This document shows positions 1 through 64,000 of a DNA stretch of 64,000 nt, one piece after another (within the stretch, counting starts at the first letter, position 1; the number at the start of each line of letters is the position of its first letter). Made by a program: the position numbers and the translations under genes. The notes under the pieces were generated by a model. It made no database searches and was not told the origin of the DNA. It saw nothing but the letters and a program-made list of their open reading frames with translations. The stretch is taken from the IMG/VR virus record IMGVR_UViG_3300037245_003639. One strand, written 5' to 3'. Source of the stretch: a virus.

Positions 1-1
1 A

Positions 2-1045
2 GTGGTGACTAAAAAACGGCGCGACAAAGCTCACAAAACTTTTGAAAAAGCACAAAGAAACTTTGAAGAAGCACAAAAAAGTCTTCAGATCCGACAGGCA
101 GCTTTAGGAGATTGGTGGGATCTCTATTCTGAATTAGGGGGTAAGGGCATCTACCATGTTGGCGCCTTGCAAGTTCTGCGACAGTTTGCAAAGAGCCATC
201 CACCAGGAACCGTTAAATCACTTACTCCCAAGGGGTTGAAGTGCTTTTTAGATTGGTTCTCTGACTCATATAGGACTCATGAGACCTTCGACGGACGCGT
301 CACGACCACAACAGAGATTCTCGGTCCTTATGTCAGAGCAAACGTGGACCATTCCAAATTACTGCTACCTGAGAACCCAAAACCCGAACTTCCCAAAGAT
401 GCCGAGCAAGAAATCAGAGATTTGCGCATCAAAGTAGCAGACGGCGAGCGCAAACGTATGCTCGCGATTGCGGAATCGGTCGATCTGGCAAGAGCTGGAG
501 ACGATTTAGTCGAGGTTGAATGCGGCAAACGAGATAACACAATCAAAATTCTCGAATCACAACTCAAAGCCTCCCTGGGAACCTGGACAACCAAAAGCGG
601 GGGAACCTGGACAACCAAAAGCGGTGAAACCATTCCAATCACCGAACTGTCGCTTGGCCATTTACGCAATGCAATAACTTATCTTGAACGCAAGATTCAG
701 GTTGATAATTTGCCAAGGCAAGATTTCTTCGACAATACTCTTGATACTCTTGTCTCCACCTATGTCCGGATGAAAATAGAACTACAGCGGCGAAACGTCG
801 GCGAGATTCGCGGGCAGTCCGCCAACCCGGCAGGATCAACCGCCGGGGCAGAGATGCTCTCCGACCCCAGATCTAAGAGCGCACCTTGTCCTTGTTGTCC
901 TGGCTGTGGGAGAGAAGGACAATTGGGCTCTCCCTCATCGCGGCAACCGCTTTCGCCATGGGATTGCATCAATGATGATTGTGAACGGAAAACTTTTTCT
1001 GACGACGGAGTTTTGCCAAACAAAGAACCCGTCGATATTTGGTAG
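2..1045 (+). CDS. hypothetical protein (5' partial), internal tandem GTWTTKSG repeat, C-terminal Cys cluster
   Basis: Long ORF from the window edge; 23-bp direct repeat ggaacctggacaaccaaaagcgg x2 at 579-624 encodes the repeat; no family recognised. Confidence 0.45.
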   Translation: MVTKKRRDKAHKTFEKAQRNFEEAQKSLQIRQAALGDWWDLYSELGGKGIYHVGALQVLRQFAKSHPPGTVKSLTPKGLKCFLDWFSDSYRTHETFDGRVTTTTEILGPYVRANVDHSKLLLPENPKPELPKDAEQEIRDLRIKVADGERKRMLAIAESVDLARAGDDLVEVECGKRDNTIKILESQLKASLGTWTTKSGGTWTTKSGETIPITELSLGHLRNAITYLERKIQVDNLPRQDFFDNTLDTLVSTYVRMKIELQRRNVGEIRGQSANPAGSTAGAEMLSDPRSKSAPCPCCPGCGREGQLGSPSSRQPLSPWDCINDDCERKTFSDDGVLPNKEPVDIW

Positions 1046-1054
1046 GAGATAACC

Positions 1055-1405
1055 ATGGGTGGAATGAACGAAAAAGTCATCGAGAGTAGGGTTGAGACCA
1101 GAATGCCTGCCGGTAAAGGCAGTAAACCCATTACCATCCGTAAAACTCGTATTCATGAGAATGAAGGCGAAGTCCACTTTCATGATGATGAATCCAAGCT
1201 CAAAGTGGCCGTTCCTAGCGGTAAATTTTGGGCAGCCTGGAGTACCAACGTGGGATTGCGAGATCTGCGATTCCATGATACGAAACGTGGTACTGCCGCC
1301 GTTCTTCACTTCACTCAAGCTCCAGTTGAAGTGACCATCGACGTTCAAAAATCCAACATAGGCCAATCCTTTAAACTGCTCAATGACTTTGCTATGGGAA
1401 AATAA
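1055..1405 (+). CDS. hypothetical protein, 116 aa
   Basis: ORF with SD ggagataacc before the ATG; tightly packed with neighbours. Confidence 0.5.
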   Translation: MGGMNEKVIESRVETRMPAGKGSKPITIRKTRIHENEGEVHFHDDESKLKVAVPSGKFWAAWSTNVGLRDLRFHDTKRGTAAVLHFTQAPVEVTIDVQKSNIGQSFKLLNDFAMGK

Positions 1406-1407
1406 CA

Positions 1408-1764
1408 ATGTACAATGACTTCCGCGATACCAACCGTGACCGCTGGCGTTTCACTTATACAGGCAAAGAACTTCTGCCTCACGCCAAGAAGCGTCAAGAA
1501 GAACTACATGTCCAAGAAGATGCTCTTCGTCAGAATATCCAGAAGTTGATGGGCGACAAATCTCAATCTGTGACCGGCGAGAAAGCGAAACGGCTGGAAA
1601 TCGCAGCCGTGAAAGCTGCCACGCAAGCTGAGCAGTTTGATGTCTTTGTCTATGAGTTCGAACGGAATCCAGATAAGGAACTCCAGCTTTCTGTCAGTGA
1701 TGTTGTCTTTTTTGGTATCGTCGGGCTGCCCGCTGATAAAGATCCCAACGAGTGTGAGTGGTAG
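1408..1764 (+). CDS. hypothetical protein, 118 aa
   Basis: ORF immediately after the previous stop. Confidence 0.45.
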   Translation: MYNDFRDTNRDRWRFTYTGKELLPHAKKRQEELHVQEDALRQNIQKLMGDKSQSVTGEKAKRLEIAAVKAATQAEQFDVFVYEFERNPDKELQLSVSDVVFFGIVGLPADKDPNECEW

Positions 1765-2126
1765 GAATGGCCGAACGAATTTTTCAAGAGTGGTATTGTA
1801 CTAAATCAGGTGGGGGCTGCGGGGGATATATCGTCTGTAAAATCAACATAGCCATCAACGGTATAGTTGAGATGGTCTGTCCCAATTGTGGGCATAAGCA
1901 CCAGCGAGTGATTGAAGACGGAATAATCAAAGAGCAGGGGCGTCATAGCGGCAAACCCACTCAAGAGATTTGTCCGACAAAGGCAGCTTGGAGCAAAAAG
2001 GCTCGTCTGGTATCAATGCAGAAAAATGCTGGGACGCACAACGAAAGAGACGGAGTAGTTCCTAAATCCGACAATGACTTTTTACAAGAATCCTGGCGAG
2101 AAAAATTCGGTGGGGTATTTGGATGA
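1758..2126 (+). CDS. hypothetical zinc-ribbon protein (CPNCG...C)
   Basis: ORF overlapping the upstream stop; CxxC pair. Confidence 0.45.
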   Translation: MVGMAERIFQEWYCTKSGGGCGGYIVCKINIAINGIVEMVCPNCGHKHQRVIEDGIIKEQGRHSGKPTQEICPTKAAWSKKARLVSMQKNAGTHNERDGVVPKSDNDFLQESWREKFGGVFG

Positions 2127-2518
2127 CTCTGGCGGTAACCGACGAAATCGATATAAGGAACCCACTAATGAGCACAGCAGTCCTTGATCGCTCAGTCAGA
2201 ACATTCGAGCATGGCAAAATGACTATCGAGATTCCAGAAGAACTAACTATTCTGGAAGATGGCCAACAACCAGAACCTTTCCAAGTTTGCTGGCGTTTTT
2301 TATCACAAAAAGACGGTGACAAGCGAGTAGTCTGGAATTCCGGCTCAATCCCTGAGATCAATGCAGCCAAGTCGATGTTTCAGACTTTGGTCTCGAAGGG
2401 AATGACGCCCTATCGAGTTGGCTCCGGTGGCCGAGCAACTCCAACAGTGATGAATGAATTCGACGCGGGTGCAGAAGAAGTCATCTTTATGCCAACGAAA
2501 ATGATCGTAGCGGGTTAA
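2123..2518 (+). CDS. hypothetical protein, 131 aa
   Basis: ORF, 4-nt overlap with the upstream gene. Confidence 0.4.
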   Translation: MTLAVTDEIDIRNPLMSTAVLDRSVRTFEHGKMTIEIPEELTILEDGQQPEPFQVCWRFLSQKDGDKRVVWNSGSIPEINAAKSMFQTLVSKGMTPYRVGSGGRATPTVMNEFDAGAEEVIFMPTKMIVAG

Positions 2519-2520
2519 GC

Positions 2521-3396
2521 ATGCCCTATGTAGACGCCGAGGTTCGAGAAAATATCAAGAGAAGTGCCATGGAAAACAAACTATACTATCCTGACTATAC
2601 ATATACATCATCAGGGAATATCCGCTACAACATCGAAGATGGGTCAGGGAAGATAGTCAAGTATTATTCCGAGCCCGCGTCCACCAGCACTTATAGTGGA
2701 CTTCACGAAGCCACCTATGGACTTGATCGAGAACTTCACGAAGCCACCTATATACTTGATCGCTCATTAGCCAAGAGTTTCATGGAATCCGCCAGCACCT
2801 CTGCGACTAGTAATGTATTTGATCGTGTATATACCAACATAACTGCGACAGAGGCTTTCAATTGCTATCTCAAATCCGACGATGTTCGCTGGAAGAAGTG
2901 GAAACAGGATGGTTGGGTTACTCAGCAACCTGCCCCTGCTGACAGCATCCGAGAACTTATCAGGGCGCGACAAACTCCGTTTATCGTCACTCATCGAAGA
3001 GTCGTCCGCCCCACCGATACGCGTGAGTTCCGCGCCCGAGAAACCTTATGCCGCATGATTGGAGATAAAGCTTTCCATGATTACGTTAGAAAGGGCTTCA
3101 CCAGCGTGCGAGCGAAATCAGGCCGAGTCTATCAAATCTTCCCTGGCGATAAGATGACAGTCGTTTGGGAAGACGGTAAAGCCATCCAGAATCTCTGCGT
3201 AGACCTGCGTGGCGGCTTTGCTCCAACTGATTCGGTCATTATGCGTCTAATTCTGGTCCAGACCGATGAGGCTGACTTCTGGGCTAAGTCCAACAAATCC
3301 GCTGTTTATACTGGCGCGAACAGAACAAATCAGGCAACAATCGACTTCCGACCGTTGCCTGAAATTTTTGCGGAATTGAAAGCGAGAGCCGCCTAA
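2521..3396 (+). CDS. hypothetical protein, 291 aa
   Basis: ORF; imperfect internal repeat (GLHEATYGLDRELHEATYILDR). Confidence 0.5.
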   Translation: MPYVDAEVRENIKRSAMENKLYYPDYTYTSSGNIRYNIEDGSGKIVKYYSEPASTSTYSGLHEATYGLDRELHEATYILDRSLAKSFMESASTSATSNVFDRVYTNITATEAFNCYLKSDDVRWKKWKQDGWVTQQPAPADSIRELIRARQTPFIVTHRRVVRPTDTREFRARETLCRMIGDKAFHDYVRKGFTSVRAKSGRVYQIFPGDKMTVVWEDGKAIQNLCVDLRGGFAPTDSVIMRLILVQTDEADFWAKSNKSAVYTGANRTNQATIDFRPLPEIFAELKARAA

Positions 3397-4268
3397 GAGA
3401 GCTTGCAGATTTGTTGTCTCAGCGAAGCTGCCTTCTCATAGTCAGCGTCTTTGATAGCTTGATCTTTCTCTGCCATGAGCCGTTCCCGCTTAGCTAATAT
3501 CTTTTGTGCCGTTCCCCGGCGTGCCCTTTTCAACTTTCGAATAGGGCCTTTTTCTTCCCGAGCAGCTATAACTCGTTCAAGTTGGAAAGGTAATGGAGCC
3601 AGAGATTGTTCACTTATAGCGTGTATGAATGTATAATCTTTGGGGTGTACCCGCCCTTCATCTTCAGCCATCATGATGACCTTGAAAAACACATCTATGT
3701 TGAGACTTTGATCTGAACTTATGTCTTGAAGATATTTCTGAACAGTTTCTTCAGTAATGCCGCATTCTTTCTCCATGAGAATTGGGATAAGATCTACGTG
3801 TTTAACATCATAATGATAGAAAGCATCACTGACATCAACTAGTTCCCCACCCAAGTCATCACAACAGAACATCCAACTGTCTTGCATGCTTTCAAAGATC
3901 AGAAGGGCACGAACATTTATTTGATTATCCTTCGAATAGCGGGACTCATCCAAATGGGGTCGCTCACGGTTTGAGAAATCTAGTATCGCCACTTGCTCAA
4001 TAACAGCAGTATATTGTTTGTTATCTAATAGCGTTTGGATTTCTTCTCCGAAAATTGTTCCTTTCATCATACGGCCTAAAGCTACTGCGTTCTTTTTGAC
4101 ATTCTCGAAGATTCGCTCAGTCTCTCTTTCCTGAGTCGTTTTATGGGCCTGCTCTCTAACTTCTTCATTACGATTTTGCAGCATTGAAATAATGGAATTT
4201 TTGAGTTCGTTCAGCTCATCAACCGATAGCTTTTCGAGTTCCATTTTTTCGGTTATATCGATTATCAT
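3393..4268 (-). CDS. UVR-domain protein (C-terminal UvrB/UvrC-like motif DADYEKAASLRQQI)
   Basis: Start chosen at MIIDITEK with SD AGGAG; the ORF track extends further upstream without a good RBS; UVR motif seen by eye. Confidence 0.5.
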   Translation of the reverse strand: MIIDITEKMELEKLSVDELNELKNSIISMLQNRNEEVREQAHKTTQERETERIFENVKKNAVALGRMMKGTIFGEEIQTLLDNKQYTAVIEQVAILDFSNRERPHLDESRYSKDNQINVRALLIFESMQDSWMFCCDDLGGELVDVSDAFYHYDVKHVDLIPILMEKECGITEETVQKYLQDISSDQSLNIDVFFKVIMMAEDEGRVHPKDYTFIHAISEQSLAPLPFQLERVIAAREEKGPIRKLKRARRGTAQKILAKRERLMAEKDQAIKDADYEKAASLRQQICKLS

Positions 4269-4344
4269 TGAGTTCTCCTCTGTTTGCATTATACAGAACA
4301 TTTGATAACAAATGCGCTGGACAGGTGTCTTTTTGAAATCTTCC

Positions 4345-4373
4345 TTGACAATCTCTCTCCAATGCAGTAATTT
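4345..4373 (+). promoter_or_regulatory. sigma70-type promoter TTGACA-N17-TAATTT for the GroES-like gene
   Basis: Hexamers read directly; divergent from the UVR gene. Confidence 0.5.
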
Positions 4374-4407
4374 ACAACTTATGAAAGCAGAGCAAAAAGA
4401 GACCTCC

Positions 4408-4698
4408 ATGGACACCGTAGAGCCCATTGGGCTCCGAGTGTTGGTACGCAAAGACGACGACCGCACGATGAGTAAAGGCGGCATCGTTTTGCCAGGGACA
4501 GTAGAGATTCCAGTCCTGACGGGTCGCATCGTTGCCATCTCAGTCCAAGTCGAGAACGACCCTGATTATCCCATCAGTCGATATGACAAAGTTCTACTCA
4601 ATCCATCAGGTTGCGTCCCCGTGGATTTAGAAGATGGTAATCGACTCTTCATAATCCCTGTGGATGATATAGTCGCTGTCATAAGAAAGGGCTCGTAG
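4408..4698 (+). CDS. groES: GroES/Cpn10-like co-chaperonin (phage gp31-type)
   Basis: About 96 aa; IGLRVLVRK...GGIVLPG...GRIVAISV...DKVLL aligns by eye with the GroES pattern (RVLVK..GGIVLP..GEVVAVG). Confidence 0.65.
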   Translation: MDTVEPIGLRVLVRKDDDRTMSKGGIVLPGTVEIPVLTGRIVAISVQVENDPDYPISRYDKVLLNPSGCVPVDLEDGNRLFIIPVDDIVAVIRKGS

Positions 4699-5147
4699 TG
4701 ATATCGATTACTATACCCTGGTTGAGCTTGGGCTCGCTGTGCGTTGCGGGGTTTGCTGTTGTGATGGCAATTCGCTCGACTAAACTGCATCGTCGGAGAA
4801 AAGCAGCATTGGTCGATGATTGGGACGAGGGCCAGCTAACTCCCACAGACGAACAAAAACACGAAGACCGAGAGATTCTGGGCGATGATTGGATTCTTCT
4901 CTACCACCAACTCCAAGCAGTCACGGGGGACGTAATTCGATATGAGATTTTATACCGCTTCTGCTACAAAATTGTAGAGAAGCCAGCGTATGCCGGCGGC
5001 ACATATGAATCGCCTCAAGGTACATACAAGCTTTCTGCTCTTAGTCTAAGAGGAGTACAGCACATTCTCTCGTTGTTCACATCTAGGCGAGGTCAGGTTG
5101 AAGCCATTCTGGCTAAATTCGCAAAAATAGAAAGACCATCATGTTAG
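4698..5147 (+). CDS. membrane protein (N-terminal TM), paralog of the next gene
   Basis: GTG start overlapping the upstream stop; hydrophobic N-terminus; shared GDDWILLYHQLQ / GEWLPFYQQLQ block. Confidence 0.45.
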   Translation: MISITIPWLSLGSLCVAGFAVVMAIRSTKLHRRRKAALVDDWDEGQLTPTDEQKHEDREILGDDWILLYHQLQAVTGDVIRYEILYRFCYKIVEKPAYAGGTYESPQGTYKLSALSLRGVQHILSLFTSRRGQVEAILAKFAKIERPSC

Positions 5148-5668
5148 CAGAAAGCTTTGCTATCAACCTTACTACCCAACATCTCGTCATCGCAGGCAGT
5201 TGCGTCGGTGCTATTCTGTTGCTTGGCATCACCGCCTGCATTTTCAGATATAAAGTAGTTCGACGACGCATAGCTTCTGCCGAGCAGGTACGAAGAGAAG
5301 AGCGGGATTGGGCGGCTAAGAGACACAGAGAGCAAGTGACCAAAGACGAAATGGAATTGGAGTTAGGAGAATGGTTACCTTTCTACCAACAACTTCAATA
5401 TGTGGAGGGCGTTTCACTGCGTCTGGCGTTCCTAAAGAAAGTCATGGGTAATCCGTCATGTCATACTCGCCGTGGTATACAGCACCTCGACCCAGCAACA
5501 GCCGAAGAATTGCCTAAGCTGACCATGGCAGGCATGGGTCATTTACTCAAACTGTTTCATCACGGATGGTCTGATAGTGGAAGACAACAGGCACAGCGAG
5601 ATGCTGAGGAACTTTTGACGCTTTACGTGGATTTTGATTTTCCTAAGTTTGAAGGAAGTTCCAGATGA
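5141..5668 (+). CDS. membrane protein, paralog of 4698-5147
   Basis: Same architecture as the preceding gene. Confidence 0.45.
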   Translation: MLAESFAINLTTQHLVIAGSCVGAILLLGITACIFRYKVVRRRIASAEQVRREERDWAAKRHREQVTKDEMELELGEWLPFYQQLQYVEGVSLRLAFLKKVMGNPSCHTRRGIQHLDPATAEELPKLTMAGMGHLLKLFHHGWSDSGRQQAQRDAEELLTLYVDFDFPKFEGSSR

Positions 5669-6651
5669 AAGCGAATATCGGGGTGGTCCTGACTGATGAT
5701 GGCAAGGGATTTCGTGCTCTCGCTATTGTGGACGATGTATTCCATCGCTTTGACAATACCACGTCAGACCCAGGAGTCACAGGGCCTGTTACTGGCGTTA
5801 TCTCAGATACCAACTGCTTTCACCGTTCTTTCAGACTGCCACCTATTGAAGCAAGTAAAATTCCTGGCATCATGAGGTTTGAAGCTCACCTACAAATCCC
5901 GTTCGATATGGAAGATGTTGGCTGGGATTATATTGTTGGAAACGATGAAAACGAACCAGACTGGTGTGCTGTGCTCTTTGCGGCTCGGCTCAATCTCATT
6001 GAGCGTCTGTTAGATGATTATCGGCTTGCGGGCATCGAAACAGATTGCATCATCCCTACCAACATTGCACTCTGGAATCTGGTTAAGCATACGGGCATCG
6101 AAGATTCCGTTATGCTCATTTACCCGCAGAGCGCCCCGCAGTTTGCGGGACGCTACAATCACTCGGTAACCGTGGCTGTCTATACAGACTCATATGTCTG
6201 GTGCCGCAATATTCCAATCAACCCGTTTGTTTTGGTTGATACCAGTCTTGATAGTGAGGTGCGAAATAGCGACGCCGCCGACCTCCTGGCCGAGATAAAA
6301 CGTTACATTGGATTCTATCAATCCATCAATCGTGATGAGAAAATTACTTGCGGTTTCACAGTCGGACTACCCGAAACAGTAACCCAATTCTTAGACAGTA
6401 ACCTGATATCCGAAGGCGTGCCTATCGAACCATGGCAACTCAACGAGCAACCTATAGAAGATATTGATGATGCCGTACTGGCTGGACTGGCTCTACACGA
6501 TCATAAGACCAACTTATTACCCAAGAAGAAAAAGTTCCATTTCCCCAAATTCCCATCGCTACCAGAAGCCAAAAGCCCCTTCTGGAGACCAGCAGCTATC
6601 ATCTGGTTTCTGGTGGCCATGTTTCTGACGCTGGTCAAGTTATTTACTTGA
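5665..6651 (+). CDS. hypothetical protein, 328 aa, with C-terminal TM anchor
   Basis: ATGA overlap with the upstream gene; C-terminal AAIIWFLVAMFLTLVKLF. Confidence 0.5.
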   Translation: MKANIGVVLTDDGKGFRALAIVDDVFHRFDNTTSDPGVTGPVTGVISDTNCFHRSFRLPPIEASKIPGIMRFEAHLQIPFDMEDVGWDYIVGNDENEPDWCAVLFAARLNLIERLLDDYRLAGIETDCIIPTNIALWNLVKHTGIEDSVMLIYPQSAPQFAGRYNHSVTVAVYTDSYVWCRNIPINPFVLVDTSLDSEVRNSDAADLLAEIKRYIGFYQSINRDEKITCGFTVGLPETVTQFLDSNLISEGVPIEPWQLNEQPIEDIDDAVLAGLALHDHKTNLLPKKKKFHFPKFPSLPEAKSPFWRPAAIIWFLVAMFLTLVKLFT

Positions 6652-6795
6652 CTGTCCCACCAACGTATTCCATATTTATAGTGTGAGACAAGGGTCTAAC
6701 CCAGACGGTCTTCCCCTGGCCATGCGGTTAGAGGCGGGTTCGCTTTCGGTGCTTGTAGCTCCGAACCCTTGCTTTTTGTTTATCAGGAGACAGTG

Positions 6796-7071
6796 ATGAG
6801 CGCAGGGCTGATTGCTTTGATTTCATTTGGACTGTTCGTTCTCCTGTTTCTCTTCTACGCCTTCAGCGTTCGGTCTCACTACGATAGGTTGCCTGTTTGT
6901 GGAAGATGTAAACACAAGTTGGAAAGAGAAGATATTACCAAAGAGAACGACGAGGGCAAAAAAATCAAAATTGGCTCGCGAGAGTTCTGTCCCGACTGTC
7001 GTGCAAAAGACTATAGAATGGCCGGTTGGTATTACGGCTATGTACCCAAAGGTAGCAGATTCGCCGAATGA
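6796..7071 (+). CDS. small membrane protein with zinc ribbon (CGRC...CPDC)
   Basis: Start at MSAGL with SD AGGAGA. Confidence 0.45.
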   Translation: MSAGLIALISFGLFVLLFLFYAFSVRSHYDRLPVCGRCKHKLEREDITKENDEGKKIKIGSREFCPDCRAKDYRMAGWYYGYVPKGSRFAE

Positions 7072-7080
7072 GATGCAAAC

Positions 7081-7398
7081 ATGGCCCACGAGATTGATCT
7101 CAACGACATCGCTGTCAATACAATAACCAGGGGAGGGCCAATGTCAATCGATGAAGCTGTACAGTTTAAGATAGAACAAACACTCAAACAAAAGAAACTC
7201 ATAGATGAACCAAAATCGACCGACATCGCTAAAGATGAAGCTCGGAAGATCTATGAGGTGTTCAATCACGAAATCGATGAAGTAAAAGCCGACGTTCAAA
7301 AGATGAATGAACGACAAGATCGTCTTTGGGATCAGATATTCACTGCTAAACCCGTGAATACTGGATTTTGGAGTTGGCTCGCTTTCTGGAGAAAATAA
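7081..7398 (+). CDS. hypothetical protein, 105 aa
   Basis: ORF. Confidence 0.4.
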   Translation: MAHEIDLNDIAVNTITRGGPMSIDEAVQFKIEQTLKQKKLIDEPKSTDIAKDEARKIYEVFNHEIDEVKADVQKMNERQDRLWDQIFTAKPVNTGFWSWLAFWRK

Positions 7399-7401
7399 GT
7401 C

Positions 7402-7590
7402 ATGAAATCCGAATCCCCAGACACGTTTGTTCGAGATCATGATGAAGCCATGACAACTATGCTGCGGGTGCTGCCCGATGCATTGTATAACTTCTTCGCC
7501 AAATGCAAGGACAAGGGCTTCTCTGAGGCACAGGCATTAACATTAACTACCGAGTTTTTGCGTTCTCTCTACGGGGTCAAATATAGATAG
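7402..7590 (+). CDS. hypothetical protein, 62 aa
   Basis: ORF directly after the previous stop. Confidence 0.35.
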   Translation: MKSESPDTFVRDHDEAMTTMLRVLPDALYNFFAKCKDKGFSEAQALTLTTEFLRSLYGVKYR

Positions 7591-7836
7591 GCCAAGAATA
7601 TCACGATCTTTGCACTAAGATGTCAGAATGAACGTTATTTATGATATGGAAACTCAAGATCCAGACGATCTCTTTGCTCTGGCTCTTCTGGCTTGGCATC
7701 CCAGTGACGTTACGTGCTGTAACAGTCACCCCTGGCTCCAGAGACCAAATCGGTATTGTCCAAGCCGCCCTAAAACGCCTAAACTGTCATGCTGGGATAG
7801 GCATTGGAGCTTTCAATCCCGACCATGATTCTGAAA

Positions 7837-10800
7837 TTACACCCTGGTCCTGAGTAACCAATTGCTGGCAGCAGCGGCCATATGTTGTTGAGCCCAATGC
7901 TCCATTGCGATGCGGGATCGCAATTCTTCTTGGACTTTCTCCCATTGAAGTATCTGAGCCACTTGCAGTTCTTTGCGAGTTGATTTATTCTGTCTTACCT
8001 TCTTGACATATGCTTTGTCAGCATTTTGAATGTTCTCAGAGATATGTCGTTTCTTCTGGACCAAATTGAAAATCACTTCGTCCTGAGTATTACCCATAAC
8101 CATATAATGGTTTGTCACAGGTAACTGGCTATTGACTCGGTGAGCCCGCCCTTCTACCTGGTCTGCATCTTTAGGTGTCCAAGAAATATCGTTGATGATA
8201 ACGTTCTGAGTGACGTTGGGAATATCTACTCCAGTCCCTGATGAGAGAATAGTCAAAACCAAAGCGTACATCGTTCCATTTGGAGTTTTGAACTCACGTA
8301 TAGTATGCTCTTTATGGACATCTCCTCCCATGGCCAATCCAACCTCATATGGTTCAATAAGTTCTTTAAGTTTAGTTGCAATCGCTTCTGCGGTGTCTCT
8401 GAAACAACTAAAGACGATTACCTTTTGTCCCGCAGATATAAAGCTAAACGCTTTATCTAAAGTCGCTGGGATCTTTGCGTCTGCAATGGCCATGCGTCGA
8501 GCAGTCAAACGAACAAGAGGTTCGTCTTTATCTTTGTTACTTTCCCGCATCCTGATATACCGACGTTCAGTGGCCAATTCAAGGTCACGTTGTTCCTGAG
8601 GGGTGGCTTCAGACTTTTCTACGTTGGTGGTTAGTTCGGGGATGTTTTCGTTGACTTCTTTTTTGGTTCTCTTTCTATAAACATCGGTCAAAACCAGAGA
8701 AGCTTTGAGAGCGGTAAACTTTTTCATGCGCTCAAAGACAATTTGCTTCAAACTGTTCATGTCGTTATCAATGGGTTCTTCTTCAGAAATTTGCAGAGCA
8801 ACAGCAAATTTATCATCCAAAGATAGATGGTCGAAATCAGGTCGCAGACGTTTCACAACATGACGCAAGAAGTCGCGGGTATTAGCAGGGTCCACTCGAA
8901 GATCTTCCCCCCGCATTTGGATTGTTTTGGAACCAGTATATTGGCGGAGAAAACCCGCCCGTCCCAGATAACCCAGTGGATGCCCAACTGCTAACAACTG
9001 ATTATGTAAGTCGTCAGGAGTATTTGCTGCCGTGGTTGCCGACGCGCCCCATTTGAATGGGATATTCTTGCCCGCTTGGATAACATTGCGAGAAGTAGCA
9101 GCATTAGGGTTCTTCACTAGATGACATTCATCCAGTATCATTACGTCAAAGTTGAGATTACGCATCGCTGCCAATCGTTCTTCTGCGTTAGCTCCCGCAA
9201 TTTTGGTATAGGACATGACCAGCCATTTGGTCATATCTGTCACCTGGTTCACATCTGTTGCGATGGTATCACAGAAGCCCCGCTGTTCAAACTGTTGTAA
9301 TTGACCTTCGTCAGCCCCAGTTGTAGCCAGAATACGCAAACCAAACTGCTCAACAACTGAAGCGGGCGTAAAGACCAAAACTCGACCAGTCGCCAGTTGT
9401 TGATTCCAGCGATTCTTTTCTTTAGTTCTCATGTCGGCAGCAACAATCATTTGCTCCGTCTTGCCAACACCAGGTTCATCACCCAAAATCGCGGACTGTC
9501 GAGAATATAACCAACGAACTCCCTCGGCCTGTAAAGGACGTAAACGATATGGCTCCTCATTGGGTTTATGGAATTCGTATTCCATCACTTCGTTATTGAA
9601 CTGTTCTTCATCAGGTACGTATAAACCCGTCTTCTGATCTCTCAATCTGTGACGAGCCGCACGAGTTTTGTAGTATTTGTCCAAAACTCCATTCAGAATC
9701 TCAGTAACTTGAACGTGTTTGCTGTTTCGCAACTCAGACCCAACTTTCAACACCAGGTCGTCTAAATTACTGGAGACCTGTTTTATGTTCAGAAGAGTCT
9801 GTAGATCACGGTAATTGCCATAAGTCCCTTTGAGATAGAGTCCCTTTTTCATGGCATAATGAGTGCCCGCAGGAGTAATCAACTCCTCACGTTTAGTGGC
9901 AATATCACGCCTACCTTTTGCCCGAGCCTCTTCAGCCATTGGACGAGGTTTGGCTCCCATGATTGGGAAAGCAAAGTTTACTAGATCCTCAATCACTGCT
10001 TTCAAATCTTTGCGTTGTTCTAGTCCTTCAAATGGAATGAAAATGTGGTAATCAGTATCGACTGTGGCATTCTCAAATATCAGATCAAATTGTAAACGAC
10101 GACTGGAAGCAGACTCTTCTTCCAGTTGAATTTGGTCTATAACATCAGTGTTAAATCCATCAGTCTCAAAAACGGATTTGAGCAAAGGGATATCGCTGAC
10201 TTGCAGGTTGGTCAAAACGACTTCGTTGGGGAAACGCTTATCCCGAACAACAGTTACACCTTTTGGCCCCAATTGCTCTCGTATCTTCTGTTGTATCGGA
10301 TTGCTCTCTGCTTTGAATGCTTTCGGATATTCTGGTAGATGACTGCTCCAAGCAATCCCGTAGTTGATATAATCAGGAGTAGATTCTACCACTCGGAAAC
10401 TGGTTACTCTCTGCTGCCGACTTTGAAAAGTCTGAGTTGCCTGCTCTTGTCGTTGCTGAGCCGCCTGCTCTAACTCCTGGGTTATCCTCCGAACATCCGC
10501 TTGTTGGTCCGCCATCGGATGGAAATACATAGAAAGTCCCATCAAAACATCATAAACACTGTTTGCAGATATGAGAGTAGTGCCACTATGATTTAGAACA
10601 TCCTGGGTGGCTGGGGATGTTTGCAGCTTCTGTAAGGCAGACCTAGCTCGATTATCTGTTTCTTCGGGAGTCCTTGACATAATATCTTGCAAATAGCCTT
10701 GAAGGGCTCGTGTAGAAGCGGAAGAAATATATACCTGTAAACTCGGGTCAAATGCCAACTTCATTAGGGCGTTCACAGGATTCTCCCACGTAGGGGCGAT

Positions 10801-10839
10801 AACTGTCTTTGCCATTCGAACTGAATGCGTCCAAACCAT
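7837..10839 (-). CDS. SNF2-family (DEAD/DEAH-box) helicase, about 1000 aa, with an unrecognised N-terminal domain of about 440 aa
   Basis: Walker A LGDEPGVGKT, motif II ILDECHLVKN, helicase-C motif QVEGRAHRVNS; TTG/ATG start ambiguity at 10839-10847. Confidence 0.85.
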   Translation of the reverse strand: MVWTHSVRMAKTVIAPTWENPVNALMKLAFDPSLQVYISSASTRALQGYLQDIMSRTPEETDNRARSALQKLQTSPATQDVLNHSGTTLISANSVYDVLMGLSMYFHPMADQQADVRRITQELEQAAQQRQEQATQTFQSRQQRVTSFRVVESTPDYINYGIAWSSHLPEYPKAFKAESNPIQQKIREQLGPKGVTVVRDKRFPNEVVLTNLQVSDIPLLKSVFETDGFNTDVIDQIQLEEESASSRRLQFDLIFENATVDTDYHIFIPFEGLEQRKDLKAVIEDLVNFAFPIMGAKPRPMAEEARAKGRRDIATKREELITPAGTHYAMKKGLYLKGTYGNYRDLQTLLNIKQVSSNLDDLVLKVGSELRNSKHVQVTEILNGVLDKYYKTRAARHRLRDQKTGLYVPDEEQFNNEVMEYEFHKPNEEPYRLRPLQAEGVRWLYSRQSAILGDEPGVGKTEQMIVAADMRTKEKNRWNQQLATGRVLVFTPASVVEQFGLRILATTGADEGQLQQFEQRGFCDTIATDVNQVTDMTKWLVMSYTKIAGANAEERLAAMRNLNFDVMILDECHLVKNPNAATSRNVIQAGKNIPFKWGASATTAANTPDDLHNQLLAVGHPLGYLGRAGFLRQYTGSKTIQMRGEDLRVDPANTRDFLRHVVKRLRPDFDHLSLDDKFAVALQISEEEPIDNDMNSLKQIVFERMKKFTALKASLVLTDVYRKRTKKEVNENIPELTTNVEKSEATPQEQRDLELATERRYIRMRESNKDKDEPLVRLTARRMAIADAKIPATLDKAFSFISAGQKVIVFSCFRDTAEAIATKLKELIEPYEVGLAMGGDVHKEHTIREFKTPNGTMYALVLTILSSGTGVDIPNVTQNVIINDISWTPKDADQVEGRAHRVNSQLPVTNHYMVMGNTQDEVIFNLVQKKRHISENIQNADKAYVKKVRQNKSTRKELQVAQILQWEKVQEELRSRIAMEHWAQQHMAAAASNWLLRTRV

Positions 10840-10867
10840 AAACAAACCTCATTTACTGATTTTCTAT

Positions 10868-10896
10868 TTGACATTACGGCCTAAATCAGGTAGTAT
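10868..10896 (+). promoter_or_regulatory. sigma70-type promoter TTGACA-N17-TAGTAT; leaderless (ATG 7 nt after the -10)
   Basis: Hexamers and spacing read directly. Confidence 0.5.
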
Positions 10897-10902
10897 CCTG
10901 CT

Positions 10903-11157
10903 ATGAGTGATATAACAGCAGAAGCCCTGCGCCAGTACAGAGTCATCTTGCACAACGATGACGTAACCTATTTTGTGCGGGCAGCTTGCGCTGTATCTCG
11001 TATTATGAACTGGCTTCTCTACAAAGCCCATCAACATGTCGAAGATGCCCAGTCGAACGGACAATCAGTCCTTTGTATTATACATTTTGAAAGAGCAGAA
11101 CAGATTCAGCAACTACTCGAAGATGAATATCTCACTGTGACTCTCGAAGCCGCATAA
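10903..11157 (+). CDS. clpS: ClpS-like Clp protease adaptor
   Basis: 84 aa; YRVILHNDDVTYFVRAA and LTVTLEAA resemble the ClpS core (YKVILVNDDYTPMEFV ... LLCTLEKA). Confidence 0.65.
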   Translation: MSDITAEALRQYRVILHNDDVTYFVRAACAVSRIMNWLLYKAHQHVEDAQSNGQSVLCIIHFERAEQIQQLLEDEYLTVTLEAA

Positions 11158-11173
11158 TTTTTGCTCAATTCGC

Positions 11174-11201
11174 TTGACAACAGTCCCAGATTTGTTACAC
11201 T
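11174..11201 (+). promoter_or_regulatory. sigma70-type promoter TTGACA-N16-TACACT driving a long ORF-less transcript
   Basis: Read directly; no ORF for about 400 nt downstream. Confidence 0.4.
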
Positions 11202-11207
11202 GTCAAT

Positions 11208-11560
11208 ATCGAATGAGCGCTTGTCGATCTGCCTGTCAGGTTTGAGACCATCCGTATCCTGCCAGAGCAGTATTAAAACGGGTTCCTGTACGTGAGCGTT
11301 GTTGCTTGGCCACGCTATAGTATCACAAGTAACCGTATGGATTAACGGGAGTTTCTTTTACCGATGTTCTTTCTCCCGCCAAATACGTAACAAAAGAACC
11401 TGGATCGACACAGTTTTGCTACCGACGCTTTTCTAGTGTCGATTATAATAAAGCGTGGACCGAACGCAGTTTTTCGCCATCGTTTTCTCTAGCGTCGGTT
11501 ACTATAAAACGAGGAGGACTGGCCTGCGGCCTAAACGCCCCCGGTCAGTCTCTTTTTATT
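11208..11560 (+). ncRNA. candidate structured non-coding transcript or long leader (about 350 nt) with two roughly 50-bp direct repeats
   Basis: Promoter at 11174-11201, terminator-like hairpin plus T-run near 11512-11560; no ORF; repeats at 11406-11455 and 11461-11511 carry complementary segments (accgacgc / gcgtcggt). Confidence 0.3.
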
Positions 11561-11575
11561 GACAGACCGATACTC

Positions 11576-11604
11576 TTGACAATCTCGTCATTTCTTCTTA
11601 CACT
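11576..11604 (+). promoter_or_regulatory. sigma70-type promoter TTGACA-N17-TACACT for gene 11622
   Basis: Read directly; SD GAGGAG follows. Confidence 0.5.
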
Positions 11605-11621
11605 CTGCATGAGGAGATTCA

Positions 11622-12770
11622 ATGAGTAATTTATTCATACCAGACAAAATCCGCGTCGGGTTTCAAAACCGCGAAGGCACGTATACAGGCCGATTGGCAT
11701 ACGTCATCTACTGGGATAAGAAGGGCGTACTGAGAAAAGAAAAATCCTGGCAAGGATGGCGCGATCAAGGGATCAAGCCCGAAGAATTCGAGAACACGCC
11801 ACAAGACGGATTTCATTTGAACAAAGATATCCAACGGTACAACTGGAGCCATTTCGGCTCAAACCGCTCTTATATCCGCATCTACGATTCCCGTGGCATC
11901 GAGTTCGAAATCACGCCCGAAAACCTAATAGGCCTCCTGACAGAGACTACCTGCTCCAAACGTGGTCTCGATGGCGAATTCGTCTATGCGTGGTGCGGTA
12001 CAGAACTTGTGCTACTTCCTTGTAGCGCAGAGGCTTACGGCAAAGCACAAGAATATACCAAGTTGCAGGGACAGAAAATCTCAGCCCGCGACCTGAAACC
12101 AGGATGCAGTTACACAACCAAAAAGTGTGAAGAAGTCATTTATATGGGGCGGTTCCCGTGGTTCACCTGGGAGCGCTATCGGGCCAAGAGTCGAATCTCC
12201 AAGAAGAAACATATCTTCGCTCATCCAGTGACGCCACAGTATAGCAACAGGTTCTTCCCTAAAAACGATGCCAATTTCTTGGCTGTGCTCAACAACGAAG
12301 ATGCGGTCACTAATTACGCTGAGTTGATCGATGAATTCAACGGTGATATTCATTCATCAATCATCACAGGATGGGAAACTAAACCACTCCGAATAAACCC
12401 GGAACAAGTATTTGCCCGAAGGGGTGAAAATTATTACGACGGGTTCAAACGCAGCGTATATACTCAAGAAGGTCGTGATACGGTCATTTTCTGGCGACTC
12501 ATTGCCGTCAACCATTCGTATGGGCATGGAAGCGACCATTGTCGCGGTTATCGTTTAGTAAAAATGGGAACCCTTGATACCCGAATACTGGTGTATAATA
12601 GTGAACGGAGCGAGGATGGCTATTATTATGACACCACTCACGATTCCAGGCCAGTGGATACGAAGGAACAAATCCTTGCTAAACTGGCAACGTTTGTCGA
12701 AGTAGACATGGTATTGAGCAGCGGAAAGAAGCTGCATCTAAAAAACATCGACTCAATCGCTGTGGACTGA
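11622..12770 (+). CDS. hypothetical protein, 382 aa
   Basis: ORF with strong SD. Confidence 0.55.
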   Translation: MSNLFIPDKIRVGFQNREGTYTGRLAYVIYWDKKGVLRKEKSWQGWRDQGIKPEEFENTPQDGFHLNKDIQRYNWSHFGSNRSYIRIYDSRGIEFEITPENLIGLLTETTCSKRGLDGEFVYAWCGTELVLLPCSAEAYGKAQEYTKLQGQKISARDLKPGCSYTTKKCEEVIYMGRFPWFTWERYRAKSRISKKKHIFAHPVTPQYSNRFFPKNDANFLAVLNNEDAVTNYAELIDEFNGDIHSSIITGWETKPLRINPEQVFARRGENYYDGFKRSVYTQEGRDTVIFWRLIAVNHSYGHGSDHCRGYRLVKMGTLDTRILVYNSERSEDGYYYDTTHDSRPVDTKEQILAKLATFVEVDMVLSSGKKLHLKNIDSIAVD

Positions 12771-12782
12771 TTGGAGGAACAC

Positions 12783-13250
12783 ATGGCAACGGCATTAACC
12801 ACCGATGAAGCTGTAATGGACCTATTGGTCAAAGTAGAACAGAAAAAAGAAGAGATCAAAAAGGCCAAGAAAAAGCCTCAATGGAAAACCAACTGCTCAA
12901 TAGGAGCAGACGCAGACCCCAAATCATCGCATGACCGCAAGAACATCCAAGTCATGCGAACAACGCAAGAAGTAATGGAATGGTATGCCTTCCTATTGCA
13001 AAAACGAGAATTCCTCAGGCAAGCTGCTGACGAACTTGGCATCACCGCCACCGAAGCCGACGCGGGATTGTCTTGGATGGCATATTCCATCCAAGACTGG
13101 CTCGCAGACCTCAAATCTCGGGTTGCTCAACTCACTATCGAGCAAAAACAGGCCGAGGTAAAAGCCCTGGATGCGCGGGTCAACAAACTCGTAAGCCCCG
13201 ACCAACGACGCTCCATGGAACTGGAAGCATTACAGCAAATCCTGGGATGA
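12783..13250 (+). CDS. hypothetical protein, about 155 aa
   Basis: Start MATALT with SD GGAGGA. Confidence 0.5.
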   Translation: MATALTTDEAVMDLLVKVEQKKEEIKKAKKKPQWKTNCSIGADADPKSSHDRKNIQVMRTTQEVMEWYAFLLQKREFLRQAADELGITATEADAGLSWMAYSIQDWLADLKSRVAQLTIEQKQAEVKALDARVNKLVSPDQRRSMELEALQQILG

Positions 13251-13283
13251 TGTTTTAGCACATCCCTTTTTCCCGCATTCCTA

Positions 13284-13313
13284 GGGACGCTCATTTTGAG
13301 CGTCCCTTTTTTT
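13284..13313 (+). terminator. rho-independent terminator gggacgctc-atttt-gagcgtccc followed by T7
   Basis: Perfect 9-bp stem plus T-run right after gene 12783-13250. Confidence 0.7.
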
Positions 13314-13317
13314 GCTC

Positions 13318-13346
13318 TTGACAGCCCTGTTATATTTCCTTACACT
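13318..13346 (+). promoter_or_regulatory. sigma70-type promoter TTGACA-N17-TACACT
   Basis: Read directly; SD AGGAGA and ATG at 13368. Confidence 0.45.
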
Positions 13347-13367
13347 GTTGTACTCAGGAGAAACAAC

Positions 13368-13772
13368 ATGAATGGTGTCACGTTCGAGATATCCGAAGAG
13401 CATCTGAAAATTGCGGGTGGTGTTGCTATCGGATTGCTCGTAATCATTTGCACTATCTTCGGAATCATATGGAAGAAGAAATCCAAAGCCCGTCACGAAA
13501 AGGAAGTGGAGAATTGGTATCGTGAACGTGTCAAGAAAATCTCTTCTGGGCGTCTCTACAAATTCAAAGGGGACCGAGATGGTGATCTCATCTGCCCTCT
13601 TTGTGCTCAATACACCCGTGATTATCACAAAGTCTATTTTAGAGAAGAAGATGAAGGCCGCTCAGATGCAATCGAAAATGGCTTGTCTCTGTTCCGCTGG
13701 CATGCTCGTTGTAATCACAAAACCTGCGGCTATGAATGGGTGATGAAGAGCCGTCTTGAGGAGACAATATGA
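13368..13772 (+). CDS. hypothetical protein with one TM and a Cys/His cluster
   Basis: Start MNGVTFE after the SD. Confidence 0.45.
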   Translation: MNGVTFEISEEHLKIAGGVAIGLLVIICTIFGIIWKKKSKARHEKEVENWYRERVKKISSGRLYKFKGDRDGDLICPLCAQYTRDYHKVYFREEDEGRSDAIENGLSLFRWHARCNHKTCGYEWVMKSRLEETI

Positions 13773-14140
13773 ATGGAAGTGCAAAGGGTGCAAAGGTCAC
13801 CAATAACCATCTGTACGATGGGTTCGCCGCAAGTCATAGAGGATGCACCACGGATACTCCCAACAACGCACTATCGGGTGATCGACCAAGTTAACGATAT
13901 GAAAAGAGAAGGTCGATGGCCCATCAAGTAACGGGTGCATTGCGACTACGACTATGGTGGATAAAGCCAACAAGGCACTCCAGGAATACCCAAATATTAT
14001 CCCCCCCGATATATTTGACGACGATGACCCTTTGCTGGTAGAATGCGTAAACTTATTGATGGACACAGGTTTCAGCTTTGCCACTGCGTGCAAAGGTGCT
14101 GTCGCTCTCAAACGAAAATATGACAAGTAGGAGTCCCATC

Positions 14141-14398
14141 ATGGAAGTCTCGGTTACATCTGTAATGACCTTCGGTATCGTTTGTTTCATTGGGGCATTG
14201 GTCTTTGGCGGGGCTGCTTCACTCCTCTTCTCTAAGGGCCATAAGTTAGTCATCCACAATTACCAATGCCCCAAAGGTGAAGAGCACAGTAACGCCGGAC
14301 TTTTCGTCTTCGGCGGCATTTGTTTTGTAATGGCCGCTGGTTCCATCGTGGGCATCTTCGCGACCGGTGTAAAGATATTCAAACAATTAACCTTCTAG
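14141..14398 (+). CDS. small membrane protein, 85 aa
   Basis: SD AGGAG; two hydrophobic segments. Confidence 0.45.
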   Translation: MEVSVTSVMTFGIVCFIGALVFGGAASLLFSKGHKLVIHNYQCPKGEEHSNAGLFVFGGICFVMAAGSIVGIFATGVKIFKQLTF

Positions 14399-14405
14399 GT
14401 GTATC

Positions 14406-15173
14406 ATGAACATCACCCGACGAAAATTCATAAGCACTGCTGCCACGGCTGCTGTAGCCGTGGTTCTCCCTCCCGTTTTGGCTAAACCCAAAAGTGTCCA
14501 AAAACAAATAAACGAATCTTGGGACTGGGCTAAAAAGCATGATACCGTCGTCAGCCTCCAACGCTTCCAACGCCCACCTATCCAAGTCTATTGTTTAGGC
14601 ACTGATGACAACCCTGTCACTTCGCTCGATATCCAAAACGTCATGCATTGGATAAAAGAAAATGCGAAGAAAGACAAAATCATGTTGGGGCGAGAACGAG
14701 ATACAGGGGTAACTACTTACGGACGTATTCCAGTCTACTACGAGTTCAAACCATGGTCAGGAGTCCAAAACATTCACTGCCGTCATTGCGTGATTGAGTG
14801 TCCTGGCCATGGTTTCTTGCAAGTCCGCATCGGAAGCGATAATCGTCCCGCTCAAAAGGAAGATTTGGAAGATATCGGAAGGCACTTAGCCGATGTTTTA
14901 ACTGATCCAGAATTGTCGATTGTCACGCACCATAATTTCGAAATGAGTTGGCATGAAACTCAGTATCCAGATACTTATGATGCGTTTGTCGTGCCTCATG
15001 ATTATCCTGATGTTCCCACTGATCGTGATATAGCAGGCGTTTGGCCTGGGAAATATATCTATCACGAAAGAAACCGCATTGTAACAGTAACCAAAACCTC
15101 GCCGGACGCGACGCGACCAACTCGGGCGGAATTCAATTTCCTTGTCGTCACAGATGGCGGTCACATCGCCTAG
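14406..15173 (+). CDS. exported protein with twin-arginine (Tat) signal peptide
   Basis: N-terminus MNITRRKFISTAATAAVAVVLPPVLA. Confidence 0.55.
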   Translation: MNITRRKFISTAATAAVAVVLPPVLAKPKSVQKQINESWDWAKKHDTVVSLQRFQRPPIQVYCLGTDDNPVTSLDIQNVMHWIKENAKKDKIMLGRERDTGVTTYGRIPVYYEFKPWSGVQNIHCRHCVIECPGHGFLQVRIGSDNRPAQKEDLEDIGRHLADVLTDPELSIVTHHNFEMSWHETQYPDTYDAFVVPHDYPDVPTDRDIAGVWPGKYIYHERNRIVTVTKTSPDATRPTRAEFNFLVVTDGGHIA

Positions 15174-15185
15174 GAGTAGCAGACG

Positions 15186-16124
15186 TTGCCGCAAAAACGG
15201 GTACATTTGGGTTTCACTCTTACGTGCAAAGATGACGGAGAGAGAACGTACAAACTCACTGATGATCCCCAACTGCTGCTGAATCCCGATTCGATTCTTC
15301 TCAATATGGACAGCTCAGGTGATTACGACGGCAGCCACGGCCCGTTTAATGAAGCTGTAGAGATTTTGCGGGCCAGAGTCAACCAGGGCTTGGAATCTTA
15401 CCAAGATCGAGTCACAACCAAATGGGAAACCGTCACAGTTCATGATAAGCCGTTTCTGAAACAAACTGTCGATGCTCTGCGGACTGTGGCGGTTGAAAGC
15501 AAACGGTTGGTCCTGACATCTAAGTACCAATACCTCGCACAAGATCTGGCCTCAATAGATCCGTCTTTTTACGTTCTAACAGGTAAGAAGGCGGAACGAT
15601 TTCTTTCCAATGGTCAGTCTTCTCGTGATCTGTTCGTTCTCCGATACGATGAACATCGACCGGCCCGCCTCAAACGAAATGCCCAGAAGCGCAAAGCTAA
15701 ACCTCCCCCGCCTCCTAAGATTTTACTCTCCATACATATTTTGCCCTTGGCCAACGCCCTAGATCACGTATTCAAACAGCAAACGGGTTTATACGTGCAT
15801 CTGGGAGCTACTTCTATGTATTCCAACGCCAACAAAGCCGGTACCATTGAGAACATGTGTCACGCCGTGCAAACCCTACGAAAACTCGGTATTAAGCCCC
15901 GCACTCTCAAAGACAACATCGATGCGAAATTGAAAACATTCTGGAGTTACGCTCTCAGCAGCAGCGAACGCGAGTCAAAAACCCGTCCTTGGCGGTCATT
16001 GGATGCTCTGGCAGAATATGTACGAAAGGCCAAGCCCCGGGACGACCGTGATATCGCTTACAAAAAATTGGTTGCCCAATTGAAGAGGATGTGCAATGTC
16101 AAAAAGCCCCACGCCGCTCGTTGA
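15186..16124 (+). CDS. hypothetical protein, 312 aa (TTG start assumed)
   Basis: ORF; SD AGGAG upstream of the TTG. Confidence 0.4.
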   Translation: MPQKRVHLGFTLTCKDDGERTYKLTDDPQLLLNPDSILLNMDSSGDYDGSHGPFNEAVEILRARVNQGLESYQDRVTTKWETVTVHDKPFLKQTVDALRTVAVESKRLVLTSKYQYLAQDLASIDPSFYVLTGKKAERFLSNGQSSRDLFVLRYDEHRPARLKRNAQKRKAKPPPPPKILLSIHILPLANALDHVFKQQTGLYVHLGATSMYSNANKAGTIENMCHAVQTLRKLGIKPRTLKDNIDAKLKTFWSYALSSSERESKTRPWRSLDALAEYVRKAKPRDDRDIAYKKLVAQLKRMCNVKKPHAAR

Positions 16125-16731
16125 AGTAACACCCATCATCACCGATGTTCAAGTCACAGGCGAACACGTCGTGGCTTTGCTGGTCTCACAGGTGGACGAG
16201 AACATCTTGGCTCGTGAGCAAGAAACCATCGAGAAAATCGATATTCTGAACAAAGCGACAGGGATGCTGGATGAAACCAACGCTAAAGAACTAAAGGATT
16301 TCGTCGCCAAAAAAGAACAGCAACTTAAGAAATCTGGAATTCTTGACGCGCTCAAGCAAATAGGCGTGTCAAAACCTTCAATCACGGTTGCACGGGATTT
16401 GAGGCATGATTTCTCAGGTTTCTTCTTTGTGATTACCATTGGCAGTGACCACGAACGTACACTGACCTATTTCGTCAAGACCACCATACCCAAGAAAATG
16501 ACCGAGATCACAGCCCAGATTAAAGTGAATCAGGCCGAAGCGGATGCGTTGACCACTTACTTGCTCGATCTACGTTCGTATCGCCAAAATAGTATGACTG
16601 GGCTCGAACGTTGGGCGCGGGGACAAATCGCAGCATCAGCTCTGAAACGAGCGGGCGGTGACATGGCCCAATTCGTCAAGCAACTGGAAAGCATTATGCC
16701 GAAGAGCCTCAAAAATCTGCTGACCGAATAG
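16096..16731 (+). CDS. hypothetical protein, 211 aa
   Basis: ORF overlapping the upstream gene end. Confidence 0.45.
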   Translation: MSKSPTPLVEVTPIITDVQVTGEHVVALLVSQVDENILAREQETIEKIDILNKATGMLDETNAKELKDFVAKKEQQLKKSGILDALKQIGVSKPSITVARDLRHDFSGFFFVITIGSDHERTLTYFVKTTIPKKMTEITAQIKVNQAEADALTTYLLDLRSYRQNSMTGLERWARGQIAASALKRAGGDMAQFVKQLESIMPKSLKNLLTE

Positions 16732-16743
16732 GAGTAAAACTTG

Positions 16744-17526
16744 ATGAAACAGAAGTTGATCTGGCGGGCCACCATGCGGACGGCGTCGATTCTGGCGATG
16801 GAGAAGTTGGTGAAGGCGCAGGCCGTGGACAAGCTGATTCTGATGAGTTTGTCGCTGGCGGAGGAACCCCAGCTCGATGGACGTATTGGTCGTATGGTTC
16901 GGCTGTGTCACGAACACGAGGTGGAGGTCGAGCACGGACGTTGGCTCTATCCCTGCCGGAGGGGTTTAGCAGGTTGGAATTACCGTGACATTTTCGATCC
17001 AAAGTTCTACTGGCAGACGATCGATCGGCTTATCCACGAGGCGAACGGGCTCGGAGCGGACGGGACGGCGCTCGATACGGAACCATACGCAAACAGTCCC
17101 TTAAAGGCTGCGCGTCGGGACTGGGATTCGTTCGCTGAACGTGCAATGCAAGAAGCAGTGCAGGCGGCAGTAGACGATGGGGCTTGGGTTGATACTCTTA
17201 TGCCGGCGCGAGCTAAGCCCGAAGATGGCGCGAGTATCTACAATGCGACGACTCCGCTGGGAAATGTGCTCGCAAAGTACACGTACTGGTACTGGGGTGC
17301 GAAGTATGTTCCTCCGCTGGCGACGCGCCCGTTCAGCATGCCGTCGATTTACGTCACACCTGACGGCAAGCACCCCGGCGGCAGTACGCGACAGACCTGG
17401 ACCTGGAAATTGTTACAGGACGAACTGGCCTGTCCATGGTTGCAAGACTACGATGAGGTCGCGATCTATCCCGGAGATTTCGACAATCAAATAGCAATCG
17501 CGGAGCAACTAATCAATCTGAGTTAG
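16744..17526 (+). CDS. hypothetical protein, 260 aa; locally GC-rich
   Basis: ORF; visibly higher GC than neighbours. Confidence 0.45.
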   Translation: MKQKLIWRATMRTASILAMEKLVKAQAVDKLILMSLSLAEEPQLDGRIGRMVRLCHEHEVEVEHGRWLYPCRRGLAGWNYRDIFDPKFYWQTIDRLIHEANGLGADGTALDTEPYANSPLKAARRDWDSFAERAMQEAVQAAVDDGAWVDTLMPARAKPEDGASIYNATTPLGNVLAKYTYWYWGAKYVPPLATRPFSMPSIYVTPDGKHPGGSTRQTWTWKLLQDELACPWLQDYDEVAIYPGDFDNQIAIAEQLINLS

Positions 17527-17547
17527 CGAGGACTGGAATCATCACGC

Positions 17548-19524
17548 TTGTTATGCATGGATATATTCATGAACGACCTTCTCAAAAGAATTGCAGAAAC
17601 CAAAGAAACTCTCAGCAGAGTCGGCACGAATCTCAAGAAACGTTTTGTCGGTATCGACGAAATGATAGATTCCGTGCTGGATAACCTGGAAGTTTGGCAC
17701 GCAATGCCCGAATTGATAGGTCGGCCTGTGATCATCAATTTATGGGGCATGACAGGTGTTGGTAAAACAGATTTAGTTCGACAATTGGCCAAAGAACTTT
17801 CTATGGTGGACCGGTTTGTCGAGGTCCAGATGGCCAACAAATCTGACAGTTCGTCTACTTCAATTCGGTCGATTCTGGCCCACTCATCTATCGAGCCTGA
17901 TGCCAAAGGCATTCTGTTGCTCGATGAGATCCAGCGTTATCGTACTGTGGATCAAAACGGCGTTGAAATTCATGATCACGACTTCCAAGATGTATGGATG
18001 CTACTCAGTGATGGATGTTTTGCTGGTGATAGTTCCGCCAAATCTGAGATTGTTGACCTGTTGTTCGGAGACCTATACTGGCAACAATACGAAAACCGAC
18101 CAGAGCCAACTACTGCCAAGGCCAAAAAGAAAAAAAAGGAAGAAGCAGCAAAAGCAAAACGCATCAAATACAAGCAATCCATCTGGGCTGCTCGTCATCT
18201 CAAACGAACGCTACGTTTAACTCAAAGCGTCGAAGAGATTATGATGTGGGACGAGGAACAGAAATACCATATGCTCACTGATGCTTTGAACAATCAGGAC
18301 ACATTCGAGGGTGACTCCTATCAACAATTGCTCATCTTCATCTCAGGCAACATTGATGAAGCTTATAGCATGGCGTCCAATACCGATGATGCGGATATGG
18401 ATGCTGATATCTTCTATGAATTCTCCAAGAGAATCAACTTCGTCTCCATTAAACGAGCCCTGTGTCGGCGATTCAAACCCGAACAAATAGCTCGTCTCGG
18501 CAATACCCATGTTATCTATCCGTCGCTGTCCAAAGCATCCTACCAGGAAATCGTCAATCGTAAAGTTGATGAAATCACACAGAAGATGCAAGAACATGGG
18601 ATGAGAATTACAGTGGATCAGTCTGTCAAAGACTGCATCTACCGCAACGGTGTTTTCCCGGCTCAGGGCGTCCGACCAGTGCTCTCCACGGTCAATGCTA
18701 TGCTTGGAAACGCTGTGCCTGGATTCTTCATGAAAGCCGTAGAACATGGAGTAAGTGAATTCCTTATTACCTGTGATGATGAATCTCAGGAACTTGTTGT
18801 CGCTATTGGTGAGCACGAATTTCGCCGGACAATAGAAGGCGGTATCGACAAAATCAAGAAAGAGCACGATATTCAACAAGTCCAACTTACGGCAGTCCAT
18901 GAAGCCGGGCATGCCGTGGTCTATGCCGTTCTTACTAATTTGACCCCGCTGCAAATCATTGCAAATACCTCAATGGAGAACAAAGAAGGATGGGTAGGTA
19001 TACATCATTCATCATTCTCCAAGGACAGTATCCTGCAACGTGTTTGCACCAACTTGGCAGGCATGGTCGCAGAGGATTGGGTATTTGGAGACCCAGATCG
19101 AACAGCCGGATGTTCTGGTGACGTTTATTACGCAACCAACTTGATTGGGTCGCTCATTCGTCAGTGGGCTATGAATGGCAGAGTTAGCTATAGCTCCAAT
19201 AGACATCAGGACTGCAACCCGGTCAACTTCGATATAGAAAGCACAAACGCAGAAATAGAACGGATAATGTCTGAGCAAAAAGAGCGAGCGAAAGATTTGC
19301 TCGAACGTCATCGCCCATTATTCGAAGCGACAGTTGTGGCACTCAATGATGGAACACAAGGCAAGCTCGTGGGAGTTATTTCGTCTGTGGAATTCCAAGC
19401 AATAGCAGCACGGTTTGGCACGGAATTGGAAATCCAGAGTGCCAAGGAAACCCCCTATGCCGACTATATGGGAATGTTCAAACAGTTTACTAAAAGCGTT
19501 GCCGCCGAGGAAGTCGCAACATGA
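17548..19524 (+). CDS. FtsH-like ATP-dependent metalloprotease: divergent P-loop ATPase domain plus peptidase M41 domain, no TM anchor
   Basis: Walker A GMTGVGKT, Walker B ILLLDEIQ; C-terminal HEAGHAVV ... GMVAEDWVFG ... YYATNLIGSLIRQWAMNG matches the FtsH M41 zinc site and C-terminal helix by eye. Confidence 0.7.
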   Translation: MLCMDIFMNDLLKRIAETKETLSRVGTNLKKRFVGIDEMIDSVLDNLEVWHAMPELIGRPVIINLWGMTGVGKTDLVRQLAKELSMVDRFVEVQMANKSDSSSTSIRSILAHSSIEPDAKGILLLDEIQRYRTVDQNGVEIHDHDFQDVWMLLSDGCFAGDSSAKSEIVDLLFGDLYWQQYENRPEPTTAKAKKKKKEEAAKAKRIKYKQSIWAARHLKRTLRLTQSVEEIMMWDEEQKYHMLTDALNNQDTFEGDSYQQLLIFISGNIDEAYSMASNTDDADMDADIFYEFSKRINFVSIKRALCRRFKPEQIARLGNTHVIYPSLSKASYQEIVNRKVDEITQKMQEHGMRITVDQSVKDCIYRNGVFPAQGVRPVLSTVNAMLGNAVPGFFMKAVEHGVSEFLITCDDESQELVVAIGEHEFRRTIEGGIDKIKKEHDIQQVQLTAVHEAGHAVVYAVLTNLTPLQIIANTSMENKEGWVGIHHSSFSKDSILQRVCTNLAGMVAEDWVFGDPDRTAGCSGDVYYATNLIGSLIRQWAMNGRVSYSSNRHQDCNPVNFDIESTNAEIERIMSEQKERAKDLLERHRPLFEATVVALNDGTQGKLVGVISSVEFQAIAARFGTELEIQSAKETPYADYMGMFKQFTKSVAAEEVAT

Positions 19525-19952
19525 GCGGTGACCTCGTATTTCGTTTTCTGCTCGGCCATCTGATTGGTGACTATCTGCTCCAAACCAACTGGATGGCTCT
19601 TAAAAAGAAATCCCAGACGATTCCCTGCCTCGTGCATTGCAGCGTTTGGACTGCCTGCGTATGCGCATGCCTACTGCCGGAACTTATTCAGCTTTCTATC
19701 CCGCGAATTTTCCTGGTCACAGTTCTGATATTTCTGTCGCACTTTTGGCTGGACCGTTTTGACCTGATTGAATGGTGGTTTCGTAAAATCGGCTCCCGTA
19801 GCTGGCGAGAGATGACACGAATCTATGACTACGGGAAACCGTCTCTTGAAAAGCAGGCCATGACCGCTTATACTGCCCTCGTCCAAACAGTGGCAGATAA
19901 TACGCTGCATCTGGCTTTTGTCTACTTGATTATTCGTTTCTTGGTGCCGTGA
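19521..19952 (+). CDS. membrane protein, 143 aa
   Basis: ATGA overlap with the FtsH-like gene; several hydrophobic segments. Confidence 0.45.
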   Translation: MSGDLVFRFLLGHLIGDYLLQTNWMALKKKSQTIPCLVHCSVWTACVCACLLPELIQLSIPRIFLVTVLIFLSHFWLDRFDLIEWWFRKIGSRSWREMTRIYDYGKPSLEKQAMTAYTALVQTVADNTLHLAFVYLIIRFLVP

Positions 19953-20278
19953 TGCTCGCTGTGGCTTTCACTCTAACAACCAAACATCTCGGAATCGCCA
20001 TTGCATCCATCTGCATAATCGTCCTAGTTTACTTGGTCCGAGAGGATATACAAGAACTCCTCGGCGATATCGCAGATGGCATTTGCGATGCTAAAAATGC
20101 TGTATGCGAAAACGTCAGGGAACGCATAGGAAGTATGGGTATTGTCTGTCTGCTGGCAGCAACAGGTTTTGGAATAGCCCTAATCTGCGGAACATCGTTG
20201 GCCTCCGCAGGTATAGTGACAGGGATAATACTCCTAATCATTCTCTTCTGCATGGCAGTAGACTGCGGGAAGTTCTAG
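19949..20278 (+). CDS. membrane protein, 109 aa
   Basis: Overlapping start; hydrophobic. Confidence 0.45.
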   Translation: MMLAVAFTLTTKHLGIAIASICIIVLVYLVREDIQELLGDIADGICDAKNAVCENVRERIGSMGIVCLLAATGFGIALICGTSLASAGIVTGIILLIILFCMAVDCGKF

Positions 20279-20430
20279 GGATATGAAAATCTGTAGATTT
20301 TGGCTTGACAAGAGTAGCAGTGTGATGTACGCTAAGATTACACGACGGGCAGACAGAATTTGAACTTCCACAATTGAAAATAAAGCCTGTCTCCCGTCGT
20401 ATTTTTGAATCCTCATTTGGGAGAAACACG

Positions 20431-20955
20431 ATGAAGAAGGTTTGCACTTTGGGACTCACAGTTTTGCTGGGTATGTGTAGCATCGGTTGTCAGTTCGGGG
20501 GCAGTCGTGACTCAGGCCAGGATCTCGATATCCGAGACTATGCCGACGACATCCAACGTTTCACCGAATTGGCTGCAAGCGTGGCTTTCCTGCGGGATGA
20601 TATCAAGGAATACAAAGAGCCAGTTTGTTCTGCTGTCTCAGAAGTTGTGAAAGTGCTCGAAAACATCCACGAGCCCGAAGCAACTTTCGCTCTCATACGT
20701 GAAGCCGCTCTCAACGCCATCCAAAACTTCGAACATCCCGATTTCATACCTCCTATCAAACATGTTACCACATTGGTAGTCGATCAAATTCTCAATGCGG
20801 TTTATAACCGAGTGGAAGGCAGATTCGGTAACCTGCTTGAGCGAGCAGACGCTGTTATCGTACTCAGCAATGCGGTTGCAACTGGTCTCAATAACGCCTG
20901 TATTAGCGCCATGAGTATTTCGACTTTCAGCGTAGAAGAACCCGCTAACAGATGA
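20431..20955 (+). CDS. putative lipoprotein
   Basis: Start MKKVCTLGLTVLLGMCSIGC (signal peptide plus lipobox-like SIGC) with SD GGGAGA. Confidence 0.55.
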   Translation: MKKVCTLGLTVLLGMCSIGCQFGGSRDSGQDLDIRDYADDIQRFTELAASVAFLRDDIKEYKEPVCSAVSEVVKVLENIHEPEATFALIREAALNAIQNFEHPDFIPPIKHVTTLVVDQILNAVYNRVEGRFGNLLERADAVIVLSNAVATGLNNACISAMSISTFSVEEPANR

Positions 20956-20972
20956 ACCCTGGAGACAAATTA

Positions 20973-21527
20973 ATGAAAGCATTTTTGTTTGTGATTGCAC
21001 TGGCAGTTGCCGCACAGGCAACAGACGTAGATCTCGAATGGAGGTTGATGGCCAACACGGCAATCCACCCTGGGGACAACGTTCAAGTGGGACTCTACGC
21101 GGTGGCTAGGGAGCCGGTCAGGATCGGCACGATGGATGTTATTGTGTTCTGGAACGCCGACGTTCTGGCACTGACGGGCGTCGATGACCAGGGACCATAT
21201 GATTGGTATTACTCAGGGTTCCGAGACGACCATTTGGCGGACGGTTTGAACGACACATGGAAAGACGGGAATGGCTATTATAAAGCTTGGGGTAGGATCG
21301 GTGGTTTACCCCGTGCCGTGCCCAAAGGTTTTTTGATCACGGTGGTTGAATTGACCGCGTTGACGCCCGGCGAGTGCCGGATCGAGATCGTCGCGGAGTA
21401 CGGCGAGGGCAGCGAGACTGCCGTGTGGGGCGGCGAGATTCCGGGAATCAATATCGTCGGCGTGATGGGCGATATTATCGTGACTGTCGAACCAAGTAAG
21501 CCAGTGAAAGAGTCCGTAACTACCTAA
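20973..21527 (+). CDS. secreted protein (signal peptide MKAFLFVIALAVAAQA)
   Basis: ORF; N-terminal signal. Confidence 0.5.
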   Translation: MKAFLFVIALAVAAQATDVDLEWRLMANTAIHPGDNVQVGLYAVAREPVRIGTMDVIVFWNADVLALTGVDDQGPYDWYYSGFRDDHLADGLNDTWKDGNGYYKAWGRIGGLPRAVPKGFLITVVELTALTPGECRIEIVAEYGEGSETAVWGGEIPGINIVGVMGDIIVTVEPSKPVKESVTT

Positions 21528-21552
21528 GACCATTTTGCAAGGAGATTTTCAA

Positions 21553-21657
21553 TGGAATTGGTGCTTTTCTTTCTCATAGCCATGCTAACGGGTACGCTAG
21601 GAGTCTTCGGGACTTTCCTTAGCGATATCATCAGCACCATCGGCGGGTTATTCTAAA
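21553..21657 (+). CDS. 34-aa hydrophobic peptide
   Basis: Strong SD AGGAGA 8 nt upstream; followed by a terminator. Confidence 0.35.
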
Positions 21658-21674
21658 CTTCAACATCGGCGAAT

Positions 21675-21712
21675 GAGAGACCCTGTGACTCAATACAGGG
21701 TCTCTCGTATTT
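21675..21712 (+). terminator. terminator hairpin gagagaccctg-N10-cagggtctctc with a weak T-tract
   Basis: 11-bp perfect stem. Confidence 0.5.
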
Positions 21713-21826
21713 AATCGCTTCTATCAACTCGTTTCCTAACACGGTTTACATTTTTTCTCCAGGCACTTCGTTATAAACTACTCACACCCACAAGGGTAGG
21801 AACCCAAATTTTTTCTTGACAATTCC

Positions 21827-21855
21827 TTGACAAAAGATACATAGGTCGGTAATAT
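21827..21855 (+). promoter_or_regulatory. sigma70-type promoter TTGACA-N17-TAATAT plus direct repeats gatacaact x2 (21881, 21903) before the RHH gene
   Basis: Read directly; possible auto-operator. Confidence 0.45.
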
Positions 21856-21911
21856 CTCGTTATCATCTGTATGGTCAGATGATACAACTTGTTGTCTTTG
21901 GAGATACAACT

Positions 21912-22178
21912 ATGCCACGGTCTAAGCAGTACGATCTGAAAAAGCGACCCGACATCGTGTCTGTACACCTCTCACCCGAAGCCAAGAAGCAACTCGATGG
22001 CGTCTGTAACCTGCGCGGCATGACCATCAAGATGCTGTTGGGACGCCTGATCGAATGGTTCGTGGATATGGACAAGACCGAACAGTCGGTCATCCTGGGC
22101 CTCGTCGAAGCCCAAGACGTGGAGGCGATTCTCGCCAAACACGCCCAATCCAAGAGTCGAGCCAAAACTCAGAAGTAA
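21912..22178 (+). CDS. small DNA-binding protein, possibly ribbon-helix-helix
   Basis: 88 aa; start MPRSKQYDL with SD GGAGA; N-terminal pattern fits a beta-strand then helix. Confidence 0.4.
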   Translation: MPRSKQYDLKKRPDIVSVHLSPEAKKQLDGVCNLRGMTIKMLLGRLIEWFVDMDKTEQSVILGLVEAQDVEAILAKHAQSKSRAKTQK

Positions 22179-22297
22179 CACAGCACTGGGATAGGGGCGA
22201 CAATAAGTCGCCCCACTCATTTTAATGTCTTGACAACCCAGACCATTTCCCTTACGCTGCGGCAGTGTTTACGAGTCCTTCAACGGAGAATAGACGA

Positions 22298-23551
22298 ATG
22301 GCCAAGGCAAAAACATCGCGGAAGGGAAAGACCCAGAAGCCTTCCAAACCAGAAGAACCCAAACTTGTTATCCCCAGACACTCTTGGATTACCCAGTCAC
22401 TCATAGGGGCTACAGAACTCACTGACGATAATATAGAGTCCCTCGACGCCGTAGTGAACGGTTGTGAGAAGTGTAAGAAGCCGAATCAGCGCTCCCCATT
22501 CAATACTGCCCAGGAATATGTCCAAACCGGCAAATGCAATATTCAATGCACGACCAGCGCCGGCGTTTTTGGAATCATAATTGACAAGGACGAGGCTCCG
22601 TTGGCCATTGCTCCGGATGGAAAACTCTTTTGGGCCAATTACGGCTGCCGTCAGCAGGCATTCAAGGAAAAACTGCTCAAAGATTACCGCATCTCGCCGC
22701 CGTGCGCTGCCGCAGTTATGTTCAATGGTGGTCTCACCATCATCCAGAACGGTGATGACGTAGATGATACGGACGGTATCAATGGCCTGGAAGCCCTGCC
22801 CACCATTAGTTTCCGTTGTCTTGCCCGCTTTTTTACGAAAAATCAATCCACAGCAACCGACTTCTCCCTCTCCAAGACCGGCTTCCAACTTTTGAACAAA
22901 GGAACTATCCTCGACTTCTCACCCGACGAAATTCGCAAACTCACAGCCAATCAACAGGAACGTTTCAAAAAGGCCAAAAGCAGCAACAACTCAATCTCCA
23001 AGAGAGCCAATGCCGCAAAACTCTTTCCGCCTGAGCCAGGGTTCGTATTGACCCGTAAAGACGGCTACGTCTGGCATCGCTCAGGTAGCTTCCTGTTTGC
23101 CTATAAAGGTATTCATGTCCTCATGGGCGTCGATGAGACGACCTATTTCGGCTGTGAACTGGCTGACCCAGCCAAGACGCTCAAAGCGGCTTATGAAAGC
23201 CTCATCCCACAGTCCATCCGCAAACTCAACTGCCCCCGTCAAGGCGAATGGTTTGCCGTAGCCACGGATAAGAAATATGACCGTCACAGTCCCGAAGTAC
23301 TAGCCTTCTTCGACGAAGAGTGCGGATGCAATTGCGACGAAACCTGGCCTGCCCTGCCCATCGACCACCCCGATGCAGCTTATCATCGAGTTCGCGGCGA
23401 TCTGGTGGTAATCACCAAAGAAGGTCTCATCGCCAAAAATCCCACGCTCATGCATAGCACCGAAGACCATACAGAACTGGAGTTGACAGGATGGTATCGC
23501 TTCGTCCGTAATACCGCCAAACGCTCTTTCTCCGAAGAAGGCGTCGATTGA
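22298..23551 (+). CDS. hypothetical protein, about 417 aa (basic N-terminus, Cys clusters)
   Basis: Start MAKAKTSRKG with SD GGAGAA. Confidence 0.5.
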   Translation: MAKAKTSRKGKTQKPSKPEEPKLVIPRHSWITQSLIGATELTDDNIESLDAVVNGCEKCKKPNQRSPFNTAQEYVQTGKCNIQCTTSAGVFGIIIDKDEAPLAIAPDGKLFWANYGCRQQAFKEKLLKDYRISPPCAAAVMFNGGLTIIQNGDDVDDTDGINGLEALPTISFRCLARFFTKNQSTATDFSLSKTGFQLLNKGTILDFSPDEIRKLTANQQERFKKAKSSNNSISKRANAAKLFPPEPGFVLTRKDGYVWHRSGSFLFAYKGIHVLMGVDETTYFGCELADPAKTLKAAYESLIPQSIRKLNCPRQGEWFAVATDKKYDRHSPEVLAFFDEECGCNCDETWPALPIDHPDAAYHRVRGDLVVITKEGLIAKNPTLMHSTEDHTELELTGWYRFVRNTAKRSFSEEGVD

Positions 23552-23829
23552 TGGCTATAGTAGAACAACATCACAAGAAGATGGATTGGCTGCTCGCGTT
23601 GGCTCTGGAACTGCCCGAGGCCGTCTACGAAGATTTAAAACAACTAGTAGAACAAGAACGGGCTCAACTAGCAACTTGTCGCAAGTTGTTGCGGGATGTT
23701 CTGCCCGAACATGTAACCACTGAGTCCCTGGACGACAGAGACGACGATGACAAAACCGGACGACGACCTTGTTCTACTAAGCTAATCACAATCGCTCAGG
23801 CCAGAGAGATACTGGCTGTCCTAGAGTAA
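23548..23829 (+). CDS. hypothetical acidic protein, 93 aa
   Basis: ATGA overlap. Confidence 0.4.
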   Translation: MMAIVEQHHKKMDWLLALALELPEAVYEDLKQLVEQERAQLATCRKLLRDVLPEHVTTESLDDRDDDDKTGRRPCSTKLITIAQAREILAVLE

Positions 23830-23832
23830 GAC

Positions 23833-24351
23833 ATGGACCTACAAACCTGCTCCAATTGCGGCAGAGAGTTCGACTTTGCCGAAGAAGGTTTTACCAACGA
23901 CGAGTGCTTTGTCTGTAACCCCGAATGCGGCAAGAAACTGGCTATCAAACTTGGATGGCATAGGGATGTTGCCAACTGGTCCTCCAAAAATCCGAGTGGC
24001 GGAACGCTCGACATCGAGATGCGCTGGACAATTAAAGCTGCTTACGATCACGCTGATCGCATTCGAAAACAAGCGCCACCTCACAAGCAAAATGTCATCG
24101 TAGAAACTGACGTGGCTAACGTACCCAAAAATTCGCGGAAGAAAGAGTCATCCATCAATCGGGCACTTCATTACGCATCAATCCGTCGCGGACAGGGTTG
24201 GACCTGGAAACAATTGCCCCGAAATACTCGTTGGCGTATCAAGTGGTGGCATTTCTGGTGCCTGAAACCATGGGGCTGGGTAGCTCTATGTTGGAGACAA
24301 AAGCGTATTCGTAAACTGGAACGACAACTCTTTGGAACAGAAATAAACTAA
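23833..24351 (+). CDS. hypothetical protein, 172 aa, N-terminal CxxC x2
   Basis: ORF. Confidence 0.45.
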   Translation: MDLQTCSNCGREFDFAEEGFTNDECFVCNPECGKKLAIKLGWHRDVANWSSKNPSGGTLDIEMRWTIKAAYDHADRIRKQAPPHKQNVIVETDVANVPKNSRKKESSINRALHYASIRRGQGWTWKQLPRNTRWRIKWWHFWCLKPWGWVALCWRQKRIRKLERQLFGTEIN

Positions 24352-24608
24352 TGCTCGTTGCCACTGAGGCTCTAACGTGAGACCCTTAGCCCACTGGGGA
24401 GCTTTAGCTCTCCTGGCTATCATCCTGATTGTTCTAACTCTCTGGGTTGCTGATTACGTAGAGCGGCTCTTTCCGTCTGAGGAGACACCCACAGTTCTGA
24501 TAAGTTACTTCTTGGCTTTCATCGGACTCTATGTCAGTATCACTGTTGTTGCTCTACTAACAGCACTAATCGTGGGATTCACCTATAACGTGAAACAACG
24601 GTCTAAAC

Positions 24609-25541
24609 ATGATAACTCGAAGAGAATTCCTTAAAACGTCCTCCACCGCCTTAGCGGCTCTCTCCCTGCCTTCTGTGGCGCTTGCCACCCAAACGCTCAG
24701 AAAACCCAATACAGGGCTTCTACGGCCCCCTGAGCAGCCTCTGAACATGGAGACCCTGGAAGACTGGCTCAACCAACTATCCATCTCACGTAAGGTACTG
24801 CTTTGCGACGATATCTCCAAAGTCGGTTGTATCCCCAGATATGAATTAGACATGCCAGTCCGCCGCAACCTTCGTAGAAACGCTCGTATCCTGGCTTGTT
24901 CCATAGATGGAGAGCAATTGCTGTGTCATCACGCACCACCGTACATGCGAGTACCCATCAATTTTCTATCTATTCCCGCGAAAATTGACCACAAGCCTCC
25001 AGACCAATGCAGCGAGTTCTATTTAGCATCATTGCTGGCTGATGAAGAAAACAAACGTCTTGTTTGGATGTGCAAACACGGAGCCAAACGAGAACGTATC
25101 AGATGCCCACTCAGCCCCGCTGTCCTCAATACCACCTTTAAAATGATCGAACAATATGATTGCATAGTCGAACACGTTGTCATCTCACCCACTGCTATTG
25201 AAACCCTCAGAGATTTTGGCGATGACTTCTTCGGTGAACCTCGTCAAGAGCAGCTCAAATACGGCACTCCCGCCTCGATGCAGGCGGTGCAGAAGAGGTA
25301 CGTGCTCCCAGATTGGCATCTCACCAAAGGCCATATATGGTGCGCTGATGTCATGCAAACTGCTTGGCTCAAACCAAACCAATTCATGGTCTTTGCTCGG
25401 CGTGATACCGTAGGACCACTCGTGCAAGAAAAAGCCCCTTACATCTACAGCGGTTTCGACCCAAAAGGAAACATCTGTGTCCATGTCGGGCATGCGCTAA
25501 TCAACCCACATCTGTGCATCTTTGCAGAGATAATGCTGTGA
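24609..25541 (+). CDS. exported protein with Tat signal peptide
   Basis: MITRREFLKTSSTALAALSLPSVALA. Confidence 0.55.
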   Translation: MITRREFLKTSSTALAALSLPSVALATQTLRKPNTGLLRPPEQPLNMETLEDWLNQLSISRKVLLCDDISKVGCIPRYELDMPVRRNLRRNARILACSIDGEQLLCHHAPPYMRVPINFLSIPAKIDHKPPDQCSEFYLASLLADEENKRLVWMCKHGAKRERIRCPLSPAVLNTTFKMIEQYDCIVEHVVISPTAIETLRDFGDDFFGEPRQEQLKYGTPASMQAVQKRYVLPDWHLTKGHIWCADVMQTAWLKPNQFMVFARRDTVGPLVQEKAPYIYSGFDPKGNICVHVGHALINPHLCIFAEIML

Positions 25542-25867
25542 TGACTCTACTAACCGCTCTTATCATTCAAAACCGCGAAATTCGCTGCGAAGCAGGTGGC
25601 CCCTGTACCCAAGGTGAACCCCACGAAATCGGCAAATGGGTCGGTTGGATCATGATCGATGAAGAGCGCTGGTCTCCGTTGCTCAATACCCCGCCCATCT
25701 ATGACTCAGAACAACAGGCCACACAAGAAATGGAAGCACTCGTTGCCAAGATTCGAGAAACAGACTTTGGTGACGATGTAGAACGATTACGTAACATCAT
25801 TGGGGAAGCGGCCCCGATAATCAACAAAATCATCCAAGGTGCAAACACATCAGGAGCGTCATCATGA
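25541..25867 (+). CDS. hypothetical protein, 108 aa
   Basis: TGATG overlap with the upstream stop; ATGA overlap with the ACP gene. Confidence 0.4.
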   Translation: MTLLTALIIQNREIRCEAGGPCTQGEPHEIGKWVGWIMIDEERWSPLLNTPPIYDSEQQATQEMEALVAKIRETDFGDDVERLRNIIGEAAPIINKIIQGANTSGASS

Positions 25868-26103
25868 CCATTGAAGAAATAGAAGAAAAAGTAATCCAAA
25901 TCGTTAGTGATATTGTAGGAGTTCCTCCTGACTCTCTCAACCGAGAAACATCGTTCAACGATTTGAATGCTGATTCGTTGGACACTGTGGAAGTTGTTAT
26001 GGAGTTTGAAGAAATCTTTATGATAGAAATCACTGACGATGATGCTGACAAACTCCTCACCCTCGGGCAATGTATCGACCATATCAAAGAATTGGTGAAA
26101 TAA
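25864..26103 (+). CDS. acpP: acyl carrier protein
   Basis: 79 aa; DLNADSLDTVEVVMEFEEIF, the canonical DSL phosphopantetheine site and helix II. Confidence 0.8.
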   Translation: MTIEEIEEKVIQIVSDIVGVPPDSLNRETSFNDLNADSLDTVEVVMEFEEIFMIEITDDDADKLLTLGQCIDHIKELVK

Positions 26104-26645
26104 TGACTGATTTTCACATGTTTTGGGGTGGCCCTTTTTCTCAATGGTATCCTTCAACATTTGAAGTAGAGGGAGTCAAATACAACTGCACAGAACAGTA
26201 CATGATGGCCAAAAAAGCACAACTCTTTGGAGATGAAGAAGCCATATCAAGAATCATGGCATCAAATAACCCCAAAGAACAAAAGCGTATCGGACGAACT
26301 GTAAAAGATTTTGTGGCAGAACGCTGGAATGCCATTTCCCGAGATGTGGTCTTCAGAGGCAATATGGCGAAATTCACTCAAGACCCAGCCCTTCAGAGAT
26401 TCATATTGGCGACTGGTGACCAGGAAATCGTTGAAGCCAGTCCCGAGGATACCATCTGGGGAATCGGTCTAGCTGCTGAAGACCCTCTGGCTCAGGATAG
26501 GGCCACATGGAAAGGTACTAACTGGCTTGGTGAAGTTATAATGAGCGTCAGGAGCACAATACGCTCTTTCCCAGAGCCGGAACCCGAGTGTCAGGTGGAA
26601 TTGATCAAACCAGTGGCTGAACGTGAAGTCGTACTGGACCCATGA
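26103..26645 (+). CDS. NADAR / YbiA-like (DUF1768) N-glycosidase-family protein
   Basis: TAATG overlap with acpP; motifs FSQWYPSTF, YMMAKKAQLFGD, AKFTQDPALQRFILATGDQEIVEASPEDTIWGIG parallel E. coli YbiA blocks. Confidence 0.7.
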   Translation: MTDFHMFWGGPFSQWYPSTFEVEGVKYNCTEQYMMAKKAQLFGDEEAISRIMASNNPKEQKRIGRTVKDFVAERWNAISRDVVFRGNMAKFTQDPALQRFILATGDQEIVEASPEDTIWGIGLAAEDPLAQDRATWKGTNWLGEVIMSVRSTIRSFPEPEPECQVELIKPVAEREVVLDP

Positions 26646-26672
26646 TTAAATCTTTTCCCGCGAATTTTTACC

Positions 26673-26701
26673 TTGACATACACCCTTACATGGGGTATAG
26701 T
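26673..26701 (+). promoter_or_regulatory. sigma70-type promoter TTGACA-N17-TATAGT with a TTTTCCCGCGAATTTTT box just upstream; no convincing ORF before the hairpin at 26808-26836
   Basis: Read directly. Confidence 0.4.
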
Positions 26702-26878
26702 GACTCTTGGTCATGAGTGACTTGGGGCCTAATCAACTCCAAACCGCGTGACACGCTTGCTAGTCACTTATGAACCTGGTGGATGCGGGTCATACCGCCC
26801 CTTGGTTCTGGCATTTCAAGCCAGGGCCATTTTTTTATGTCAGTTTGAGGCAATTGTCCAAGTTTCTTGGAAAATGCC

Positions 26879-26906
26879 TTGACAATAGCCAGGATTCCTG
26901 TATACT
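26879..26906 (+). promoter_or_regulatory. sigma70-type promoter TTGACA-N16-TATACT with the conserved leader TATACTCTCCTTAGACAAGGAG
   Basis: Same -10/leader cassette as the minus-strand early promoters. Confidence 0.5.
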
Positions 26907-26928
26907 CTCCTTAGACAAGGAGCGTAAA

Positions 26929-27261
26929 ATGCGAAGCGAAACCGACCGAATCTGTGCTGCAATCTTGGCTTACCCGCCTTTAGTAGCGGGTCATCCGGTC
27001 TCGAATAAGGCCCTTTCTGACCACGCTCAGGCCCATAGAAGTAACATGTATTGGGCTCTCACCCGAATGGTGAAACGAGGCACGTTGGAGAAACCCAGTC
27101 GAGGTACTTACAAACTCGTAAATCCCTCCCAAAGGTTGGCCGAGATTGCTGCTCAATGCAGCAAACAGCTTGCAGAACGTCAAATTACTGTAACTGTGAA
27201 CGGCCTGCGAGTAATGGGGACCGTAGATGACATCCGAGAACTCTTAATACAGGGAGCATAA
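26929..27261 (+). CDS. hypothetical protein, possibly a winged-helix regulator
   Basis: 110 aa; start after the cassette SD. Confidence 0.4.
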   Translation: MRSETDRICAAILAYPPLVAGHPVSNKALSDHAQAHRSNMYWALTRMVKRGTLEKPSRGTYKLVNPSQRLAEIAAQCSKQLAERQITVTVNGLRVMGTVDDIRELLIQGA

Positions 27262-27264
27262 CTT

Positions 27265-27603
27265 ATGCCAGCCCAATCAGCCAAACAGACATGGACCAAA
27301 GGGGAATGGAACAAACTACAGAAACGCAAGATCTCAGAAGCCGAATACTTTGGCTCTGTCGGAGACGTGAATATCGCTGACGCTGCCAGCACTATCACGA
27401 TCAACTGCCAATCACTCGATGCCGTCCAACAACTGGCCGACGCTGCTAATGCAGCCCTAGCACACTGGAAACGAGCAAAACATCAGAACCTTAAGTCCAA
27501 AACCGTCCGCAGCGCCCTACTACCCATTGATATGGTCAAATTCACGTACCACAAAGCAACTAACAAGATGACTTGCTTGGGATTCAAACGAAACTCTAAA
27601 TAA
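27265..27603 (+). CDS. hypothetical protein, 112 aa
   Basis: SD GGGAGC. Confidence 0.45.
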   Translation: MPAQSAKQTWTKGEWNKLQKRKISEAEYFGSVGDVNIADAASTITINCQSLDAVQQLADAANAALAHWKRAKHQNLKSKTVRSALLPIDMVKFTYHKATNKMTCLGFKRNSK

Positions 27604-27853
27604 CCCAACGGGACTCCCAAGGGAACCCCCCACACAGCAAAGTCACCGGTCTTTTTTAAATGGATGGCTTCATCTGGTGGGCGAAAAGAGTTCATAAAAT
27701 ACATACGCGCAAGCTTAACTAGTCATGGATGGCCTCCGCCGAGACAATATCACCGGTCTATTCCCGGGAAGGGGGGTAGTTGCTATGTCATATGGCTTAA
27801 AAGCATGCTTTGCACTGATCTCAAGTGGCCTGTGTGCCCGATCCCCTGCTGAT

Positions 27854-27930
27854 CTATTTAGTTAAGGATGTGGTAGGTCAGAGTTATTTAGTTAAGGCGA
27901 GGATATGGTAGGTCTATTTAGTTAAACAGC
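27854..27930. repeat. three direct repeats of about 30 bp (TATTTAGTTAAGG...TGGTAGGTC) at the convergent strand-switch point
   Basis: Units start at 27855, 27885 and 27915; followed by the GC hairpin gcgggccgcagcccgc at 27932-27947. Confidence 0.6.
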
Positions 27931-27986
27931 AAGCGGGCCGCAGCCCGCAGTAGGCCACGACCCGCTCTAGGTAATGGTGAGTCAGG

Positions 27987-28235
27987 TCAGGTCAACCAAA
28001 GGAAAAGCAAGGCCATGATGTAGGCCACGACGCGCAAGGTGCCCATGCGTCGAAATTGTCGGTCGGCGTCGTCGCACCTTACATCCGAGTGGTCGCTCGA
28101 CAGGATGTAGACACCCTTCCGCTCCGCTCGCCCGCTCATCCACATGCAGACGCAGCCAGTGAGAATCGGAATCAAACAGACGACCCACATGGGAATCGTC
28201 ATGCTTGCGGCTGGGACGCTCAAAGTAATTGGCAT
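27987..28235 (-). CDS. small membrane protein, 83 aa
   Basis: Start after cassette promoter 28268-28296; the N-terminal TM region resembles that of gene 50241-50891. Confidence 0.45.
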   Translation of the reverse strand: MPITLSVPAASMTIPMWVVCLIPILTGCVCMWMSGRAERKGVYILSSDHSDVRCDDADRQFRRMGTLRVVAYIMALLFLWLT

Positions 28236-28267
28236 CATTGCTTCTCCTTTAGCTTTGACCTACTTAG

Positions 28268-28296
28268 AGTATACCCTATGTTTCCGCCGCTGTCAA
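28268..28296 (-). promoter_or_regulatory. sigma70-type promoter TTGACA-N17-TATACT with conserved leader
   Basis: Read on the minus strand. Confidence 0.55.
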
Positions 28297-29220
28297 GTTC
28301 TTTTCGGATTTCTCTTCGGGTTTCTCTCTCAGCCCCGCTGTTTCGAGAGTCAATGCTACGGCGTTGCATGTACGATTGAGCAGTTGCATACATGCCTGTA
28401 TCGGCTCGCGGCCCTTGGCCCATGCAGTGATGTATTTGTAAGCCCCGCCTAGGTCAGCGTCACGTTCGTAACCGAGAGCATAGAGCAAAACAGCTCCACC
28501 TAATTCGGCTACGATTTCGCCGTCCGCGTATTCTCTGCTACCCTTGCCCCCTTGTGAATTCATCGCACCTAATCTATCATCGGCAGCATGTACTAATTCG
28601 TGGGCGAATGTCGAGACGTTTTCCACGCCGAGAGCGATAGCGTTTCGGCCACCGCTGTACCACCCTTGGGCGGCACCCGTTTGTCCGCTGTACGCTTGGA
28701 GCGACAGGCCCCACTCTTCGGCCACTTCACGCAGGGGTAGCCCGTCTAGGAATTCTTGGGCTTTGGCGTTGTCGGGCCGTGCCTTTTCCCATAGGTCGGG
28801 TTCGGTTATGTCGGTTTGCTCTAGGCCGAATACGGCCATGCCACGGAAACCGTAGATTATAAATCGGTCTTCGTCTGTACCATCATCGCCTTTGACGCTT
28901 CTCTTTCCCTTACAGGGGGCTAGGATAATGAAGGACTTTTCGCCCTGGCGTACTTGTCGTCCTACTTTTTTCCAGCCCGTCCATTCTGATGGGGGAAGGT
29001 CTACCCATTTCTTGCCGACTTTGTTCTTGGTCCTGCCGTAGGTCATGGCGTCGGACATGCCGCGCAAGGCGACGATCAGTTGATTTGACCAGCTATAGTT
29101 GCTGGCGTTTCGCCCGCCACATTTCAGGAATATGGGAGCGATAGCTTTCGGCAGCGTCCCCGCTTTGAACTGGCCGATGATGATGTCAGCGACGGATTCG
29201 GCTTGACCGTAGAGTTTCAT
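28276..29220 (-). CDS. ardC: ArdC-like antirestriction protein / zincin metallopeptidase (ssDNA-binding N-domain plus HExxH C-domain)
   Basis: About 314 aa; FAHELVHA, then GEIVAELGGAVLLYALG, parallel ArdC HELxH ... EELVAELGAAFL; ATGA overlap with the upstream gene. Confidence 0.7.
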   Translation of the reverse strand: MKLYGQAESVADIIIGQFKAGTLPKAIAPIFLKCGGRNASNYSWSNQLIVALRGMSDAMTYGRTKNKVGKKWVDLPPSEWTGWKKVGRQVRQGEKSFIILAPCKGKRSVKGDDGTDEDRFIIYGFRGMAVFGLEQTDITEPDLWEKARPDNAKAQEFLDGLPLREVAEEWGLSLQAYSGQTGAAQGWYSGGRNAIALGVENVSTFAHELVHAADDRLGAMNSQGGKGSREYADGEIVAELGGAVLLYALGYERDADLGGAYKYITAWAKGREPIQACMQLLNRTCNAVALTLETAGLREKPEEKSEKNLTAAET

Positions 29221-29561
29221 GCCAGAATCTCCACGTCCGCATCGGACAGACCTACACCTACCGACTCGGCCCACTCGGCGGTTGTTTTCGGCCAGTCCGT
29301 TGGCAAGCGATTCGAGTCAGGTACCATCGACGCAAAACGCAGAGGCGTTCGGTGTTGCAGTGGGTGAGCCCACCACTTTATCTCGGAATCGTCGGGCTGG
29401 TTGTCGGCAGGTACTACCAGGATAAGCATACCGGCGGGCAACATGCGGCGTTCGCCGGGATTGCCATGAACTGTCTGCTGGCGAGTCACTCCGATAGTAC
29501 GAATAACGTGGTTTTCGGGGCAGCGTCGGACAATCTTCTCACAGTCGCGACATAGAATCAT
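29217..29561 (-). CDS. hypothetical protein, 114 aa, N-terminal CxxC
   Basis: First gene after promoter 29585-29613; translationally coupled to the ardC-like gene. Confidence 0.45.
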   Translation of the reverse strand: MILCRDCEKIVRRCPENHVIRTIGVTRQQTVHGNPGERRMLPAGMLILVVPADNQPDDSEIKWWAHPLQHRTPLRFASMVPDSNRLPTDWPKTTAEWAESVGVGLSDADVEILA

Positions 29562-29584
29562 GTTTCACCTTTACCTTTACTCAT

Positions 29585-29613
29585 AGTATACATCAAGTTT
29601 CGGGGTTTGTCAA
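29585..29613 (-). promoter_or_regulatory. sigma70-type promoter TTGACA-N17-TATACT (perfect -35)
   Basis: Minus strand reads CCCTTGACAAACCCCGAAACTTGATGTATACT. Confidence 0.6.
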
Positions 29614-29678
29614 GGGTAAAAGTGGTTCTTTTTTCGGGCAGACGACGAAGGCGACGAGGTGATGCCAGCGCTTAATCC

Positions 29679-29733
29679 CACTTGAGATCAGTGTGTTCTA
29701 ATTTCCTTGCGAAAATTACACTGATCTCAAGTG
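29679..29733. repeat. inverted pair of the 15-bp element (F 29679-29693, R 29719-29733) around a 25-bp spacer holding a TTCCTTGCGAAAA half-box
   Basis: Perfect 15-bp inverted repeat read directly. Confidence 0.8.
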
Positions 29734-29830
29734 GGAGCTGCGGTTGAGCTGGTGGAGCGGACTCACTCGTGGCATAAAAAAAGGGCCAGCCTTTCGGCTG
29801 ACCCTACCCTTGATGCGAAACTACGCCAGT

Positions 29831-30085
29831 TTAGTAGTCGAGGCCACCTCCTCCTAAGCGGTCTTCGACGGCCTGATCGTGGAGTTGGTCACAAACGCAG
29901 GGGCTCATCAGGCAGTGGTCACAGTCGGCAGAGGGTGACTCGGGCGGCTCGCCCATCTCTTGGTCGAAACGGTCTAGGTCGTCTTCGTGAGCGTCGAGGG
30001 CGTCCTGTCCCGTTAGCATAACGTCTGTATGCCCACAGCAAGGCCAGTCGATGCAGCCGCAAGATCTGATTGGTACTCTGGCCAT
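29831..30085 (-). CDS. small Cys-rich acidic protein, 84 aa
   Basis: Cassette promoter 30117-30144 and SD GGGAGA. Confidence 0.45.
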   Translation of the reverse strand: MARVPIRSCGCIDWPCCGHTDVMLTGQDALDAHEDDLDRFDQEMGEPPESPSADCDHCLMSPCVCDQLHDQAVEDRLGGGGLDY

Positions 30086-30116
30086 TGGTTTGTCTCCCTT
30101 GCTTTGACCTACTTAG

Positions 30117-30144
30117 AGTATACCACATGTTTCTGGAATGTCAA
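30117..30144 (-). promoter_or_regulatory. sigma70-type promoter TTGACA-N16-TG-G-TATACT (extended -10) with conserved leader
   Basis: Read directly. Confidence 0.6.
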
Positions 30145-30290
30145 GTTCCAGTTGAGGGGTCTGTTGTTCATCCACTTGAGATCAGTGTGCTCGGGTGAAC
30201 GGAAAAAAGGCCAGCCTGACGGCTGACCCGCGCTGGGGGTTGGGATTTCGGGCCGTTCGTCTCACGGGTCCACGGCCTCGGGTTGCCCCG

Positions 30291-30560
30291 CTAACTTTTG
30301 ATGATTTCCACGTCATCGGGGCTGCGGAGGGTCACGAAATACGAGCGGACGATACGGTTGTTGGCGACTACCTGTCGGCCGTCGGCTCCCGACTTCCAGA
30401 TGTTGACTCGGAAGCAGCGTGCGGTAATCGGCCTTACATCCATCGACTCATCGGGGGCCAATTTCGGCTCGCCCTGTCGCTCTAACGCATCCGTGATGAT
30501 TGACTCGTTGGTCTTGGTTGGCTGTGTTTCGACTGGTTTCGTTGCGGTGGCGGTTTCCAT
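30291..30560 (-). CDS. hypothetical protein, 89 aa
   Basis: Cassette promoter 30590-30617. Confidence 0.45.
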   Translation of the reverse strand: METATATKPVETQPTKTNESIITDALERQGEPKLAPDESMDVRPITARCFRVNIWKSGADGRQVVANNRIVRSYFVTLRSPDDVEIIKS

Positions 30561-30589
30561 TGTTTGCTCCCTTGCTTTGACCTACTTAG

Positions 30590-30617
30590 AGTATACCACA
30601 GATTCCGCCATTGTCAA
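30590..30617 (-). promoter_or_regulatory. sigma70-type promoter TTGACA-N16-TATACT with conserved leader
   Basis: Read directly. Confidence 0.55.
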
Positions 30618-30882
30618 GTTCTTTGTTCAGGAATATCTAGCCACGCATTTACCACATTGCGTTGAACGACCTCTTGTTCCTCTGTCATTTTTCCGGGTCT
30701 CGGGTCCGCATCAGCCAGTATACGCTTTGCTTGGACTACTGCCAAGTTGTAGCGACGTACTGGATTTCGCTGGTGTCGCCGTCGCTCGACTCGCCGCTTT
30801 GCGGCAGCAGCGATTCGTTGAGCAGTTACCCACGGACATTCTGGTTGAGGCATCGCACCAGTCCTACTTGAGATCAGTGTTT

Positions 30883-31071
30883 CTAACGCGGACCGAGAGT
30901 CTCAGTATGGCGTGCAGTTATTTCGGCGGCTTTGTCTGCCGCTTGTTTGCGTACAGTTGCCGTCAAATCTTCCATGAAAACTTCCACACTCGATTCCAGG
31001 TCTTCTACGTCTGTAATGGTCATTAGGATCTGATTTACAATCCACTTGACCACTTGTTCGTAAGTTATCAT
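30883..31071 (-). CDS. hypothetical protein, 62 aa
   Basis: SD AGTAGGA; co-transcribed downstream of the tRNA-like gene. Confidence 0.4.
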   Translation of the reverse strand: MITYEQVVKWIVNQILMTITDVEDLESSVEVFMEDLTATVRKQAADKAAEITARHTETLGPR

Positions 31072-31129
31072 ATCCTACTCCAATGCTTCGCGTAGCACCG
31101 CTGTCTCACTTGAGATCAGTTCCTTAGTA

Positions 31130-31209
31130 TGGAGCCAGTAGGACTCGAACCTACAATCACCTGTATCTCGCGAGAAATACAGACGGCTTCCCAATTTGCC
31201 TATGGCCCC
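31130..31209 (-). tRNA. tRNA-like gene (80 nt) with canonical acceptor, D and T arms but a non-canonical, extended anticodon region
   Basis: 5' GGGGCCA pairs with 3' TGGCTCC (one G-U); D-loop AATTGGGAA; T-arm GTAGG-TTCGAGT-CCTAC; the central 22 nt are CTGTATT-TCTCGCGA-GATACAG (7-bp stem, 8-nt loop); no CCA encoded; own promoter at about 31270-31300. Confidence 0.45.
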
Positions 31210-31318
31210 AGGGGGCGGCGTGTCTCAGTCCGTCTGTTTGGAATGCCCATTCGGCCAGACAGAGCCGAGCGTCACGCCGCGCGATTCACAGCGTAGTATA
31301 CTCGCCCTTTCCACCTTG

Positions 31319-31477
31319 TCAACGGATAGGCGGATAGAATGGCTGGTGGTCATCGTCGAGCAACATGCCGTCGAACATCCACGGGACGAAGTGGTTGTTA
31401 TCCAGGACATGTTTTGAGGCTGTCGTGGCAGTAATTGCCAGCAGCACCAACAGGTAAACGGCAATTCGTTGTTTCAT
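31319..31477 (-). CDS. 52-aa secreted peptide (signal MKQRIAVYLLVLLAITATTA)
   Basis: Cassette promoter 31508-31535. Confidence 0.35.
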   Translation of the reverse strand: MKQRIAVYLLVLLAITATTASKHVLDNNHFVPWMFDGMLLDDDHQPFYPPIR

Positions 31478-31507
31478 GGTTTTATTCCCTTTGCTTTGAC
31501 CGTATGA

Positions 31508-31535
31508 AGTATACCACATGTGCGGGGTTTGTCAA
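31508..31535 (-). promoter_or_regulatory. sigma70-type promoter TTGACA-N16-TG-G-TATACT
   Basis: Read directly. Confidence 0.55.
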
Positions 31536-31700
31536 GTTCTTTTGTGGAATTTCCACCAAATCGCCGCAAGTTCACGAGTTCCTGTATCGCCGTTACGTCG
31601 GGGAAACCGATAGCGATCAAGGAATTGCCACAACGTCAATTTCCGGGCATCTTGTCGTATGGCTTTCACGGTTTGACTCCCTTGCTTTGACCTTATCAGA

Positions 31701-31729
31701 AGTATACCACACTTGCGGGAGATTGTCAA
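31701..31729 (-). promoter_or_regulatory. sigma70-type promoter TTGACA-N17-TATACT with conserved leader (drives a roughly 46-aa GTG-start ORF)
   Basis: Read directly. Confidence 0.5.
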
Positions 31730-31900
31730 GGGCATTTCCGAGTTCATTTCGATTTTACCGGGAAGGCCAGTGCCGCTGCCCGAGCACGCGCTGCCGGATC
31801 AGTCACTTGAGATCAGTGCGTTTGAATTTCTTTCCGCGAAAAAACGGCCCCGACCGGATGGTCGAGACCGTCTTGATGTTTTCCGTTAGGGGGTTGTAGG

Positions 31901-32173
31901 TTATCCGCCGGGTTTCGGTTTGGTGGGGATGGGGTCAAAAATCCCGCTAACTATGCCGTCCTCACAGCAGCAGTCATCGGCGTCGGGGCCATTGCCTGTT
32001 TGGTCGGCTGTGAACGTGAGATAAATGCCCATCTCACTCACTTGAATGGCTTTGACTACGCGTCTTACTTCGTCCTCCGTCACCGTCACCGTTTCCTCTG
32101 GTCGGGCGTTGGCGACTACCACCGTTGTTTTTCTCAGTCCTGCCCCTATTGGTTGTTTGTCACTGTCACTCAT
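31901..32173 (-). CDS. hypothetical protein, 90 aa
   Basis: SD AGGAG directly after a partial 15-bp element; the upstream gene's stop overlaps the element. Confidence 0.45.
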   Translation of the reverse strand: MSDSDKQPIGAGLRKTTVVVANARPEETVTVTEDEVRRVVKAIQVSEMGIYLTFTADQTGNGPDADDCCCEDGIVSGIFDPIPTKPKPGG

Positions 32174-32195
32174 GCTTGCTCCTACTTGAGATCAG

Positions 32196-32516
32196 TTAAA
32201 CGTATTCGTGGATGCCCGAGCAGACGCCACTGGCATGGCAAACTTCGCCAGCGACATCCCAGCCAACGTGGCCGCATTTGTTACAGAGGGTTTGTCGCCC
32301 TGTCGGTTCTTCTAGCAGCATTCGCAACGTAGCCATGGCGGCGATTCGGCAATCCAGCATACTCGCCAGACCTTGGACTTCGCCAAGGTCGTTTAGATGG
32401 CGCTCGTCATCCTTGACTGCTTGTTTAATTCCATCGAGCGTTATCTGTAAAGCTCGGATACGGGTGAGCGTATCGCCCTTTAGGTCGTCAAGTTTCTTTT
32501 GAGCTACTGCTCTCAT
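32196..32516 (-). CDS. hypothetical protein, 106 aa
   Basis: Cassette promoter 32545-32572. Confidence 0.45.
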   Translation of the reverse strand: MRAVAQKKLDDLKGDTLTRIRALQITLDGIKQAVKDDERHLNDLGEVQGLASMLDCRIAAMATLRMLLEEPTGRQTLCNKCGHVGWDVAGEVCHASGVCSGIHEYV

Positions 32517-32544
32517 GGACTCTCCCTTTGCCTTAACCTTTCTA

Positions 32545-32572
32545 AGTATACCACATCTCAGCAGATTGTCAA
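32545..32572 (-). promoter_or_regulatory. sigma70-type promoter TTGACA-N16-TATACT
   Basis: Read directly. Confidence 0.55.
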
Positions 32573-32683
32573 GCATAAAGTTGTTCTATTTATTAATTTC
32601 GTGTAGGTAATTCGGTGTTGAGTTATTTGGTGTGGGGTATGCGTATGAATTACTCACTTGAGATCAGTGCGGTCTACTCGATA

Positions 32684-32860
32684 CTACTTGGCCCTAATGA
32701 TTTTCGCAAGCTCCGCAGCGATTTGTCGGTTGCTGTTGCCGTCTTGAAACATTTGAAGCCCCTTGTCTCTCACGTCGTCGTCATGCCAGTGGGCATTGGC
32801 TTTTGCTTTTCCTACCAAGTCCCACAACATCATCAGGATAAGACCTTGTTGACTCGCCAT
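32684..32860 (-). CDS. hypothetical protein, 58 aa
   Basis: Promoter 32878-32905. Confidence 0.4.
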   Translation of the reverse strand: MASQQGLILMMLWDLVGKAKANAHWHDDDVRDKGLQMFQDGNSNRQIAAELAKIIRAK

Positions 32861-32877
32861 GTTTGCTCCCTTTGCTA

Positions 32878-32905
32878 AGTATATCACATCTCAGCAGATT
32901 GTCAA
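32878..32905 (-). promoter_or_regulatory. sigma70-type promoter TTGACA-N16-TATACT
   Basis: Read directly. Confidence 0.5.
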
Positions 32906-32967
32906 GAGAAAATTAGAACATCTACACGAAGGAGACAAAGATGGAGAAACTCCAAGTTGGCACTGGC

Positions 32968-33022
32968 CACTTGAGATCAGTGCATCTTTAGAAGATTCGA
33001 TGACCCACACTGATCTCAAGCG
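32968..33022. repeat. inverted pair of the 15-bp element (F 32968-32982; R 33008-33022 imperfect, 13/15)
   Basis: Read directly. Confidence 0.7.
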
Positions 33023-33046
33023 AGTTCCATTTAAGATCTTTTGCTC

Positions 33047-33198
33047 TTTATTAACTTTATGCTGTCTTGTAACTCGTTTATTTGCAAGGGTTTATGGAAG
33101 CCCGATTTAACTATGTCAGTGATGTGATTTTAGCTTTTATACTGTTTTATAACTCGTTTGTTTACAAGGGTTTATGAGAGGTCTGATTTAGACTATTT
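33047..33198. repeat. two direct repeats of about 72 bp (TTATRCTGTYTTRTAACTCGTTTRTTTRCAAGGGTTTATG...)
   Basis: Units 33047-33116 and 33127-33198, about 80% identical. Confidence 0.6.
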
Positions 33199-33240
33199 CG
33201 ATGGTGTGGATTAATAAAGATCGCTCTGCTTAAATAAAAA

Positions 33241-33270
33241 CCGCCCAAGCGTGAACTTGAGCGGTTAGGT
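33241..33270 (-). terminator. rho-independent terminator (ccgctcaag-N6-cttgggcgg plus U-tract) after gene 33289-33639
   Basis: Stem and T-run read on the minus strand. Confidence 0.6.
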
Positions 33271-33288
33271 CAAAGTGGTAAGGGGTTG

Positions 33289-33639
33289 CTACCTTTCGTC
33301 GGGAAACATCAGAGTGATGCCACCGCTTCCGTTGGCCCCAATCCATACGTCTTTGCCCGTGACGTTTCCTCCGAGGCCTTCCGTCCACAGATGATCAGCG
33401 GGGTTGCCCTTTACAATCAGCAGAGCGTCCTGGATGAGTGGGATGGCTCGCTGTTCGAACGTCCTGTCGTCCTGGACGGCTTCGATGGCTTCGTGGACTC
33501 TGACGGTCAAGAAGACTCGGACTCCAAACTTGGCTGGAAATGGCTCACCAATCATGCCGTCTTCGAGCGCGTCGTCGTCGGTATAGACGCTGATAGGGTC
33601 GCCAAACATCTCGGTCATCGGGTCTTTTGCTTTGCTCAT
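33289..33639 (-). CDS. hypothetical protein, 116 aa; leaderless (ATG 6 nt after the -10 TACTAT)
   Basis: Promoter 33646-33674 (TTGACA-N17-TACTAT). Confidence 0.45.
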   Translation of the reverse strand: MSKAKDPMTEMFGDPISVYTDDDALEDGMIGEPFPAKFGVRVFLTVRVHEAIEAVQDDRTFEQRAIPLIQDALLIVKGNPADHLWTEGLGGNVTGKDVWIGANGSGGITLMFPDER

Positions 33640-33689
33640 GTATGAATAGTAACCCATGTTTGCCACTTTGTCAAGCGAAAAATTGGTTC

Positions 33690-33703
33690 TTTTCCGCGGA
33701 AAA
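33690..33703. promoter_or_regulatory. perfect 14-bp palindrome TTTTCCGCGGAAAA about 16 bp upstream of the -35 (centre near -62)
   Basis: Read directly. Confidence 0.5.
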
Positions 33704-33900
33704 TTGAAGAGTTTGCGAATTTTGTAATTTTGTAACTTTGTAACTGTTTCGCAATTTCGCAATTTTGCAACTTTGTAACTGTTGCAACTTTGCAAGTATT
33801 TGCAACTTTGCAACTTTGCAACTTTGCAACTTTGCAACTTTGCAACTTTGCAACTTTGCAACTTTGCAACTTTGCAACTTTGTATTTGCAACTTTGCGAA
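33700..33900. repeat. microsatellite: 8-bp unit TTGCAACT (about 13 pure copies at 33796-33896, degenerate copies upstream)
   Basis: Read directly; the ORF-track products with KVAKLQSCK repeats are artefacts of it. Confidence 0.85.
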
Positions 33901-33935
33901 GATTCAACTATTTCAAGTTTGGGTGGAACCAGGTT

Positions 33936-34012
33936 CACTTGAGATCAGTGTAAAAAGTAATTTCGTGTAGGTAATTCCGTGTTGCAATTTCGTGTAGCAC
34001 TGATCTCAAGTG
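33936..34012. repeat. inverted pair of the 15-bp element (F 33936-33950, R 33998-34012) enclosing three AATTYCGTGTWG iterons
   Basis: Read directly. Confidence 0.8.
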
Positions 34013-34061
34013 GGCCTGGTCAGCGCTCCATCAGGGTGGCCTGCTTGCCCTTTTATGTGGG

Positions 34062-34097
34062 CGCAAAAAAAGAGCGACCCATTTCTGGATCGCTCTA
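34062..34097 (-). terminator. rho-independent terminator (agagcga-N12-tcgctct plus U7) after gene 34141-34341
   Basis: Read on the minus strand. Confidence 0.65.
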
Positions 34098-34140
34098 CCG
34101 CGCAAGCAAGCGGATTTCTCCGCTTGCCCTCTACCGCCCG

Positions 34141-34341
34141 CTAGTCGTCGAGCGTGACGGGTACGAGTTTCACCCGAATCAGTTTCGTTTCGTCCCTTTC
34201 AGGATGCGGGTGATGGTAGTGGACGATCACGCCTTCGTCGTCAGAGCCGACGGGTTCTGGCGCTTCGGCGCGAGCGCTCTCCTCCAGCCCTACTTTGATG
34301 CACGCGATCAAACTCTTTTTCTCTGCCGCCGTCATTGCCAT
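34141..34341 (-). CDS. hypothetical protein, 66 aa
   Basis: ORF. Confidence 0.4.
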   Translation of the reverse strand: MAMTAAEKKSLIACIKVGLEESARAEAPEPVGSDDEGVIVHYHHPHPERDETKLIRVKLVPVTLDD

Positions 34342-34392
34342 TGTTGGCGCTCCTTATGTAGGTTTTAGTGGTCCTCACACATTTGTGCTACC

Positions 34393-34881
34393 TTATCCTA
34401 CAAGTCGTTGTTGTTGGGCTAATCGAGCGTCACGGATGCGGGTTGCCGTCTCGCGCTCGATAGACCTTACTTCTTTGTCGGATGGCCCTGCCAGTTTATC
34501 CAGCGGCGTATCACAGTCCATCCCCGTCAAATCCAACTCCACAGTCTCGCCGCTTTGCTCGGCCATTTCGAGAGCATCCCCGATAACATCGAGTTTGCTC
34601 ATGGTCAGACAGAGCCGTGCTCCATCATGGTGACAGAGTAGGGCGAAATGCTCAGCAGACAGACCCATCAGGAAGTCGATGGTACGCTCGGATCTTGGCG
34701 TATACTGGGTAAACATCGACGTTAGTAACCGATGGCGGTTGCCCGTTGTAACGTCTACCACTTTGCCGTGAGGCGAAGCCACGTTGTTGTATCTGCCGCT
34801 TCCCGGTTTGCGGCCAGCTTCGGCTCTGCGTTTCTTATGTATGCCACTGTCGGCTGTTCTGTCCTGAATTGCTATGCTCAT
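34393..34881 (-). CDS. hypothetical protein, 162 aa
   Basis: Promoter 34916-34944 (TTGACA-N17-TAAACT). Confidence 0.45.
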   Translation of the reverse strand: MSIAIQDRTADSGIHKKRRAEAGRKPGSGRYNNVASPHGKVVDVTTGNRHRLLTSMFTQYTPRSERTIDFLMGLSAEHFALLCHHDGARLCLTMSKLDVIGDALEMAEQSGETVELDLTGMDCDTPLDKLAGPSDKEVRSIERETATRIRDARLAQQQRLVG

Positions 34882-34972
34882 TGTGGTTCCCTTTCATCGC
34901 TTTGACCATACCAGTAGTTTACAGTGCGTTTCTGGTCCTGTCAAGGCTTTGTCAAGGATTTTCTCACTAACT

Positions 34973-35710
34973 TTACGCCAAGCCCATTGTCCGCCGATAC
35001 TCGGCTTCGTCCATCGGGACGCCACCAGCGGGAGCCGCTTCCATGCCGCTTGTCGTGACAACGTGACGGCGGCTGTACTCCAATGCTTCGGTCGAGTCGT
35101 ACTCAATCGGGCTGTCTTGCGTCGGGTCGGTGACAATCCACGTATGACCGAGAGCGTGAAACTCGGTAACTCCCCGCATACAGAGTTGCGTATACGGTCG
35201 CCACTGGCCGAAACGTCCAGCCATTTTCTGTCCGTTAGGCTGGATTTTCACGCCGTCAGTATAGAAACCCGCCAGCGGATACAGGTCACGCTCTAGCGGG
35301 TCATAGTTACGGCCGCGGCCCGTCAAAACGGGAGCGTGACGGGAGCCGTTACCCTTTTCCCGATTGTAGTTGATACAGGATACCCAGCGGAGCGTACGAG
35401 CGGCTTGTAGGATGATTTTCTCACCCGGGCGTCGGGCTGGCTTTTCTCGCAAGTCGTAACGCTTGCCGTCAGGTCCGTAGACGATGCTAGCATTACTTCT
35501 ATCAGGATGCGTTTGTCCATCGTCAGTAACGAGCTTGGAATGGTCGCCACAACGCACCAGCGTCCCGCTTTCCGTCATGTTGGGGGGCGGATAGCGGGAA
35601 TAAACGTCGGTACGTCGGACAATGTTAGCAGTGAAGATTCGCCACGGTGATTTAGCGATAATATCAAACGTCGCTTTGACTTCCTGTCGCCTGATATGGT
35701 AAGTCGCCAT
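34973..35710 (-). CDS. hypothetical protein, 245 aa (His-containing block EFHALGHTW; possible hydrolase)
   Basis: Promoter 35739-35768 (TTGACA-N18-CATAAT) and the conserved leader. Confidence 0.45.
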   Translation of the reverse strand: MATYHIRRQEVKATFDIIAKSPWRIFTANIVRRTDVYSRYPPPNMTESGTLVRCGDHSKLVTDDGQTHPDRSNASIVYGPDGKRYDLREKPARRPGEKIILQAARTLRWVSCINYNREKGNGSRHAPVLTGRGRNYDPLERDLYPLAGFYTDGVKIQPNGQKMAGRFGQWRPYTQLCMRGVTEFHALGHTWIVTDPTQDSPIEYDSTEALEYSRRHVVTTSGMEAAPAGGVPMDEAEYRRTMGLA

Positions 35711-35763
35711 GCTATCCCTTTCGCTTTGACCTATAGGGATTATGGCCTATGTTGGGCTTGCTG

Positions 35764-36018
35764 TCAAGTTCTTTTTGGCTTAAAATTCTCGGGATGCGCG
35801 GTCTTGCGAACGTCAACGTAGTCACGAACCGCTTGCTTCGTAGCTACATGAACCCAGCTTTTGTCTGGGAAGTCGATTCGCCAGTAACGGGTACGATAGA
35901 TACCGTCCCCAAAATCCTTCGGTGTCCCACATTGTCCCCAATTGCAGTAACAATGTACAGGGACTATCTTACAGCCCTTGTATGTCCAGTTTTTGCGGCG
36001 GTCTGGTTTCATGCTCAA
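35764..36018 (-). CDS. small Cys-rich protein, 84 aa
   Basis: ORF. Confidence 0.4.
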   Translation of the reverse strand: MSMKPDRRKNWTYKGCKIVPVHCYCNWGQCGTPKDFGDGIYRTRYWRIDFPDKSWVHVATKQAVRDYVDVRKTAHPENFKPKRT

Positions 36019-36113
36019 ACCCTACAGCAGATTCGGCAGGTTGTCAAGTTCTTTTGCGAGAAAACTCGACTAACCGGCCAAGCAGGAGGCCAGCGTCCAC
36101 TTGAGATCAGTGT

Positions 36114-36445
36114 TCATCCTGAGTTGTCAGCCCCCTCCATAGCAGTCGTGACAGCGTCGGCAATCTTAGCGGGGTTTGCGTTTCTGATAAGCGGATACAA
36201 CGCCACTAGCAGGGATTCCACGCCGTCGGTAAAACCGTTAGCAAACAGACGGTCTCTCACGTCGCATTCGAACGTGCCTTGCAGCTCGCTCTTGGCATCT
36301 TGGATGCTGGCTGTGCTACCGTCGCATTCGTAGCAACAGTTATCCTGCCCGCAATGGTCGCAGGTCTGACGAGGCAACGCCGATGCGATGCTATTCTCAA
36401 CCAACTCGATTTCGACATTCTGTGGATATACTCGAAATTTCACGC
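36114..36445 (-). CDS. hypothetical Cys-rich protein, 110 aa (GTG start)
   Basis: SD GGAGGA directly after the 15-bp element at 36455-36469; stop followed by the element at 36098-36112. Confidence 0.45.
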
Positions 36446-36605
36446 CAGTCCTCCACTTGAGATCAGTGCTCTTCCTACTCTACGCCACTTGAATTCTGTC
36501 GGCATCACGAGTCCTCAACTCCTGAAACGGTAGTTTACCTGATACCGGCTGGCTTGTCAAGGGAATTATATGTTCATTTTATGAGAAATTTATTCAGAGT
36601 TGGGG

Positions 36606-36634
36606 TTGACAAATGCTTGACAGTGTTGTATACT
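36606..36634 (+). promoter_or_regulatory. plus-strand sigma70-type promoter TTGACA-N17-TATACT inside the minus-strand block
   Basis: Read directly. Confidence 0.5.
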
Positions 36635-36640
36635 TCATTC

Positions 36641-36800
36641 TGTTGAGTGAATGGAATGGCCCATAGGAGGCCGAAACCCGCGCAGGAGAATCGCCTATGC
36701 GAACCGGAAACACCTGGTCAAGTTCCTAATTATTGGTCAACATCGCGCAGACGTACCGTTCGACATACGGTCCCGGGTCCAAACCCGGGGCCGTTTTTAT
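36641..36800 (+). ncRNA. candidate sRNA of about 160 nt between promoter 36606-36634 and terminator cccggg-tccaaa-cccggg plus T-tract (36772-36799)
   Basis: The only ORF, 36651-36839, runs through the terminator and has no SD. Confidence 0.4.
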
Positions 36801-36891
36801 TTCGTGTTGCAATTCAGTGTTAGCACTGATCTCAAGTGAGTGATCCAGGGTGACAGATTATGTCACCTTCGACGACCTCGTCATCTGCTTA

Positions 36892-36929
36892 AATAAAAAA
36901 ACCGCCAGCAATCTTTCGATCACTGACGG
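36892..36929 (-). terminator. rho-independent terminator (gccgtcag-N14-ctggcgg plus U7) after gene 36946-37512
   Basis: Read on the minus strand. Confidence 0.5.
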
Positions 36930-36945
36930 CATAAAGTATTCGGTG

Positions 36946-37512
36946 TTAGTCTTCGGGTATCAGATGCGTCACATCCAATTCCTGGTCGAACAGGATTGTC
37001 GCGCATGTCGCAGGCAGCATGTCAGTATCCAGGTCGAGGTGCATCGCCGAGGCCACATCCTCGCAGATACTATCAGGAGCGTGAAAGTCCTCGTGGACAG
37101 CAACAAAGAATGGGAAGACGTAGACCCGTTCGCCTTCCTTCCGATCCAGGTAACTCAAGTCAAGGGCAGCGTCGATACGGGCCAACAGGGCTTCCGAGTG
37201 GGCGATTGCGTCTCTGTTTCTTTCGCCATCGTCGTGTCGAGCAGGAGAACTAGGAAGTTCCAACTCCGCTTGTGCGCTGTCGATGCGGCCCTCCACATCC
37301 TCCCGATACTCCAGAACCAGTTTGTGAAGCTCCACGATGAGATTGGGCTGGGCAAACAGGTCAGCCCATTCACCGTAATTCTCGTCCCCTGGGCGACGGA
37401 TTTCTTCGACGTTGCCATGTATGTCTCGGCGACGGATTTTACCGTCATCATCGGGGAACTCGATTACCCCGCCATCGGAAAGCTCGAAACCACCTTCGGA
37501 GAATTTGCCATT
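36946..37512 (-). CDS. hypothetical acidic protein, about 188 aa (GTG start after AAAAAGGAG)
   Basis: Promoter TTGACA-N17-TATATT at about 37533-37562; the longer ORF-track start overlaps the -10. Confidence 0.45.
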
Positions 37513-37575
37513 CACTGTGAACTCCTTTTTGACCACTGAAGTAATATACCACATCTGAAGTGAATTGTCAAGGGG

Positions 37576-37682
37576 GAATGTTCAAAAAAAAGCCACGGCG
37601 ATGGCGCGTCCGCCGCAGCTTGCTCGCAACTAGCTGGTCAAAGCCTGAAAGGAGCCACTGAACGTGGTTCCCAGTTACGAGC
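37576..37682 (-). ncRNA. candidate sRNA of about 105 nt: promoter TTGACA-N17-TACAAT (37689-37717), no ORF, hairpin plus U8 terminator
   Basis: Read directly. Confidence 0.35.
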
Positions 37683-37717
37683 AATAGCATTGTATCGGGA
37701 GCGGGCATGATTGTCAA

Positions 37718-37776
37718 ACAAAAAGCCCGCCGGTCGAATCCCTGTTGTCGCGAACAGCAGGGAAAGACCAGCGGGC
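37718..37776 (-). terminator. strong rho-independent terminator (11-bp outer stem enclosing an 8-bp inner hairpin, plus U-tract) after the small ORF 37823-38029
   Basis: Read on the minus strand. Confidence 0.65.
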
Positions 37777-37822
37777 TATCATTCATTATGTCACATAAGC
37801 CTCGGCTTGGACGACGCTATCG

Positions 37823-38029
37823 TTAGAAGATTGCGAACTTTCGTCCTACAGTATGAGTCATTCTAACTTCACAAATGCAATGGCGGGTTGATACCGCCAG
37901 CCGAGGACTGTCTAACGAGAGGAAGAGAGCTTCAAGCTCCGTTGGCGTGGTAGCGATAGCATCTTGCGGAACTGCTGGGATTGCAGATGCCGTCGCTGCA
38001 AAAATGATAAGCTCAAAGCCAATCACCAT
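37823..38029 (-). CDS. 68-aa hydrophobic peptide; leaderless (ATG 6 nt after the consensus TATAAT)
   Basis: Promoter 38036-38063 (TTGACA-N16-TATAAT). Confidence 0.35.
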   Translation of the reverse strand: MVIGFELIIFAATASAIPAVPQDAIATTPTELEALFLSLDSPRLAVSTRHCICEVRMTHTVGRKFAIF

Positions 38030-38075
38030 GAGTGTATTATACCATTAAAGGACAGGTTGTCAAGCAAAAACGGAT

Positions 38076-38540
38076 TTACTTTCCGATACGGTCTTCTCTC
38101 AGATTCTCTCGTCGCTCAAGTTCTAACTCGTCATATATGTCGTCGGTCTCGCGCATTTGTTCGTGATACAACGCCTCTGCCAAACCATTGAGCGTACAGT
38201 AGGCGTTGTACTGAACGATAGTCAGCATTAGGCCCATCAGCGAATCGAATGTCCCATGTCCAGTCTCGTCGAACTCATTTGGCGATTCATCGTGGCGAGA
38301 TGGACCTTGCTCGAATCTCACCAGTGACCACTTGAAGTAGGGCTGGTCCACAGATGCAAACATGCTCTTGGACCCCGACCCATCTGGTACCTTGCGAGTT
38401 GCCGCTTCTGGGAAGAGAGCCCACATGCCAGCGTTGATGCAGTCGCCTTCGTCGCTGATTTGGATTTGGTCGTCAGGGATTTGGAGCAGACTTGCTGCCT
38501 TTATCACAAACGGCAGTTGTTTTTCAAGCTCAAGTTTCAT
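38076..38540 (-). CDS. hypothetical acidic protein, 154 aa
   Basis: -10 TAGACT 6 nt before the ATG; a 15-bp element sits about 25 bp upstream of the -10 where a -35 would be expected. Confidence 0.45.
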   Translation of the reverse strand: MKLELEKQLPFVIKAASLLQIPDDQIQISDEGDCINAGMWALFPEAATRKVPDGSGSKSMFASVDQPYFKWSLVRFEQGPSRHDESPNEFDETGHGTFDSLMGLMLTIVQYNAYCTLNGLAEALYHEQMRETDDIYDELELERRENLREDRIGK

Positions 38541-38606
38541 GTTGGTAGTCTACTTCATCCTGGTGAGCGACGCCGTTCCACTTGAGATCAGTGTCGCTCG
38601 GCCTTC

Positions 38607-38753
38607 ACTCACCGATTTCGTCCAATGCCCCCAGCACAGCGGCTTCTAGCTTCTCAAACGCTGTCTGCTTACTCCCGTCAATCGGGTGAACAACCTCTTG
38701 CTCTGGGTCGATGCCTTGATTTCGCAAGATTTCTTCGATAAGTTCATTCATCT
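38607..38753 (-). CDS. hypothetical protein, 48 aa
   Basis: Promoter TTGACA-N17-TAGACT (38772-38798). Confidence 0.35.
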
Positions 38754-38820
38754 TTGCTCCCTTGCGGGTAGTCTACTCCATCCGCGAAAGTTTGTCAAGG
38801 ACGGATTCGGAACTAGCTTG

Positions 38821-39204
38821 TCAGAATCGTTCGACCAGCTCTGCGACGCGAGCCACAGCGGCAGCTCGTCGCGCCACTTCACTTGAGATCAGTGTCGCTT
38901 TGCTCAAACCCATCGTGGCTTCAAATGCAGCTACGTCTTGTTCGATTGCAGCCAAGGCACTCTCTTCTAAGGAAGTATCACGGCCACGGGCCTGCCCGTT
39001 TTTGATGCGAACTCTTAGGGATTCCGCGTTGAAAGTGGGATAATGAATGGTTAGGTCGTTATACCCTTCGACCCGGAGGCTGTTACGATACTCACCCCAA
39101 TTCGGCCCGATGAAACGAGCAACGGTTTCGCCGTCCCCGTTTACTTCCAATTCAAAACGCTCTTTCTCATCAGAGATAAGCGTTTTGACGTATATTTCGT
39201 CCAC
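38821..39204 (-). CDS. hypothetical protein, 127 aa (contains a 15-bp element in frame, encoding TLISSE)
   Basis: ORF. Confidence 0.45.
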   Translation of the reverse strand: MDEIYVKTLISDEKERFELEVNGDGETVARFIGPNWGEYRNSLRVEGYNDLTIHYPTFNAESLRVRIKNGQARGRDTSLEESALAAIEQDVAAFEATMGLSKATLISSEVARRAAAVARVAELVERF

Positions 39205-39225
39205 GGGTCAGAACCTCACTTGAGA

Positions 39226-39600
39226 TCAGTGCCCTTGTTCCACGGCCAACTGTTTGAGTTTCATCTTGGCTATCTGTTTGGCATACTTGCGGAGCATCTT
39301 CTTCGCTCCAGCAGCCATCCTAAGCGTTATGTCTCCACGCCAGTTGGCAATGCGACCACCGAAGTCGCCATCCCGCCCATTGTAACCAATTCGGTTGAGA
39401 GCGATAGTCCGACCAGCGTCTTGCTCTTCGTTGGTCTGTTGCGAATGAATCATCTTAGCGGCCCGTTTCAAGGCAGCCCGATGTTCACGTAGGTTGATGT
39501 CGCAAGTAGAATCAAACCACTCACGAATCGCTTTAGCCTTGGCGTTGAGTTCTTTCGTTGTCATTGGCCCGTGCCTTTCGGGCTTTCTTGCCCCTGGCAT
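39226..39600 (-). CDS. hypothetical protein (start uncertain: MPGARK or MTTKEL); stop TGA lies inside the 15-bp element 39217-39231
   Basis: An out-of-frame 48-aa basic ORF (39537-39683) is TAATG-coupled to the upstream gene. Confidence 0.4.
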   Translation of the reverse strand: MPGARKPERHGPMTTKELNAKAKAIREWFDSTCDINLREHRAALKRAAKMIHSQQTNEEQDAGRTIALNRIGYNGRDGDFGGRIANWRGDITLRMAAGAKKMLRKYAKQIAKMKLKQLAVEQGH

Positions 39601-39678
39601 TCGGTTGTTTGGGAGGAACTATCACGGTGACTTCTACGGGTCGGCTACCCAACGTCAAAACTGCCAGTCGCTTATCCA

Positions 39679-39927
39679 TTAGCTTGTCCTCGCGTTCACT
39701 TTCCACTTATTGCCACAGTTCCCCCGACAAAAAGCCTCGTCCCCCATAATTTCCACTGTCCCTGATTGGCAGAGCGGACATTCACGGTTAGGAGGAGGCT
39801 CAATCGTTGGCTTGAAGTTGGCGTACCGTTCGTAATGCTCGGTACAAAAGTCGAAGTGGCCGACATGATGCGATGCTCGCTTATCGCAACGCTCATCTGG
39901 TTTTAGTAGTTGCCAGTTGCATCTCAT
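39679..39927 (-). CDS. zinc-finger protein, 82 aa
   Basis: Cys/His pairs. Confidence 0.4.
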   Translation of the reverse strand: MRCNWQLLKPDERCDKRASHHVGHFDFCTEHYERYANFKPTIEPPPNRECPLCQSGTVEIMGDEAFCRGNCGNKWKVNARTS

Positions 39928-40011
39928 GTCGGTATCTTACTCTATTCTGGTTGAATTGTCAAGCGGAACTTTGTTCTATTTCGTGTTGCAATTCCGTGTT
40001 GGAATTCCGTG

Positions 40012-40674
40012 TTAGGCAGCGGCTTCTACTTGCTTGCGGACTTCATCGTCCACGCTATCCAGCATCCCGTTTTCCGTAGGGTCGCTGCCATAGAAACCCC
40101 AGCATGAATCGCCAGTTTCCCCTCTTCCGCCGCATTCGCCACAGGGCGGCTTGCGGACGATGTAGCCGTAGGTATCGCCCGCGAGAAACTGACTGTAGAT
40201 TTCCACTTCGGCAACCAACGCTGCCGTTATCCGCGCGAGCAATTCGTCGGTCAGAAATTCAGGGTTGCTTTCCGGACAGAATTCTTCGATAATCCTCCGC
40301 TTTGTGATGTAAATCCAACCGACTTGCCCCCAGTCCCATCCCGCCGAATCACAGGCGCGAAACGCATCGTTGCTGGTCCGCAAGGCAAGGCCGCTATGGT
40401 CCATGAGAAACAGCGGAAGTATCACTTCGATTCCGTCGCTCACATGCTCTTCCTGGCATGTATGAATCGAATGCAAGTGGGCCTTCAATCCATCCCAGTC
40501 CTTGAAGTCTTCGGAGCGATAGTCATGTTCGTCGCCCAGATTGTAGCGACCGTGGAAGCAAACCATCGTTCCGAGGTTATCCCAGTCACGGGGACTTTCG
40601 GGGTCAGAGTCAGAGTGAATCTCAAACTGACCACCATTGGAAAGTTGAATCGTCTGAATCGGGTCCAATTTCAT
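40012..40674 (-). CDS. hypothetical protein, 220 aa
   Basis: The TTTTCCGCGGAAA box lies between the -35 and -10 of its promoter (40726-40738). Confidence 0.5.
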   Translation of the reverse strand: MKLDPIQTIQLSNGGQFEIHSDSDPESPRDWDNLGTMVCFHGRYNLGDEHDYRSEDFKDWDGLKAHLHSIHTCQEEHVSDGIEVILPLFLMDHSGLALRTSNDAFRACDSAGWDWGQVGWIYITKRRIIEEFCPESNPEFLTDELLARITAALVAEVEIYSQFLAGDTYGYIVRKPPCGECGGRGETGDSCWGFYGSDPTENGMLDSVDDEVRKQVEAAA

Positions 40675-40739
40675 CTCCTGTTAGCGTAGCTCGCTTTGCT
40701 AGCTTGATAGATGAACCTTACCAGATTTTCCGCGGAAAG

Positions 40740-41192
40740 TCAAGACAAAATTTGCTGTTTCAGTTCTTCGGCCACAGCGGGCAAGTCCAAGTCGAAGCCC
40801 GTCCCCAGAATGCTACTCACGCCGATAGCCAATTCGGTTTCCTTGTCGCTCAGCGGAGGAACATCTTGCAGCGCAAGATGATCCACGGATCGTTGTAACG
40901 CCTTGGCATCGGCCAGCGGCAAAGTGAGACTAACTTCGATGCCATCGTCCTTAAGCTCGAATCCGATTGTGGTCTCAACGTCGTTCGTCGGCTTCTTGAC
41001 CTTGGCCAAGTCTTTCGACAAGGCCGTCGCCAAGACGCCTTCAAAAGCGCCAAGGTCGCCTTCCAGAATTCCCGCGTGAGAAGCGAGAAGTTGTCGGAGA
41101 ACCTTAGCGTCGTCCGCAGGGAGAGTTAGATTCGCCTGAACGCCATTGTCCCTAACTTCAAACTCAACGCTGGTTTCAACTTCGCTACTCAT
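40740..41192 (-). CDS. hypothetical protein with an internal duplicated domain of about 60 aa
   Basis: Two repeats of E(F/V)E(L/V)(K/R)D(N/D)G(V/I)...LTLP...DAKAL. Confidence 0.45.
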   Translation of the reverse strand: MSSEVETSVEFEVRDNGVQANLTLPADDAKVLRQLLASHAGILEGDLGAFEGVLATALSKDLAKVKKPTNDVETTIGFELKDDGIEVSLTLPLADAKALQRSVDHLALQDVPPLSDKETELAIGVSSILGTGFDLDLPAVAEELKQQILS

Positions 41193-41698
41193 TCTGTTAC
41201 TCCTGCAAGTTTGAGTTCATCCCTCCACTCTCGTCCACATTTATTGCAGCGGACAAAACGACAAACCCCGTGGTCATACGTTTCATACGCCCCGCACATC
41301 AGGTCGTCACTGCCGCATTCTTCCTTCATGCAGCGGACGCCACCTTGCTCAATGTATCGGCTCAGTTCGCCTGCCGTGAATTCCCCATCGCAATCGAGCA
41401 AACGAGCATCTTCACGAGCAGGCTCAAGGTCGATGATATGCGTCGGGTCTTCTGCATTGATGTCCCCCCAGACAATCAAACGCAATCTCCCGTGGAAACG
41501 CTCCAGCAGAATCGGATGGGCTTGGCTCGCTGTTCGAATGTCCTGCTGTCTTGGACGGCTTCGAGTTTCGGCAGTCATTTCCCCGTAACCCTGAACCCCA
41601 ATCAGAAGAGCCAGCCCATCCTTCTCTAGTTGGACTGATACTTGGGTTTTCTCGGTATGTTCATCAGAAACGTCTCGAAGCGTGAAATCAATATTCAT
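41189..41698 (-). CDS. hypothetical protein, 169 aa
   Basis: ATGA overlap. Confidence 0.45.
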   Translation of the reverse strand: MNIDFTLRDVSDEHTEKTQVSVQLEKDGLALLIGVQGYGEMTAETRSRPRQQDIRTASQAHPILLERFHGRLRLIVWGDINAEDPTHIIDLEPAREDARLLDCDGEFTAGELSRYIEQGGVRCMKEECGSDDLMCGAYETYDHGVCRFVRCNKCGREWRDELKLAGVTE

Positions 41699-41707
41699 CG
41701 CAATCTC

Positions 41708-42004
41708 CTACCCAGCGCGGGGCCACGCATAACCACAACCGTCAACTCGCCACGAATACTCCTCGTTGCCCACCCGAACCACAGGGCCGTCCAACGCGCG
41801 AACGTCGTTGTGGTTGATAGACGTGACCTTCACTTCCATGAATTGACCATCAACGTAGGTAACAGCCTTTTGTCCCCGCTTCAAAGTCGCAAACCTCTCG
41901 TTGACCTTTGACCATGATTCAAAATCCCCTTCCGCGAATTTCACGTAGTCAGGAGAAATCGCAATGGCTTGTTCTCTCGTGATAACGCCTTTGGTTAGTT
42001 TCAT
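41708..42004 (-). CDS. hypothetical protein, 98 aa
   Basis: ORF. Confidence 0.4.
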   Translation of the reverse strand: MKLTKGVITREQAIAISPDYVKFAEGDFESWSKVNERFATLKRGQKAVTYVDGQFMEVKVTSINHNDVRALDGPVVRVGNEEYSWRVDGCGYAWPRAG

Positions 42005-42112
42005 GCCTGGAGCTTACCACCGCCCCTTGGGATTGTCAAGGGGTGACTTCGAGTTCAAAAACAGAGCCCAGCCACCTTCGTCCCGGATCTCACTTGAGAT
42101 CAGTGTGAACCG

Positions 42113-42445
42113 TCAACCCATCTGGCGGAATTCAATCTCCGTATCGTCCTGGATAACCATCTCCACAATCTCACGGCCATTGCGGTCCACGAGTTCTTTC
42201 AACGGAGTGCCCCCATACAGAAAGTCGGCAATCTTCATCAGTTGGTAGGACAAGACGCCCGCAGCAAGCTTGTTGCGACGGCTCTCGGGGCAATGCTTGA
42301 GAGCACATGCCACAGTTTCGACAAAATCTTTCCGAAGGCTGATGGTGATTACTCCATCATCAGCATCAGCTTCGTCAATGTTGAACAACTGCGCCATCGG
42401 CGAGCGGCTATTCTCCGCTGGGGGATTCTCTCTTGTTTCAGGCAT
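42113..42445 (-). CDS. hypothetical protein, 110 aa
   Basis: Stop followed 8 nt later by the 15-bp element. Confidence 0.45.
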   Translation of the reverse strand: MPETRENPPAENSRSPMAQLFNIDEADADDGVITISLRKDFVETVACALKHCPESRRNKLAAGVLSYQLMKIADFLYGGTPLKELVDRNGREIVEMVIQDDTEIEFRQMG

Positions 42446-42461
42446 TTTGGTCTGTTCCTAG

Positions 42462-42764
42462 TTAGTAGGGAGCAGTCTCTAGTCCTGTTTCAGGATGCTT
42501 TGCTTTGGCTCGCAAGCCAAGAGCAATGAGTTGAGCGAGTTCGAGTGACTGCATCGGCATTGAATCAATCTCATCCGCAGCCCCACCTTGCTCGACCATT
42601 TCGGGAGGAGCATTCCCATCCACTTGCCAACTTTCCAACTCTTCGGCAGCGGCATTCAGCTCATCGGCAGTCACAGCATAAACATCGCAAACCTTTGCAA
42701 TGGTTTTTTTCGTTGGTTCGGACATCGCTGTTTCAACATCCACGAAAACATCACGAAGGGCCAT
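42462..42764 (-). CDS. hypothetical protein, about 100 aa
   Basis: Promoter 42786-42814 (TTGACA-N17-TATAGT) and SD GGAGAA. Confidence 0.45.
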   Translation of the reverse strand: MALRDVFVDVETAMSEPTKKTIAKVCDVYAVTADELNAAAEELESWQVDGNAPPEMVEQGGAADEIDSMPMQSLELAQLIALGLRAKAKHPETGLETAPY

Positions 42765-42887
42765 TTTGTTTCTCCTATTGACCCAACTATACATTGCCAT
42801 TGGTGGTTTGTCAAGGATAATTTTCAGTGCGGGAAATTCCGTGTTGCGAATTTCGTGTTGAGGCCCAGCCCCGGGCTAACATTAATC

Positions 42888-42945
42888 CACTTGAGATCAG
42901 TGCTAAGCAATTTCGTGTTGGGTATAGCTACACTGATCTCAAGTG
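42888..42945. repeat. inverted pair of the 15-bp element (F 42888-42902, R 42931-42945) enclosing one AATTTCGTGTTG iteron
   Basis: Read directly. Confidence 0.8.
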
Positions 42946-42996
42946 GCCTGGTTGCAGCGCCTGGTGGGAGCTACCTCGTCTTGAAAATGCGGGCGC

Positions 42997-43063
42997 AAAA
43001 AAACCGCTCACGAGACCCAAGTAGGAGGACCATCGGTCCCTTGGGGCGTGCTCTCGTAAGCGG
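42997..43063 (-). terminator. terminator hairpin with long stem and large loop, plus U7, after gene 43086-43490
   Basis: Read on the minus strand. Confidence 0.45.
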
Positions 43064-43085
43064 CAGCTTTGGGTAAGCTGTAAGA

Positions 43086-43490
43086 TTAGTCGAGCTTAGG
43101 TTCCGGCAAGCTCCACAGTTCGCAGTAATCTCTCAGAACGACTTTCTGGCAATCCGCAGGCAAGTCCTCGAAACGGATGCGCCGTCCAAGATTAGGGTTG
43201 TGACGACAGATACGGCCCACTTGCTCAGTCCAGCCGTGAGGGCAATCGATGATGGTTTGGCTCTCGCCATGCATACAGATATGGCGCGGGTCCGCGCTCA
43301 TCCCCACGTACTGAAACCACGGCAATTTATGGTAAGGCGTATGTTTCGGTATGCCACGTTGACGATAGCGGCCCGTATAGCAGACCGTATAGCGGTCATT
43401 CTCATCGGGGCCTGAATCCCATACTCGAATCCAGCGGGGGATGCCCTGAGGCATGAGACGTTCAACTCGGTCTGCCTGTCTCTTAGTCAT
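43086..43490 (-). CDS. hypothetical Cys/His-rich protein, 134 aa
   Basis: TTTCCCGCGGAAAA box at 43549-43562 upstream of its promoter. Confidence 0.45.
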   Translation of the reverse strand: MTKRQADRVERLMPQGIPRWIRVWDSGPDENDRYTVCYTGRYRQRGIPKHTPYHKLPWFQYVGMSADPRHICMHGESQTIIDCPHGWTEQVGRICRHNPNLGRRIRFEDLPADCQKVVLRDYCELWSLPEPKLD

Positions 43491-43678
43491 GTCAATAGCT
43501 TACCCCATCACGCCCGATTTGTCAATCCCATTTTGATGTTCCATTTGATTTCCCGCGGAAAAGTTTGAAGGCTATAGATATGCGTCTCTTCTGGTATTCC
43601 GTGTTGGCCTACATCGCTCTCTGTTAAAAGAGCAGGGACGGGCCATGTAGACCCGTCCCTTTGTCATCCCTCCCTCTC

Positions 43679-45172
43679 CTAGTTCTCGGTATCCTCCAGA
43701 CCCGACGAAATAGCGTCCGCATCGGCTTCCACTTCGGCATCAGCGTCGGAAGTATCCTCCGCCGTATCCGTCAGGTCCGCAGCGGGAGCGTCCTCGACAA
43801 CGGGAGCGTCCGCAACAGGCAGGGTCTCGACAACGGGCTCGGGCTCGGTCTCGACCCTCTTAGTCGGCTGACGCTTCGGACGCTTCGCCTTGGGCTTGGG
43901 CTTGGGCTTCGCCTTGGGCTTCGCCTTGGGCTTCGCCTTGGGCTTCGCCTTGGGCTCGGGAGCCTCTTCCGTCTCTTCCACTTCGGCCCGCAACGCTTGA
44001 CGGGACTCGTGGGTAAGGGCGTCACCGCAGCGGAGACCGATGATGCAGGTAATCCGCTTGTCGCCACGGTCATCCCCGAAGGTCATCGCCATCGGCTGGT
44101 CGATAACCGCATTACGGAGACCAAAGCAGGCCAGGACGGTCGGGTTGTTGCGGGTCTGGACGCCCATATTGTAGAAAATGGCATCCTCAGCCGCTTCCTC
44201 ATCATCCCACGACTCCAGGAAGTAATCCCACGCCGACTTGCCGTCCTCATCGTGGGTTGCCTTGGCGTTCATGAGCTTCTTGACCGCCGCAACCAACGCA
44301 GCCTTGCTGACGCTGTTACCGACGATGGGTTCGGCCAGGGCCTTGAAAGTGATACCCTTCGTATTCTCACTCTCAACCGCCTTGGCGATTTGAGCGTAGG
44401 TCATTGCCTTGCCGCTACGCATGAGACGGCCAGCGGTCGCCAACTGGTTCGGCAGCATGACCACAGGCGTACCCTGGGTACGGTCGCCTGTCCACGGGAC
44501 GGTCGTAACGCTGTTGTTGACCTGAAAGACGATGTTGCGGATTTCGTCCTCACGGCCACGAAACGCCAGACGTTTCGCGCAGATCACGTTGGCGCCGTAG
44601 GTATTGCTACCCGTGGAACCGTGAAAAACGTCGATAGCGTGACTTTTGTCGTCGCCAATGACGTACTCGGATTTGCCCACTATCACGAGATGGCCTTCAC
44701 CCGTGACATTGCGACGAACATCCTTGAGAGCCTGCGCCCGTCCGAAAGTAATGCTGATGCCGTAGCCCGGTTTCCACGCCGGGAGATGGGAAGACCAGTT
44801 TTCGGGCTGTTCCTGATTGCGGCTGGCCTGTCCATTGCCAGCAAAAGTCATTCCCAGACTCTTGGCCGCAGCCAGCAAAACGGGCTGATGGACCGCCGGG
44901 ACAGCCGGGACGTGCTTCGCATCGCGACCCGCATACAGGGCCTTGTTCATGCTGTCGTCGCTGTAGGTCTCGGTTGTCTCATCCCACTCGCCCCACTTCG
45001 CCTCAATCTCCGCCACCGTGAACCGACCACCATTGACCTCAGCCACGGTCAACTTCTCGCCAGCGACCAGCTTGTGGGCCAGGGTTACGAGATGATCAGG
45101 CTTCACAGGCAGGAGGAGATTGCAGACAGGCGGGGCCGTCTTCGGTTTGCTCTTACTCTTGGCCATTTGCAA
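43679..45172 (-). CDS. hypothetical protein, 497 aa, with a C-terminal lysine-rich tandem repeat (PKAK)n, histone H1-like tail
   Basis: 12-bp DNA repeat gccttgggcttc at 43905-43950; promoter 45242-45270 (TTGACA-N17-TAAACT). Confidence 0.5.
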   Translation of the reverse strand: MQMAKSKSKPKTAPPVCNLLLPVKPDHLVTLAHKLVAGEKLTVAEVNGGRFTVAEIEAKWGEWDETTETYSDDSMNKALYAGRDAKHVPAVPAVHQPVLLAAAKSLGMTFAGNGQASRNQEQPENWSSHLPAWKPGYGISITFGRAQALKDVRRNVTGEGHLVIVGKSEYVIGDDKSHAIDVFHGSTGSNTYGANVICAKRLAFRGREDEIRNIVFQVNNSVTTVPWTGDRTQGTPVVMLPNQLATAGRLMRSGKAMTYAQIAKAVESENTKGITFKALAEPIVGNSVSKAALVAAVKKLMNAKATHDEDGKSAWDYFLESWDDEEAAEDAIFYNMGVQTRNNPTVLACFGLRNAVIDQPMAMTFGDDRGDKRITCIIGLRCGDALTHESRQALRAEVEETEEAPEPKAKPKAKPKAKPKAKPKPKPKAKRPKRQPTKRVETEPEPVVETLPVADAPVVEDAPAADLTDTAEDTSDADAEVEADADAISSGLEDTEN

Positions 45173-45286
45173 TTTCTCCAGTTACCAGTGATTCGTGAAG
45201 GTTGCCAGCAACATGCTTTCAACCGTTTATCCGATAGAAGTAGTTTACTCGATGGGTTCAGGATTGTCAAGCACTCTTTTGGAATT

Positions 45287-45517
45287 TTATTCGTTCCGTT
45301 TGGCAATCACCATAACCTCATCCAAAGTGAGATGTAGGTTTTTGGCGACGAGCGCGATAATCTCATCCTGCGACAACTCAGGGTCGGCGGCAATGCCTCT
45401 GTAGTAAAGGTCATGGTCGGCAGGAAAAGTCTCCGCCGGTGAAAACCAGATGTGATACGATGTGCCCAGTACCACTATCACGACGAATGAAATCAAAGTC
45501 CAAAGCGTCTTCCTGAG
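45287..45517 (-). CDS. membrane-anchored protein, about 77 aa
   Basis: Promoter 45546-45574 is a near-duplicate of the one at 45242-45270; SD GGTGGAG. Confidence 0.4.
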   Translation of the reverse strand, partial: LRKTLWTLISFVVIVVLGTSYHIWFSPAETFPADHDLYYRGIAADPELSQDEIIALVAKNLHLTLDEVMVIAKRNE

Positions 45518-46055
45518 CATGATCAAACTCCACCAAATCCAGCCCCCGATTCTCATAGGTTACTCAGTGGGTTCAGGATTGTCAAGCACCACTTTGGAAT
45601 TTTCTGGAATTTCTCGTGCAGGCTCACAGGGATGCCGATAGGTCTGGCCATCACAATGAACCCACTCCCCATCCCCCGCGGTAATAGCCCCACCACAATT
45701 CTGGCAGACGTAATTGCCATTACAGTATTTCAACTCTAAAAGATCGCCCAAATTACATTTGGTCCAATCCATTATGATTCTCCCTGGTTATCGCTCATGT
45801 GCAGCATCCTGTCCCAAAGCCATTCTGCATCGAAGAATTTTAGGAGCCAAGTCGCGTAGATCACTCTCAGCTACAAGAACGATGTCTTGACTCACTCCAG
45901 ATGGGGATTGACGGAGACGACGACGATGAATAGCCCGATTTTGAGCATTGAAATTCCAGCGAACCATTAGCTCAGAAAGACGCTGTTGGATTAGCTGTCT
46001 GCAATTCATGTGGTAATCTCCATGTGCAGCATCCTATCGAACCCCCGAGAGATTG

Positions 46056-46997
46056 TCAAGCAAAAACTGGGTGATGCACGGCCAAATGTTTTTGACCATT
46101 CGGAGTTATCATCCGTCCCCGTGATGTCCTGTCTATCATCCCCAGACTCAACAAAATCGGTTCCACGGTCTCTTCAATCACTTCAACCTGTTGACCCAGC
46201 CGACCAGCAATTCCACCCACACCACGGGGACCAGGAGTATCAGCCAATATCCTAAGATACTCAACATGCAACTCTTCAAGACCAATCGGGTCTATTCCTT
46301 CCAACCTAATGGCCAACTGACAATGAACCAACGTCAATTCAGAAGCATGGGAAGCCAAAAAGACATTGCGAACTTTCTCGGCCAACCTTTTAGCTTGCCG
46401 AGGAATTCCTAAACAACGTTTGGCTATGTACTCCAGGTGTGGATAATTCGTGTCAACGCCTTGAGATTCAAAATACTTGTGAAGGATGGTTATCAGGTCG
46501 TTGACTGAATACCTGCCCACTCGCCAGATGTTACCGAACCGTTTTACAAACGATGCCTGATCCAATTCGTCTCGTCGAGTAGTGGCAGCCATCAAAGTAT
46601 ACGGAGCCAAACCAATGGTTTTAGTTGGCAACAATATCCGAGGACTCTCTCGATCCATAGGATAATAGAAGACTTCTTGTTGTGGCTCGGAAAGTCTTTG
46701 AACTTCATCGATGAAGAGCAGCAAAGGTTTGCCTGCTTGAATAGCAGCTTCGTTAGCAGAAAGTAAGCGTTGAATGATTTGGTCCCGCGTCTTCAGTGCA
46801 GCAGCTTCAGTTACAATCGAGTAGTAACCGAGTTCTTCTGCAATGGCTAACGCAAGCGCAGTCTTACCAGTGCCACCAACCCCTTCGAGCAGAGTATGTG
46901 GGAAGACTTCACCTGTCTGACGACAGGCCTCGATATCGATATGGGCGCGAGCTTTCTCACGCCGCAAACCGATCAGTTTATCTAAACCTTTTGTCAT
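46056..46997 (-). CDS. ruvB: RuvB-like AAA+ ATPase (Holliday-junction branch-migration motor family)
   Basis: LLEGVGGTGKTALA, LLFIDEVQRLSEPQQEVFYYPMD, TLMAATTRRDEL, GIPRQAKRLAEKVRN, RTSRGRMIT parallel E. coli RuvB blocks. Confidence 0.8.
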   Translation of the reverse strand: MTKGLDKLIGLRREKARAHIDIEACRQTGEVFPHTLLEGVGGTGKTALALAIAEELGYYSIVTEAAALKTRDQIIQRLLSANEAAIQAGKPLLLFIDEVQRLSEPQQEVFYYPMDRESPRILLPTKTIGLAPYTLMAATTRRDELDQASFVKRFGNIWRVGRYSVNDLITILHKYFESQGVDTNYPHLEYIAKRCLGIPRQAKRLAEKVRNVFLASHASELTLVHCQLAIRLEGIDPIGLEELHVEYLRILADTPGPRGVGGIAGRLGQQVEVIEETVEPILLSLGMIDRTSRGRMITPNGQKHLAVHHPVFA

Positions 46998-47001
46998 ATT
47001 G

Positions 47002-47427
47002 TTAGGGCAAGTCCCCGACGCTCTCCAGAATGCTAGTTGGGTCGCCCTCTACTTGCCAGTACAGCGTGTCAGTGGTCAGGTCTACCCCAATTAGAGAATA
47101 GACGATATCACGCAGAACCACTGTACCCGTAAGTCGCATACTCAAATGTTCATCGAACGCTTCAATGTCCCACATCATCACTTCACCTAACGTGATAGCA
47201 ATAACGCCCTCCACATGACCGACGAACCCAGGCTCACTGTAATCAGCCGCAGGGTCAGCATTGTCTTTCGCCTGTTTACGAATCGTCTCGATGGACAGCG
47301 GTTCCTTTAGACAAACGGCCAGAAGATTCAACGTATGTTGAGCGCACCCCAGGACCGTGTCGTCGATTTCACCATCTCTACCCATAGCGTGGGAATACTG
47401 TTCTGCAAAGGTTTTCATGGCTCCCAT
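47002..47427 (-). CDS. hypothetical protein, 141 aa
   Basis: ORF. Confidence 0.45.
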   Translation of the reverse strand: MGAMKTFAEQYSHAMGRDGEIDDTVLGCAQHTLNLLAVCLKEPLSIETIRKQAKDNADPAADYSEPGFVGHVEGVIAITLGEVMMWDIEAFDEHLSMRLTGTVVLRDIVYSLIGVDLTTDTLYWQVEGDPTSILESVGDLP

Positions 47428-47876
47428 TTTATTCCTCCAGGTCGAAATAGCGGGTCATGTTATTTTCCTCACCATGTTTGGTACCTTGGGGTTTTTAAAG
47501 ACTTTGATGCACTGTTTTAGAACGGCAGGGTCAATTTGAAACTCTCTCCTCGACCCGAAGTCCATCTGAAAGTCAACGCCATCCAGTTTCTTCTCAAAGA
47601 TGAACTCGTCATACCCAGTCGGGAGAGTCGGCTCAGGCAGGGGGTCGAAACCCATCGCCATTCGCAACGCATTGTCTGACCGCAGTTTTAGTCGAGCAGC
47701 TTCTTGCTCAACAGTCAACCCCGAAAATCCACTCAAACCCGTAGTGACTGGACGAGACGGGGCAGACCCACTTTTCGCGGGAACAATTTGAAGCCGCTCA
47801 GCCAGCAGTGTGTCTCGACGTATATTCACCCGTTGGCAAAGACCATTCCAGGCCATGAGCTTCGAGTTGTCCATCA

Positions 47877-48371
47877 CTACTCTGGCCCCCATCCACAACC
47901 TTGACAGAAGACGCTTGTTGCCCCTTGAATCAAACTGCAAGAGCAATTAGGGCAGCCATCCCCCTGTTGCGGCGGATGCTTACCACCGCATACCGACAGC
48001 GGCTTGCCACATTCACAGTCGCAAGAACACGGAGATTCATAGCAGGTTGAGCATAACGGATCCCAACCCAGAACCTTATGAACTTTGTTCATCATCTCAA
48101 TCGGGAGCGTCCCAACGTCCGTACAGCCCTCGATCTCAAAGTCGTTGGCCAAGTCGATCAGCAGCTTGGATGTTTCGTCCACGGTCACATTGAGCACCTC
48201 AATGCCGACCTGATCATCAAGGTCATGGACAAACCCCTCACTTTCCCCATACTTCATAGCATGAAGAATCGCTGCCTGCACCGCTCGTTGAAGTTGCTTA
48301 TCGGGAATCGAGCCCGAACCATCAGGATCGATTAGCGACGTGCGTAATGTGACGTTGATTTGAATGTCCAT
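47877..48371 (-). CDS. hypothetical protein with a C-terminal Cys-rich cluster
   Basis: ORF. Confidence 0.4.
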   Translation of the reverse strand: MDIQINVTLRTSLIDPDGSGSIPDKQLQRAVQAAILHAMKYGESEGFVHDLDDQVGIEVLNVTVDETSKLLIDLANDFEIEGCTDVGTLPIEMMNKVHKVLGWDPLCSTCYESPCSCDCECGKPLSVCGGKHPPQQGDGCPNCSCSLIQGATSVFCQGCGWGPE

Positions 48372-48428
48372 GTTGTTTCTCCAGTTGGATGAAGTATACC
48401 CTATCCAGCAGAGTTTGTCAAGGGCAAT

Positions 48429-48839
48429 CTAATGTTCTTCGATTGCTACATCGGCCACGCAAACTACCGTCGTTTCTGCATGGTCATGCTCAAACCCACT
48501 GTTCTCTGCAAATTTGAGAGCCCTATTCACCGCCTGTTGAGCAGCCGACTCAGACGCTTCCTTAGTCAACGCTCCATCAGAATCCACCTGCAATGTCACT
48601 CTGATTACAACTTCACAGACAGTTCCATCCTTCTTCGGCGGAATGGAGCATCGCCCATCTTTTACCACCACGCGAATTTGGAGTTCTCGTAATCGATCAT
48701 TGAACTCGCGCGAGGTACTGTCCGCATGGAAGTTCGCCTCAGTCATAAATTGAATGAACCTAACGAATGCTTTTTCCCTGATTCCATATTCCAACATCGC
48801 CTGAACGAAAGCCAGCAATCTTTTTTGTTCTTCTGTCAT
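48429..48839 (-). CDS. hypothetical protein, 136 aa
   Basis: ATGA overlap with the upstream small ORF. Confidence 0.45.
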   Translation of the reverse strand: MTEEQKRLLAFVQAMLEYGIREKAFVRFIQFMTEANFHADSTSREFNDRLRELQIRVVVKDGRCSIPPKKDGTVCEVVIRVTLQVDSDGALTKEASESAAQQAVNRALKFAENSGFEHDHAETTVVCVADVAIEEH

Positions 48840-49330
48840 AGTCTAGGTCTCCGCATCCCTTTTGGACGCTTCTTGGGTTGTGGCTTGGAAGGTCTTGAAG
48901 CAGGAGGCCGACCAGACCCACTTGAGATCAGTGTCTTGGGACGCCCCCGTTTGAGCTTCGTGGTGGATTTCCTGGCCTTTGCCGACATGCAACCCTGGAG
49001 TCTAAGATGAGCCCCAGGCCAACAGGACTGACAGTCTTTGCATTCAAACCAATCAGGACAGGTTGGCATCTCTTTGATGCTGCGTTGGCAATCAGGACAG
49101 GTAGGCATCCTACTTTCCTAGACGGAAGCAGAACCAACGATGAGCGGCCTTGTCCGGTGAACGTTGCTGAGCAGCAAAATGCGTTGTCTCTTGACCTCGG
49201 AAATTCGGCCCTTCCCCGTCTGCTACTGCAAGCAATTCGCGAGCCAAGCGGCGAGCTTCGTCACGATTGACGTGGATTCGCTCCATAACCGAACCATGCT
49301 CACTTGAGATTTTTTCAGTAGTAACCTTCA

Positions 49331-49504
49331 TCAGAAGCCCTCCAAAAGTAACGCTCGAATCTTGGCAACTCGACGTTCTTTACGATGCGTAAGGGTCTTC
49401 GTGAAACGCCCCGGCGTCTCTCCATGACGATGAAGCCGAGATGACCAATACTCTCGGTCTCTCGGAGCCTCACGAGACTTGCTACCTGTATGTCGTCGTT
49501 GCAT
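49331..49504 (-). CDS. 57-aa basic protein; leaderless (ATG 6 nt after the -10)
   Basis: Promoter 49511-49539 (TTGACA-N17-TATAGT). Confidence 0.4.
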   Translation of the reverse strand: MQRRHTGSKSREAPRDREYWSSRLHRHGETPGRFTKTLTHRKERRVAKIRALLLEGF

Positions 49505-49737
49505 GATTGAACTATAACGTGACCTTGACAGATTGTCAAGCGTACTTGGTGAGAAACTTGGTGATCCGTGGGTAATACTCACAGGCCGTCACGATCAACA
49601 TGCTGGCCACAGCGTATCGCCAATTCTCTACGTTAGGAGCAACCAGCGATAGGCCATAGGAGATAGCCCCACAGGCAACTATCCAACAGATAAGGTCAAG
49701 AAGGCGAATCACAACTTTGTTCATGTCGTATCCTCAA

Positions 49738-50244
49738 TTAACCTTGCGAAACAGATTGCCGTATCAACTGGTACATATGAACCTTCATGTCCGCCACAGA
49801 CATAAATTCTGTGACAGGTTCGTTCCCCTCTCCAGAATCTAATTGAAGTTGCCAACGCTCAGGACCATTTTGGACCAACGAGTACCGTTGGTTAGTTTGA
49901 GCCGTCAACCGGCCAAGCAAATCAAAAGGATGTTCGTGAGACAACATTCCATTCACGGCCAGCCAGTCAAACAACTCCCCTTCACTCGTGATGAAGTCCC
50001 CGCCGGGGTGATTGGTCTCTCTGCTGTCATGGCAGAGCGTGAATCCACAGCCCTTGCAACGAAACGAATAAATCCCGTCACAGTCGTCCGTCGAATGGTC
50101 CGTCTCACCATAGTTACAGGCAAACGCATCTCCACCCTGAGATTCGAGCGATTCAACCACCGTGGACTGTACCACGTCAGTTAAGACTTCCTCAAGAACC
50201 GTCTCCCCGCATTGCGGGCATTTGAAGTTGAGATCGACTCTCAT
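49738..50244 (-). CDS. hypothetical Cys-rich protein, 168 aa
   Basis: ORF. Confidence 0.45.
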   Translation of the reverse strand: MRVDLNFKCPQCGETVLEEVLTDVVQSTVVESLESQGGDAFACNYGETDHSTDDCDGIYSFRCKGCGFTLCHDSRETNHPGGDFITSEGELFDWLAVNGMLSHEHPFDLLGRLTAQTNQRYSLVQNGPERWQLQLDSGEGNEPVTEFMSVADMKVHMYQLIRQSVSQG

Positions 50245-50891
50245 CCGTTATCCCCAATGAAATTGGACGTAATCGCATTCGCCGTATCATCAGGATAAAA
50301 GTGCATCTGAGCCAACGAAACCTCACCCGGTAATTCATGCCGCAAATGAGCCCACAGCTTCCTACTCAATGACATACGCCGCCCTTCGCTGTTGTCAAAG
50401 ATTGTATAGTAGTCAGATGCAGGAGCGACCGACGCTGCCAATTCCTCATCACAACGCTCATGCGCCCAGTAAACAAACTCCACTTTGCCCCCTGGGAGGT
50501 CATACTCCGTCGTGAACTCATGCTTCATCTCGAAAAACGGCTTCCCCTGTGAGACAGCAGCGGGCTTCGAGACCGCCACCTGGATAGCCATCCACAGGAA
50601 CAACATCATAGCCACATACGCCATAACCCGCCAAAAACCCATGCGACAGAAGTTGATGTTCGGATGGTCCTGAGTATTGAAGTCACCACTCGATACCTTC
50701 GCAATACCCACGGCCTCATTCACCCCAGACCGCCACATGGCAAAGATACCCGCAAGCATTGGAAGGATGACAAATACCCACGTAGGAATCACGATGCTGA
50801 ATGACGGAAAACTCAAAATCAAAGCGTTCATTTCGGCTCCTCTTGCCAGTAGACAATCCAGTTTGACGCCCCTAGTTGAGAACAGGGGCAA
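50241..50891 (-). CDS. membrane protein, 216 aa
   Basis: ORF; N-terminal TM region resembles gene 27987-28235. Confidence 0.45.
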   Translation of the reverse strand: MPLFSTRGVKLDCLLARGAEMNALILSFPSFSIVIPTWVFVILPMLAGIFAMWRSGVNEAVGIAKVSSGDFNTQDHPNINFCRMGFWRVMAYVAMMLFLWMAIQVAVSKPAAVSQGKPFFEMKHEFTTEYDLPGGKVEFVYWAHERCDEELAASVAPASDYYTIFDNSEGRRMSLSRKLWAHLRHELPGEVSLAQMHFYPDDTANAITSNFIGDNG

Positions 50892-51168
50892 CAGTCAAGG
50901 TGTCCCAGTACCATCCCGACTCATCAGGCCCGTGAGCATCGTCATCGTAGGCAAGGTCATCAATGACCAAAGCCGTGCCATCACCCAGGGGTATAACGAC
51001 GTGTCGGTCATTGCCCTCACGATCTTTCAATCTTTGTATGGTTGTTTCGTCGAGACTGTCCAAGAACTTCTCAACCAGTGTATCCCGTTGAGACGAGTGG
51101 GTCTCTACGTCGATCTGTGCTTCGTTGAGTTGAACTTCTGTGTCGCTTAGTTGAGCTATGATATTCAC
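50872..51168 (-). CDS. hypothetical acidic protein, 98 aa (GTG start)
   Basis: SD GGGAG; promoter TTGACA-N17-TAGGAT at about 51200-51240. Confidence 0.4.
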   Translation of the reverse strand: MNIIAQLSDTEVQLNEAQIDVETHSSQRDTLVEKFLDSLDETTIQRLKDREGNDRHVVIPLGDGTALVIDDLAYDDDAHGPDESGWYWDTLTVAPVLN

Positions 51169-51336
51169 GTCAAACTCCCAAAACCAAGGTTTCCATGTCC
51201 GAATCGAATCCTACCACTCAACGTCCAGATTGTCAAGGCTATTTACGTGGTTCAGAATTTCCCAGTTAAAAGGAATATATTAACACGCACGCATGAAGCC
51301 GCTGTTGGAAATGGAGGCTCCGCCGCGCTGAAGAGC

Positions 51337-51381
51337 CACTTGAGATCAGTGCGCTGAAATGGAAGACACTGATCTCAAGTG
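51337..51381. repeat. inverted pair of the 15-bp element with a 15-bp spacer (F 51337-51351, R 51367-51381)
   Basis: Read directly. Confidence 0.8.
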
Positions 51382-51480
51382 ATGTGTGCTAAGCCGGCGC
51401 TAGATCATCCGCGATCGCGAATCCAGAAGATTTTGATTAACGAATTGTCCGAAATGGGAAATAAAGGAGCTGTCCTTCCC

Positions 51481-51536
51481 CACTTGAGATCAGTGTCCTG
51501 TTTATCAGACCTTGAAACTTACACTGATCTCAAGTG
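51481..51536. repeat. inverted pair of the 15-bp element with a 26-bp spacer (F 51481-51495, R 51522-51536)
   Basis: Read directly. Confidence 0.8.
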
Positions 51537-51860
51537 AGCGTGTGCCAGGGTATTTCATACCGCATATTATCTCAATCGGAATGGGGGGAACAAAAAGTGG
51601 AAACAAAGCGCGGACCCAGGACATCCCCCAATGTCCCGAGTCTCTTCTTTCCCCAGGAGAACACCTGAGCCTACACAGCTTTCAATTCTATGGGCCAAAA
51701 TGCAAGTCAATTTTCATCCACTTTCTCCTATTATACAAGGAATGTGTGTCCAATTATCAGAAGATTATATATGCACACTACTTCATATCCCAGTTCATTT
51801 CAATAAGAACTATTTTAAGAAGTTCAATTAGGACAATAGAAAAGTTGCGAGCCGCATCGA

Positions 51861-52060
51861 TGGAATCTTTGTTCTTTGGGGTTTGATTGTTGTGTTCTAA
51901 TGGAATCTTTGTTCTTTGGGGTTTGATTGTTGTGTTCTAATAGAATCTTTTTATTGATGGTAGAATCTTTGTTTTTTGGGGTTTGATTGTTGTGTTCTAA
52001 TAGAATCTTTTTATTGATGTTTATTGATGGTAGAATCTTTCTGTTGATATTGTGTTCTAG
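51861..52060. repeat. 40-bp tandem repeat T(G/A)GAATCTTTGTTYTTTGGGGTTTGATTGTTGTGTTCTAA (3 full units plus a degenerate one) interleaved with AT-rich 20-mers
   Basis: Units at 51861, 51901, 51961 and about 52031. Confidence 0.85.
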
Positions 52061-52093
52061 TTTTTCAAACCCAAAAATCTAATGTTTGAAATC

Positions 52094-52152
52094 TATTTCG
52101 TGTTGGGTTTCATGTTCCTGGGAATTTCGTGTTGGGTTGAATTTCGTGCTGG
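52094..52152. repeat. three AATTTCGTG(T/C)TGG iterons
   Basis: Copies at 52094, 52123 and 52140. Confidence 0.7.
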
Positions 52153-52252
52153 TTGAGCTACTGTGTTATTCTGTGGTTCAAAATGGGTCTCAGTGGGTGC
52201 ATTTCCCTGTTATTCCCTGGTAGACCCAATAAATGGTCTGCATTTCATAAAG

Positions 52253-52396
52253 TTATTCGGTGCAGCCCCTTCAATTCAGTGCATTCCTGTAGCCAAATTC
52301 CAATTCGGTGCAAGGTTAATGGTATTCTGTGTCTATTTGAATTCGGTGCAAGGCTATTCGGTGCAAGAATAGAGCGTGATTGAATTCGGTGCAAGG
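52253..52396. repeat. six direct copies of (G/C)AATTCGGTGCAAGG-like iterons
   Basis: Copies at 52253, 52272, 52299, 52338, 52354 and 52382. Confidence 0.75.
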
Positions 52397-52591
52397 TTTA
52401 TTCTATGTCTTATTTTGTGCTAGTTATGGAATTCTGGTAGTGAATCTAGCAGCGAAGGCATCGTAGCATTTGTGAATTTGGTGTCTGATATGGAAACCGA
52501 GTCTGGTTCGATTCCATTTGAATGGGAGAGTGAGCAGGTCTATTGCGTAGTGGCCTAATTCGTGCTGGACAAGACCTAAGCAGACCAAAGT

Positions 52592-52855
52592 TCATTCAAA
52601 CCCTCGGACGTAAATGTTTTTGGTATTTGGGTCATAGACTCCGGTACGGGATGGGAATCCTTGTGGAATGGTTCTTGGTCTTCTGATGGTAGGGAGTAGG
52701 TACTTGATTTGCCATTTACCGATATTCAGTGCTGTATATACTTTTGGTCCTCCATCCCCTTGTTGGTTACAGTATGGACAAGTAGAGGATGTGTGCAGAT
52801 CGTTCCAGTCTAGCTGGTGATGGCAGAAGTAGCAGTGTTGGGTTTGTTTTACCAT
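52592..52855 (-). CDS. zinc-finger protein, 87 aa (CxxC...CxxC; possibly an HNH-type nuclease)
   Basis: Promoter TTGACC-N17-CATAAT with the TTTCCGCGGAAAA box upstream. Confidence 0.4.
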   Translation of the reverse strand: MVKQTQHCYFCHHQLDWNDLHTSSTCPYCNQQGDGGPKVYTALNIGKWQIKYLLPTIRRPRTIPQGFPSRTGVYDPNTKNIYVRGFE

Positions 52856-52923
52856 ATAGTGATTATGGGGGACATGGGGGTATTGGTCAAGGGGGCTTTG
52901 AATTTCTTTCCGCGGAAAATGGG

Positions 52924-53427
52924 TTATTGTGCAAAGTAATTATCCAGATGTTGCACGAGTTTCTTTGATGGGAATATGGCTGTTTGGTTTTGTCTCTGTT
53001 CTTCTATGAAGTATCCTTGGCTGACGAGCATTCCATAGGCGGTTGCGTTATCGACGATGCCATTTCCGCTGGATGAAAAGACGCCTTTGCCACGCCATGA
53101 GAGTGGCTCTCCTGGGTCTCCATTGGCGTTTATTACGGCAGCGCTGATGGTTTGGGCCACCATGGCTTCTGTTTCGGCTCCGCGTCTGCGGTTTGGAAAC
53201 AGGTGACAGAGACTGCGTTTGTCTATTTGGGCTTTGAGTCTTGTTACGTCTGCTACGGTGGCTTTCATGGGTTTCCTTAGCTCCGTTTCTCGGTATCCCT
53301 CGCAATGAAGCAGCGTGTTGTGCATCAAATCGCGAATCCATTGGCAGGACTGCCTATTGTTGACATACTCGTAAAAGGCCCATTGGTAGGAGCCTTCTGT
53401 GGGTGTTTCTTTTAGGGTGGTGGTCAT
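52924..53427 (-). CDS. hypothetical protein, about 167 aa
   Basis: Start MTTTLKE; 5'UTR CCAATTTTCGCGGAGA provides the SD. Confidence 0.45.
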   Translation of the reverse strand: MTTTLKETPTEGSYQWAFYEYVNNRQSCQWIRDLMHNTLLHCEGYRETELRKPMKATVADVTRLKAQIDKRSLCHLFPNRRRGAETEAMVAQTISAAVINANGDPGEPLSWRGKGVFSSSGNGIVDNATAYGMLVSQGYFIEEQRQNQTAIFPSKKLVQHLDNYFAQ

Positions 53428-53452
53428 ATTCAATTCTCCGCGAAAATTGGGT

Positions 53453-54049
53453 TTAGGATGCGTCGCGTACCCAATCGTGTTCACTTCCGTAATCGCAACC
53501 TTCGGGTGGCAATGTGCTACGGATAGGACAGGTTTCGTCATCGTCCTGGGGGCCGTTGCGGACTTTTTTGCACCAGCAGCAAATGGCCGATTGCGTTCCG
53601 GCAACCCTGGGGCCTAACAATGGAGCAGAGCCACGCTGACAACATGCAAGGAAGTCGTCTACTGCCTCACCTGTAAAGAGTGGAGTTTCCTTGACCTGAA
53701 TAGTAGACAAGCCCGTTCTATTCAAGCGGTCAACTCTCTCTGAGTAGCTAATTGTCTCGTTCATCCAATCAGGAATAGGAACTCTGGACAAGAAAAAGCC
53801 ACTAAAAGTGGCTCTCTTTTGTTCCCAACCGCCACCGGTTCCTGTGTGATACAAGTCCATTTTGTAAGGGAACAGGTATCCGATATCTGATAAGAACTGT
53901 TCGATTCGTGATGTTTTTACATGACGCACGCCGAGGAAACTGCGGAAAGCTTGGCCGGACAGACAAACGCAGTCGGCTTTGGATTGCCAACAGAGACGAG
54001 CAAGATACTCGGCCATCTTCTTGTGATTGATTCTATCAAAGTTATTCAT
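53453..54049 (-). CDS. hypothetical Cys-rich protein, 198 aa
   Basis: Same 5'UTR element, GCCAATTTTCGCGGAGA. Confidence 0.45.
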   Translation of the reverse strand: MNNFDRINHKKMAEYLARLCWQSKADCVCLSGQAFRSFLGVRHVKTSRIEQFLSDIGYLFPYKMDLYHTGTGGGWEQKRATFSGFFLSRVPIPDWMNETISYSERVDRLNRTGLSTIQVKETPLFTGEAVDDFLACCQRGSAPLLGPRVAGTQSAICCWCKKVRNGPQDDDETCPIRSTLPPEGCDYGSEHDWVRDAS

Positions 54050-54203
54050 CTTGCTCTCCGCGAAAATTGGCTAGAGTACAATTTTTACGAGCCAGTAAAC
54101 CAGACCGTTGAATAGAGCAGTGATGCTCAGGCCAACCATAAGCCACCACACGCAGCGTGGTATTGTGATTGTTTTGGGCTCAAAGAGCCAGGCGATAATG
54201 TTC

Positions 54204-54695
54204 TCAATCACCTCTCGCTCCTGTCGTTGTCGTTAGCTTTGCTTTGAGTTGTTCCATGGCTTCCCGGGCTTTCCTGGTTTGCTTTTCCCTTAATTTAGCT
54301 TCATAGGGTTTACTCAGATTATCCGCTTCTGCGAGGATAGCCTGTAGGCATTCTCGTTCTTCGGATGACAGGCAGAGTTCCTTTCCGTGATGCCCGGGAT
54401 GCCACCGCAGCATCCCGCGGATTTCCTGGCTTTTCTGCATTATTCGCCAATGTTCTATTGGTATAAGCCCATAGTTGTCATGTCGTTTGTAGACTTCTGG
54501 ATTGATTGAGATTGTATCGTCGGTTCTGGAAATATCAAGCGTGATCCAGTAGTCGGTTGAAAGCCACGTTGTCAGGAAGAGGCAGGCTACTGCTAGGAAA
54601 ACCATAGCGGGGGCAAGTCCCGACTTGCCCTTATCACGTATGGCGATTGCAATCGCCGCGATTATGATGATGATTCCGGGGATAAGAACTAGCAT
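54204..54695 (-). CDS. membrane protein (MLVLIPGIIIIIA...), tandem paralog
   Basis: About 50% identical to 54770-55216. Confidence 0.45.
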   Translation of the reverse strand: MLVLIPGIIIIIAAIAIAIRDKGKSGLAPAMVFLAVACLFLTTWLSTDYWITLDISRTDDTISINPEVYKRHDNYGLIPIEHWRIMQKSQEIRGMLRWHPGHHGKELCLSSEERECLQAILAEADNLSKPYEAKLREKQTRKAREAMEQLKAKLTTTTGARGD

Positions 54696-54769
54696 GATTC
54701 TCTCCTATCGTTTGGCTCGTCCAAGAGGATTTCGCTCAATTGCTTGCAGCCGAGCGATAATGTTCTCAA

Positions 54770-55216
54770 TCATTTCTCATTCCATCGCTCTTGGAACTCT
54801 TCCGTCACTTTTATGACCTGTTTTTTCCTGAATTCTTCGCTGTATGGGCGTTGAACTTCAAGCGTTTTCGCGATAATTGCTTGGAGATTTGCTTGTTCAT
54901 CATCGGACAGATAGGATCGGTTCCGTCTCAAGAAGTCAGAAGCCTCTTTGCCTTTGTCCATGATACGCGAGTCGGCTATTGGTATAAGCCCATAGTTGCT
55001 ATGTCGTTTGTAGACTTCCGTGTTGAATGAGATTGTATTGTCGGTTCTGGAAATATCGAGTGTGACCCAATAGCAGTTTGAAAGCCACGCTGTCAGGACG
55101 ACAAAGATTATCGCTAGACCAGCCATAACGGGAGCAAATTCTGAACCGGGCCTGCAACACACGACGATCACGAGCAACGCGATTATGATGATGATTCCGG
55201 GGATGAGAACTAGCAT
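54770..55216 (-). CDS. membrane protein, tandem paralog of 54204-54695
   Basis: Shared N-terminus and YKRH(S/D)NYGLIPI block. Confidence 0.45.
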   Translation of the reverse strand: MLVLIPGIIIIIALLVIVVCCRPGSEFAPVMAGLAIIFVVLTAWLSNCYWVTLDISRTDNTISFNTEVYKRHSNYGLIPIADSRIMDKGKEASDFLRRNRSYLSDDEQANLQAIIAKTLEVQRPYSEEFRKKQVIKVTEEFQERWNEK

Positions 55217-55596
55217 GATTCTCTCTTATCTGCCTCTTCGTCGAGACGAGCATTGATTTCGTCTAATGTTTCGTAGCTGACGGGATGCGGCTCTTGCTCC
55301 AAGTTTCGCCGCACTTGCTGCGCGTGTTCTTGTAACGTGGGCGGTTTTTGGCCGGTGATTTCACAAACTTGCTTTTTGAACCGCCAGCCGAGATAGACGA
55401 TGTTCGTGCGCAGTCGCCGCAGGCCCCGATAGGTTTTGACGGCAACGTACAATGTTACCAACGCTGTCAACCACCACCACCAATGCTCAGGGGCCTTGCA
55501 AATCTTCCAGACAGATAGCAAGAAAAGCAGGCCAAAAATGATGCTCCCTCGGTATTCCTTGGCGATATACAACCAATGTTCGATTTTGCGTCTCAT
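55210..55596 (-). CDS. membrane protein, 128 aa
   Basis: Promoter 55651-55679 (TTGACA-N17-TATACT). Confidence 0.45.
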   Translation of the reverse strand: MRRKIEHWLYIAKEYRGSIIFGLLFLLSVWKICKAPEHWWWWLTALVTLYVAVKTYRGLRRLRTNIVYLGWRFKKQVCEITGQKPPTLQEHAQQVRRNLEQEPHPVSYETLDEINARLDEEADKRESC

Positions 55597-55714
55597 TTGG
55601 ATCCTTTCGGAATTTGCATTTCCTCACTCAGGCCTCTTTCTGTTAAGAGCAGTATAGGGGATATGGGGGAGATTGTCAAGGGTATATACTAAGTGCTACT
55701 TTTGGGAAAATGGC

Positions 55715-55942
55715 TCATGTTGTCCATGGCTCGCCTTCATCGAGTACATCAATCATGCCCGCGGACATGTCTGGTTCTTCGCTGTTGTCGAGCACGATAG
55801 AGACATTCATAGATGCCTTGTGCCCGATCCAGTTGATATGCACTGGGGCATCGAGCAGTTCACAGCCATCGGGCACTTTATTGAGGACATCCCGCAATTC
55901 GCCCCAAGTAACTGAACCTGCTTTACCTGCGCTAGTAATCAT
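55715..55942 (-). CDS. small acidic protein, 75 aa
   Basis: Promoter TTGACA-N17-TATAGT at about 55975-56005. Confidence 0.4.
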   Translation of the reverse strand: MITSAGKAGSVTWGELRDVLNKVPDGCELLDAPVHINWIGHKASMNVSIVLDNSEEPDMSAGMIDVLDEGEPWTT

Positions 55943-56029
55943 CTGTTTCCTTTCACTTGAACGCGGGTTTTACTCATAGGCTCACTATATCTCATTGACA
56001 GAAATTTGTCAAGGTAAATATTCAGTGTA

Positions 56030-56677
56030 TCACGTCCATGATGTAGGTGGAGCGACAGGCTCGTATCCGATTGAATTCCTGCCCTCTAAGACAGCCGATG
56101 GCACATCTGCGAAAAGGGGTTCATAACGCTGGTACAGGGTTGGAAGTTCCTCTAGGTAATTGAAGTCTCTGACCTGCTCTTTGACGAGTTCGATTTCGCG
56201 TGGTGAGAGTCGGTGAGGGCGTAGGCAGGTGGTTAAGGCTGAGCAATGAACTTTTGGACCATTGATCGCCTGCATAAGTCCCACATATGGTTTTCGAGTG
56301 ATAATTTCCCAAGCAGCTCCTCTTAGTCCTCCGAGGGCCACTCGATTGGCTTTGGTCCAGTGTTGGAAATGCTCCAATACTCCGCGCAAAGCTGGTTCCA
56401 CTTTATAGCGGACGGCCAGGACAATCACAGGAAGTTCTTTATGTAGCAGAGAGGGAGGAATAGGCTGGAGCAAGATGGCCATTTGTGCGAATATCTCATG
56501 CTTGTCGGCAAATTCTAGCAATTTGTCGGTAGTTTTTTCTGGTTCAATATCTCCGCCGGAAACAAAACCGGATTTACCAATGGGTCTGATGGTCCATGCG
56601 GTTCTATCGGGGGCAGTCAATAGATCCAGAACAGGAAAGGTGAAGTCTTCTATGTATGTTATGGGATTTGCAATCAT
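56030..56677 (-). CDS. hypothetical protein, about 215 aa
   Basis: Start MIANPITY; the longer ORF-track start overlaps a neighbouring ORF. Confidence 0.4.
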   Translation of the reverse strand: MIANPITYIEDFTFPVLDLLTAPDRTAWTIRPIGKSGFVSGGDIEPEKTTDKLLEFADKHEIFAQMAILLQPIPPSLLHKELPVIVLAVRYKVEPALRGVLEHFQHWTKANRVALGGLRGAAWEIITRKPYVGLMQAINGPKVHCSALTTCLRPHRLSPREIELVKEQVRDFNYLEELPTLYQRYEPLFADVPSAVLEGRNSIGYEPVAPPTSWT

Positions 56678-57118
56678 GCGAACATATCCTTTTCGCAGTT
56701 GGTTTGTCGTTTGAGTGATTGGAAAATGGTGCGAGCACATCGTTGATTTTCTGTGAGTGATTATCCTTCACCAGATGGAAGAGCACCCAAATTTCCTTGA
56801 TGGAGATGGTGAAGAGTTGCGGCTTTTGTGCAGATATGCGTTCCAACATGGCATCGAATAAGAAATGCACCCGCTCCAATCTGGTGAGTTTGGCAGTCTT
56901 GGCTGTTTGGTGAATATGGGATTTACCGATTGAGATGTTGGCATTCAGTCGGATTGGTTGTGCTTGTGTTACTGAGGAGCAGAATCGTTTTGTTACGCCT
57001 TTGAGTGCCTCGAAGCAGGCTGCTGGGATCAGTTCATCTCTAGGATAGCCGAAATAACCCAGACTAACTGGTAGTTGTTCATCGATATCTATCATTTTGA
57101 TGACTTCTTTATGTTGAT

Positions 57119-57601
57119 TTAGTCCATTTTGTCTTTGAACCTACCCACGTCGATGGCCTGGGGAACCATATCGAGGGTTCCGTCTCTGATTACATCAATC
57201 CAATGCCATCCAACTCTCGGAGCGAACATTCTCACGAATAGGTATCCATCTTCTTCCATGGCCCAGACAGGCACATTCAGATCAGAGGAGAGCAAATCAG
57301 GTTCGTCAGCGGGCTGGTGGAGCATTTCCTGATAGACATCACGAGTGAAGAGTCGAATAACAAGGCTATGTCGTTTTTTCTTCGCAGCGGCTTCTTGAGC
57401 GAAACGTAGGCATCCTAAATGGTTGAATCCTTTGGGGAGCCCCAGGGCAATCGAGCCAATGCCAACAGAGGTAGTCCCGGGGCGCCAACCAGCGCAAGTT
57501 TGGCCTTCTTGAGGAGTTCCTTGTAGATCGAAAGCTCCACATTGAGCATTTATGCCAGCAACGCAGCCGGGGCATTGGAACTTTTCTACCATGTCTTTCA
57601 T
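57119..57601 (-). CDS. hypothetical Cys-rich protein, 160 aa
   Basis: ORF. Confidence 0.45.
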   Translation of the reverse strand: MKDMVEKFQCPGCVAGINAQCGAFDLQGTPQEGQTCAGWRPGTTSVGIGSIALGLPKGFNHLGCLRFAQEAAAKKKRHSLVIRLFTRDVYQEMLHQPADEPDLLSSDLNVPVWAMEEDGYLFVRMFAPRVGWHWIDVIRDGTLDMVPQAIDVGRFKDKMD

Positions 57602-57607
57602 GGGGTT

Positions 57608-57991
57608 TTATCCTTTGAAGACTTCGACAGGTTTTTGGTTCTCATCGACGGCTACGAAAACAAGAGTTGCTTGAGTGACGAATCCTTCCGCTAATGGAAT
57701 GTGGTTAGCATAAGCCAGAACATGTACTACAATGGAACTTTTGCCGACTTTGATGGTTTCGACAAAGAAGCTAACAACATCGCCTACTTGGACAGGTTTA
57801 CGGAACTCGATTTTGTCCATTGCGATGGTGACGAATTTGATGTTTTCGACCCCTGCGGCTTTACCCGCTTCTTCGGCGTGGATGGCTCCAGCTTGATCGA
57901 TATAGCTGAGAAGAACGCCACCAAAGATGATGCCATGAGGGTTGGTATCTTTGGGCATCATCATAACTTTGATTGCAGGGTCGTTATGCAT
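57608..57991 (-). CDS. hot-dog fold acyl-CoA thioesterase (YciA/4HBT-like)
   Basis: NPHGIIFGGVLLSYIDQAGAIHA ... VGDVVSF parallels the YciA-type N-terminus. Confidence 0.6.
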   Translation of the reverse strand: MHNDPAIKVMMMPKDTNPHGIIFGGVLLSYIDQAGAIHAEEAGKAAGVENIKFVTIAMDKIEFRKPVQVGDVVSFFVETIKVGKSSIVVHVLAYANHIPLAEGFVTQATLVFVAVDENQKPVEVFKG

Positions 57992-58284
57992 TATTTGTTC
58001 CTCACTCGGATGTCAGCCCCATGGTTTGTTGGAAGCTGTTCCGGTCCATTTCCAGAATGCGCAGAGCCTTTTCTTCCTCGCTGGTTGATAAGCCCTGTTG
58101 TTGTCGGTCGGCAATGCGTTGTTGCAATTGTGGCTCGTGGAGCAATTCTTCGTCATCAAAGCCAGCGTTCAAGATGATAAACGGTGCCACTTCATCTTCA
58201 TAGCGAACAAATCGGATGCTAGCGGTAATGATTCGGTAAAACGCCCATTCGACTGATCGTCTAACTGGTCGTCTAACCATTCAC

Positions 58285-58602
58285 CTATCCCCCGCTAAGT
58301 CCGTTGCTGAACGTTTGCACGACTTCCAGTACAGTCAGTTGCACTTTGACTGCTCTAACAACTGGACATTCATCGCGGAATTGCGGCTCATCGCCTTCCT
58401 GGTTATGACCTTGCTGCAAAGAACTACTGAGCATTCTTGATACCGTATCAATGTCGAAAGATTCGTGACCATCTTCCTTGCGAACCAGGACGTAGCAGAT
58501 GGAAGGATCTGGATCGGGCTTCTCCCTGGCGGCTTCTTGGAGTTGTGCCAGCAGAGCCTCAACTTCTGGTATTTGGCGTTTGGCTTCTTCTCGTGTCATC
58601 AT
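58285..58602 (-). CDS. hypothetical protein, 105 aa
   Basis: Promoter 58609-58637 (TTGACA-N17-TAAAAT) with the extended palindrome 58641-58659 upstream. Confidence 0.4.
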   Translation of the reverse strand: MMTREEAKRQIPEVEALLAQLQEAAREKPDPDPSICYVLVRKEDGHESFDIDTVSRMLSSSLQQGHNQEGDEPQFRDECPVVRAVKVQLTVLEVVQTFSNGLSGG

Positions 58603-59968
58603 AGCTACATTTTATCTGAGAGGTTGTTGATTGTCAATGATTTTCATCCGCGGAAAATGGATGGCGGATGATTTTGTGTCCCTGAGTTCTCCAGCCCTCG
58701 ATGTACTCATTGAGTTTATCGTCGGGGTTTGCGGATATGTCTCCAGCGACAATTTGATACTCAGCTACTTCGATGCTGAGCAGACCTCGTTCATCCTCGG
58801 CCACGTCTTCTATGCCAATGATGGAATAGAAGTTCATTGGTTTGCCTTCAAATCCTTCTTGTTGTTTTAGGTGGATAGTTGCCATATCAGAATATTGTTC
58901 CTCCACAACAGAAGTAGATTGACAACATAACAATGGCCATGAAGATGAAAGTGACCCATGGGGTTCTTTTGGGTTTTGGTTGAGGCCAATGGCCTGTCTC
59001 TTGCATCATTTTGATGTACTCGTCTTCTACGCCTTTTTGATGCGCATGCAAGCAATCTTGGCAGATGCCAACATGTAGATAATCAGGAGAATAGTTGCCG
59101 CAATGACGACAGTAGCCAGCCATTAGGTTTCACTCGCTTCATTCTCATCGTCTACCCTGAAAATCATGTTCAATTCGTCGAATGGGTCAGGTGGCGGTCG
59201 GGTTTCAGGGTCATAGTGAAACACTCTACTACAGTGGGGTGATTCGACAAGCAACCGCTGGCCATTATCTCTGATGGAGCAAGCTCGAAAGACGCAGCCA
59301 TCGATATGACGGGCAGTCGAGGCGTATTTCATGGCCTTTTGTCGGGCGTCTGCATAGGTTAATTCATCGGCCACCGCTGCTCCAATTGCTGACGTTTATC
59401 TTTGAGCATTTGTTTGGCCCAGTTTTGTAGGACAACATCTAGTTCACATATGGCCTGCCCCAGGATGTCGTTGATAGCATCCAGTTCTTTTTCAATCTGG
59501 CGGTAGATTTCGTTGCCGCGGATTTTCTGGGTTCTCAGTTCATGCTCTGAGAGACAGACGAAGACGTAAGTTCTACCCATCCAGAAGGTCATTTGTTGTT
59601 CCAATAGACTGAGACGCTGATGCTGTTCCACAGGACAATCACCCACCCGAAACCAACCAGAACCCTGTTGACGATTTCCGGTTGGCCGGTAATGGGGGTG
59701 ATCCGCAGGATAACGAATCCCACCGCAACAGCAATGGCACTGACTAAAACTTTCCAGTTCACTAGTGTTTCCTCAGCCTAAGTTTCATCTCTGTCGTTAT
59801 CAGGGTTAAACGACTCTGGTCTTGACTGGTGAATTCAATGGGCTGATTCGCAGCCGTGAGCATTTTGGCTACGAGTTCAGCCTCAACCAATCTGCGATAT
59901 TCTGCCAACAGGTTTGGGCCTGCCATGTTACGAATTTCTTTGTAAGAGGCTGGAGTTCTGGCCATCAC

Positions 59969-60250
59969 TTATCCTATAAGGTCAGTGGTTTCCTTGTCGT
60001 CTTTGGCGATCGCTCGATTGCAATAAGCCACGATAGCCACAGCGTTAATTACCAACAGGACCGCACCAATAACGGCCTGTTTCGGTGAGCGAGCAGTTAG
60101 CAGTATACCGATAGAGGCCAGTTCTCCGAGGATATTGAATAAAAACAATGCCTTCCAGAACCAGTGCTCCGGTTTCAGCACAGGCTTGCCGCATCTGGCG
60201 CAAAACTTAGCGGCGCCTGCAATTAGTTGGCCGCATTTGGTGCAATTCAT
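59969..60250 (-). CDS. zinc-ribbon plus 2-TM membrane protein, 93 aa
   Basis: CxxC...CxxC, then hydrophobic segments. Confidence 0.4.
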   Translation of the reverse strand: MNCTKCGQLIAGAAKFCARCGKPVLKPEHWFWKALFLFNILGELASIGILLTARSPKQAVIGAVLLVINAVAIVAYCNRAIAKDDKETTDLIG

Positions 60251-60690
60251 GATCCTGCACTCACTCTTGCTATTGCTGCCTTGGCGTCATACTTTATCTC
60301 TTCCAACGTCTTTGAGTGGTCACATTTCCACTCAAAGAATGGCCCAGTACGCCCACTGCCACAATAACCGTTTTCCCCAATTTGTTCAATGTCATACCAG
60401 CCGATTTTGATGCAACCAATTTGATGGTTTCTGTGAGCATCATCATCACCATGAACGAAGTAGTTCTTGAGCCGATTTTTGGCATGACGAATCGCAGCCA
60501 AGATAGCACGAGGCATCAATGATTCGGGTCTCGGTGTCTCGTTAGGAGCATCTTCGGGCAGCGTGAAAAGAGTAACGATAGCCCGTTCACGTCGGCCACC
60601 CGCGTTGGCGTCATCATAAGTAACCGCTACTTCGACTTCGAGGCATCTCATGTCTAACTCCCGCTCCAGTGTCGCTGCATGTCGCACCAT
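60247..60690 (-). CDS. hypothetical protein, 147 aa
   Basis: ATGA overlap. Confidence 0.4.
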   Translation of the reverse strand: MVRHAATLERELDMRCLEVEVAVTYDDANAGGRRERAIVTLFTLPEDAPNETPRPESLMPRAILAAIRHAKNRLKNYFVHGDDDAHRNHQIGCIKIGWYDIEQIGENGYCGSGRTGPFFEWKCDHSKTLEEIKYDAKAAIARVSAGS

Positions 60691-60757
60691 CCTTCCAGTT
60701 GGAGGATAACCGATTAGTGAGAGATTGTCAAGCGTAATTTATGGTTCTGTCGTTGCA

Positions 60758-61174
60758 CTATCCAAACATATCTCTCAATTGTGCGTCTCTACGCTTTTTT
60801 GCGTTGGCTTCCCATCCTACCAGCGTGGGGTCTTGTTCTTCACTGGTATTCGCCGCTAACCGCCAGCGGTTGAGACGATTGTAGTCTTTGATGGTATCGT
60901 GGATGATTTCTATGTGTTTTTCACCGCTGATTGTAATTCCCTGCTCGTCTCGCCCTCTGGTATCTCCCCTGACGAACATTTTATCCGCCGCTCTCCATTC
61001 GGGGAAATTGCAAGAAACGAGCCTGAGGCCATAGGGTCCACTATACTCACTACAGCAGACGCAGCCCTCGGGGTAATGAAATTCATCGCCGCGAAATTCT
61101 TGACGAACGACTACCAACTCCCATTTGTCATCGCCCAGTTTGGTTATCTTGACTTTCAGAGCATCCTGCATCAT
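60758..61174 (-). CDS. hypothetical protein, 138 aa
   Basis: ORF. Confidence 0.4.
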   Translation of the reverse strand: MMQDALKVKITKLGDDKWELVVVRQEFRGDEFHYPEGCVCCSEYSGPYGLRLVSCNFPEWRAADKMFVRGDTRGRDEQGITISGEKHIEIIHDTIKDYNRLNRWRLAANTSEEQDPTLVGWEANAKKRRDAQLRDMFG

Positions 61175-61784
61175 CAGCCTTTCTGAATTCCAATTGTTAA
61201 AGTCTTGTCATAATCACGCCTGTTGCAGTGTAAGGGAAATGGCTGTGATTGTCAATGGTGTTTTATTAGTGCAGGAATGTTATTTCAAGGCTTGTTCGAC
61301 GAGTTGGTTCTTAGTCATTGGGAAGTTTGCCGTGCAGGATGTTCATCACCAACTCAATTTGAAAGAGATTGTCAAGGGTTTTTATTGGTGCGGAAAGAAT
61401 CGATCGTCGGTGAATTCAGGGTTAGTGAAGCCGATTATAGAGTGAGTAGTTCCTATCAGCTCATGTTCCAACACGCCGGCTTGATGAGTATGGATCACTT
61501 CAACTGCATCGGCATCGGGGAATTGGCCCTTGACTTCATGAACTAGTTTGTCAGCCCTGCGAATTCGTGAAACTTTGCGGTGAATGATGATAGTCTCGAT
61601 CATGCTGTCAATATACTCCTAGGAGACTATTTGTCAAGGTAGAAATAGACGGTTCTAAGGCAAGGCTCCACCCACCGTCAAGTCTAATTTTTCGGAGACT
61701 TACCGCTTAGCCGACTACAAAACGGCAGCTTCCTAGCCCTGCTGGCAACTAAGGATGCAGTTGTAGAGCATTTGGTTTGAATTG

Positions 61785-62861
61785 TCAAGGACGGAGATTC
61801 CTAAAATACTCATCTTCTTCCGCGAATTTTACATGAGATAACCAATTGGCGGATTGATGCAGTACAGAGAGATACTTGGCTGGGATATTGCCATAGACTG
61901 CTACCGTATCAAGCATATAATCCTGTTCATGTTCGGCTTCATAGAAATCATAACCAATCAGATGAGCGAGAGCATTTTTGGTTTCAGCTTCTTCGACAGG
62001 AGTTTCGCCAGCGATTTCGGGCATATAGCCGTCAGCCTTCATGGCATTGAGGTCGATCGCAATAACGGTCTCGCCATAGCTCTCTAGGGATGCATGGGGA
62101 CTGTCAGTATATTCAGGGCTGATAGTGAAAACGGCAGGCCCCATATCTTTGTTGCTGAGCCCTCGCGTATCTTCTCGGGCTTCGAGGCCGGTCACCATTA
62201 TGGCGTCAAGGTTTTCTTCGATCGTAGCGTGATAAAGAACCGCTCCTGGACCTACGCTTTCCCAAAACTCTTTGGATTTGTTTTGTTCTGGAAAGTAGTC
62301 CTCGGGTTGTTCTGCGGCATCTTCTATCCACTCCTCAGCAGAATCCCATTTGGTAAAACTTCCATCATCATTCTGTTCTACCACCCATAATTCAGGGACT
62401 TCCTTGCCCCACGCATTTTTGTTGGCACCGACTTCGATGGTGAGTATTTTTTTGCCTGTGGGAGCCTCTACAGTATCGTAGTTGATATTGTGCTTGTCCA
62501 TTATTTGTCGGAGACGTTCCATGTCTCCATTATCTATATAGAACTCAAGTATCTCGTTATCAAACCAATTCTCATAATCTTCTGGCTTAGGGGATTCAGG
62601 CTCACGAGAATTGTATTCTATTTGCTGCAAATAGCGGTCGTAGTTCGGGTCTCCTGTCACAGGATTCTGTTGTATCCACTGTAGGAGTTCTTTCCAAGGT
62701 TGAGATGCGGCCTGATTAATTTGAGCATCTTCCACCAACGAATCATAGTAAGTCACAGCTTCGCGGGGAAATGCTCGTCGAATCTCTAACGCACGTTTGA
62801 CGGCAGCGGCCATGCGTTGCGCTAGGTCGCTAAGTTGAGCTATCTTCTGAACCCAGTTCAC
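61785..62861 (-). CDS. hypothetical acidic protein, 358 aa
   Basis: ORF. Confidence 0.45.
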   Translation of the reverse strand: MNWVQKIAQLSDLAQRMAAAVKRALEIRRAFPREAVTYYDSLVEDAQINQAASQPWKELLQWIQQNPVTGDPNYDRYLQQIEYNSREPESPKPEDYENWFDNEILEFYIDNGDMERLRQIMDKHNINYDTVEAPTGKKILTIEVGANKNAWGKEVPELWVVEQNDDGSFTKWDSAEEWIEDAAEQPEDYFPEQNKSKEFWESVGPGAVLYHATIEENLDAIMVTGLEAREDTRGLSNKDMGPAVFTISPEYTDSPHASLESYGETVIAIDLNAMKADGYMPEIAGETPVEEAETKNALAHLIGYDFYEAEHEQDYMLDTVAVYGNIPAKYLSVLHQSANWLSHVKFAEEDEYFRNLRP

Positions 62862-63340
62862 TCCTGGTCTCCGAATCTAAGTCTGCGGATTCCCATTGAC
62901 CTGCTGAATTCGAGTTCATCGTCAATCATCTCATAGACTTTACCAACCATAACCTTAACCAGTTCCATTCTCCACCGCTGTAATCCTCCTGGCTCTCGCG
63001 GAAGTTCACGGGATATCTTCTGGCTATATTGCGTGGAGTTTATCAAACTTTGATCTTCGCCCATCAGGGTAATGTAAATCATGGTATCGCCACCGAATTG
63101 GGAGAACTGATCATTTACATTGAGTTCAGCTTTTATCCCAGCCTCGTTTTGGAACAAAGCTATCCTGGCAGTGGAATACTCAGCCGGGTCTGCTACACGT
63201 TGGCTTGAACCAAGTAATGTAAACTGACCCAATTGTGGGTGGGGTTGCTGTTGGAAGATATTTCCCACGTCACTAATCCAATCCCCGATTCCATTGCCTG
63301 GAGGGGGAACCTGGGCCAAACTTTTGTGCAACCAATTCAT
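62858..63340 (-). CDS. hypothetical protein, 160 aa
   Basis: ATGA overlap; ATTTCCGCGGAAGGAAAAG box in the 47-nt intercistronic gap upstream (63369-63386). Confidence 0.45.
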   Translation of the reverse strand: MNWLHKSLAQVPPPGNGIGDWISDVGNIFQQQPHPQLGQFTLLGSSQRVADPAEYSTARIALFQNEAGIKAELNVNDQFSQFGGDTMIYITLMGEDQSLINSTQYSQKISRELPREPGGLQRWRMELVKVMVGKVYEMIDDELEFSRSMGIRRLRFGDQE

Positions 63341-63389
63341 ATCCTTAGAATTGCCTCTAAAGGGGTGCTTTTCCTTCCGCGGAAATAGT

Positions 63390-63995
63390 TTAGAGATGTC
63401 GCTGAATCTTGCGAATGATATCTTTGCTCACAGGGCCAGTTCTATACCCTTGTCGCCAATCATTCGATTTTCGGAACGCTTCATTCTGAATGGGACAATA
63501 GGTGATACGACAACCATTATCTGCGTAACAGACGCCTTGAGACATGAAATCGGCTGGCAGAAGGCCCCCTGTGGCCTTGAGAATGATGCCTTTGTGGGGT
63601 CTATGGGCCTGATCAAGCGACAAATCAATAAGCATCGAATCCAAAACGATAGCTACAATGTGGCTGAGACCCGTATTGTCAATCGCTACTGAATAGGCCC
63701 CCTGAGCCAGCCATGCTTGACTTTCTTCTCTCGATTGGGGATATCCGCTTTTGGCATCGAAGAGTTCTACAAACTTAGGATTCATGACTTCGAACAGACA
63801 TGCTTGCGGACGGGCGCCGATTTTGAAGTGGTTGAGGACTTTGATAACGACTTTGGTTGAGGCTACACAGGAATCCACCTTGAACCACTTGAGGATTTCT
63901 GGTCTGCCATATTTGCAAAGCAGTTTGCAGATTCTATCCTGTCGTTTTGTCATCGGTGGAGTTCGATTCCCATGTTTCCAGGAACCACTCTTCAA
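63390..63995 (-). CDS. hypothetical protein, 201 aa
   Basis: ORF. Confidence 0.45.
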   Translation of the reverse strand: MKSGSWKHGNRTPPMTKRQDRICKLLCKYGRPEILKWFKVDSCVASTKVVIKVLNHFKIGARPQACLFEVMNPKFVELFDAKSGYPQSREESQAWLAQGAYSVAIDNTGLSHIVAIVLDSMLIDLSLDQAHRPHKGIILKATGGLLPADFMSQGVCYADNGCRITYCPIQNEAFRKSNDWRQGYRTGPVSKDIIRKIQRHL

Positions 63996-64000
63996 TAGTG

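Follow-up and report, generated by a model that had tools for sequence, protein, structure and literature searches.

A stretch of viral DNA, analysed here at its full length of 64,000 nucleotides (the window), carries genes for a GroES-like co-chaperonin, a ClpS-like adaptor, an FtsH-like metalloprotease and a protein ending in a UVR motif. The question this locus raises is whether these four genes act together on protein folding and proteolysis in the host, as the initial annotation had speculated, or are independent of one another.

Setting and linkage of the four genes

The four ORFs are real. All exceeded the Pfam gathering scores, profile searches with Cpn10, ClpS, Peptidase_M41, AAA and UVR upheld every domain assignment that had been proposed, and the same genes were called independently on a near-identical contig (L063). 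All four are under purifying selection: dN/dS was 0.13–0.21 for the ClpS gene and 0.10 for the GroES gene, and for the UVR and FtsH-like genes, in which dS was saturated, dN was 0.14–0.43. The activities, partners and targets that we infer for the four proteins are discussed with each gene.

The genome is about 403 kb in size, of which the window covers 64 kb, and a 403-kb contig carries an identical ClpS protein. The 120 candidate ORFs in the window cover 91% of it, and Pfam matches among them are scarce. The PHROG families phrog_62 and phrog_2475 were both matched, the latter having homologues in 184 phage records. Consensus sigma-70 promoters are abundant (25 versus 0.86 expected), and just beyond the window are genes for ribosomal protein S21, a cold-shock-domain protein and an ADP-ribosylglycohydrolase. 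That the window is huge-phage DNA is well supported, and it probably represents an early or host-takeover-type region of the phage. If the region were instead part of a bacterial chromosome or another mobile element, the four genes would be ordinary cellular proteostasis genes; the lack of capsid, portal and terminase genes in the 64-kb window would fit such an origin, as would the 553 matches of the FtsH-like family in bacterial genomes, isolates included. However, the NCBIfam equivalog scores were far under their cut-offs (GroES, 36 versus at least 96; ClpS, 25 versus at least 107; FtsH, 57 versus 600), few of the ORFs had any Pfam match while PHROG families were present, and the FtsH-like protein clustered with IMG/VR sequences, apart from the bacterial ones. 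We find a bacterial origin hardly credible.

The four genes are spread over at least four transcription units, kept apart by a helicase gene on the minus strand and by a strong terminator. The latter is an intrinsic-terminator-like hairpin (13283..13307, plus strand; 11-bp stem with seven G-C pairs, T run) that divides the ClpS side from the operon holding the FtsH-like gene and is followed by a promoter pattern (13318–13346, plus strand). HMM searches of 10 kb either side of each gene identified neither ClpS nor Cpn10 near the FtsH-like gene at any of 60 viral loci, this phage excepted, and the 15 viral ClpS loci contained no FtsH-like gene, with the proviso that scans based on patterns overlook divergent relatives. 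No IMG/VR contig name was common to the FtsH-like and ClpS sets. The conserved neighbours also differed: the ClpS gene is found with a SNF2 helicase gene, the GroES gene with the UVR gene (upstream of a PilM-like gene), and the FtsH-like gene, in other phages, near RNA ligase and Dda-like helicase genes. The only linkage conserved among the four genes was that of the divergent UVR/GroES pair.

Based on these data, we consider the four to be, probably, independent accessory genes that each encode a divergent homologue of a bacterial component of protein quality control, rather than members of one system. A single coordinated module jointly redirecting host folding and proteolysis, for instance with ClpS feeding the FtsH-like enzyme while GroES redirects GroEL, would be in keeping with the position of the genes within 16 kb of a region dense in consensus sigma-70 promoters. 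It would also fit their enrichment, as protein quality control accounts for three of the window's roughly one dozen annotatable genes, all inside one 16-kb stretch. Nevertheless, the separate transcription units, the 60 and 15 related viral loci without co-occurrence or shared contigs, and the different conserved neighbour of each gene make such a module improbable. Together with the lack of a Clp N-domain in the FtsH-like protein (see below), these observations leave the proposal that the four act together unsupported. As independent genes, the quality-control genes in this promoter-rich stretch may still be co-expressed early and have some functional interplay.

The initial annotation had also been aware of no described phage system combining such genes. 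This is outdated: Atu_ph07 carries ClpS (gp708; PMC6102473) as well as ClpA, ClpB, ClpX, ClpP, DnaJ and Hsp20 (PMC6102473, PMC7824862). Iyer et al. (2021) listed ClpS and HSP10 in jumbo phages, HSP10 occurring in groups 2 and 3, and had already given the idea that ClpAP is retargeted (PMC7824862). Phage GroES and ClpS are therefore already described in jumbo phages (PMC7824862, PMC6102473), and because their chaperone and Clp components have been catalogued by comparative genomics, the gene set itself is unsurprising. In the literature we found no experimental study of these phage components, and a 2026 jumbo-phage review omits them. Only the FtsH-like family is a moderately novel element among the four genes.

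The GroES-like and UVR-motif genes

The GroES-like gene (4381..4698, plus strand) encodes a co-chaperonin of 105 aa. Its identity was as first proposed, but its start was not: the ORF is open from 4312, the ATG at 4381 is the most likely start, as in homologues, and the codon at 4408 that had been taken as the start is an internal Met. The Cpn10 domain is complete with either start (PF00166, 53.2 bits versus 21.1; profile positions 2–93 of 93 covered). The protein also matched phrog_3188 (co-chaperonin GroES) and, in the PDB, Thermus thermophilus GroES (E 1.4e-6). The mobile loop, KGGIVLPGT, aligns with KGGIVLPDT of T. thermophilus GroES in the GroEL-GroES entry 4v4o, the KGGIVLP tip being identical, and the loop, whose hydrophobic tripeptide contacts GroEL, is conserved in homologues.

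The full-length Cpn10 domain and the GGIVLP mobile-loop tip are shared with bacterial GroES and phage co-chaperonins. Unlike bacterial GroES, however, the window protein is very divergent and its gene is co-operonic with those of membrane proteins and a PilM-like protein. Orthology with bacterial GroES was not supported by NCBIfam, as the best score was 36.4 bits versus 109 and all 12 GroES models were below cut-off. The protein is about 24–28% identical to GroES of E. coli and B. subtilis, and tblastn gave no match among 50,697 phage records. T4 gp31 has an extended loop and lacks the roof hairpin; unlike gp31, the window protein resembles ordinary GroES.

Three co-directional genes abut the GroES-like gene (4698..6651, plus strand). 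Two encode similar-looking proteins that appear, from their hydrophobic segments, to be single-pass membrane proteins (4698–5147 and 5141–5668), and the third encodes a PilM/Amuc_1101-like protein with a C-terminal membrane helix (5665–6651), whose matches to PilM_2 and NF045709 (Amuc_1101_fam, 3.1e-13) were both below cut-off. The gene order is similar in the related contig L081 (Cpn10, one 167-aa gene, PilM_2-like gene), and in L082 Cpn10 is followed by a 175-aa gene. The GroES-like gene is probably transcribed together with these neighbours. Profile searches identified no GroEL-type chaperonin encoded within the window. As a canonical Cpn10, the protein would most likely cap a GroEL-type chaperonin to fold phage proteins, and this partner would be that of the host unless the rest of the phage genome encodes one.

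The UVR-motif gene (3393..4268, minus strand) encodes a 291-aa protein with a mostly helical N-terminal region and a C-terminal hairpin. The match to UVR (PF02151, 23.4 bits versus a cut-off of 21.5) is limited to residues 262–287, and this helical hairpin, EKDQAIKDADYEKAASLRQQ, is shared with the UVR motif of UvrB and UvrC. Unlike known UVR proteins, the remaining 260 residues match nothing, and no nuclease, ATPase or kinase-activator domain was found. Five homologues have 46–56% identity, and four of them keep the motif. The AF2 model was poor (pLDDT 56), the C-terminal hairpin being better (81–84). The UVR motif also occurs in the ClpC middle domain and in McsA. The 26-residue motif and the conserved place beside the GroES gene agree with the listing of this protein as a proteostasis component; nothing more links it to that role. 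The divergent transcription described for the two genes was seen again in two related contigs (L081 and L082), and the UVR gene is probably co-regulated with its back-to-back neighbour.

The ClpS-like protein and its promoter

The ClpS-like gene (10903..11157, plus strand) encodes 84 aa, consisting of a ClpS core and an 11-residue N-terminal extension. Pfam ClpS (PF02617) was matched at 31.9 bits versus 23, a profile built from the protein retrieved 168 ClpS-sized proteins, and the PDB matches were solely ClpS chains (Plasmodium, Arabidopsis and E. coli). The low NCBIfam score given above sets it apart from equivalog ClpS, and tblastn gave no match in cultured phage records. Its divergent neighbour is a SNF2-family helicase gene (7837..10845, minus strand; SNF2-rel_dom and Helicase_C, phrog_62 at 1.4e-60). 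This arrangement is repeated in contig L171, and two others (L169 and L172) have at the helicase position a cut, unannotated minus-strand ORF that is compatible with a helicase. The strong leaderless promoter that had been noted is present as a sequence pattern: a sigma-70-type TTGACA-17-TAGTAT (10868..10896, plus strand) ends 6 nt before the ATG at 10903, and is one of the 25 consensus promoters counted in the window. Five related sequences share both the hexamers and the 6-nt spacing between the -10 element and the ATG.

Of the N-degron pocket residues, the protein retains N18, D19, D20 and T22 (N34, D35, D36 and T38 in E. coli); across the three close homologues N18, D19 and T22 do not vary, and position 20 is either D or N. 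By contrast with E. coli ClpS, H66 is replaced by Gln50, and by Asp in a close homologue (P0123), and the gate residue M40 is Phe24. We take the pocket and gate residues to have the roles generally known for E. coli ClpS. As judged from sequence, one ClpA/ClpC docking residue, Glu63, is kept (E79 in E. coli) and another, K84, is Ile68. The protein is thus like ClpS adaptors in its Pfam domain, its NDD-x-T pocket motif and Glu63, and unlike E. coli ClpS in its replaced His66 and Lys84 and in its extension, which is 11 rather than 26 residues long and lacks the Pro-Pro junction. Other viral ClpS-like genes have room for extensions of about 19–39 residues, and that of the window protein is the shortest seen.

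The most likely action of the ClpS-like protein is to dock on the N-domain of an unfoldase of the ClpA or ClpC type, which would re-program that enzyme; the target would be the unfoldase of the host unless the phage encodes its own. Once docked, it may still hand over N-degron substrates, or it may mainly block the unfoldase, sparing phage proteins. In E. coli, the ClpS extension must enter the ClpA channel for delivery, and ClpS also inhibits degradation of ssrA-type substrates (PMC9663308). Because the window extension, the shortest among the viral genes seen and without the proline junction, seems not long enough for the unfoldase to draw it into its pore and so take over substrates, and given the loss of His66, we tentatively raise the possibility that the protein is mainly an inhibitor, occupying the N-domain of host ClpA or ClpC and suppressing degradation of other substrates, phage proteins included. 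However, the conserved pocket residues suggest that N-degron binding still matters, and the extension-length requirement is known for E. coli ClpAP alone. Through a naturally tail-less ClpS, the phage might inhibit the N-degron and ClpA pathway of its host.

The membrane-free AAA+ metalloprotease

The FtsH-like gene (17548..19524, plus strand) encodes a soluble AAA+ metalloprotease in which an ATPase of the Hsp100/ClpB-D2 type precedes an M41 peptidase. Its start is ambiguous: of the TTG at 17548, first taken as the start, and the ATGs at 17557 and 17569, either ATG is the probable one (17557 as in P0001, 655 aa; 17569 as in L063, 651 aa). Pfam identified Peptidase_M41 (59.7 bits versus 29.9), AAA (PF00004, 29.3 versus 21.2) and ClpB_D2-small (PF10431, 32.3 versus 21.9). 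Walker A is encoded at 17746–17769, a helical insertion lies within the ATPase at about residues 160–255, the ClpB_D2-small lid spans residues 327–387, and the peptidase spans residues 443–596 with its HEAGH encoded at 18898–18912. The HEXXH and the downstream acidic ligand of M41 zinc peptidases are present. In 60 viral and 79 bacterial sequences, the ATPase residues D126/E127 (Walker B), N268 (sensor-1), R316 (Arg finger) and R376 (sensor-2) and the peptidase residues H451/E452/H455, E509 and D525 are invariant. The AF2 model had a pLDDT of 81.8.

The FtsH family is described as membrane-anchored (PMC9020784). The window protein, as its designation as soluble implied, has no hydrophobic segment (maximum Kyte-Doolittle 1.24), and neither do 26 of 30 family members. 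In this it is unlike FtsH, including the phage copies of PA5oct/MIJ3 (PMC6892783) and MaAM05: the PA5oct and MaAM05 proteins have two such segments and an FtsH_ext domain, and the window protein has neither transmembrane helices nor FtsH_ext. Its AAA score was also far lower than those of phage FtsH (29 versus 145–158 bits), and Pfam found the ClpB_D2-small lid instead of AAA_lid_3. The term FtsH-like consequently holds for the protease half but not for the ATPase, which is Hsp100-D2-like by profile, alignment and lid type. The family profile scored -2.4 bits against the FtsH ATPase domain versus E-values of 1e-13 to 1e-10 against the D2 domains of ClpE, ClpC and ClpB, and TIGR01241 gave 56.9 bits versus 600. 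Alignments to ClpE, ClpB and ClpC showed the Hsp100 D2 set of Walker A/B, sensor-1 Asn, Arg finger, sensor-2 G-x-R-P and D2-small.

The protein nevertheless differs from Hsp100/Clp unfoldases (ClpB, ClpC, ClpE and ClpA) in being a single ring module without N-domain or D1, and from those that dock on ClpP in being fused to its own peptidase. Unlike Hsp100 D2, it carries, ahead of sensor-1, about 95 inserted residues that are helical and include a Lys-rich stretch, and it lacks the GYVG pore loop. No aromatic residue occurs at 95–120, which makes processive unfolding uncertain. Among the 79 bacterial members, a pore-loop Phe was present in one column in 25 and in another in 32, and aromatics were rarer in viral members. 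Judged by these features, the protein is not a true FtsH but a membrane-free Hsp100/ClpB-D2-type ATPase fused to an intact M41 peptidase. With its catalytic residues all intact, it would be a cytosolic, probably ring-forming, ATP-dependent zinc protease. Only about 60 residues precede Walker A, and as their alignment is with the beginning of ClpB D2, the protein lacks a Clp N-domain to which ClpS could bind. We regard hand-over of N-degron substrates by ClpS of this short-tailed kind to the FtsH-like enzyme as very improbable.

The family was found at 553 places in bacterial genomes and on at least 60 viral contigs, and in the tree the window protein lies within an all-viral clade of 33 tips. 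It is an uncharacterised family common to bacteria and an old all-viral huge-phage clade, and we found no description of a soluble Hsp100-D2/M41 family in the literature. There is a serious possibility that it represents an unrecognised class of soluble AAA+ proteases, with an Hsp100-D2-type motor, an M41 peptidase and a lysine-rich helical insertion, that is encoded in housekeeping contexts in many Bacteroidota and Comamonadaceae and has long been passed on vertically in the huge-phage clade. Bacterial ATP-dependent proteases are few in kind, and such a membrane-free fusion would be a new architecture among them; its spread is wide enough to deserve characterisation.

The initial annotation had suggested that the enzyme could degrade host factors. 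It might instead work for the phage's own benefit, helping to assemble, mature or turn over phage proteins, as could be expected from its vertical inheritance within a clade of at least 33 sequences, all of them viral, and from the observation that conserved jumbo-phage peptidases usually process virion proteins (Iyer et al., PMC7824862). We are doubtful of this role, however, as the gene is near replication-type genes in other phages (RNA ligase and a Dda-like helicase with an intein), is surrounded here by ORFans outside structural modules, and has bacterial homologues whose housekeeping contexts suggest general cytosolic proteolysis.

In comparisons with PADLOC defence models, the ClpS, GroES and UVR proteins had no match, and the N-terminal 85 residues of the FtsH-like protein gave a weak, partial match to DolB (33.5 bits) that did not amount to a PADLOC call. 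Immediately downstream, a gene for a DUF3307 membrane protein (19521..19952, plus strand; Pfam DUF3307, 37.7 bits) is not conserved across the wider family; its start overlaps the stop of the FtsH-like gene, and it is found at this position in close relatives alone (L002 and L063).

Identity and genomic linkage of the four genes

Domains were accepted at the Pfam curated thresholds, and orthology was judged by the NCBIfam equivalog cut-offs. All four domain assignments made in the initial annotation exceeded the curated thresholds: Cpn10 scored 53.2 bits (threshold 21.1) over the full length of the GroES-like protein, ClpS 31.9 bits (threshold 23), and UVR 23.4 bits (threshold 21.5), the last confined to residues 262-287 of its protein. 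The 658-residue FtsH-like protein (17548-19524, plus strand) matched Peptidase_M41 (59.7 bits versus 29.9), AAA (29.3 versus 21.2) and ClpB_D2-small (32.3 versus 21.9). All four ORFs are real genes. The dN/dS ratio was 0.13-0.21 for the ClpS-like gene and 0.10 for the GroES-like gene, and for the UVR-motif and FtsH-like genes dS was saturated, with dN of 0.14-0.43. None of the four proteins reached an equivalog cut-off, and they therefore belong to the respective superfamilies without being orthologous to the bacterial housekeeping genes.

The presence of the four genes was thus confirmed and the initial interpretation of them partly supported, but no support was found for their acting together. 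The genes are spread over at least four transcription units in the window: the UVR-motif gene (minus strand), the GroES operon, the ClpS-like gene with its own promoter past the minus-strand helicase gene, and a long plus-strand operon that includes the FtsH-like gene and lies past a strong terminator (13283-13307). HMM searches of 10 kb on each side of 60 viral FtsH-like loci found no ClpS, and the only Cpn10 match was non-significant (L058, one of these loci; E 0.0068). Reciprocally, an FtsH-like gene was present at none of 15 viral ClpS loci, and the contig names of the two sets did not overlap; these ClpS loci came from a pattern scan with a narrower ClpS alignment, the first alignment having been too diverse to be usable. 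Combined tblastn and HMM searches of 62-80 loci revealed no linkage of ClpS, GroES, the UVR protein or the window neighbor genes, and conserved-neighbor clustering identified no proteostasis partner near the FtsH-like gene in viral loci, results that apply to local neighborhoods and to relatives close enough to be found by pattern-based scans, which miss divergent ones. The sole conserved adjacency among the four genes is that of the UVR-motif and GroES-like genes. The best reading of these data is that the four are independent accessory genes.

Genes of these classes have precedents, as phage Atu_ph07 encodes DnaJ and seven members of the Clp family, ClpS among them (PMC6102473), and also Hsp20 (PMC7824862). 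A 2026 review of jumbo phages mentions neither chaperones nor Clp proteins, and experimental tests of them therefore seem to be lacking. Both the GroES-like gene and the ClpS-like gene add a new, divergent member to a phage gene class already known. The FtsH-like protein belongs to an uncharacterized family of soluble Hsp100-D2/M41 proteases common to bacteria and huge phages, and this family is the part worth following up.

Architecture and distribution of the FtsH-like family

Across 60 viral and 79 bacterial FtsH-like sequences, no variation was seen in the Walker B motif, sensor-1 Asn, Arg finger, sensor-2 Arg, HExxH motif, E509 and D525; the Walker A motif was invariant in a 30-sequence alignment. 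The window protein has no membrane segment. In this it is unlike the FtsH proteins of PA5oct/MIJ3 (PMC6892783) and MaAM05, which have the canonical features: two membrane helices, an FtsH_ext domain, AAA matches of 145-158 bits and AAA_lid_3. Sensor-1 is preceded by a helical insertion of ~95 residues that includes a Lys-rich stretch. In contrast to the Hsp100 D2 loop with its GYVG motif, the corresponding loop of the window protein has no aromatic residue; two columns of this loop contain Phe in 25 and 32, respectively, of the 79 bacterial sequences, and aromatic residues at these columns are rarer in the viral members. The protein also lacks a Clp N-domain, so that the canonical mode of ClpS docking is unavailable. 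The hits of a BFVD structure search were all canonical FtsH and Clp ATPases of giant viruses, with low TM-scores, and our literature search found no paper on the Hsp100-D2/M41 architecture, nor on a relevant phage FtsH beyond that of MIJ3.

More than 2,600 proteins in a set of 5.8 billion matched the family, a number that may take in ordinary FtsH. An alignment-based scan of IMG/VR placed the gene on 60 contigs, many of them 200-550 kb, while a scan with the single protein returned nothing. Among species-representative bacterial genomes it was found at 553 places, the isolates including Variovorax, Ramlibacter, Polaromonas, Acidovorax, Ottowia, Thiothrix, Arcicella and Neolewinella. In a neighbor-joining tree the window protein fell within an all-viral clade of 33 tips.

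The bacterial gene has a housekeeping context in both isolate genomes checked: in Arcicella it is close to genes for ATP synthase gamma, a GTPase of the HflX type and dihydroorotate dehydrogenase, and in Variovorax to one for an HrpA-type helicase (DEAD/HA2/DUF3418). We considered whether the family represents a defense system and rejected this, as PADLOC returned only a weak DolB fragment and the bacterial context was housekeeping, with no defense island. Conserved-neighbor clustering of the bacterial loci found no universal partner gene. Conserved neighbors of the viral gene in other phages encode an RNA ligase and an intein-bearing Dda-like helicase; in other huge phages (for example L007, 13849-16410), a Dda/RecD-like helicase near the FtsH-like gene has an intein with a LAGLIDADG homing-endonuclease domain.

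The ClpS-like, GroES-like and UVR-motif genes

A three-sequence profile of the ClpS-like protein (10903-11157, plus strand) retrieved 168 ClpS-sized proteins from 1.84 billion representatives and, in the PDB, only ClpS chains (Plasmodium, Arabidopsis and E. coli); tblastn against phage records gave no match. In the alignment, the E. coli pocket residues N34, D35, D36 and T38 correspond to N18, D19, D20 and T22, E79 is kept as Glu63, H66 is replaced by Gln50 (Asp in a close homologue) and K84 by Ile68. The roles of these residues are taken to be those known for E. coli ClpS. The core is preceded by 11 residues, versus 26 in E. coli, and the Pro-Pro junction is absent; other viral ClpS-like genes have space for about 19-39 residues at this position. 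In E. coli, substrate hand-over requires the ClpS extension to enter the ClpA pore, and ClpS also inhibits the degradation of ssrA-type substrates (PMC9663308). Based on these precedents, the unusually short tail suggests inhibition, and a mainly inhibitory role, rather than that of an adaptor, is a serious alternative for the window protein.

The gene is divergent from an SNF2 helicase gene (7837-10845, minus strand), as it is in the related contig L171, and in two others (L169 and L172) this place is taken by a minus-strand ORF that is cut and unannotated. In two contigs from close relatives of the phage (L168, 383-1420; L170, 387-1424), a 345-residue class-II aminoacyl-tRNA-synthetase-like protein (tRNA-synt_2) is encoded directly downstream of ClpS; this gene is absent from the corresponding position in the window. 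Two IMG/VR contigs have a tandem pair of ClpS-like genes (L075, 10001-10647; L076, 488-1134).

The proposal that the ClpS-like mRNA is leaderless was consistent with the promoter-to-ATG spacing (TTGACA, 17 nt, TA(G/T)(T/A)(A/C)T, 6 nt, ATG), which is kept in five related sequences. The window contains 25 near-consensus sigma-70 promoters on both strands, versus 0.86 expected from shuffles, with the pattern TTGACA, 16-17 nt, TA[CT]ACT-like; examples are 11174-11201, 11576-11604 and 13318-13346 on the plus strand and 28296-28268, 30144-30117, 30617-30590 and 31535-31508 on the minus strand. Several share the block ctaagtaggtcaaagcaagggag. Downstream of the majority is a leader of ~15-25 nt that contains a ribosome-binding site of the AAGGGAG type. 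Four of the promoters have an ATG exactly 7 nt past the -10 hexamer (38029, 33639 and 61603, minus strand; 10903, plus strand), which suggests that leaderless mRNAs may be recurrent in the window. ORF 37823-38029 starts at 38029; 33639 falls within ORF 33289-33891, and the real start of that ORF may therefore be later.

The GroES-like gene had been read from 4408 as a 96-residue protein. Its homologues in two related contigs begin at the Met equivalent to ATG 4381, and the likely product is therefore 105 residues (4381-4698, plus strand). The tip of its mobile loop, KGGIVLPGT versus KGGIVLPDT in T. thermophilus GroES, would suit binding of a chaperonin of the GroEL type. The window itself has no Cpn60 gene, and the partner would be host GroEL or the product of a phage gene elsewhere in the genome. 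Tblastn against phage records found no match to the GroES-like protein. Downstream (4698-6651, plus strand), with ends that abut or overlap, are genes for two similar-looking single-pass membrane proteins and then a PilM/Amuc_1101-like protein, of the actin/Hsp70-fold family, with a C-terminal membrane helix. The related contig L081 has a similar gene order at 3033-4830.

The back-to-back layout of the UVR-motif gene (3393-4268, minus strand) and the GroES-like gene is repeated in L081 and a second related contig, L082, whose proteins are only 46-56% identical. The remaining 260 residues of the UVR-motif protein had no match, and its AF2 model (pLDDT 56) was unreliable apart from the terminal hairpin and too poor for a structure search. 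Its description as a proteostasis component is thus unsupported beyond synteny with the GroES-like gene.

Gene content of the window and its flanks

The 120 non-overlapping candidate ORFs cover 91% of the 64-kb window, and Pfam matches were rare. In a batch scan of 82 small ORFs, the only matches were to NADAR, a PP-binding domain of the acyl-carrier type and a zinc ribbon; the larger ORFs matched SNF2 helicase, RuvB-like ATPase, ArdC-like zincin and, weakly, PilM. PHROG matches were phrog_62 helicase (1.4e-60), phrog_2475 (1.8e-69; homologues in 184 phage records), phrog_6186 and an anti-restriction family. Megablast of positions 3000-20000 against 50,697 phage records gave no match. No virion gene was found in the window, which we infer to be a region of the early or host-takeover type from a huge phage. 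The identical ClpS-like protein is recorded on a 403,172-bp contig.

A near-identical 23.9-kb Logan contig (L063/L166) yielded the same gene calls and extended the sequence by ~4 kb on the left; the matching contig on the right lay almost wholly within the window and added no sequence. The left extension of this same phage (L166, 234-1737, ~4 kb left of the window) encodes an ADP-ribosylglycohydrolase, a cold-shock-domain protein and ribosomal protein S21.

The ArdC-like zincin (28276-29274, minus strand; MPTase-PolyVal, phrog_7245 anti-restriction protein) is of a class also noted in group 3 jumbo phages (Iyer et al., PMC7824862). ARAGORN called a tRNA-like gene at 31129-31210 (minus strand) with a two-base anticodon, '(cg)'. 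The PP-binding and NADAR-domain (6e-53) proteins, among the few annotatable small ORFs, have homologues in the related locus L002 (7688-7924 and 8389-8877), ~5 kb downstream of its FtsH-like gene. Four successive genes of 116-131 residues at 1055-2518 (plus strand) had no family match and look like a candidate tandem paralogue array; runs of genes of 111-121 residues occupy the homologous positions in L063, L081 and L082.

Follow-up and report, generated by a model that had tools for sequence, protein, structure and literature searches.

The minus-strand gene at 28276..29220 encoded a 314-aa protein predicted to be a divergent ArdC-like DNA-binding metalloprotease, and the plus-strand gene at 26103..26645 encoded a stand-alone NADAR protein of 180 aa with all ADP-ribose-binding and catalytic residues conserved. 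Both belonged to a 64,000-nucleotide stretch of viral DNA (hereafter the window), which comes from a phage-like genome that is very large and consists mostly of ORFans; among 77 further window ORFs, the only Pfam matches were RuvB-like, ClpS and zinc-ribbon. The anti-defence roles that, like all biochemical activities, we infer for the two proteins are plausible by analogy. The whole account, in which an early anti-restriction ArdC-like protein and an anti-ADP-ribosylation NADAR accompany an unrelated acyl carrier protein (ACP), stands about evenly balanced between acceptance and doubt.

The ArdC-like protein and its genomic setting

The ArdC-like protein combined an N-terminal ArdcN/Rad4-BHD2-like domain, predicted to bind ssDNA, with a C-terminal gluzincin metallopeptidase domain in which the zincin site (HExxH/Glu/Tyr) was intact (H207, E208, H211, E235 and Y263, with HELVH at residues 207-211), all five residues being invariant in the family alignment. 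It matched PF18818 (29.2 bits, cutoff 27.5) and the PHROG 7245 profile "anti-restriction protein" (E = 5e-17). The ArdcN profile (PF08401) scored 18.3 bits, under its cutoff of 22.6, and was matched by 20 of 20 family members (best E = 3.3e-9). With phmmer, residues 83-271 aligned to R388 ArdC (6SNA/6I89; E = 2e-4) with HExxH and E229 in register, and a Foldseek search with the AlphaFold model (pLDDT 75.8) returned 6I89 and 6SNA as the only significant PDB matches (E = 3e-7, probability 1.00). Profile searches of this product for another zincin family (SprT, ImmA) gave no signal, and the ArdC-like call of the original prediction stands.

No match to this protein was found among 50,697 GenBank phages, and 34 plasmids gave matches, all of them weak (26-32% identity); an identical protein is on record in a 403-kb contig, and the gene of a syntenic relative (L033) was 76% identical. 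Homologues were located in phage-like ORFan contexts (L033, L034, L038, L039) and, on bacterial chromosomes, next to integrases or resolvases (L032, L036/37, L040), and the family therefore appears to travel with mobile elements. In bacterial and smaller viral loci, the ArdC-like gene adjoined a gene encoding a 210-aa AAA/DNA_pol3_delta2 protein (41-71% identity across L032, L036/37, L047/48 and L052), with a recombinase nearby in L032, L036/37 and probably L052; L040 possessed an integrase without the AAA gene. No AAA partner was present beside the ArdC-like gene in the window or in its phage-like relatives (L033, L034, L038, L039).

The minus-strand genes are read from 51 kb towards 28 kb, and the ArdC-like gene is the second to last of the block, followed only by the gene for an 83-aa hydrophobic membrane protein (27987..28238, minus strand) and a GC-rich hairpin (27933..27948, minus strand) at the convergent junction, where the minus block meets the end of the plus block. 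The gene had been described as heading the minus block, in a position resembling that of ArdC in plasmid leading regions; it is penultimate instead, at the block's 3' end, and the "leading" positional argument is wrong. The 83-aa protein showed 40% identity to a portion of the 216-aa protein encoded at 50241-50891 (minus strand). The ArdC-like gene is, as proposed, the second of a two-gene unit, but this unit is the "first" operon by coordinate count only. Within the unit, the ArdC-like gene is preceded by an unassigned 114-aa ORF (29217..29561, minus strand) with an ATGA stop/start overlap; no homologue of this ORF was found in the related loci L032-L055, where it never occurred beside ArdC-like genes. 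A hairpin and T-run terminator (29782..29805, minus strand) ends the preceding, upstream unit, and the ArdC-like unit is therefore transcriptionally separate.

A near-consensus sigma-70-type promoter (TTGACA-N17-TATACT; 29585..29613, minus strand) serves this two-gene unit, and a perfect TTGACA-N17-TATACT promoter within the 3' end of the ArdC-like gene (28268..28296, minus strand) drives the next gene. The strong promoters reported for the minus block were confirmed, with 24 sites matching TTGACA-N17-TATAMT with at most one mismatch against 0.44 expected, and further sites carried a 16-nt spacer. Between 28 and 51 kb, the minus strand contained roughly 50 ORFs with a length of 40 aa or more, the majority below 170 aa, including about 20 with a pI below 5.3 and several that were Cys-rich. 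Small, acidic and Cys-rich genes are thus present as claimed, but their reading as an anti-defence arsenal is a description and not evidence.

The NADAR and ACP genes

The NADAR call was borne out by PF08719 (E = 5e-53, 180 bits; domain starting at residue 10) and by residues E31, K38, R65, W75, E111, D116 and W119, corresponding to E43, K50, R79, W89, E125, D130 and W133 in the alignment to the P. nicotianae NADAR 8BAU (residues per PMC11543638). On these residues, the protein is classed as Glu-type, and not as the DarT-linked Asp type or the T4 AdfN His type. NADAR homologues occurred in 749 of 50,697 GenBank phage records, and the closest relatives of the window NADAR were phage proteins; its 28 viral relatives, up to 61% identical, had no other window gene in common. 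The gene sits in a long plus-strand operon and not in the block where small genes have individual promoters. A sigma-70-type promoter directly after it (26673..26701, plus strand) marks the end of the ACP-NADAR unit, and a second one, at 26879-26906, precedes a gene for a 110-aa winged-helix protein. Features that speak against an anti-defence role of the NADAR are the plus-strand operon location, a score of 168 bits (cutoff 73.7) for TIGR02464 "riboflavin biosynthesis intermediates N-glycosidase", and no match to the PADLOC DarG profile.

The gene directly upstream (25864..26103, plus strand) encoded, as predicted, an ACP of 79 aa with the DSLD phosphopantetheine-serine motif, matching PF00550 (E = 1.7e-11) and TIGR00517 (72.7 bits, cutoff 70.45). 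The original prediction had coupled it to the NADAR, and the 1-nt overlap between the ACP stop and the NADAR start (TAATG) is real, within a run of overlapping genes, four in all (24609-26645). This run also contains, two genes before the ACP, the gene (24609..25541, plus strand) for a 310-aa protein that carries a twin-arginine (Tat) signal peptide; this protein is context only, with no functional link to the ACP or the NADAR. Translational coupling in this shared run might suggest a functional pair, for instance with a modified ACP, or a ribosylated intermediate carried by the ACP, as substrate of the NADAR. However, stop/start overlaps are the norm across this genome, and the adjacency is not conserved: none of the 28 viral NADAR loci (NADARs 27-61% identical to that of the window) had an ACP within 4 kb, L033 had counterparts of the ArdC-like gene and of the ACP (41% identity) but not of the NADAR, and the window yielded no phosphopantetheinyl transferase, ketosynthase or acyltransferase. 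Already contradicted by the comparative loci, such a pair is very improbable. Gene order indicates that the pairing is an accident of gene packing with no functional signal; because 0 of 28 loci had an ACP and L033 lacks only the NADAR of the three genes, the ACP is considered independent; its gene is probably conserved in this phage lineage, with an acyl-carrier role of its own, and the NADAR gene would have been inserted beside it.

Candidate roles of the NADAR and ArdC-like proteins

The NADAR, a member of the Glu-type stand-alone class common in large phages, is predicted to have ADP-ribosyl N-glycohydrolase activity and would most likely remove guanine ADP-ribose placed on phage DNA by defence toxins that are ADP-ribosyltransferases, DarT1-like or other. 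An anti-DarT role is plausible by analogy with published work in which NADARs act as phage counter-defence enzymes: the phage NADARs tested so far all remove guanine ADP-ribose, those of Bas32 and Bas60 neutralise DarT1, and there is precedent for neutralisation of DarTG1 (PMC11257639). A somewhat doubtful alternative is that the protein is a small-molecule enzyme and not a DNA de-ADP-ribosylase, either as a YbiA-type N-glycosidase on reactive riboflavin-pathway intermediates or as a hydrolase acting on RNA-repair by-products or on soluble immune signals derived from ADP-ribose. The TIGR02464 score would fit this alternative, but the profile is not discriminating because Vequintavirinae and Stephanstirmvirinae NADARs pass it too (110-115 bits), and Bas60, a Vequintavirinae NADAR, is among those that neutralised DarT1 (PMC11257639). 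The small-molecule alternative is also favoured by the Glu at the E125-equivalent position, a YbiA-family signature (PMC11543638), and by the absence of the DNA-groove N-terminal extension found in DarT1-linked NADARs. E. coli YbiA, likewise Glu-type in the classification of de Souza and Aravind, did not rescue DarT1 toxicity in vivo, yet every NADAR tested so far, YbiA included, hydrolyses guanine ADP-ribose in vitro (PMC11125620); searches of the 64-kb window revealed neither riboflavin nor NAD-salvage genes.

The ArdC-like protein would be made early by the host RNA polymerase from its own promoter, early expression being supported because this promoter is near-consensus and host-type. It would most likely shield incoming or replicating phage DNA against host nucleases, e.g. 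type I restriction-modification, by coating exposed ssDNA as R388 ArdC does, and might also cleave a host protein while tethered to DNA. It is rather unlikely that it serves instead as a DNA-tethered protease or ssDNA-binding establishment or replication factor of mobile elements, with Spartan/IrrE-like cleavage of a DNA-bound repressor, crosslinked protein or host DNA-binding protein, and perhaps a clamp-loader-like AAA+ ATPase as partner. Such a factor would fit the conserved AAA neighbour and nearby recombinases, but this neighbour is missing in the window and its four phage-like relatives. It would also fit the invariant protease residues, since anti-restriction by R388 ArdC is protease-independent, and the structural proximity of Spartan and IrrE to the ArdC protease domain (PMC7213743); against it, anti-restriction is the phenotype of the sole family member characterised by experiment.

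Comparison with known systems

Like the window NADAR, AdfN (T4 gp30.3), NADAR-Bas32 and NADAR-Bas60 (Johannesman et al. 2024, PMC11257639) are stand-alone proteins without the N-terminal extension of DarG1, and their catalytic Glu and Lys are also conserved in it; the AdfN clade has His at the E125-equivalent position, where the window protein has Glu. It was 34% identical to the NADAR of Cronobacter phage CR3 (Vequintavirinae, the subfamily of Bas60). The best solved-structure match was the P. nicotianae NADAR (PDB 8BAU; E = 3e-16). E. coli YbiA (2B3W) also matched (E = 7e-9); the Glu-type active site and TIGR02464 are shared with YbiA/COG3236, but the window NADAR is viral, stand-alone and without riboflavin-pathway context. 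With DarG1, the DarT1-associated NADAR antitoxin (Schuller et al. 2023, PMC11543638), it has the fold and the Glu/Lys pair in common, guanine ADP-ribose hydrolysis being the predicted chemistry. It differs in having no adjacent DarT, no N-terminal basic extension and no PADLOC DarG match, and Glu replaces the catalytic Asp (D171 in the E. coli C7 NADAR).

R388 ArdC (IncW; PDB 6I89, 6SNA; Gonzalez-Montes et al. 2020, PMC7213743), the sole significant PDB match by sequence and fold alike, has the same two-domain architecture, and its residues H201/E202/H205/E229/Y255 correspond to H207/E208/H211/E235/Y263. Identity was about 20% and the global TM-score 0.34-0.41, the domain orientation being different; E228 is replaced by Gly, and the N-domain contains a 19-aa insertion shared only with the closest relative. 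The low identity and TM-score and the sub-cutoff ArdcN match speak against an anti-restriction reading, as does the action of R388 ArdC on conjugatively transferred ssDNA with its protease dispensable (PMC7213743). R388 ArdC is encoded in a plasmid leading region, whereas the window gene belongs to a huge-phage-like genome with dsDNA delivery. ArdC in huge phages has already been published, and the accessible part of that preprint (bioRxiv 10.1101/2025.02.27.640493) reports it in 101 of them and contains no AAA+/recombinase link of bacterial ArdC-like genes. The huge-phage homologues and the window gene have in common conserved key residues and a phage genome size above 200 kb, and the preprint describes a second structural cluster that superposes poorly on R388 ArdC, as does the window model.

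A distant ArdC relative with an invariant metallopeptidase site

The ArdC-like gene (28276-29220, minus strand) encoded a 314-aa protein with an HELVH motif at residues 207-211, a distant member of the ArdC family sharing ~20% identity with ArdC of R388, the anti-restriction protein of this IncW plasmid. The assignment made in the original prediction was borne out by profiles, PDB sequences and fold. In the Pfam scan, the zincin domain PF18818 scored 29.2 bits (cutoff 27.5) and the N-terminal, ssDNA-binding ArdcN domain PF08401 remained below its cutoff for the window protein alone (18.3 bits against 22.6; E = 0.0027); PF08401 was matched by all 20 aligned family members (best E = 3.3e-9) and PF18818 by six of these 20. 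PHROG 7245 ('anti-restriction protein') matched residues 81-269 (E = 5e-17), and a phmmer search of all PDB sequences matched R388 ArdC (6SNA, 6I89) over residues 83-271 (E = 2e-4). A weak match to Rad4 BHD_2 was in line with a published fold similarity.

In the phmmer alignment, the HExxH motif and the glutamate-helix ligand were in register with those of R388 ArdC, whose H201, E202, H205, E229 and Y255, described as metal ligands, catalytic base and substrate-stabilising tyrosine (PMC7213743), have H207, E208, H211, E235 and Y263 as counterparts. These five residues were invariant in the alignment of 20 homologues, and all the elements of a C-terminal gluzincin metallopeptidase domain (HExxH, Glu ligand and Tyr) were present. 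An AlphaFold model built on the same alignment (pLDDT 75.8) retrieved 6I89 (E = 3.2e-7) and 6SNA (E = 3.7e-6) from the PDB with Foldseek, both with a probability of 1.00 and the next match at E = 0.23, the alignment to 6I89 spanning the full length. The global TM-score to R388 ArdC was low (0.34-0.41), which, together with the Foldseek match, suggests that both modelled domains are ArdC-like and that their mutual orientation differs. Profile and fold searches gave no match to SprT or M78 (ImmA/IrrE) for this protein, nor did scans of the 20 homologues; the assignment to another zincin family that would have refuted the original prediction thus did not occur, and the protein is ArdC-like.

Gene order, promoters and repeats of the minus-strand block

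The minus-strand genes between 28 and 51 kb are read from high to low coordinates, so that the ArdC-like gene is the penultimate one, at the 3' end of the block and next to the convergent junction, and not at its head as first proposed. Only the gene of an 83-aa membrane protein (27987-28238, minus strand) and a GC hairpin (27948-27933) remain 3' of it, with the end of the plus block beyond. On its 5' side, also on the minus strand, a hairpin/T-run terminator (29805-29782) precedes the unit, followed by a near-consensus promoter (TTGACA-N17-TATACT; 29613-29585) and a 114-aa ORF (29561-29217) whose stop overlaps the ArdC-like start, while a perfect promoter (28296-28268) lies within the 3' end of the ArdC-like gene itself. 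Neither the 114-aa nor the 83-aa neighbour was found beside ArdC-like genes in the related loci compared.

The small acidic proteins and strong promoters attributed to this block were both recovered: it comprised ~50 ORFs, mostly small, roughly 20 of them with a pI below 5.3. Near-consensus sigma-70 promoters were very strongly enriched, numbering 24 against 0.44 expected when only the 17-nt spacer is counted. Such a small-ORF, promoter-rich layout is typical of regions read early by the host RNA polymerase, and the predicted sigma-70 promoter of the ArdC-like gene favours early expression by that enzyme, its penultimate place in the reading direction speaking against a position expressed first on entry.

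Several other features characterised the block. The 83-aa membrane protein was 40% identical to part of a 216-aa protein (50241-50891, minus strand), the two forming a paralogous pair that flanks the block, one at each end. A 14-15-nt motif, CACTTGAGATCAGT(G), occurred in 27 copies (0.06 expected) between 27814 and 51536, including 29679-29692, 29720-29733, 30173-30186 and 51481-51536; it was restricted to the small-gene block, which it brackets, and two copies were found in L033, a locus syntenic with the window. On the transcribed strand most copies read CACTGATCTCAAGTG and were intergenic, located behind terminators, ~35 nt ahead of a -35 box or directly against a Shine-Dalgarno sequence, and inverted pairs at six loci form possible hairpins with 15-18 bp stems. 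The motif may serve as the operator for a regulator of the whole block, or mark where RNA is processed. A tRNA-like gene within the block (31130-31209, minus strand; Rfam RF00005, 50 bits) had no anticodon assignable by ARAGORN, with 12 nt between the 5-bp anticodon-stem halves compared to seven in a normal loop. Tandem arrays comprised ~20 copies of the 8-nt TTTGCAAC (33705-33900) in or near the ORF 33289-33891, a 12-nt unit (43870-43977) within a 497-aa ORF, a 40-nt unit repeated three times (51860-51999) at the far end of the block, and three copies of TTAACTAAATA (27850-27930) at the convergent junction, near the end of the metagenomic contig L001.

A stand-alone NADAR beside an acyl carrier protein gene

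The NADAR gene (26103-26645, plus strand) encoded a stand-alone 180-aa protein that matched PF08719 over profile positions 11-163 of 163 (180.1 bits, cutoff 35.1; E = 5e-53), in agreement with its original annotation. The ADP-ribose-binding and catalytic residues of the P. nicotianae NADAR (PMC11543638), E43, K50, R79, W89, E125, D130 and W133, correspond to E31, K38, R65, W75, E111, D116 and W119, and the active site is intact. W75, E111 and D116 were invariant in nine phage NADARs, E31 and K38 being present in most. YbiA-type proteins (Glu), DarT1-linked antitoxins (Asp) and T4-type phage NADARs (His) are told apart by their residue at the E125 position, which was Glu in the window NADAR and in eight related phage NADARs.

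This protein differs from DarG1, which has a catalytic Asp, an N-terminal basic extension and an adjacent DarT1, whereas the window NADAR has Glu111 and lacks the extension, its domain beginning at residue 10 of the 180; PADLOC returned no DarG match for it, and no ART or DarT Pfam family was found in any scanned window ORF. It also differs from AdfN (T4 gp30.3-type), in which His replaces this Glu and which clusters with T4-superfamily NADARs. Its closest phage homologues belonged to Pseudomonas, Xanthomonas and Stenotrophomonas siphoviruses and to jumbo phages, and not to T4-like phages. TIGR02464 ('riboflavin biosynthesis intermediates N-glycosidase') was matched at 168 bits; because this model also accepts NADARs from phages of the Stephanstirmvirinae and Vequintavirinae (110-115 bits), its name is not decisive for function and was set aside as a guide. 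Homologues were present in 749 GenBank phage records, a NADAR being ordinary in large phages, and blastn of 6 kb against GenBank phages gave two short NADAR matches only.

The upstream neighbour (25864-26103, plus strand) was an ACP of 79 aa with an ADSLDTVE phosphopantetheine-serine motif, matching PF00550 (44.7 bits, cutoff 20.8; E = 1.7e-11), TIGR00517 (72.7 bits, cutoff 70.45) and NF002148 (75 bits, cutoff 71). The coupling of the two genes holds as an adjacency, the ACP stop and NADAR start sharing one base (TAATG), but not as a conserved module. In the 28 IMG/VR loci whose NADARs share 27-61% identity with that of the window, no ACP occurred within 4 kb (phmmer with the window and E. coli ACPs as queries), and the window had no other gene in common with these loci. 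In addition, the syntenic L033 kept an ACP 41% identical to that of the window, its DSLD motif preserved, and an ArdC-like gene 76% identical, and lacked the NADAR, Tat-signal and winged-helix genes. Taken together, these comparisons argue that the NADAR is an accessory gene dropped beside a lineage-conserved ACP, at a variable site near the convergent junction; this clean negative result is a useful by-product of the analysis. Concerning the ACP itself, no PPTase, ketosynthase, acyltransferase or ligase was found by Pfam among the ~107 window ORFs scanned, and tblastn detected no homologue in GenBank phages.

Two neighbouring genes complete this region. A 310-aa ORFan (24609-25541, plus strand), two genes upstream of the ACP, carried a twin-arginine (Tat) signal peptide kept in its database homologues (2-3 in all), so its product is apparently exported. 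An antitoxin role of the NADAR against a neighbouring ADP-ribosyltransferase (YarT/YbiA-like or DarT-like) was rejected, given this predicted export and the lack of ART in the scanned ORFs. Just downstream of the NADAR, a 110-aa winged-helix protein (26929-27261, plus strand) with its own promoter and weak AbiEi-antitoxin and Mrr_N-like matches, absent from L033, may be another accessory regulator.

Mobile-element settings and proposed roles

No phage hallmark gene was found with PHROGs and Pfam among the large window ORFs, whose only matches were an SNF2 helicase, an FtsH-like protease, a RuvB-like ATPase, ClpS and DUF3307. The term phage is therefore inferred from gene style, PHROG matches, a 403-kb contig on which an identical ArdC-like protein is recorded, and synteny with relatives rich in ORFans. 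An exact 44-mer of the window was absent from IMG/VR. The FtsH-like match was a 658-aa AAA+ protein (17548-19524, plus strand) with Peptidase_M41 and ClpB D2-small domains; with the separate ClpS adaptor-like ORF, the element seems, from these domain matches, to carry its own proteolysis/proteostasis components.

The database search yielded 817 ArdC-like homologues, more than 800 of the members being metagenomic. The clade gave no tblastn match in 50,697 GenBank phage records and 34 matches, all weak, in PLSDB plasmids. Relatives 54-76% identical were located in ORFan-dense, phage-like loci (L033, L034, L038), as was one at 46% identity (L039), the synteny of L033 with the window taking in DUF3307, a number of ORFans, the ArdC-like gene and the ACP. 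Relatives 44-48% identical belonged to bacterial chromosomes, with an integrase or resolvase and a small ORF beside them. Next to the ArdC-like gene in L032 and L036/37 lay the gene of a conserved 210-aa AAA/DNA_pol3_delta2 protein, which also abutted ArdC-like genes in three IMG/VR contigs. This small recurrent module of bacterial chromosomes and smaller viral contigs was noted at 8001-10448 in L032, 844-2959 in L036, 758-2873 in L037, 4178-5828 in L047/L048 and 4023-5861 in L052, with a tyrosine or serine recombinase nearby in L032, L036/37 and probably L052. In small integrative elements the ArdC-like gene was often joined by a clamp-loader-like AAA+ ATPase, some of these elements also having a recombinase; the available portions of the ArdC literature do not mention such a module. 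The phage-like and integrase/resolvase contexts point to a mobile-element gene family, a setting compatible with a role in establishment or DNA protection. A preprint (bioRxiv 10.1101/2025.02.27.640493) has already described ArdC homologues in 101 huge phages and reads them as anti-defence.

Beyond the family identities, active sites, promoters and comparative context observed, the biochemical activities and anti-defence roles can be put forward conditionally. In the likeliest mechanism, the ArdC-like protein would be expressed early, bind exposed phage ssDNA and block or degrade host nucleases, while the stand-alone NADAR would undo nucleic-acid ADP-ribosylation laid down by host toxins. Every NADAR tested hydrolysed guanine ADP-ribose in vitro, and DarT1 toxicity in uninfected cells was not rescued by E. 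coli YbiA or T4 gp30.3 (PMC11125620); during infection, DarTG1 was countered by T4 AdfN, NADAR-Bas32 and NADAR-Bas60 (PMC11257639). That both proteins act in these ways, as two independent parts, we hold to be about evenly balanced. The observations of the original prediction thus largely stand, and its interpretation is partly supported.

A live alternative is that the ArdC-like protein works as a Spartan/IrrE-like 'DNA-tethered protease', for which the invariant protease site of the family and the AAA+ partnership of its genes speak; in R388 ArdC the protease site is dispensable (PMC7213743). In its full form, in which the clade would be a distinct DNA-tethered protease family of huge phages and small integrative elements, perhaps degrading a defence or repressor protein of the host that is bound to DNA, we consider this proposal improbable. 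If true, it would represent a proteolytic counter-defence or establishment mechanism so far undemonstrated for any ArdC. A divergent and populous ArdC-like clade in which the protease site is invariant and an AAA+/recombinase partner recurs could help to explain the purpose of the ArdC protease. Should the early ssDNA-binding role of the ArdC-like protein and the toxin-reversing role of the NADAR hold, the element would be a phage with two enzymatic DNA-protection functions, ArdC-like shielding or proteolysis and NADAR de-ADP-ribosylation; both ideas are present in the literature (huge phages; T4-, T5- and rV5-like phages), to which it therefore adds an example and not a concept.

Follow-up and report, generated by a model that had tools for sequence, protein, structure and literature searches.

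Palindromic operators are an ordinary kind of regulatory element, and phages provide well-known examples. At OR and OL of phage lambda (CI and Cro) and at the p4 sites of phi29, short dyads are found inside or beside the -35/-10 region and further upstream, and one protein represses some promoters and activates others, depending on position. The palindromic box described here is likewise placed within and upstream of strong promoters. It was found in a 64,000-nucleotide stretch of viral DNA (the window), which is a part of a contig of ~403 kb. In contrast to the lambda and phi29 operators, the box does not cluster at a single switch but is dispersed over >30 kb, at many promoters. Its sequence is unrelated to theirs and no cognate repressor gene was identified among the window proteins; there is also no sign of a lysogeny module.

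Several other described sites resemble the box. KorB OB of IncP plasmids, ParB parS and Noc NBS are also palindromes of 13-16 bp with T-rich/A-rich arms and a GC centre, and, like the box, they occur in multiple copies whose distance to the promoters of a co-regulated gene set varies. The likeness is one of shape; in sequence the box appears to differ from parS, NBS and OB. Moreover, many box copies lie exactly in promoter spacers, which silencing by KorB at a distance does not need. Sites of the CRP/FNR type, with their 5-4-5 arrangement (FNR: TTGAT-N4-ATCAA), have the same 14-bp architecture and 5-bp arms, but the arm sequence differs from both FNR and CRP. Boxes placed near -48, -58 and -65 are reminiscent of activator sites of this class, for which spacer sites are atypical. 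The arms of the CodY box, AATTTTCWGAAAATT, do match the box arms TTTTC and GAAAA; however, they are 1 bp apart in CodY versus 4 bp (CGCG) in every copy here, and this identification was rejected. Neither a cNMP-binding nor a CodY-like protein was found among the window proteins.

The box and its copies in the window

The first-pass annotation of this DNA described a perfect palindrome recurring at promoters and intercistronic sites. All 12 coordinates listed there carry the sequences as described, and recurrence is borne out in the form of inexact copies with a shared core. Perfection is not, as the perfect 14-mer palindrome, TTTTCCGCGGAAAA, has a single occurrence in the window, at 33690-33703. 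Its 10-bp core, TTCCGCGGAA, is present in exact form at 33692, 40728, 52908 and 63375 and with one mismatch at 43551, 58646 and 31832; a further one-mismatch match, at 48634, lies within a gene and probably arose by chance. The consensus is roughly ATTTTYCGCGRAAAAT, that is, arms TTTY and RAAA flanking a CGCG centre, which makes a 16-bp operator candidate. At 33690 the dyad is perfect (TTTTC-CGCG-GAAAA) and its half-sites are about one helical turn apart. As read from the sequence, such spacing of the arms fits binding by a dimer, as in helix-turn-helix proteins generally.

Counted against a shuffled background, a check proposed together with the original claim, the 14-mer with at most two mismatches is present in six copies versus 0.29 expected from dinucleotide shuffles, and none of 100 shuffles reached six. 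In an unbiased screen of the window, TTCCGCGGAA was the sole palindromic 10-mer with at least two copies (4 versus 0.086 expected, Bonferroni-corrected p = 2.2e-3) and TTTCCGCGGAAA the sole recurring palindromic 12-mer (3 versus 0.007 expected, Bonferroni-corrected p = 2.5e-4). With one mismatch allowed, the box ranks merely 8th among palindromes in the window, with an uncorrected p of 3.8e-3 that is not significant after multiple testing; the signal is therefore carried by the exact copies. Equal frequency in coding regions, which had been named as an argument against an operator, was not observed: all five copies of TTYCGCGRAA are intergenic according to our own gene calls, by which 25-34% of the sequence is non-coding. 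Shorter forms, such as TYCGCGRA, are found inside genes near background level. The genome also has at least two other repeated words, both more abundant than the box.

Promoters of the window are otherwise purely host-type (TTGACA-17-TAnnnT), and the box is present at only ~7 of roughly 45. Its positions fall into two classes, one within the spacer (centres at about -24.5 and -21.5) and the other upstream (-45 to -49, -57.5 and -65). To the first belongs TTTTCCGCGGAAAG (40726-40739), lying within the 17-bp spacer of the minus-strand promoter 40743-40715 (TTGACT-TTCCGCGGAAAATCTGG-TAAGGT) with its centre at about -24.5. The half-degenerate box at 38780-38790 (TTTCGCGGAT on the minus strand), centred at about -21.5, lies within the spacer of promoter 38798-38770, a location overlooked in the first-pass annotation.

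The second class comprises five copies. The perfect box at 33690-33703 is centred at -57.5 of the minus-strand promoter 33674-33646 (TTGACA-17-TACTAT), which is leaderless, the ATG of its 116-aa gene (33289-33639) being located 6 nt past the -10. Between this palindrome and the -35 there is a half-box-like word, CCAATTTTTCGC (33675-33686, minus strand, read directly), whose left arm is that of the CCAATTTTCGCGGAGA words at 53435 and 54055. TTTCCCGCGGAAAA (43549-43562) is centred at -65.5 of the leaderless promoter 43525-43497, preceding the 134-aa gene 43086-43490, and CTTTCCGCGGAAAA (52906-52919) at -57.5 of another leaderless promoter, 52890-52862 (TTGACC-17-CATAAT), preceding gene 52592-52855. 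At 58644-58657, a box in which one arm is interrupted (minus strand: ATTTTCCGCGGATGAAAAT) has its centre at -48.5 of the leaderless promoter 58637-58609 and overlaps the final codons of ORF 58634-58837. Finally, the variant TTTCCCGCGAATTTTTA (26654-26670) is centred at about -47.5 of the plus-strand promoter 26673-26701, after which come a terminator-like hairpin (26803-26829), a second promoter (26879-26906) and gene 26929-27261. The promoter geometry reported earlier for 33690, 52907, 43549, 58641 and 40726 agrees with these positions.

Three copies (63373, 53435 and 54055) have no promoter nearby. The first (63373-63386) contains the exact 10-bp core and is situated between genes 63390-63953 and 62858-63340, with no recognisable promoter in its vicinity; the sequence is identical in contig L014, which comes from the same genome as the window. 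The other two are intercistronic copies of the half box CCAATTTTCGCGGAGA on the minus strand. Their GGAG, as originally described, serves as the Shine-Dalgarno sequence of genes 52924-53427 (copy at 53435-53449) and 53453-54049 (copy at 54055-54069), which are not paralogues. On the minus strand, a strong terminator hairpin has its tail in the T-run of the variant TCTTTCCGCGAAAA (31829-31842); a copy of the CACTGATCTCAAGTG word comes next. The same terminator-plus-box arrangement was found in related lineages, at L003 17709 and at L006 6763 and 13595. The sequence at 29703-29715 is without the CGCG core and is located in the loop of a long inverted repeat. Among the half and variant copies first listed, 38780 holds as a spacer site; the hairpin loop at 29703, the terminator tail at 31829 and the Shine-Dalgarno junctions at 53435 and 54055 are doubtful.

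Conservation in relatives and candidate binding proteins

Relatives were found in metagenomes via a 497-aa protein (52-66% identity) and are syntenic with the window at 65-80% nucleotide identity. Four or more diverged lineages among them have kept the box, at orthologous as well as non-orthologous promoters. The -35/-10 spacers account for 2% of the relatives' sequence but hold nine of the 22 box words found there (binomial p = 2.4e-10), and five more lie at most 40 nt upstream of a -35. The spacer TTCCGCGRAAAATCnnG is common to orthologous promoters of a 206-220-aa gene in four lineages (window 40726, L002, L003 and L007); it is also present ahead of unrelated genes with dissimilar flanks in L005, L007 and L012. 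The spacer arrangement of the 38780 type recurs at L002 15830 and L007 8723. The -65 site (window 43549) is kept in three lineages, with counterparts at L002 11575 and L003 9920, 29-30 nt upstream of the -35.

The 116-aa gene has a box in its promoter in three lineages, each time at a different position: -57.5 in the window, and -45.5 or the spacer in the other two, L006 and L007. Here the site has turned over, with its regulatory link to the gene retained. L006 is a more distant lineage, where the same spacer position is occupied by a variant palindrome, TTTCGCGCGAAA; the centre is CCGCGG in most lineages and CGCGCG in this one. In two related lineages, L017 and L018, the box is absent from the ~9 kb examined in each. 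According to our own count, spacers of box-less orthologous promoters are ~71% conserved versus 82-88%. Since they too are fairly conserved, the argument from orthologues alone is weak, and we put the weight on what non-orthologous promoters have in common.

Pfam and PHROG scans of the ~105 window proteins yielded one weak winged-helix match and no other regulator family. The match is a 110-aa protein (26929-27261, plus strand), the sole Pfam-detectable DNA-binding candidate in the window, with a Pfam E of about 1e-4. Its model is of low confidence (pLDDT 67) and the fold matches are weak (E of 0.05 at best), with Z-alpha domains appearing alongside many other generic winged helices; no homologue was found in a set of 5.8 billion proteins. 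An 88-aa protein (21912-22178, plus strand) is an RHH-like candidate owing to its pattern of extended segment, helix, helix. For the product of 45788-46009 no fold could be recognised, and some relatives with the box lack this protein. The three small proteins initially put forward as binders are thus all conjectural, one being weakly winged-helix, another RHH-like in looks, and the third of no recognisable fold. Since the window covers only part of the ~403-kb contig, the gene for the binder may lie outside it or in the host genome.

The operator reading and its alternatives

We consider it probable (about 0.65) that the box is an operator for a dimeric sequence-specific DNA-binding protein controlling a subset of sigma-70-type promoters. 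Conservation among lineages, placement in spacers and the conserved -65 site support this reading, which the first-pass annotation had already proposed. Protein binding, the dimeric state and repression from the spacer are all three what we infer from sequence. The dimer would recognise the box and control a subset of promoters in a one-directional, early-like region of small genes. With the box occupying the 17-bp spacer from -35 to -10, as at 40726 and 38780 in the window and at nine or more promoters of the relatives, bound protein would obstruct RNA polymerase and thereby repress. Copies centred at -45 to -65 (33690, 43549, 52907, 58641 and 26654) may be bound by the same protein, which would there either aid repression or activate. 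It is a rather speculative extension that the operator belongs to an as yet unrecognised global regulator of very large phages, which would switch early, probably anti-defence genes, co-evolve with its site, and perhaps act KorB-like at a distance or read a Z-DNA-prone centre.

The box could instead be read by a conserved host factor, or be an element of the spacer to which the host RNA polymerase holoenzyme responds, and mark a host-tuned class of promoters. Bacterial genomes scanned for TTGACWWYCCGCGRAAAATM yielded 53 matches, 25 of them with TAnnnT at the correct distance. Most of these 25 are promoters of unrelated genes in Clostridia and Oscillospiraceae MAGs, and this promoter context is several-fold above a rough chance estimate; the phage promoters themselves are otherwise wholly of host type. 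On the other hand, the 53 total matches are near the rough random expectation of ~35, additional boxes are not enriched at those bacterial loci, and all of the loci are unrelated to the window. Palindromic boxes are also present at -45 to -65, outside sigma contact with DNA. Because the spacer word recurs in unrelated Clostridia promoters, we grant a host factor or polymerase-level effect a small but real chance.

Somewhat less credible is the absence of any dedicated binder, the boxes being what is left of cassettes, from promoters or junctions, that duplication and recombination have spread, or else a signature of SacII (CCGCGG) restriction-modification. The entire 29-bp spacer-type promoter is similar among copies, the two CCAATTTTCGCGGAGA junctions neighbour each other, and the spacer of window promoter 33674 recurs ahead of a different gene in L007. 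Yet the flanks of box copies are unrelated, and the box persists at 52-66% protein identity, changing its place with respect to the -35 but remaining at the same gene. CCGCGG is indeed missing from 1-33 kb (0 versus 5.9 expected), but the strict hexamer is not the conserved unit: conserved variants carry CCGCGA or CGCGCG together with conserved flanking arms, and a restriction-modification target was therefore rejected.

It is quite improbable that the boxes are ParB/KorB/Noc-type sites, 14-16-bp palindromes at which a CTP-dependent clamp loads and then silences at variable distance or partitions. The parS (TGTTTCACGTGAAACA) and Noc (ATTTCCCGGGAAAT) sites do have T-rich/A-rich arms and a GC centre, distances to promoters vary and some copies are promoter-less; however, no ParB-like (ParBc) domain is present among the ~105 window proteins, and the precise, repeated placement in spacers points to direct occlusion. 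Least probable is a Z-DNA-prone or bendable supercoiling sensor in the spacer, with a CG-alternating centre (CGCG, or CGCGCG in L006) flanked by A/T tracts and possibly read by a Z-alpha-like winged helix, since the Z-alpha matches come at E no better than 0.05 from a pLDDT 67 model and Z-DNA propensity leaves the conserved arms TTTY/RAAA unexplained.

If confirmed, the operator for a dimeric regulator would provide a first handle on expression timing of the dense host-type promoter array in this uncultivated ~400-kb phage-like genome: it would define a 16-bp operator and a small regulon, and supply natural variants to be used in binding assays. Among the putative regulon are conserved 116-, 134- and 220-aa proteins without known function, adjoining an ArdC-like anti-restriction gene. 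General knowledge of operators is left unchanged by the box; its value would lie in giving access to the genome's regulatory grammar.

Copies of the box in the window

The box, a short palindromic word with a CGCG centre and TTTY/RAAA arms, is real, conserved and promoter-associated. Every position listed by the first-pass annotation, which had proposed a recurring perfect palindrome as the operator of a dimeric regulator, holds the sequence described there. The palindromic character of the box was borne out, but the perfect form, TTTTCCGCGGAAAA, is found only once. Allowing up to two mismatches to TTTTCCGCGGAAAA, six copies are present in the window against 0.29 expected, and the 10-bp core TTCCGCGGAA occurs in four exact copies and in three more at one mismatch; a further near-match to this core, inside a gene at 48634, is probably a chance hit. 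In an unbiased screen of all palindromes of the window, the box was the sole recurring 10-mer (Bonferroni p 2.2e-3) and the sole recurring 12-mer (Bonferroni p 2.5e-4). With one mismatch allowed it ranks eighth and its p-value fails multiple testing, so that the within-window case rests on the exact copies. Equal frequency in coding DNA, named by the annotation as a refutation of the operator, was looked for and not seen: all five window copies of TTYCGCGRAA are intergenic. Shorter derivatives of the box occur in genes at about background frequency.

The copies lie in a genome region of two gene blocks. The first, from 1 to ~27.8 kb, runs mainly on the plus strand and encodes an SNF2 helicase, an FtsH-like AAA protease, ClpS, NADAR and an acyl carrier protein; the second, from ~28 to 64 kb, comprises about sixty small genes, almost all of them minus-strand. 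This second block is dense in near-consensus host-type promoters. A pattern scan located ~35 TTGAC[ACT]-16/18-TAnnnT sites on its minus strand, and a promoter scan of 26-46 kb returned 35 promoter-like sites, compared with 13.9 ± 3.5 in shuffles. At least ten of these promoters have an ATG 6 nt after the -10, giving leaderless messages. No structural genes were found in the window, and megablast gave no DNA-level match to the region in phage and plasmid collections. Since a contig of 403,172 bp is on record with two proteins identical to ones encoded here, the window belongs to an uncultivated element of very large size, most probably a huge phage.

Positions of box centres were determined by counting the leaderless ATG as +1. 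The boxes at 33690 and 52907 are both centred at -57.5, the one at 43549 at -65.5 and the one at 58641 at -48.5, and a variant box at 26654 is centred at about -47.5 of a plus-strand promoter. Upstream-box promoters of the window are leaderless in four of four cases, a post hoc observation that relatives do not strictly follow. Inspection by eye found no divergent promoter that would put the upstream boxes into an opposite-strand spacer. Two other copies occupy the spacer, i.e. the 16-18 bp between -35 and -10 of a sigma-70-type promoter: the box at 40726 fills it (TTGACT-TTCCGCGGAAAATCTGG-TAAGGT), and the box at 38780 lies inside it (TTGACA-AACTTTCGCGGATGGAG-TAGACT), a placement that the first-pass annotation had missed.

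The remaining copies are of a different kind. The copy at 63373 is without a promoter, as are two CCAATTTTCGCGGAGA words at 53435 and 54055, each of which supplies the GGAG of the next gene; the genes behind them are unrelated, which rules out gene duplication as the source of these junctions. The copy reported at 31829 is present, its T-run serving as tail to a terminator hairpin of -24.7 kcal/mol. The sequence at 29703, also counted as a copy, has no CGCG centre and is part of the loop enclosed by a 19-bp inverted repeat.

Conservation of the box among relatives

Metagenome contigs, some of them from Antarctic-lake-type JGI samples and one from deep-sea sediment data, encode homologues of the 497-aa protein of 43679-45172 (minus strand) at 52-66% identity. 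Six independent lineages of contigs were compared (L002; L003/4/5/10/11; L006; L007/8/13; L012; L017 and L018), which are syntenic with the window at 35-52 kb and share 65-80% nucleotide identity with it. A metagenome scan added further contigs, all from lineages already represented. No relatives were found by IMG/VR scans at the protein level and with a promoter-plus-box pattern (one unrelated chance hit, L009) or by a protein scan of bacterial genomes, and a 203-kb phage contig reached by homologues of a 358-aa protein (L015) has no boxes, such promoters or synteny. The syntenic region of L002 contains an IS200/IS605-type insertion at 738-3667, with two TnpB-like genes and a Y1 transposase.

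Comparison of promoters revealed several conserved box arrangements. The promoter of the 206-220-aa gene, orthologous in the window, L002, L003 and L007, reads TTGACW-(W)TCCGCGRAAAATCnnG-TAAGGT, and its spacer is also found before unrelated genes with dissimilar flanks (L007 478 and 724, L005 604, L012 621). A reversed half-degenerate spacer box, TTGACAAnCTTTCGCGG, is common to window 38789, L002 15830 and L007 8723. Before the leaderless 134-aa gene, the window, L002 and L003 all retain the -65 box, at a distance of 29-30 nt upstream of the -35. Orthologues of the 116-aa gene, which follows the perfect palindrome, are present in L007 and L006, and their promoters are box-bearing as well, the box being centred at -45.5 in L007 and placed inside the spacer in L006. 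Preservation of the link between gene and box while the site shifts is the way regulatory links usually evolve.

In L006 the spacer box is TTTCGCGCGAAA, with the arms kept and the centre altered, and the few other copies there share the GCGC or CGCGCG centre; L006 alone gives weak statistical support (p about 2e-3, uncorrected). In the non-redundant set of relatives, promoter spacers make up 2% of the sequence and hold 9 of 22 box words (p = 2.4e-10), and five more words are located at most 40 nt ahead of a -35 (p = 5e-3). L017 and L018 (about 9 kb each) have no promoter-associated box despite the same strong promoters; the box is therefore clade-specific, not universal.

Nature of the box and candidate binders

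The box is most likely a protein-binding operator with the consensus about ATTTTYCGCGRAAAAT. Its two arms, roughly one helical turn apart, would suit a dimeric protein. Because a protein sitting on a 17-bp spacer must exclude RNA polymerase, the spacer copies are, on general principles, best read as repressor sites; those upstream may either activate or add to the repression.

Known systems offer partial likenesses. Functionally, the box is comparable to operators of phages (lambda; phi29 p4 sites) and plasmids (KorB OB sites) located in or around host-type promoters, parS and Noc sites and the 5-4-5 FNR-type sites have a similar shape, and the CodY box has similar arms. However, the arm spacing of the CodY box differs from that seen here, and the window encodes no ParB, as ParB-type systems (parS, Noc, KorB OB) would have. 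By the features tested, the box is not a member of the lambda, phi29 p4, KorB, parS/Noc, FNR or CodY classes. A literature search for the box sequence returned primers and the yeast PDRE, which is unrelated, but no bacterial or phage operator.

Among about 105 window proteins, Pfam and PHROG scans detected no ParB, CRP/FNR, CodY or standard repressor family and a single weak winged-helix signal, at 26929-27261. A single-sequence model of this protein has winged-helix topology at low confidence (pLDDT 67) with weak fold matches (E no better than 0.05), and a set of 5.8 billion proteins contains no homologue. Its gene has a variant box upstream, but a terminator-like hairpin and a second promoter stand in between. 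The product of 21912-22178 looks like a ribbon-helix-helix protein in sequence pattern and predicted helices, its single-sequence model being of low confidence (pLDDT 64). The product of 45788-46009 has no fold that could be recognised, and some box-bearing relatives lack it. Genes downstream of box promoters are diverse and not regulator-like; among them, the conserved 220-aa and 116-aa proteins, which have no Pfam or PDB match, were rejected as autoregulatory binders, as they look non-DNA-binding and acidic. It is quite possible that the binder is encoded outside the window, beyond which about 340 kb of genome lies, or by the host.

A rival, less likely reading is that the box is recognised by a host factor or is a polymerase-level element. 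When the pattern TTGACWWYCCGCGRAAAATM was scanned across 185,579 bacterial genomes, 25 of 53 matches had a -10 at the right distance, most of these being Clostridia MAG promoters that precede unrelated genes. The total of 53 is nevertheless to be set against a rough random expectation of about 35, none of the loci shows a relationship to the window, their surroundings are not enriched in further boxes, and the matches may only reflect the enrichment of TTGACA plus an A-rich stretch in real promoters. A strict CCGCGG hexamer is not what is conserved in the box, and an RNA-level reading of the spacer and upstream copies was rejected, as these are untranscribed from their own promoters.

Other repeats and features of the region

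Far more abundant than the CCGCGG box is the 15-mer CACTTGAGATCAGTG, present in 26 copies (18 in one orientation, 8 in the other) between 27813 and 51536, all non-coding (e.g. 29679-29733, 33936-34012, 42888-42945, 51337-51381, 51481-51536). Inverted pairs form perfect 15-19-bp stems of -27 to -37 kcal/mol, with ACACGRAAT arrays or a box-like word in the loops; in L006 and L017 the variant CACTGATGTCAAGTG takes the place of the 15-mer. The 15-mer may be a processing site, a protein site or a roadblock. The hexamer CCGCGG itself is missing from 1-33000 (5.9 expected), all 11 window copies lying within 33.6-63.4 kb, and six of the 11 are boxes.

The word ACACGRAAT has 14 copies on the minus strand (32604, 33968-33995, 36807, 39986-40012, 42844-42918, 43604, 52103-52132) and none on the plus strand. 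It is often arrayed as direct repeats, one every 13-14 bp, immediately before a -35 (promoters 39962, 42814, 32572), similar arrays exist in L006 and L007, and its half-word C-CGGAA resembles a box arm. The 8-bp unit TTTGCAAC is repeated in tandem about 20 times at 33705-33902, where the array has the degenerate units TTTGTAAC and TTCGCAAT on one side. In the direction of transcription, this array immediately precedes the perfect palindrome; no such array was seen at the equivalent position of L007.

Promoters of the region show further peculiarities. ATG or GTG 6 nt past the -10 hexamer, opening ORFs of 57-428 aa, is found at 61637, 58637, 52890, 49539, 43525, 42039, 39962, 36047 and 33674 on the minus strand and at 10868 and 22230 on the plus strand, an unusually high leaderless share for a single genome region. 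Within 28245-32906, a set of TTGACA-16/17-TATACT promoters (28296, 30144, 30617, 31535, 31729, 32572, 32905) has a conserved leader, CTAAGTAGGTCAAAGCAAGGGAG, reaching the start codon, and L006 and L007 have leaders that resemble it, of the form GGTCAAGCAAA-GGAG. In Clostridia/Oscillospiraceae MAGs, TTGACW-WYCCGCGRAAAAT-N3-TAnnnT is present in about 20 independent promoters of unrelated genes (loci L020-L071), one of them (L061) directly upstream of a tRNA gene.

A tRNA-like gene at 31129-31210 (minus strand; Rfam tRNA, 50 bits) has an odd anticodon loop, so ARAGORN assigned no amino acid. A 12-bp tandem repeat (43870-43977) in the 3' portion of the gene for the 497-aa protein specifies a repeat tail rich in lysine and alanine, of which L012 has a much longer version. 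A 286-nt direct repeat with 77% identity (54424-54709 and 54945-55230) indicates that the neighbouring genes 54204-54695 and 54770-55216 are paralogues, and three copies of a roughly 57-nt non-coding repeat are located at 51863-52019.

As a putative operator, the box is an element of well-known type in a little-known genome. The regulatory grammar that surrounds it, with the 26-copy 15-mer, the ACACGRAAT arrays, the 8-bp array and the leaderless promoters, may be more unusual than the box.
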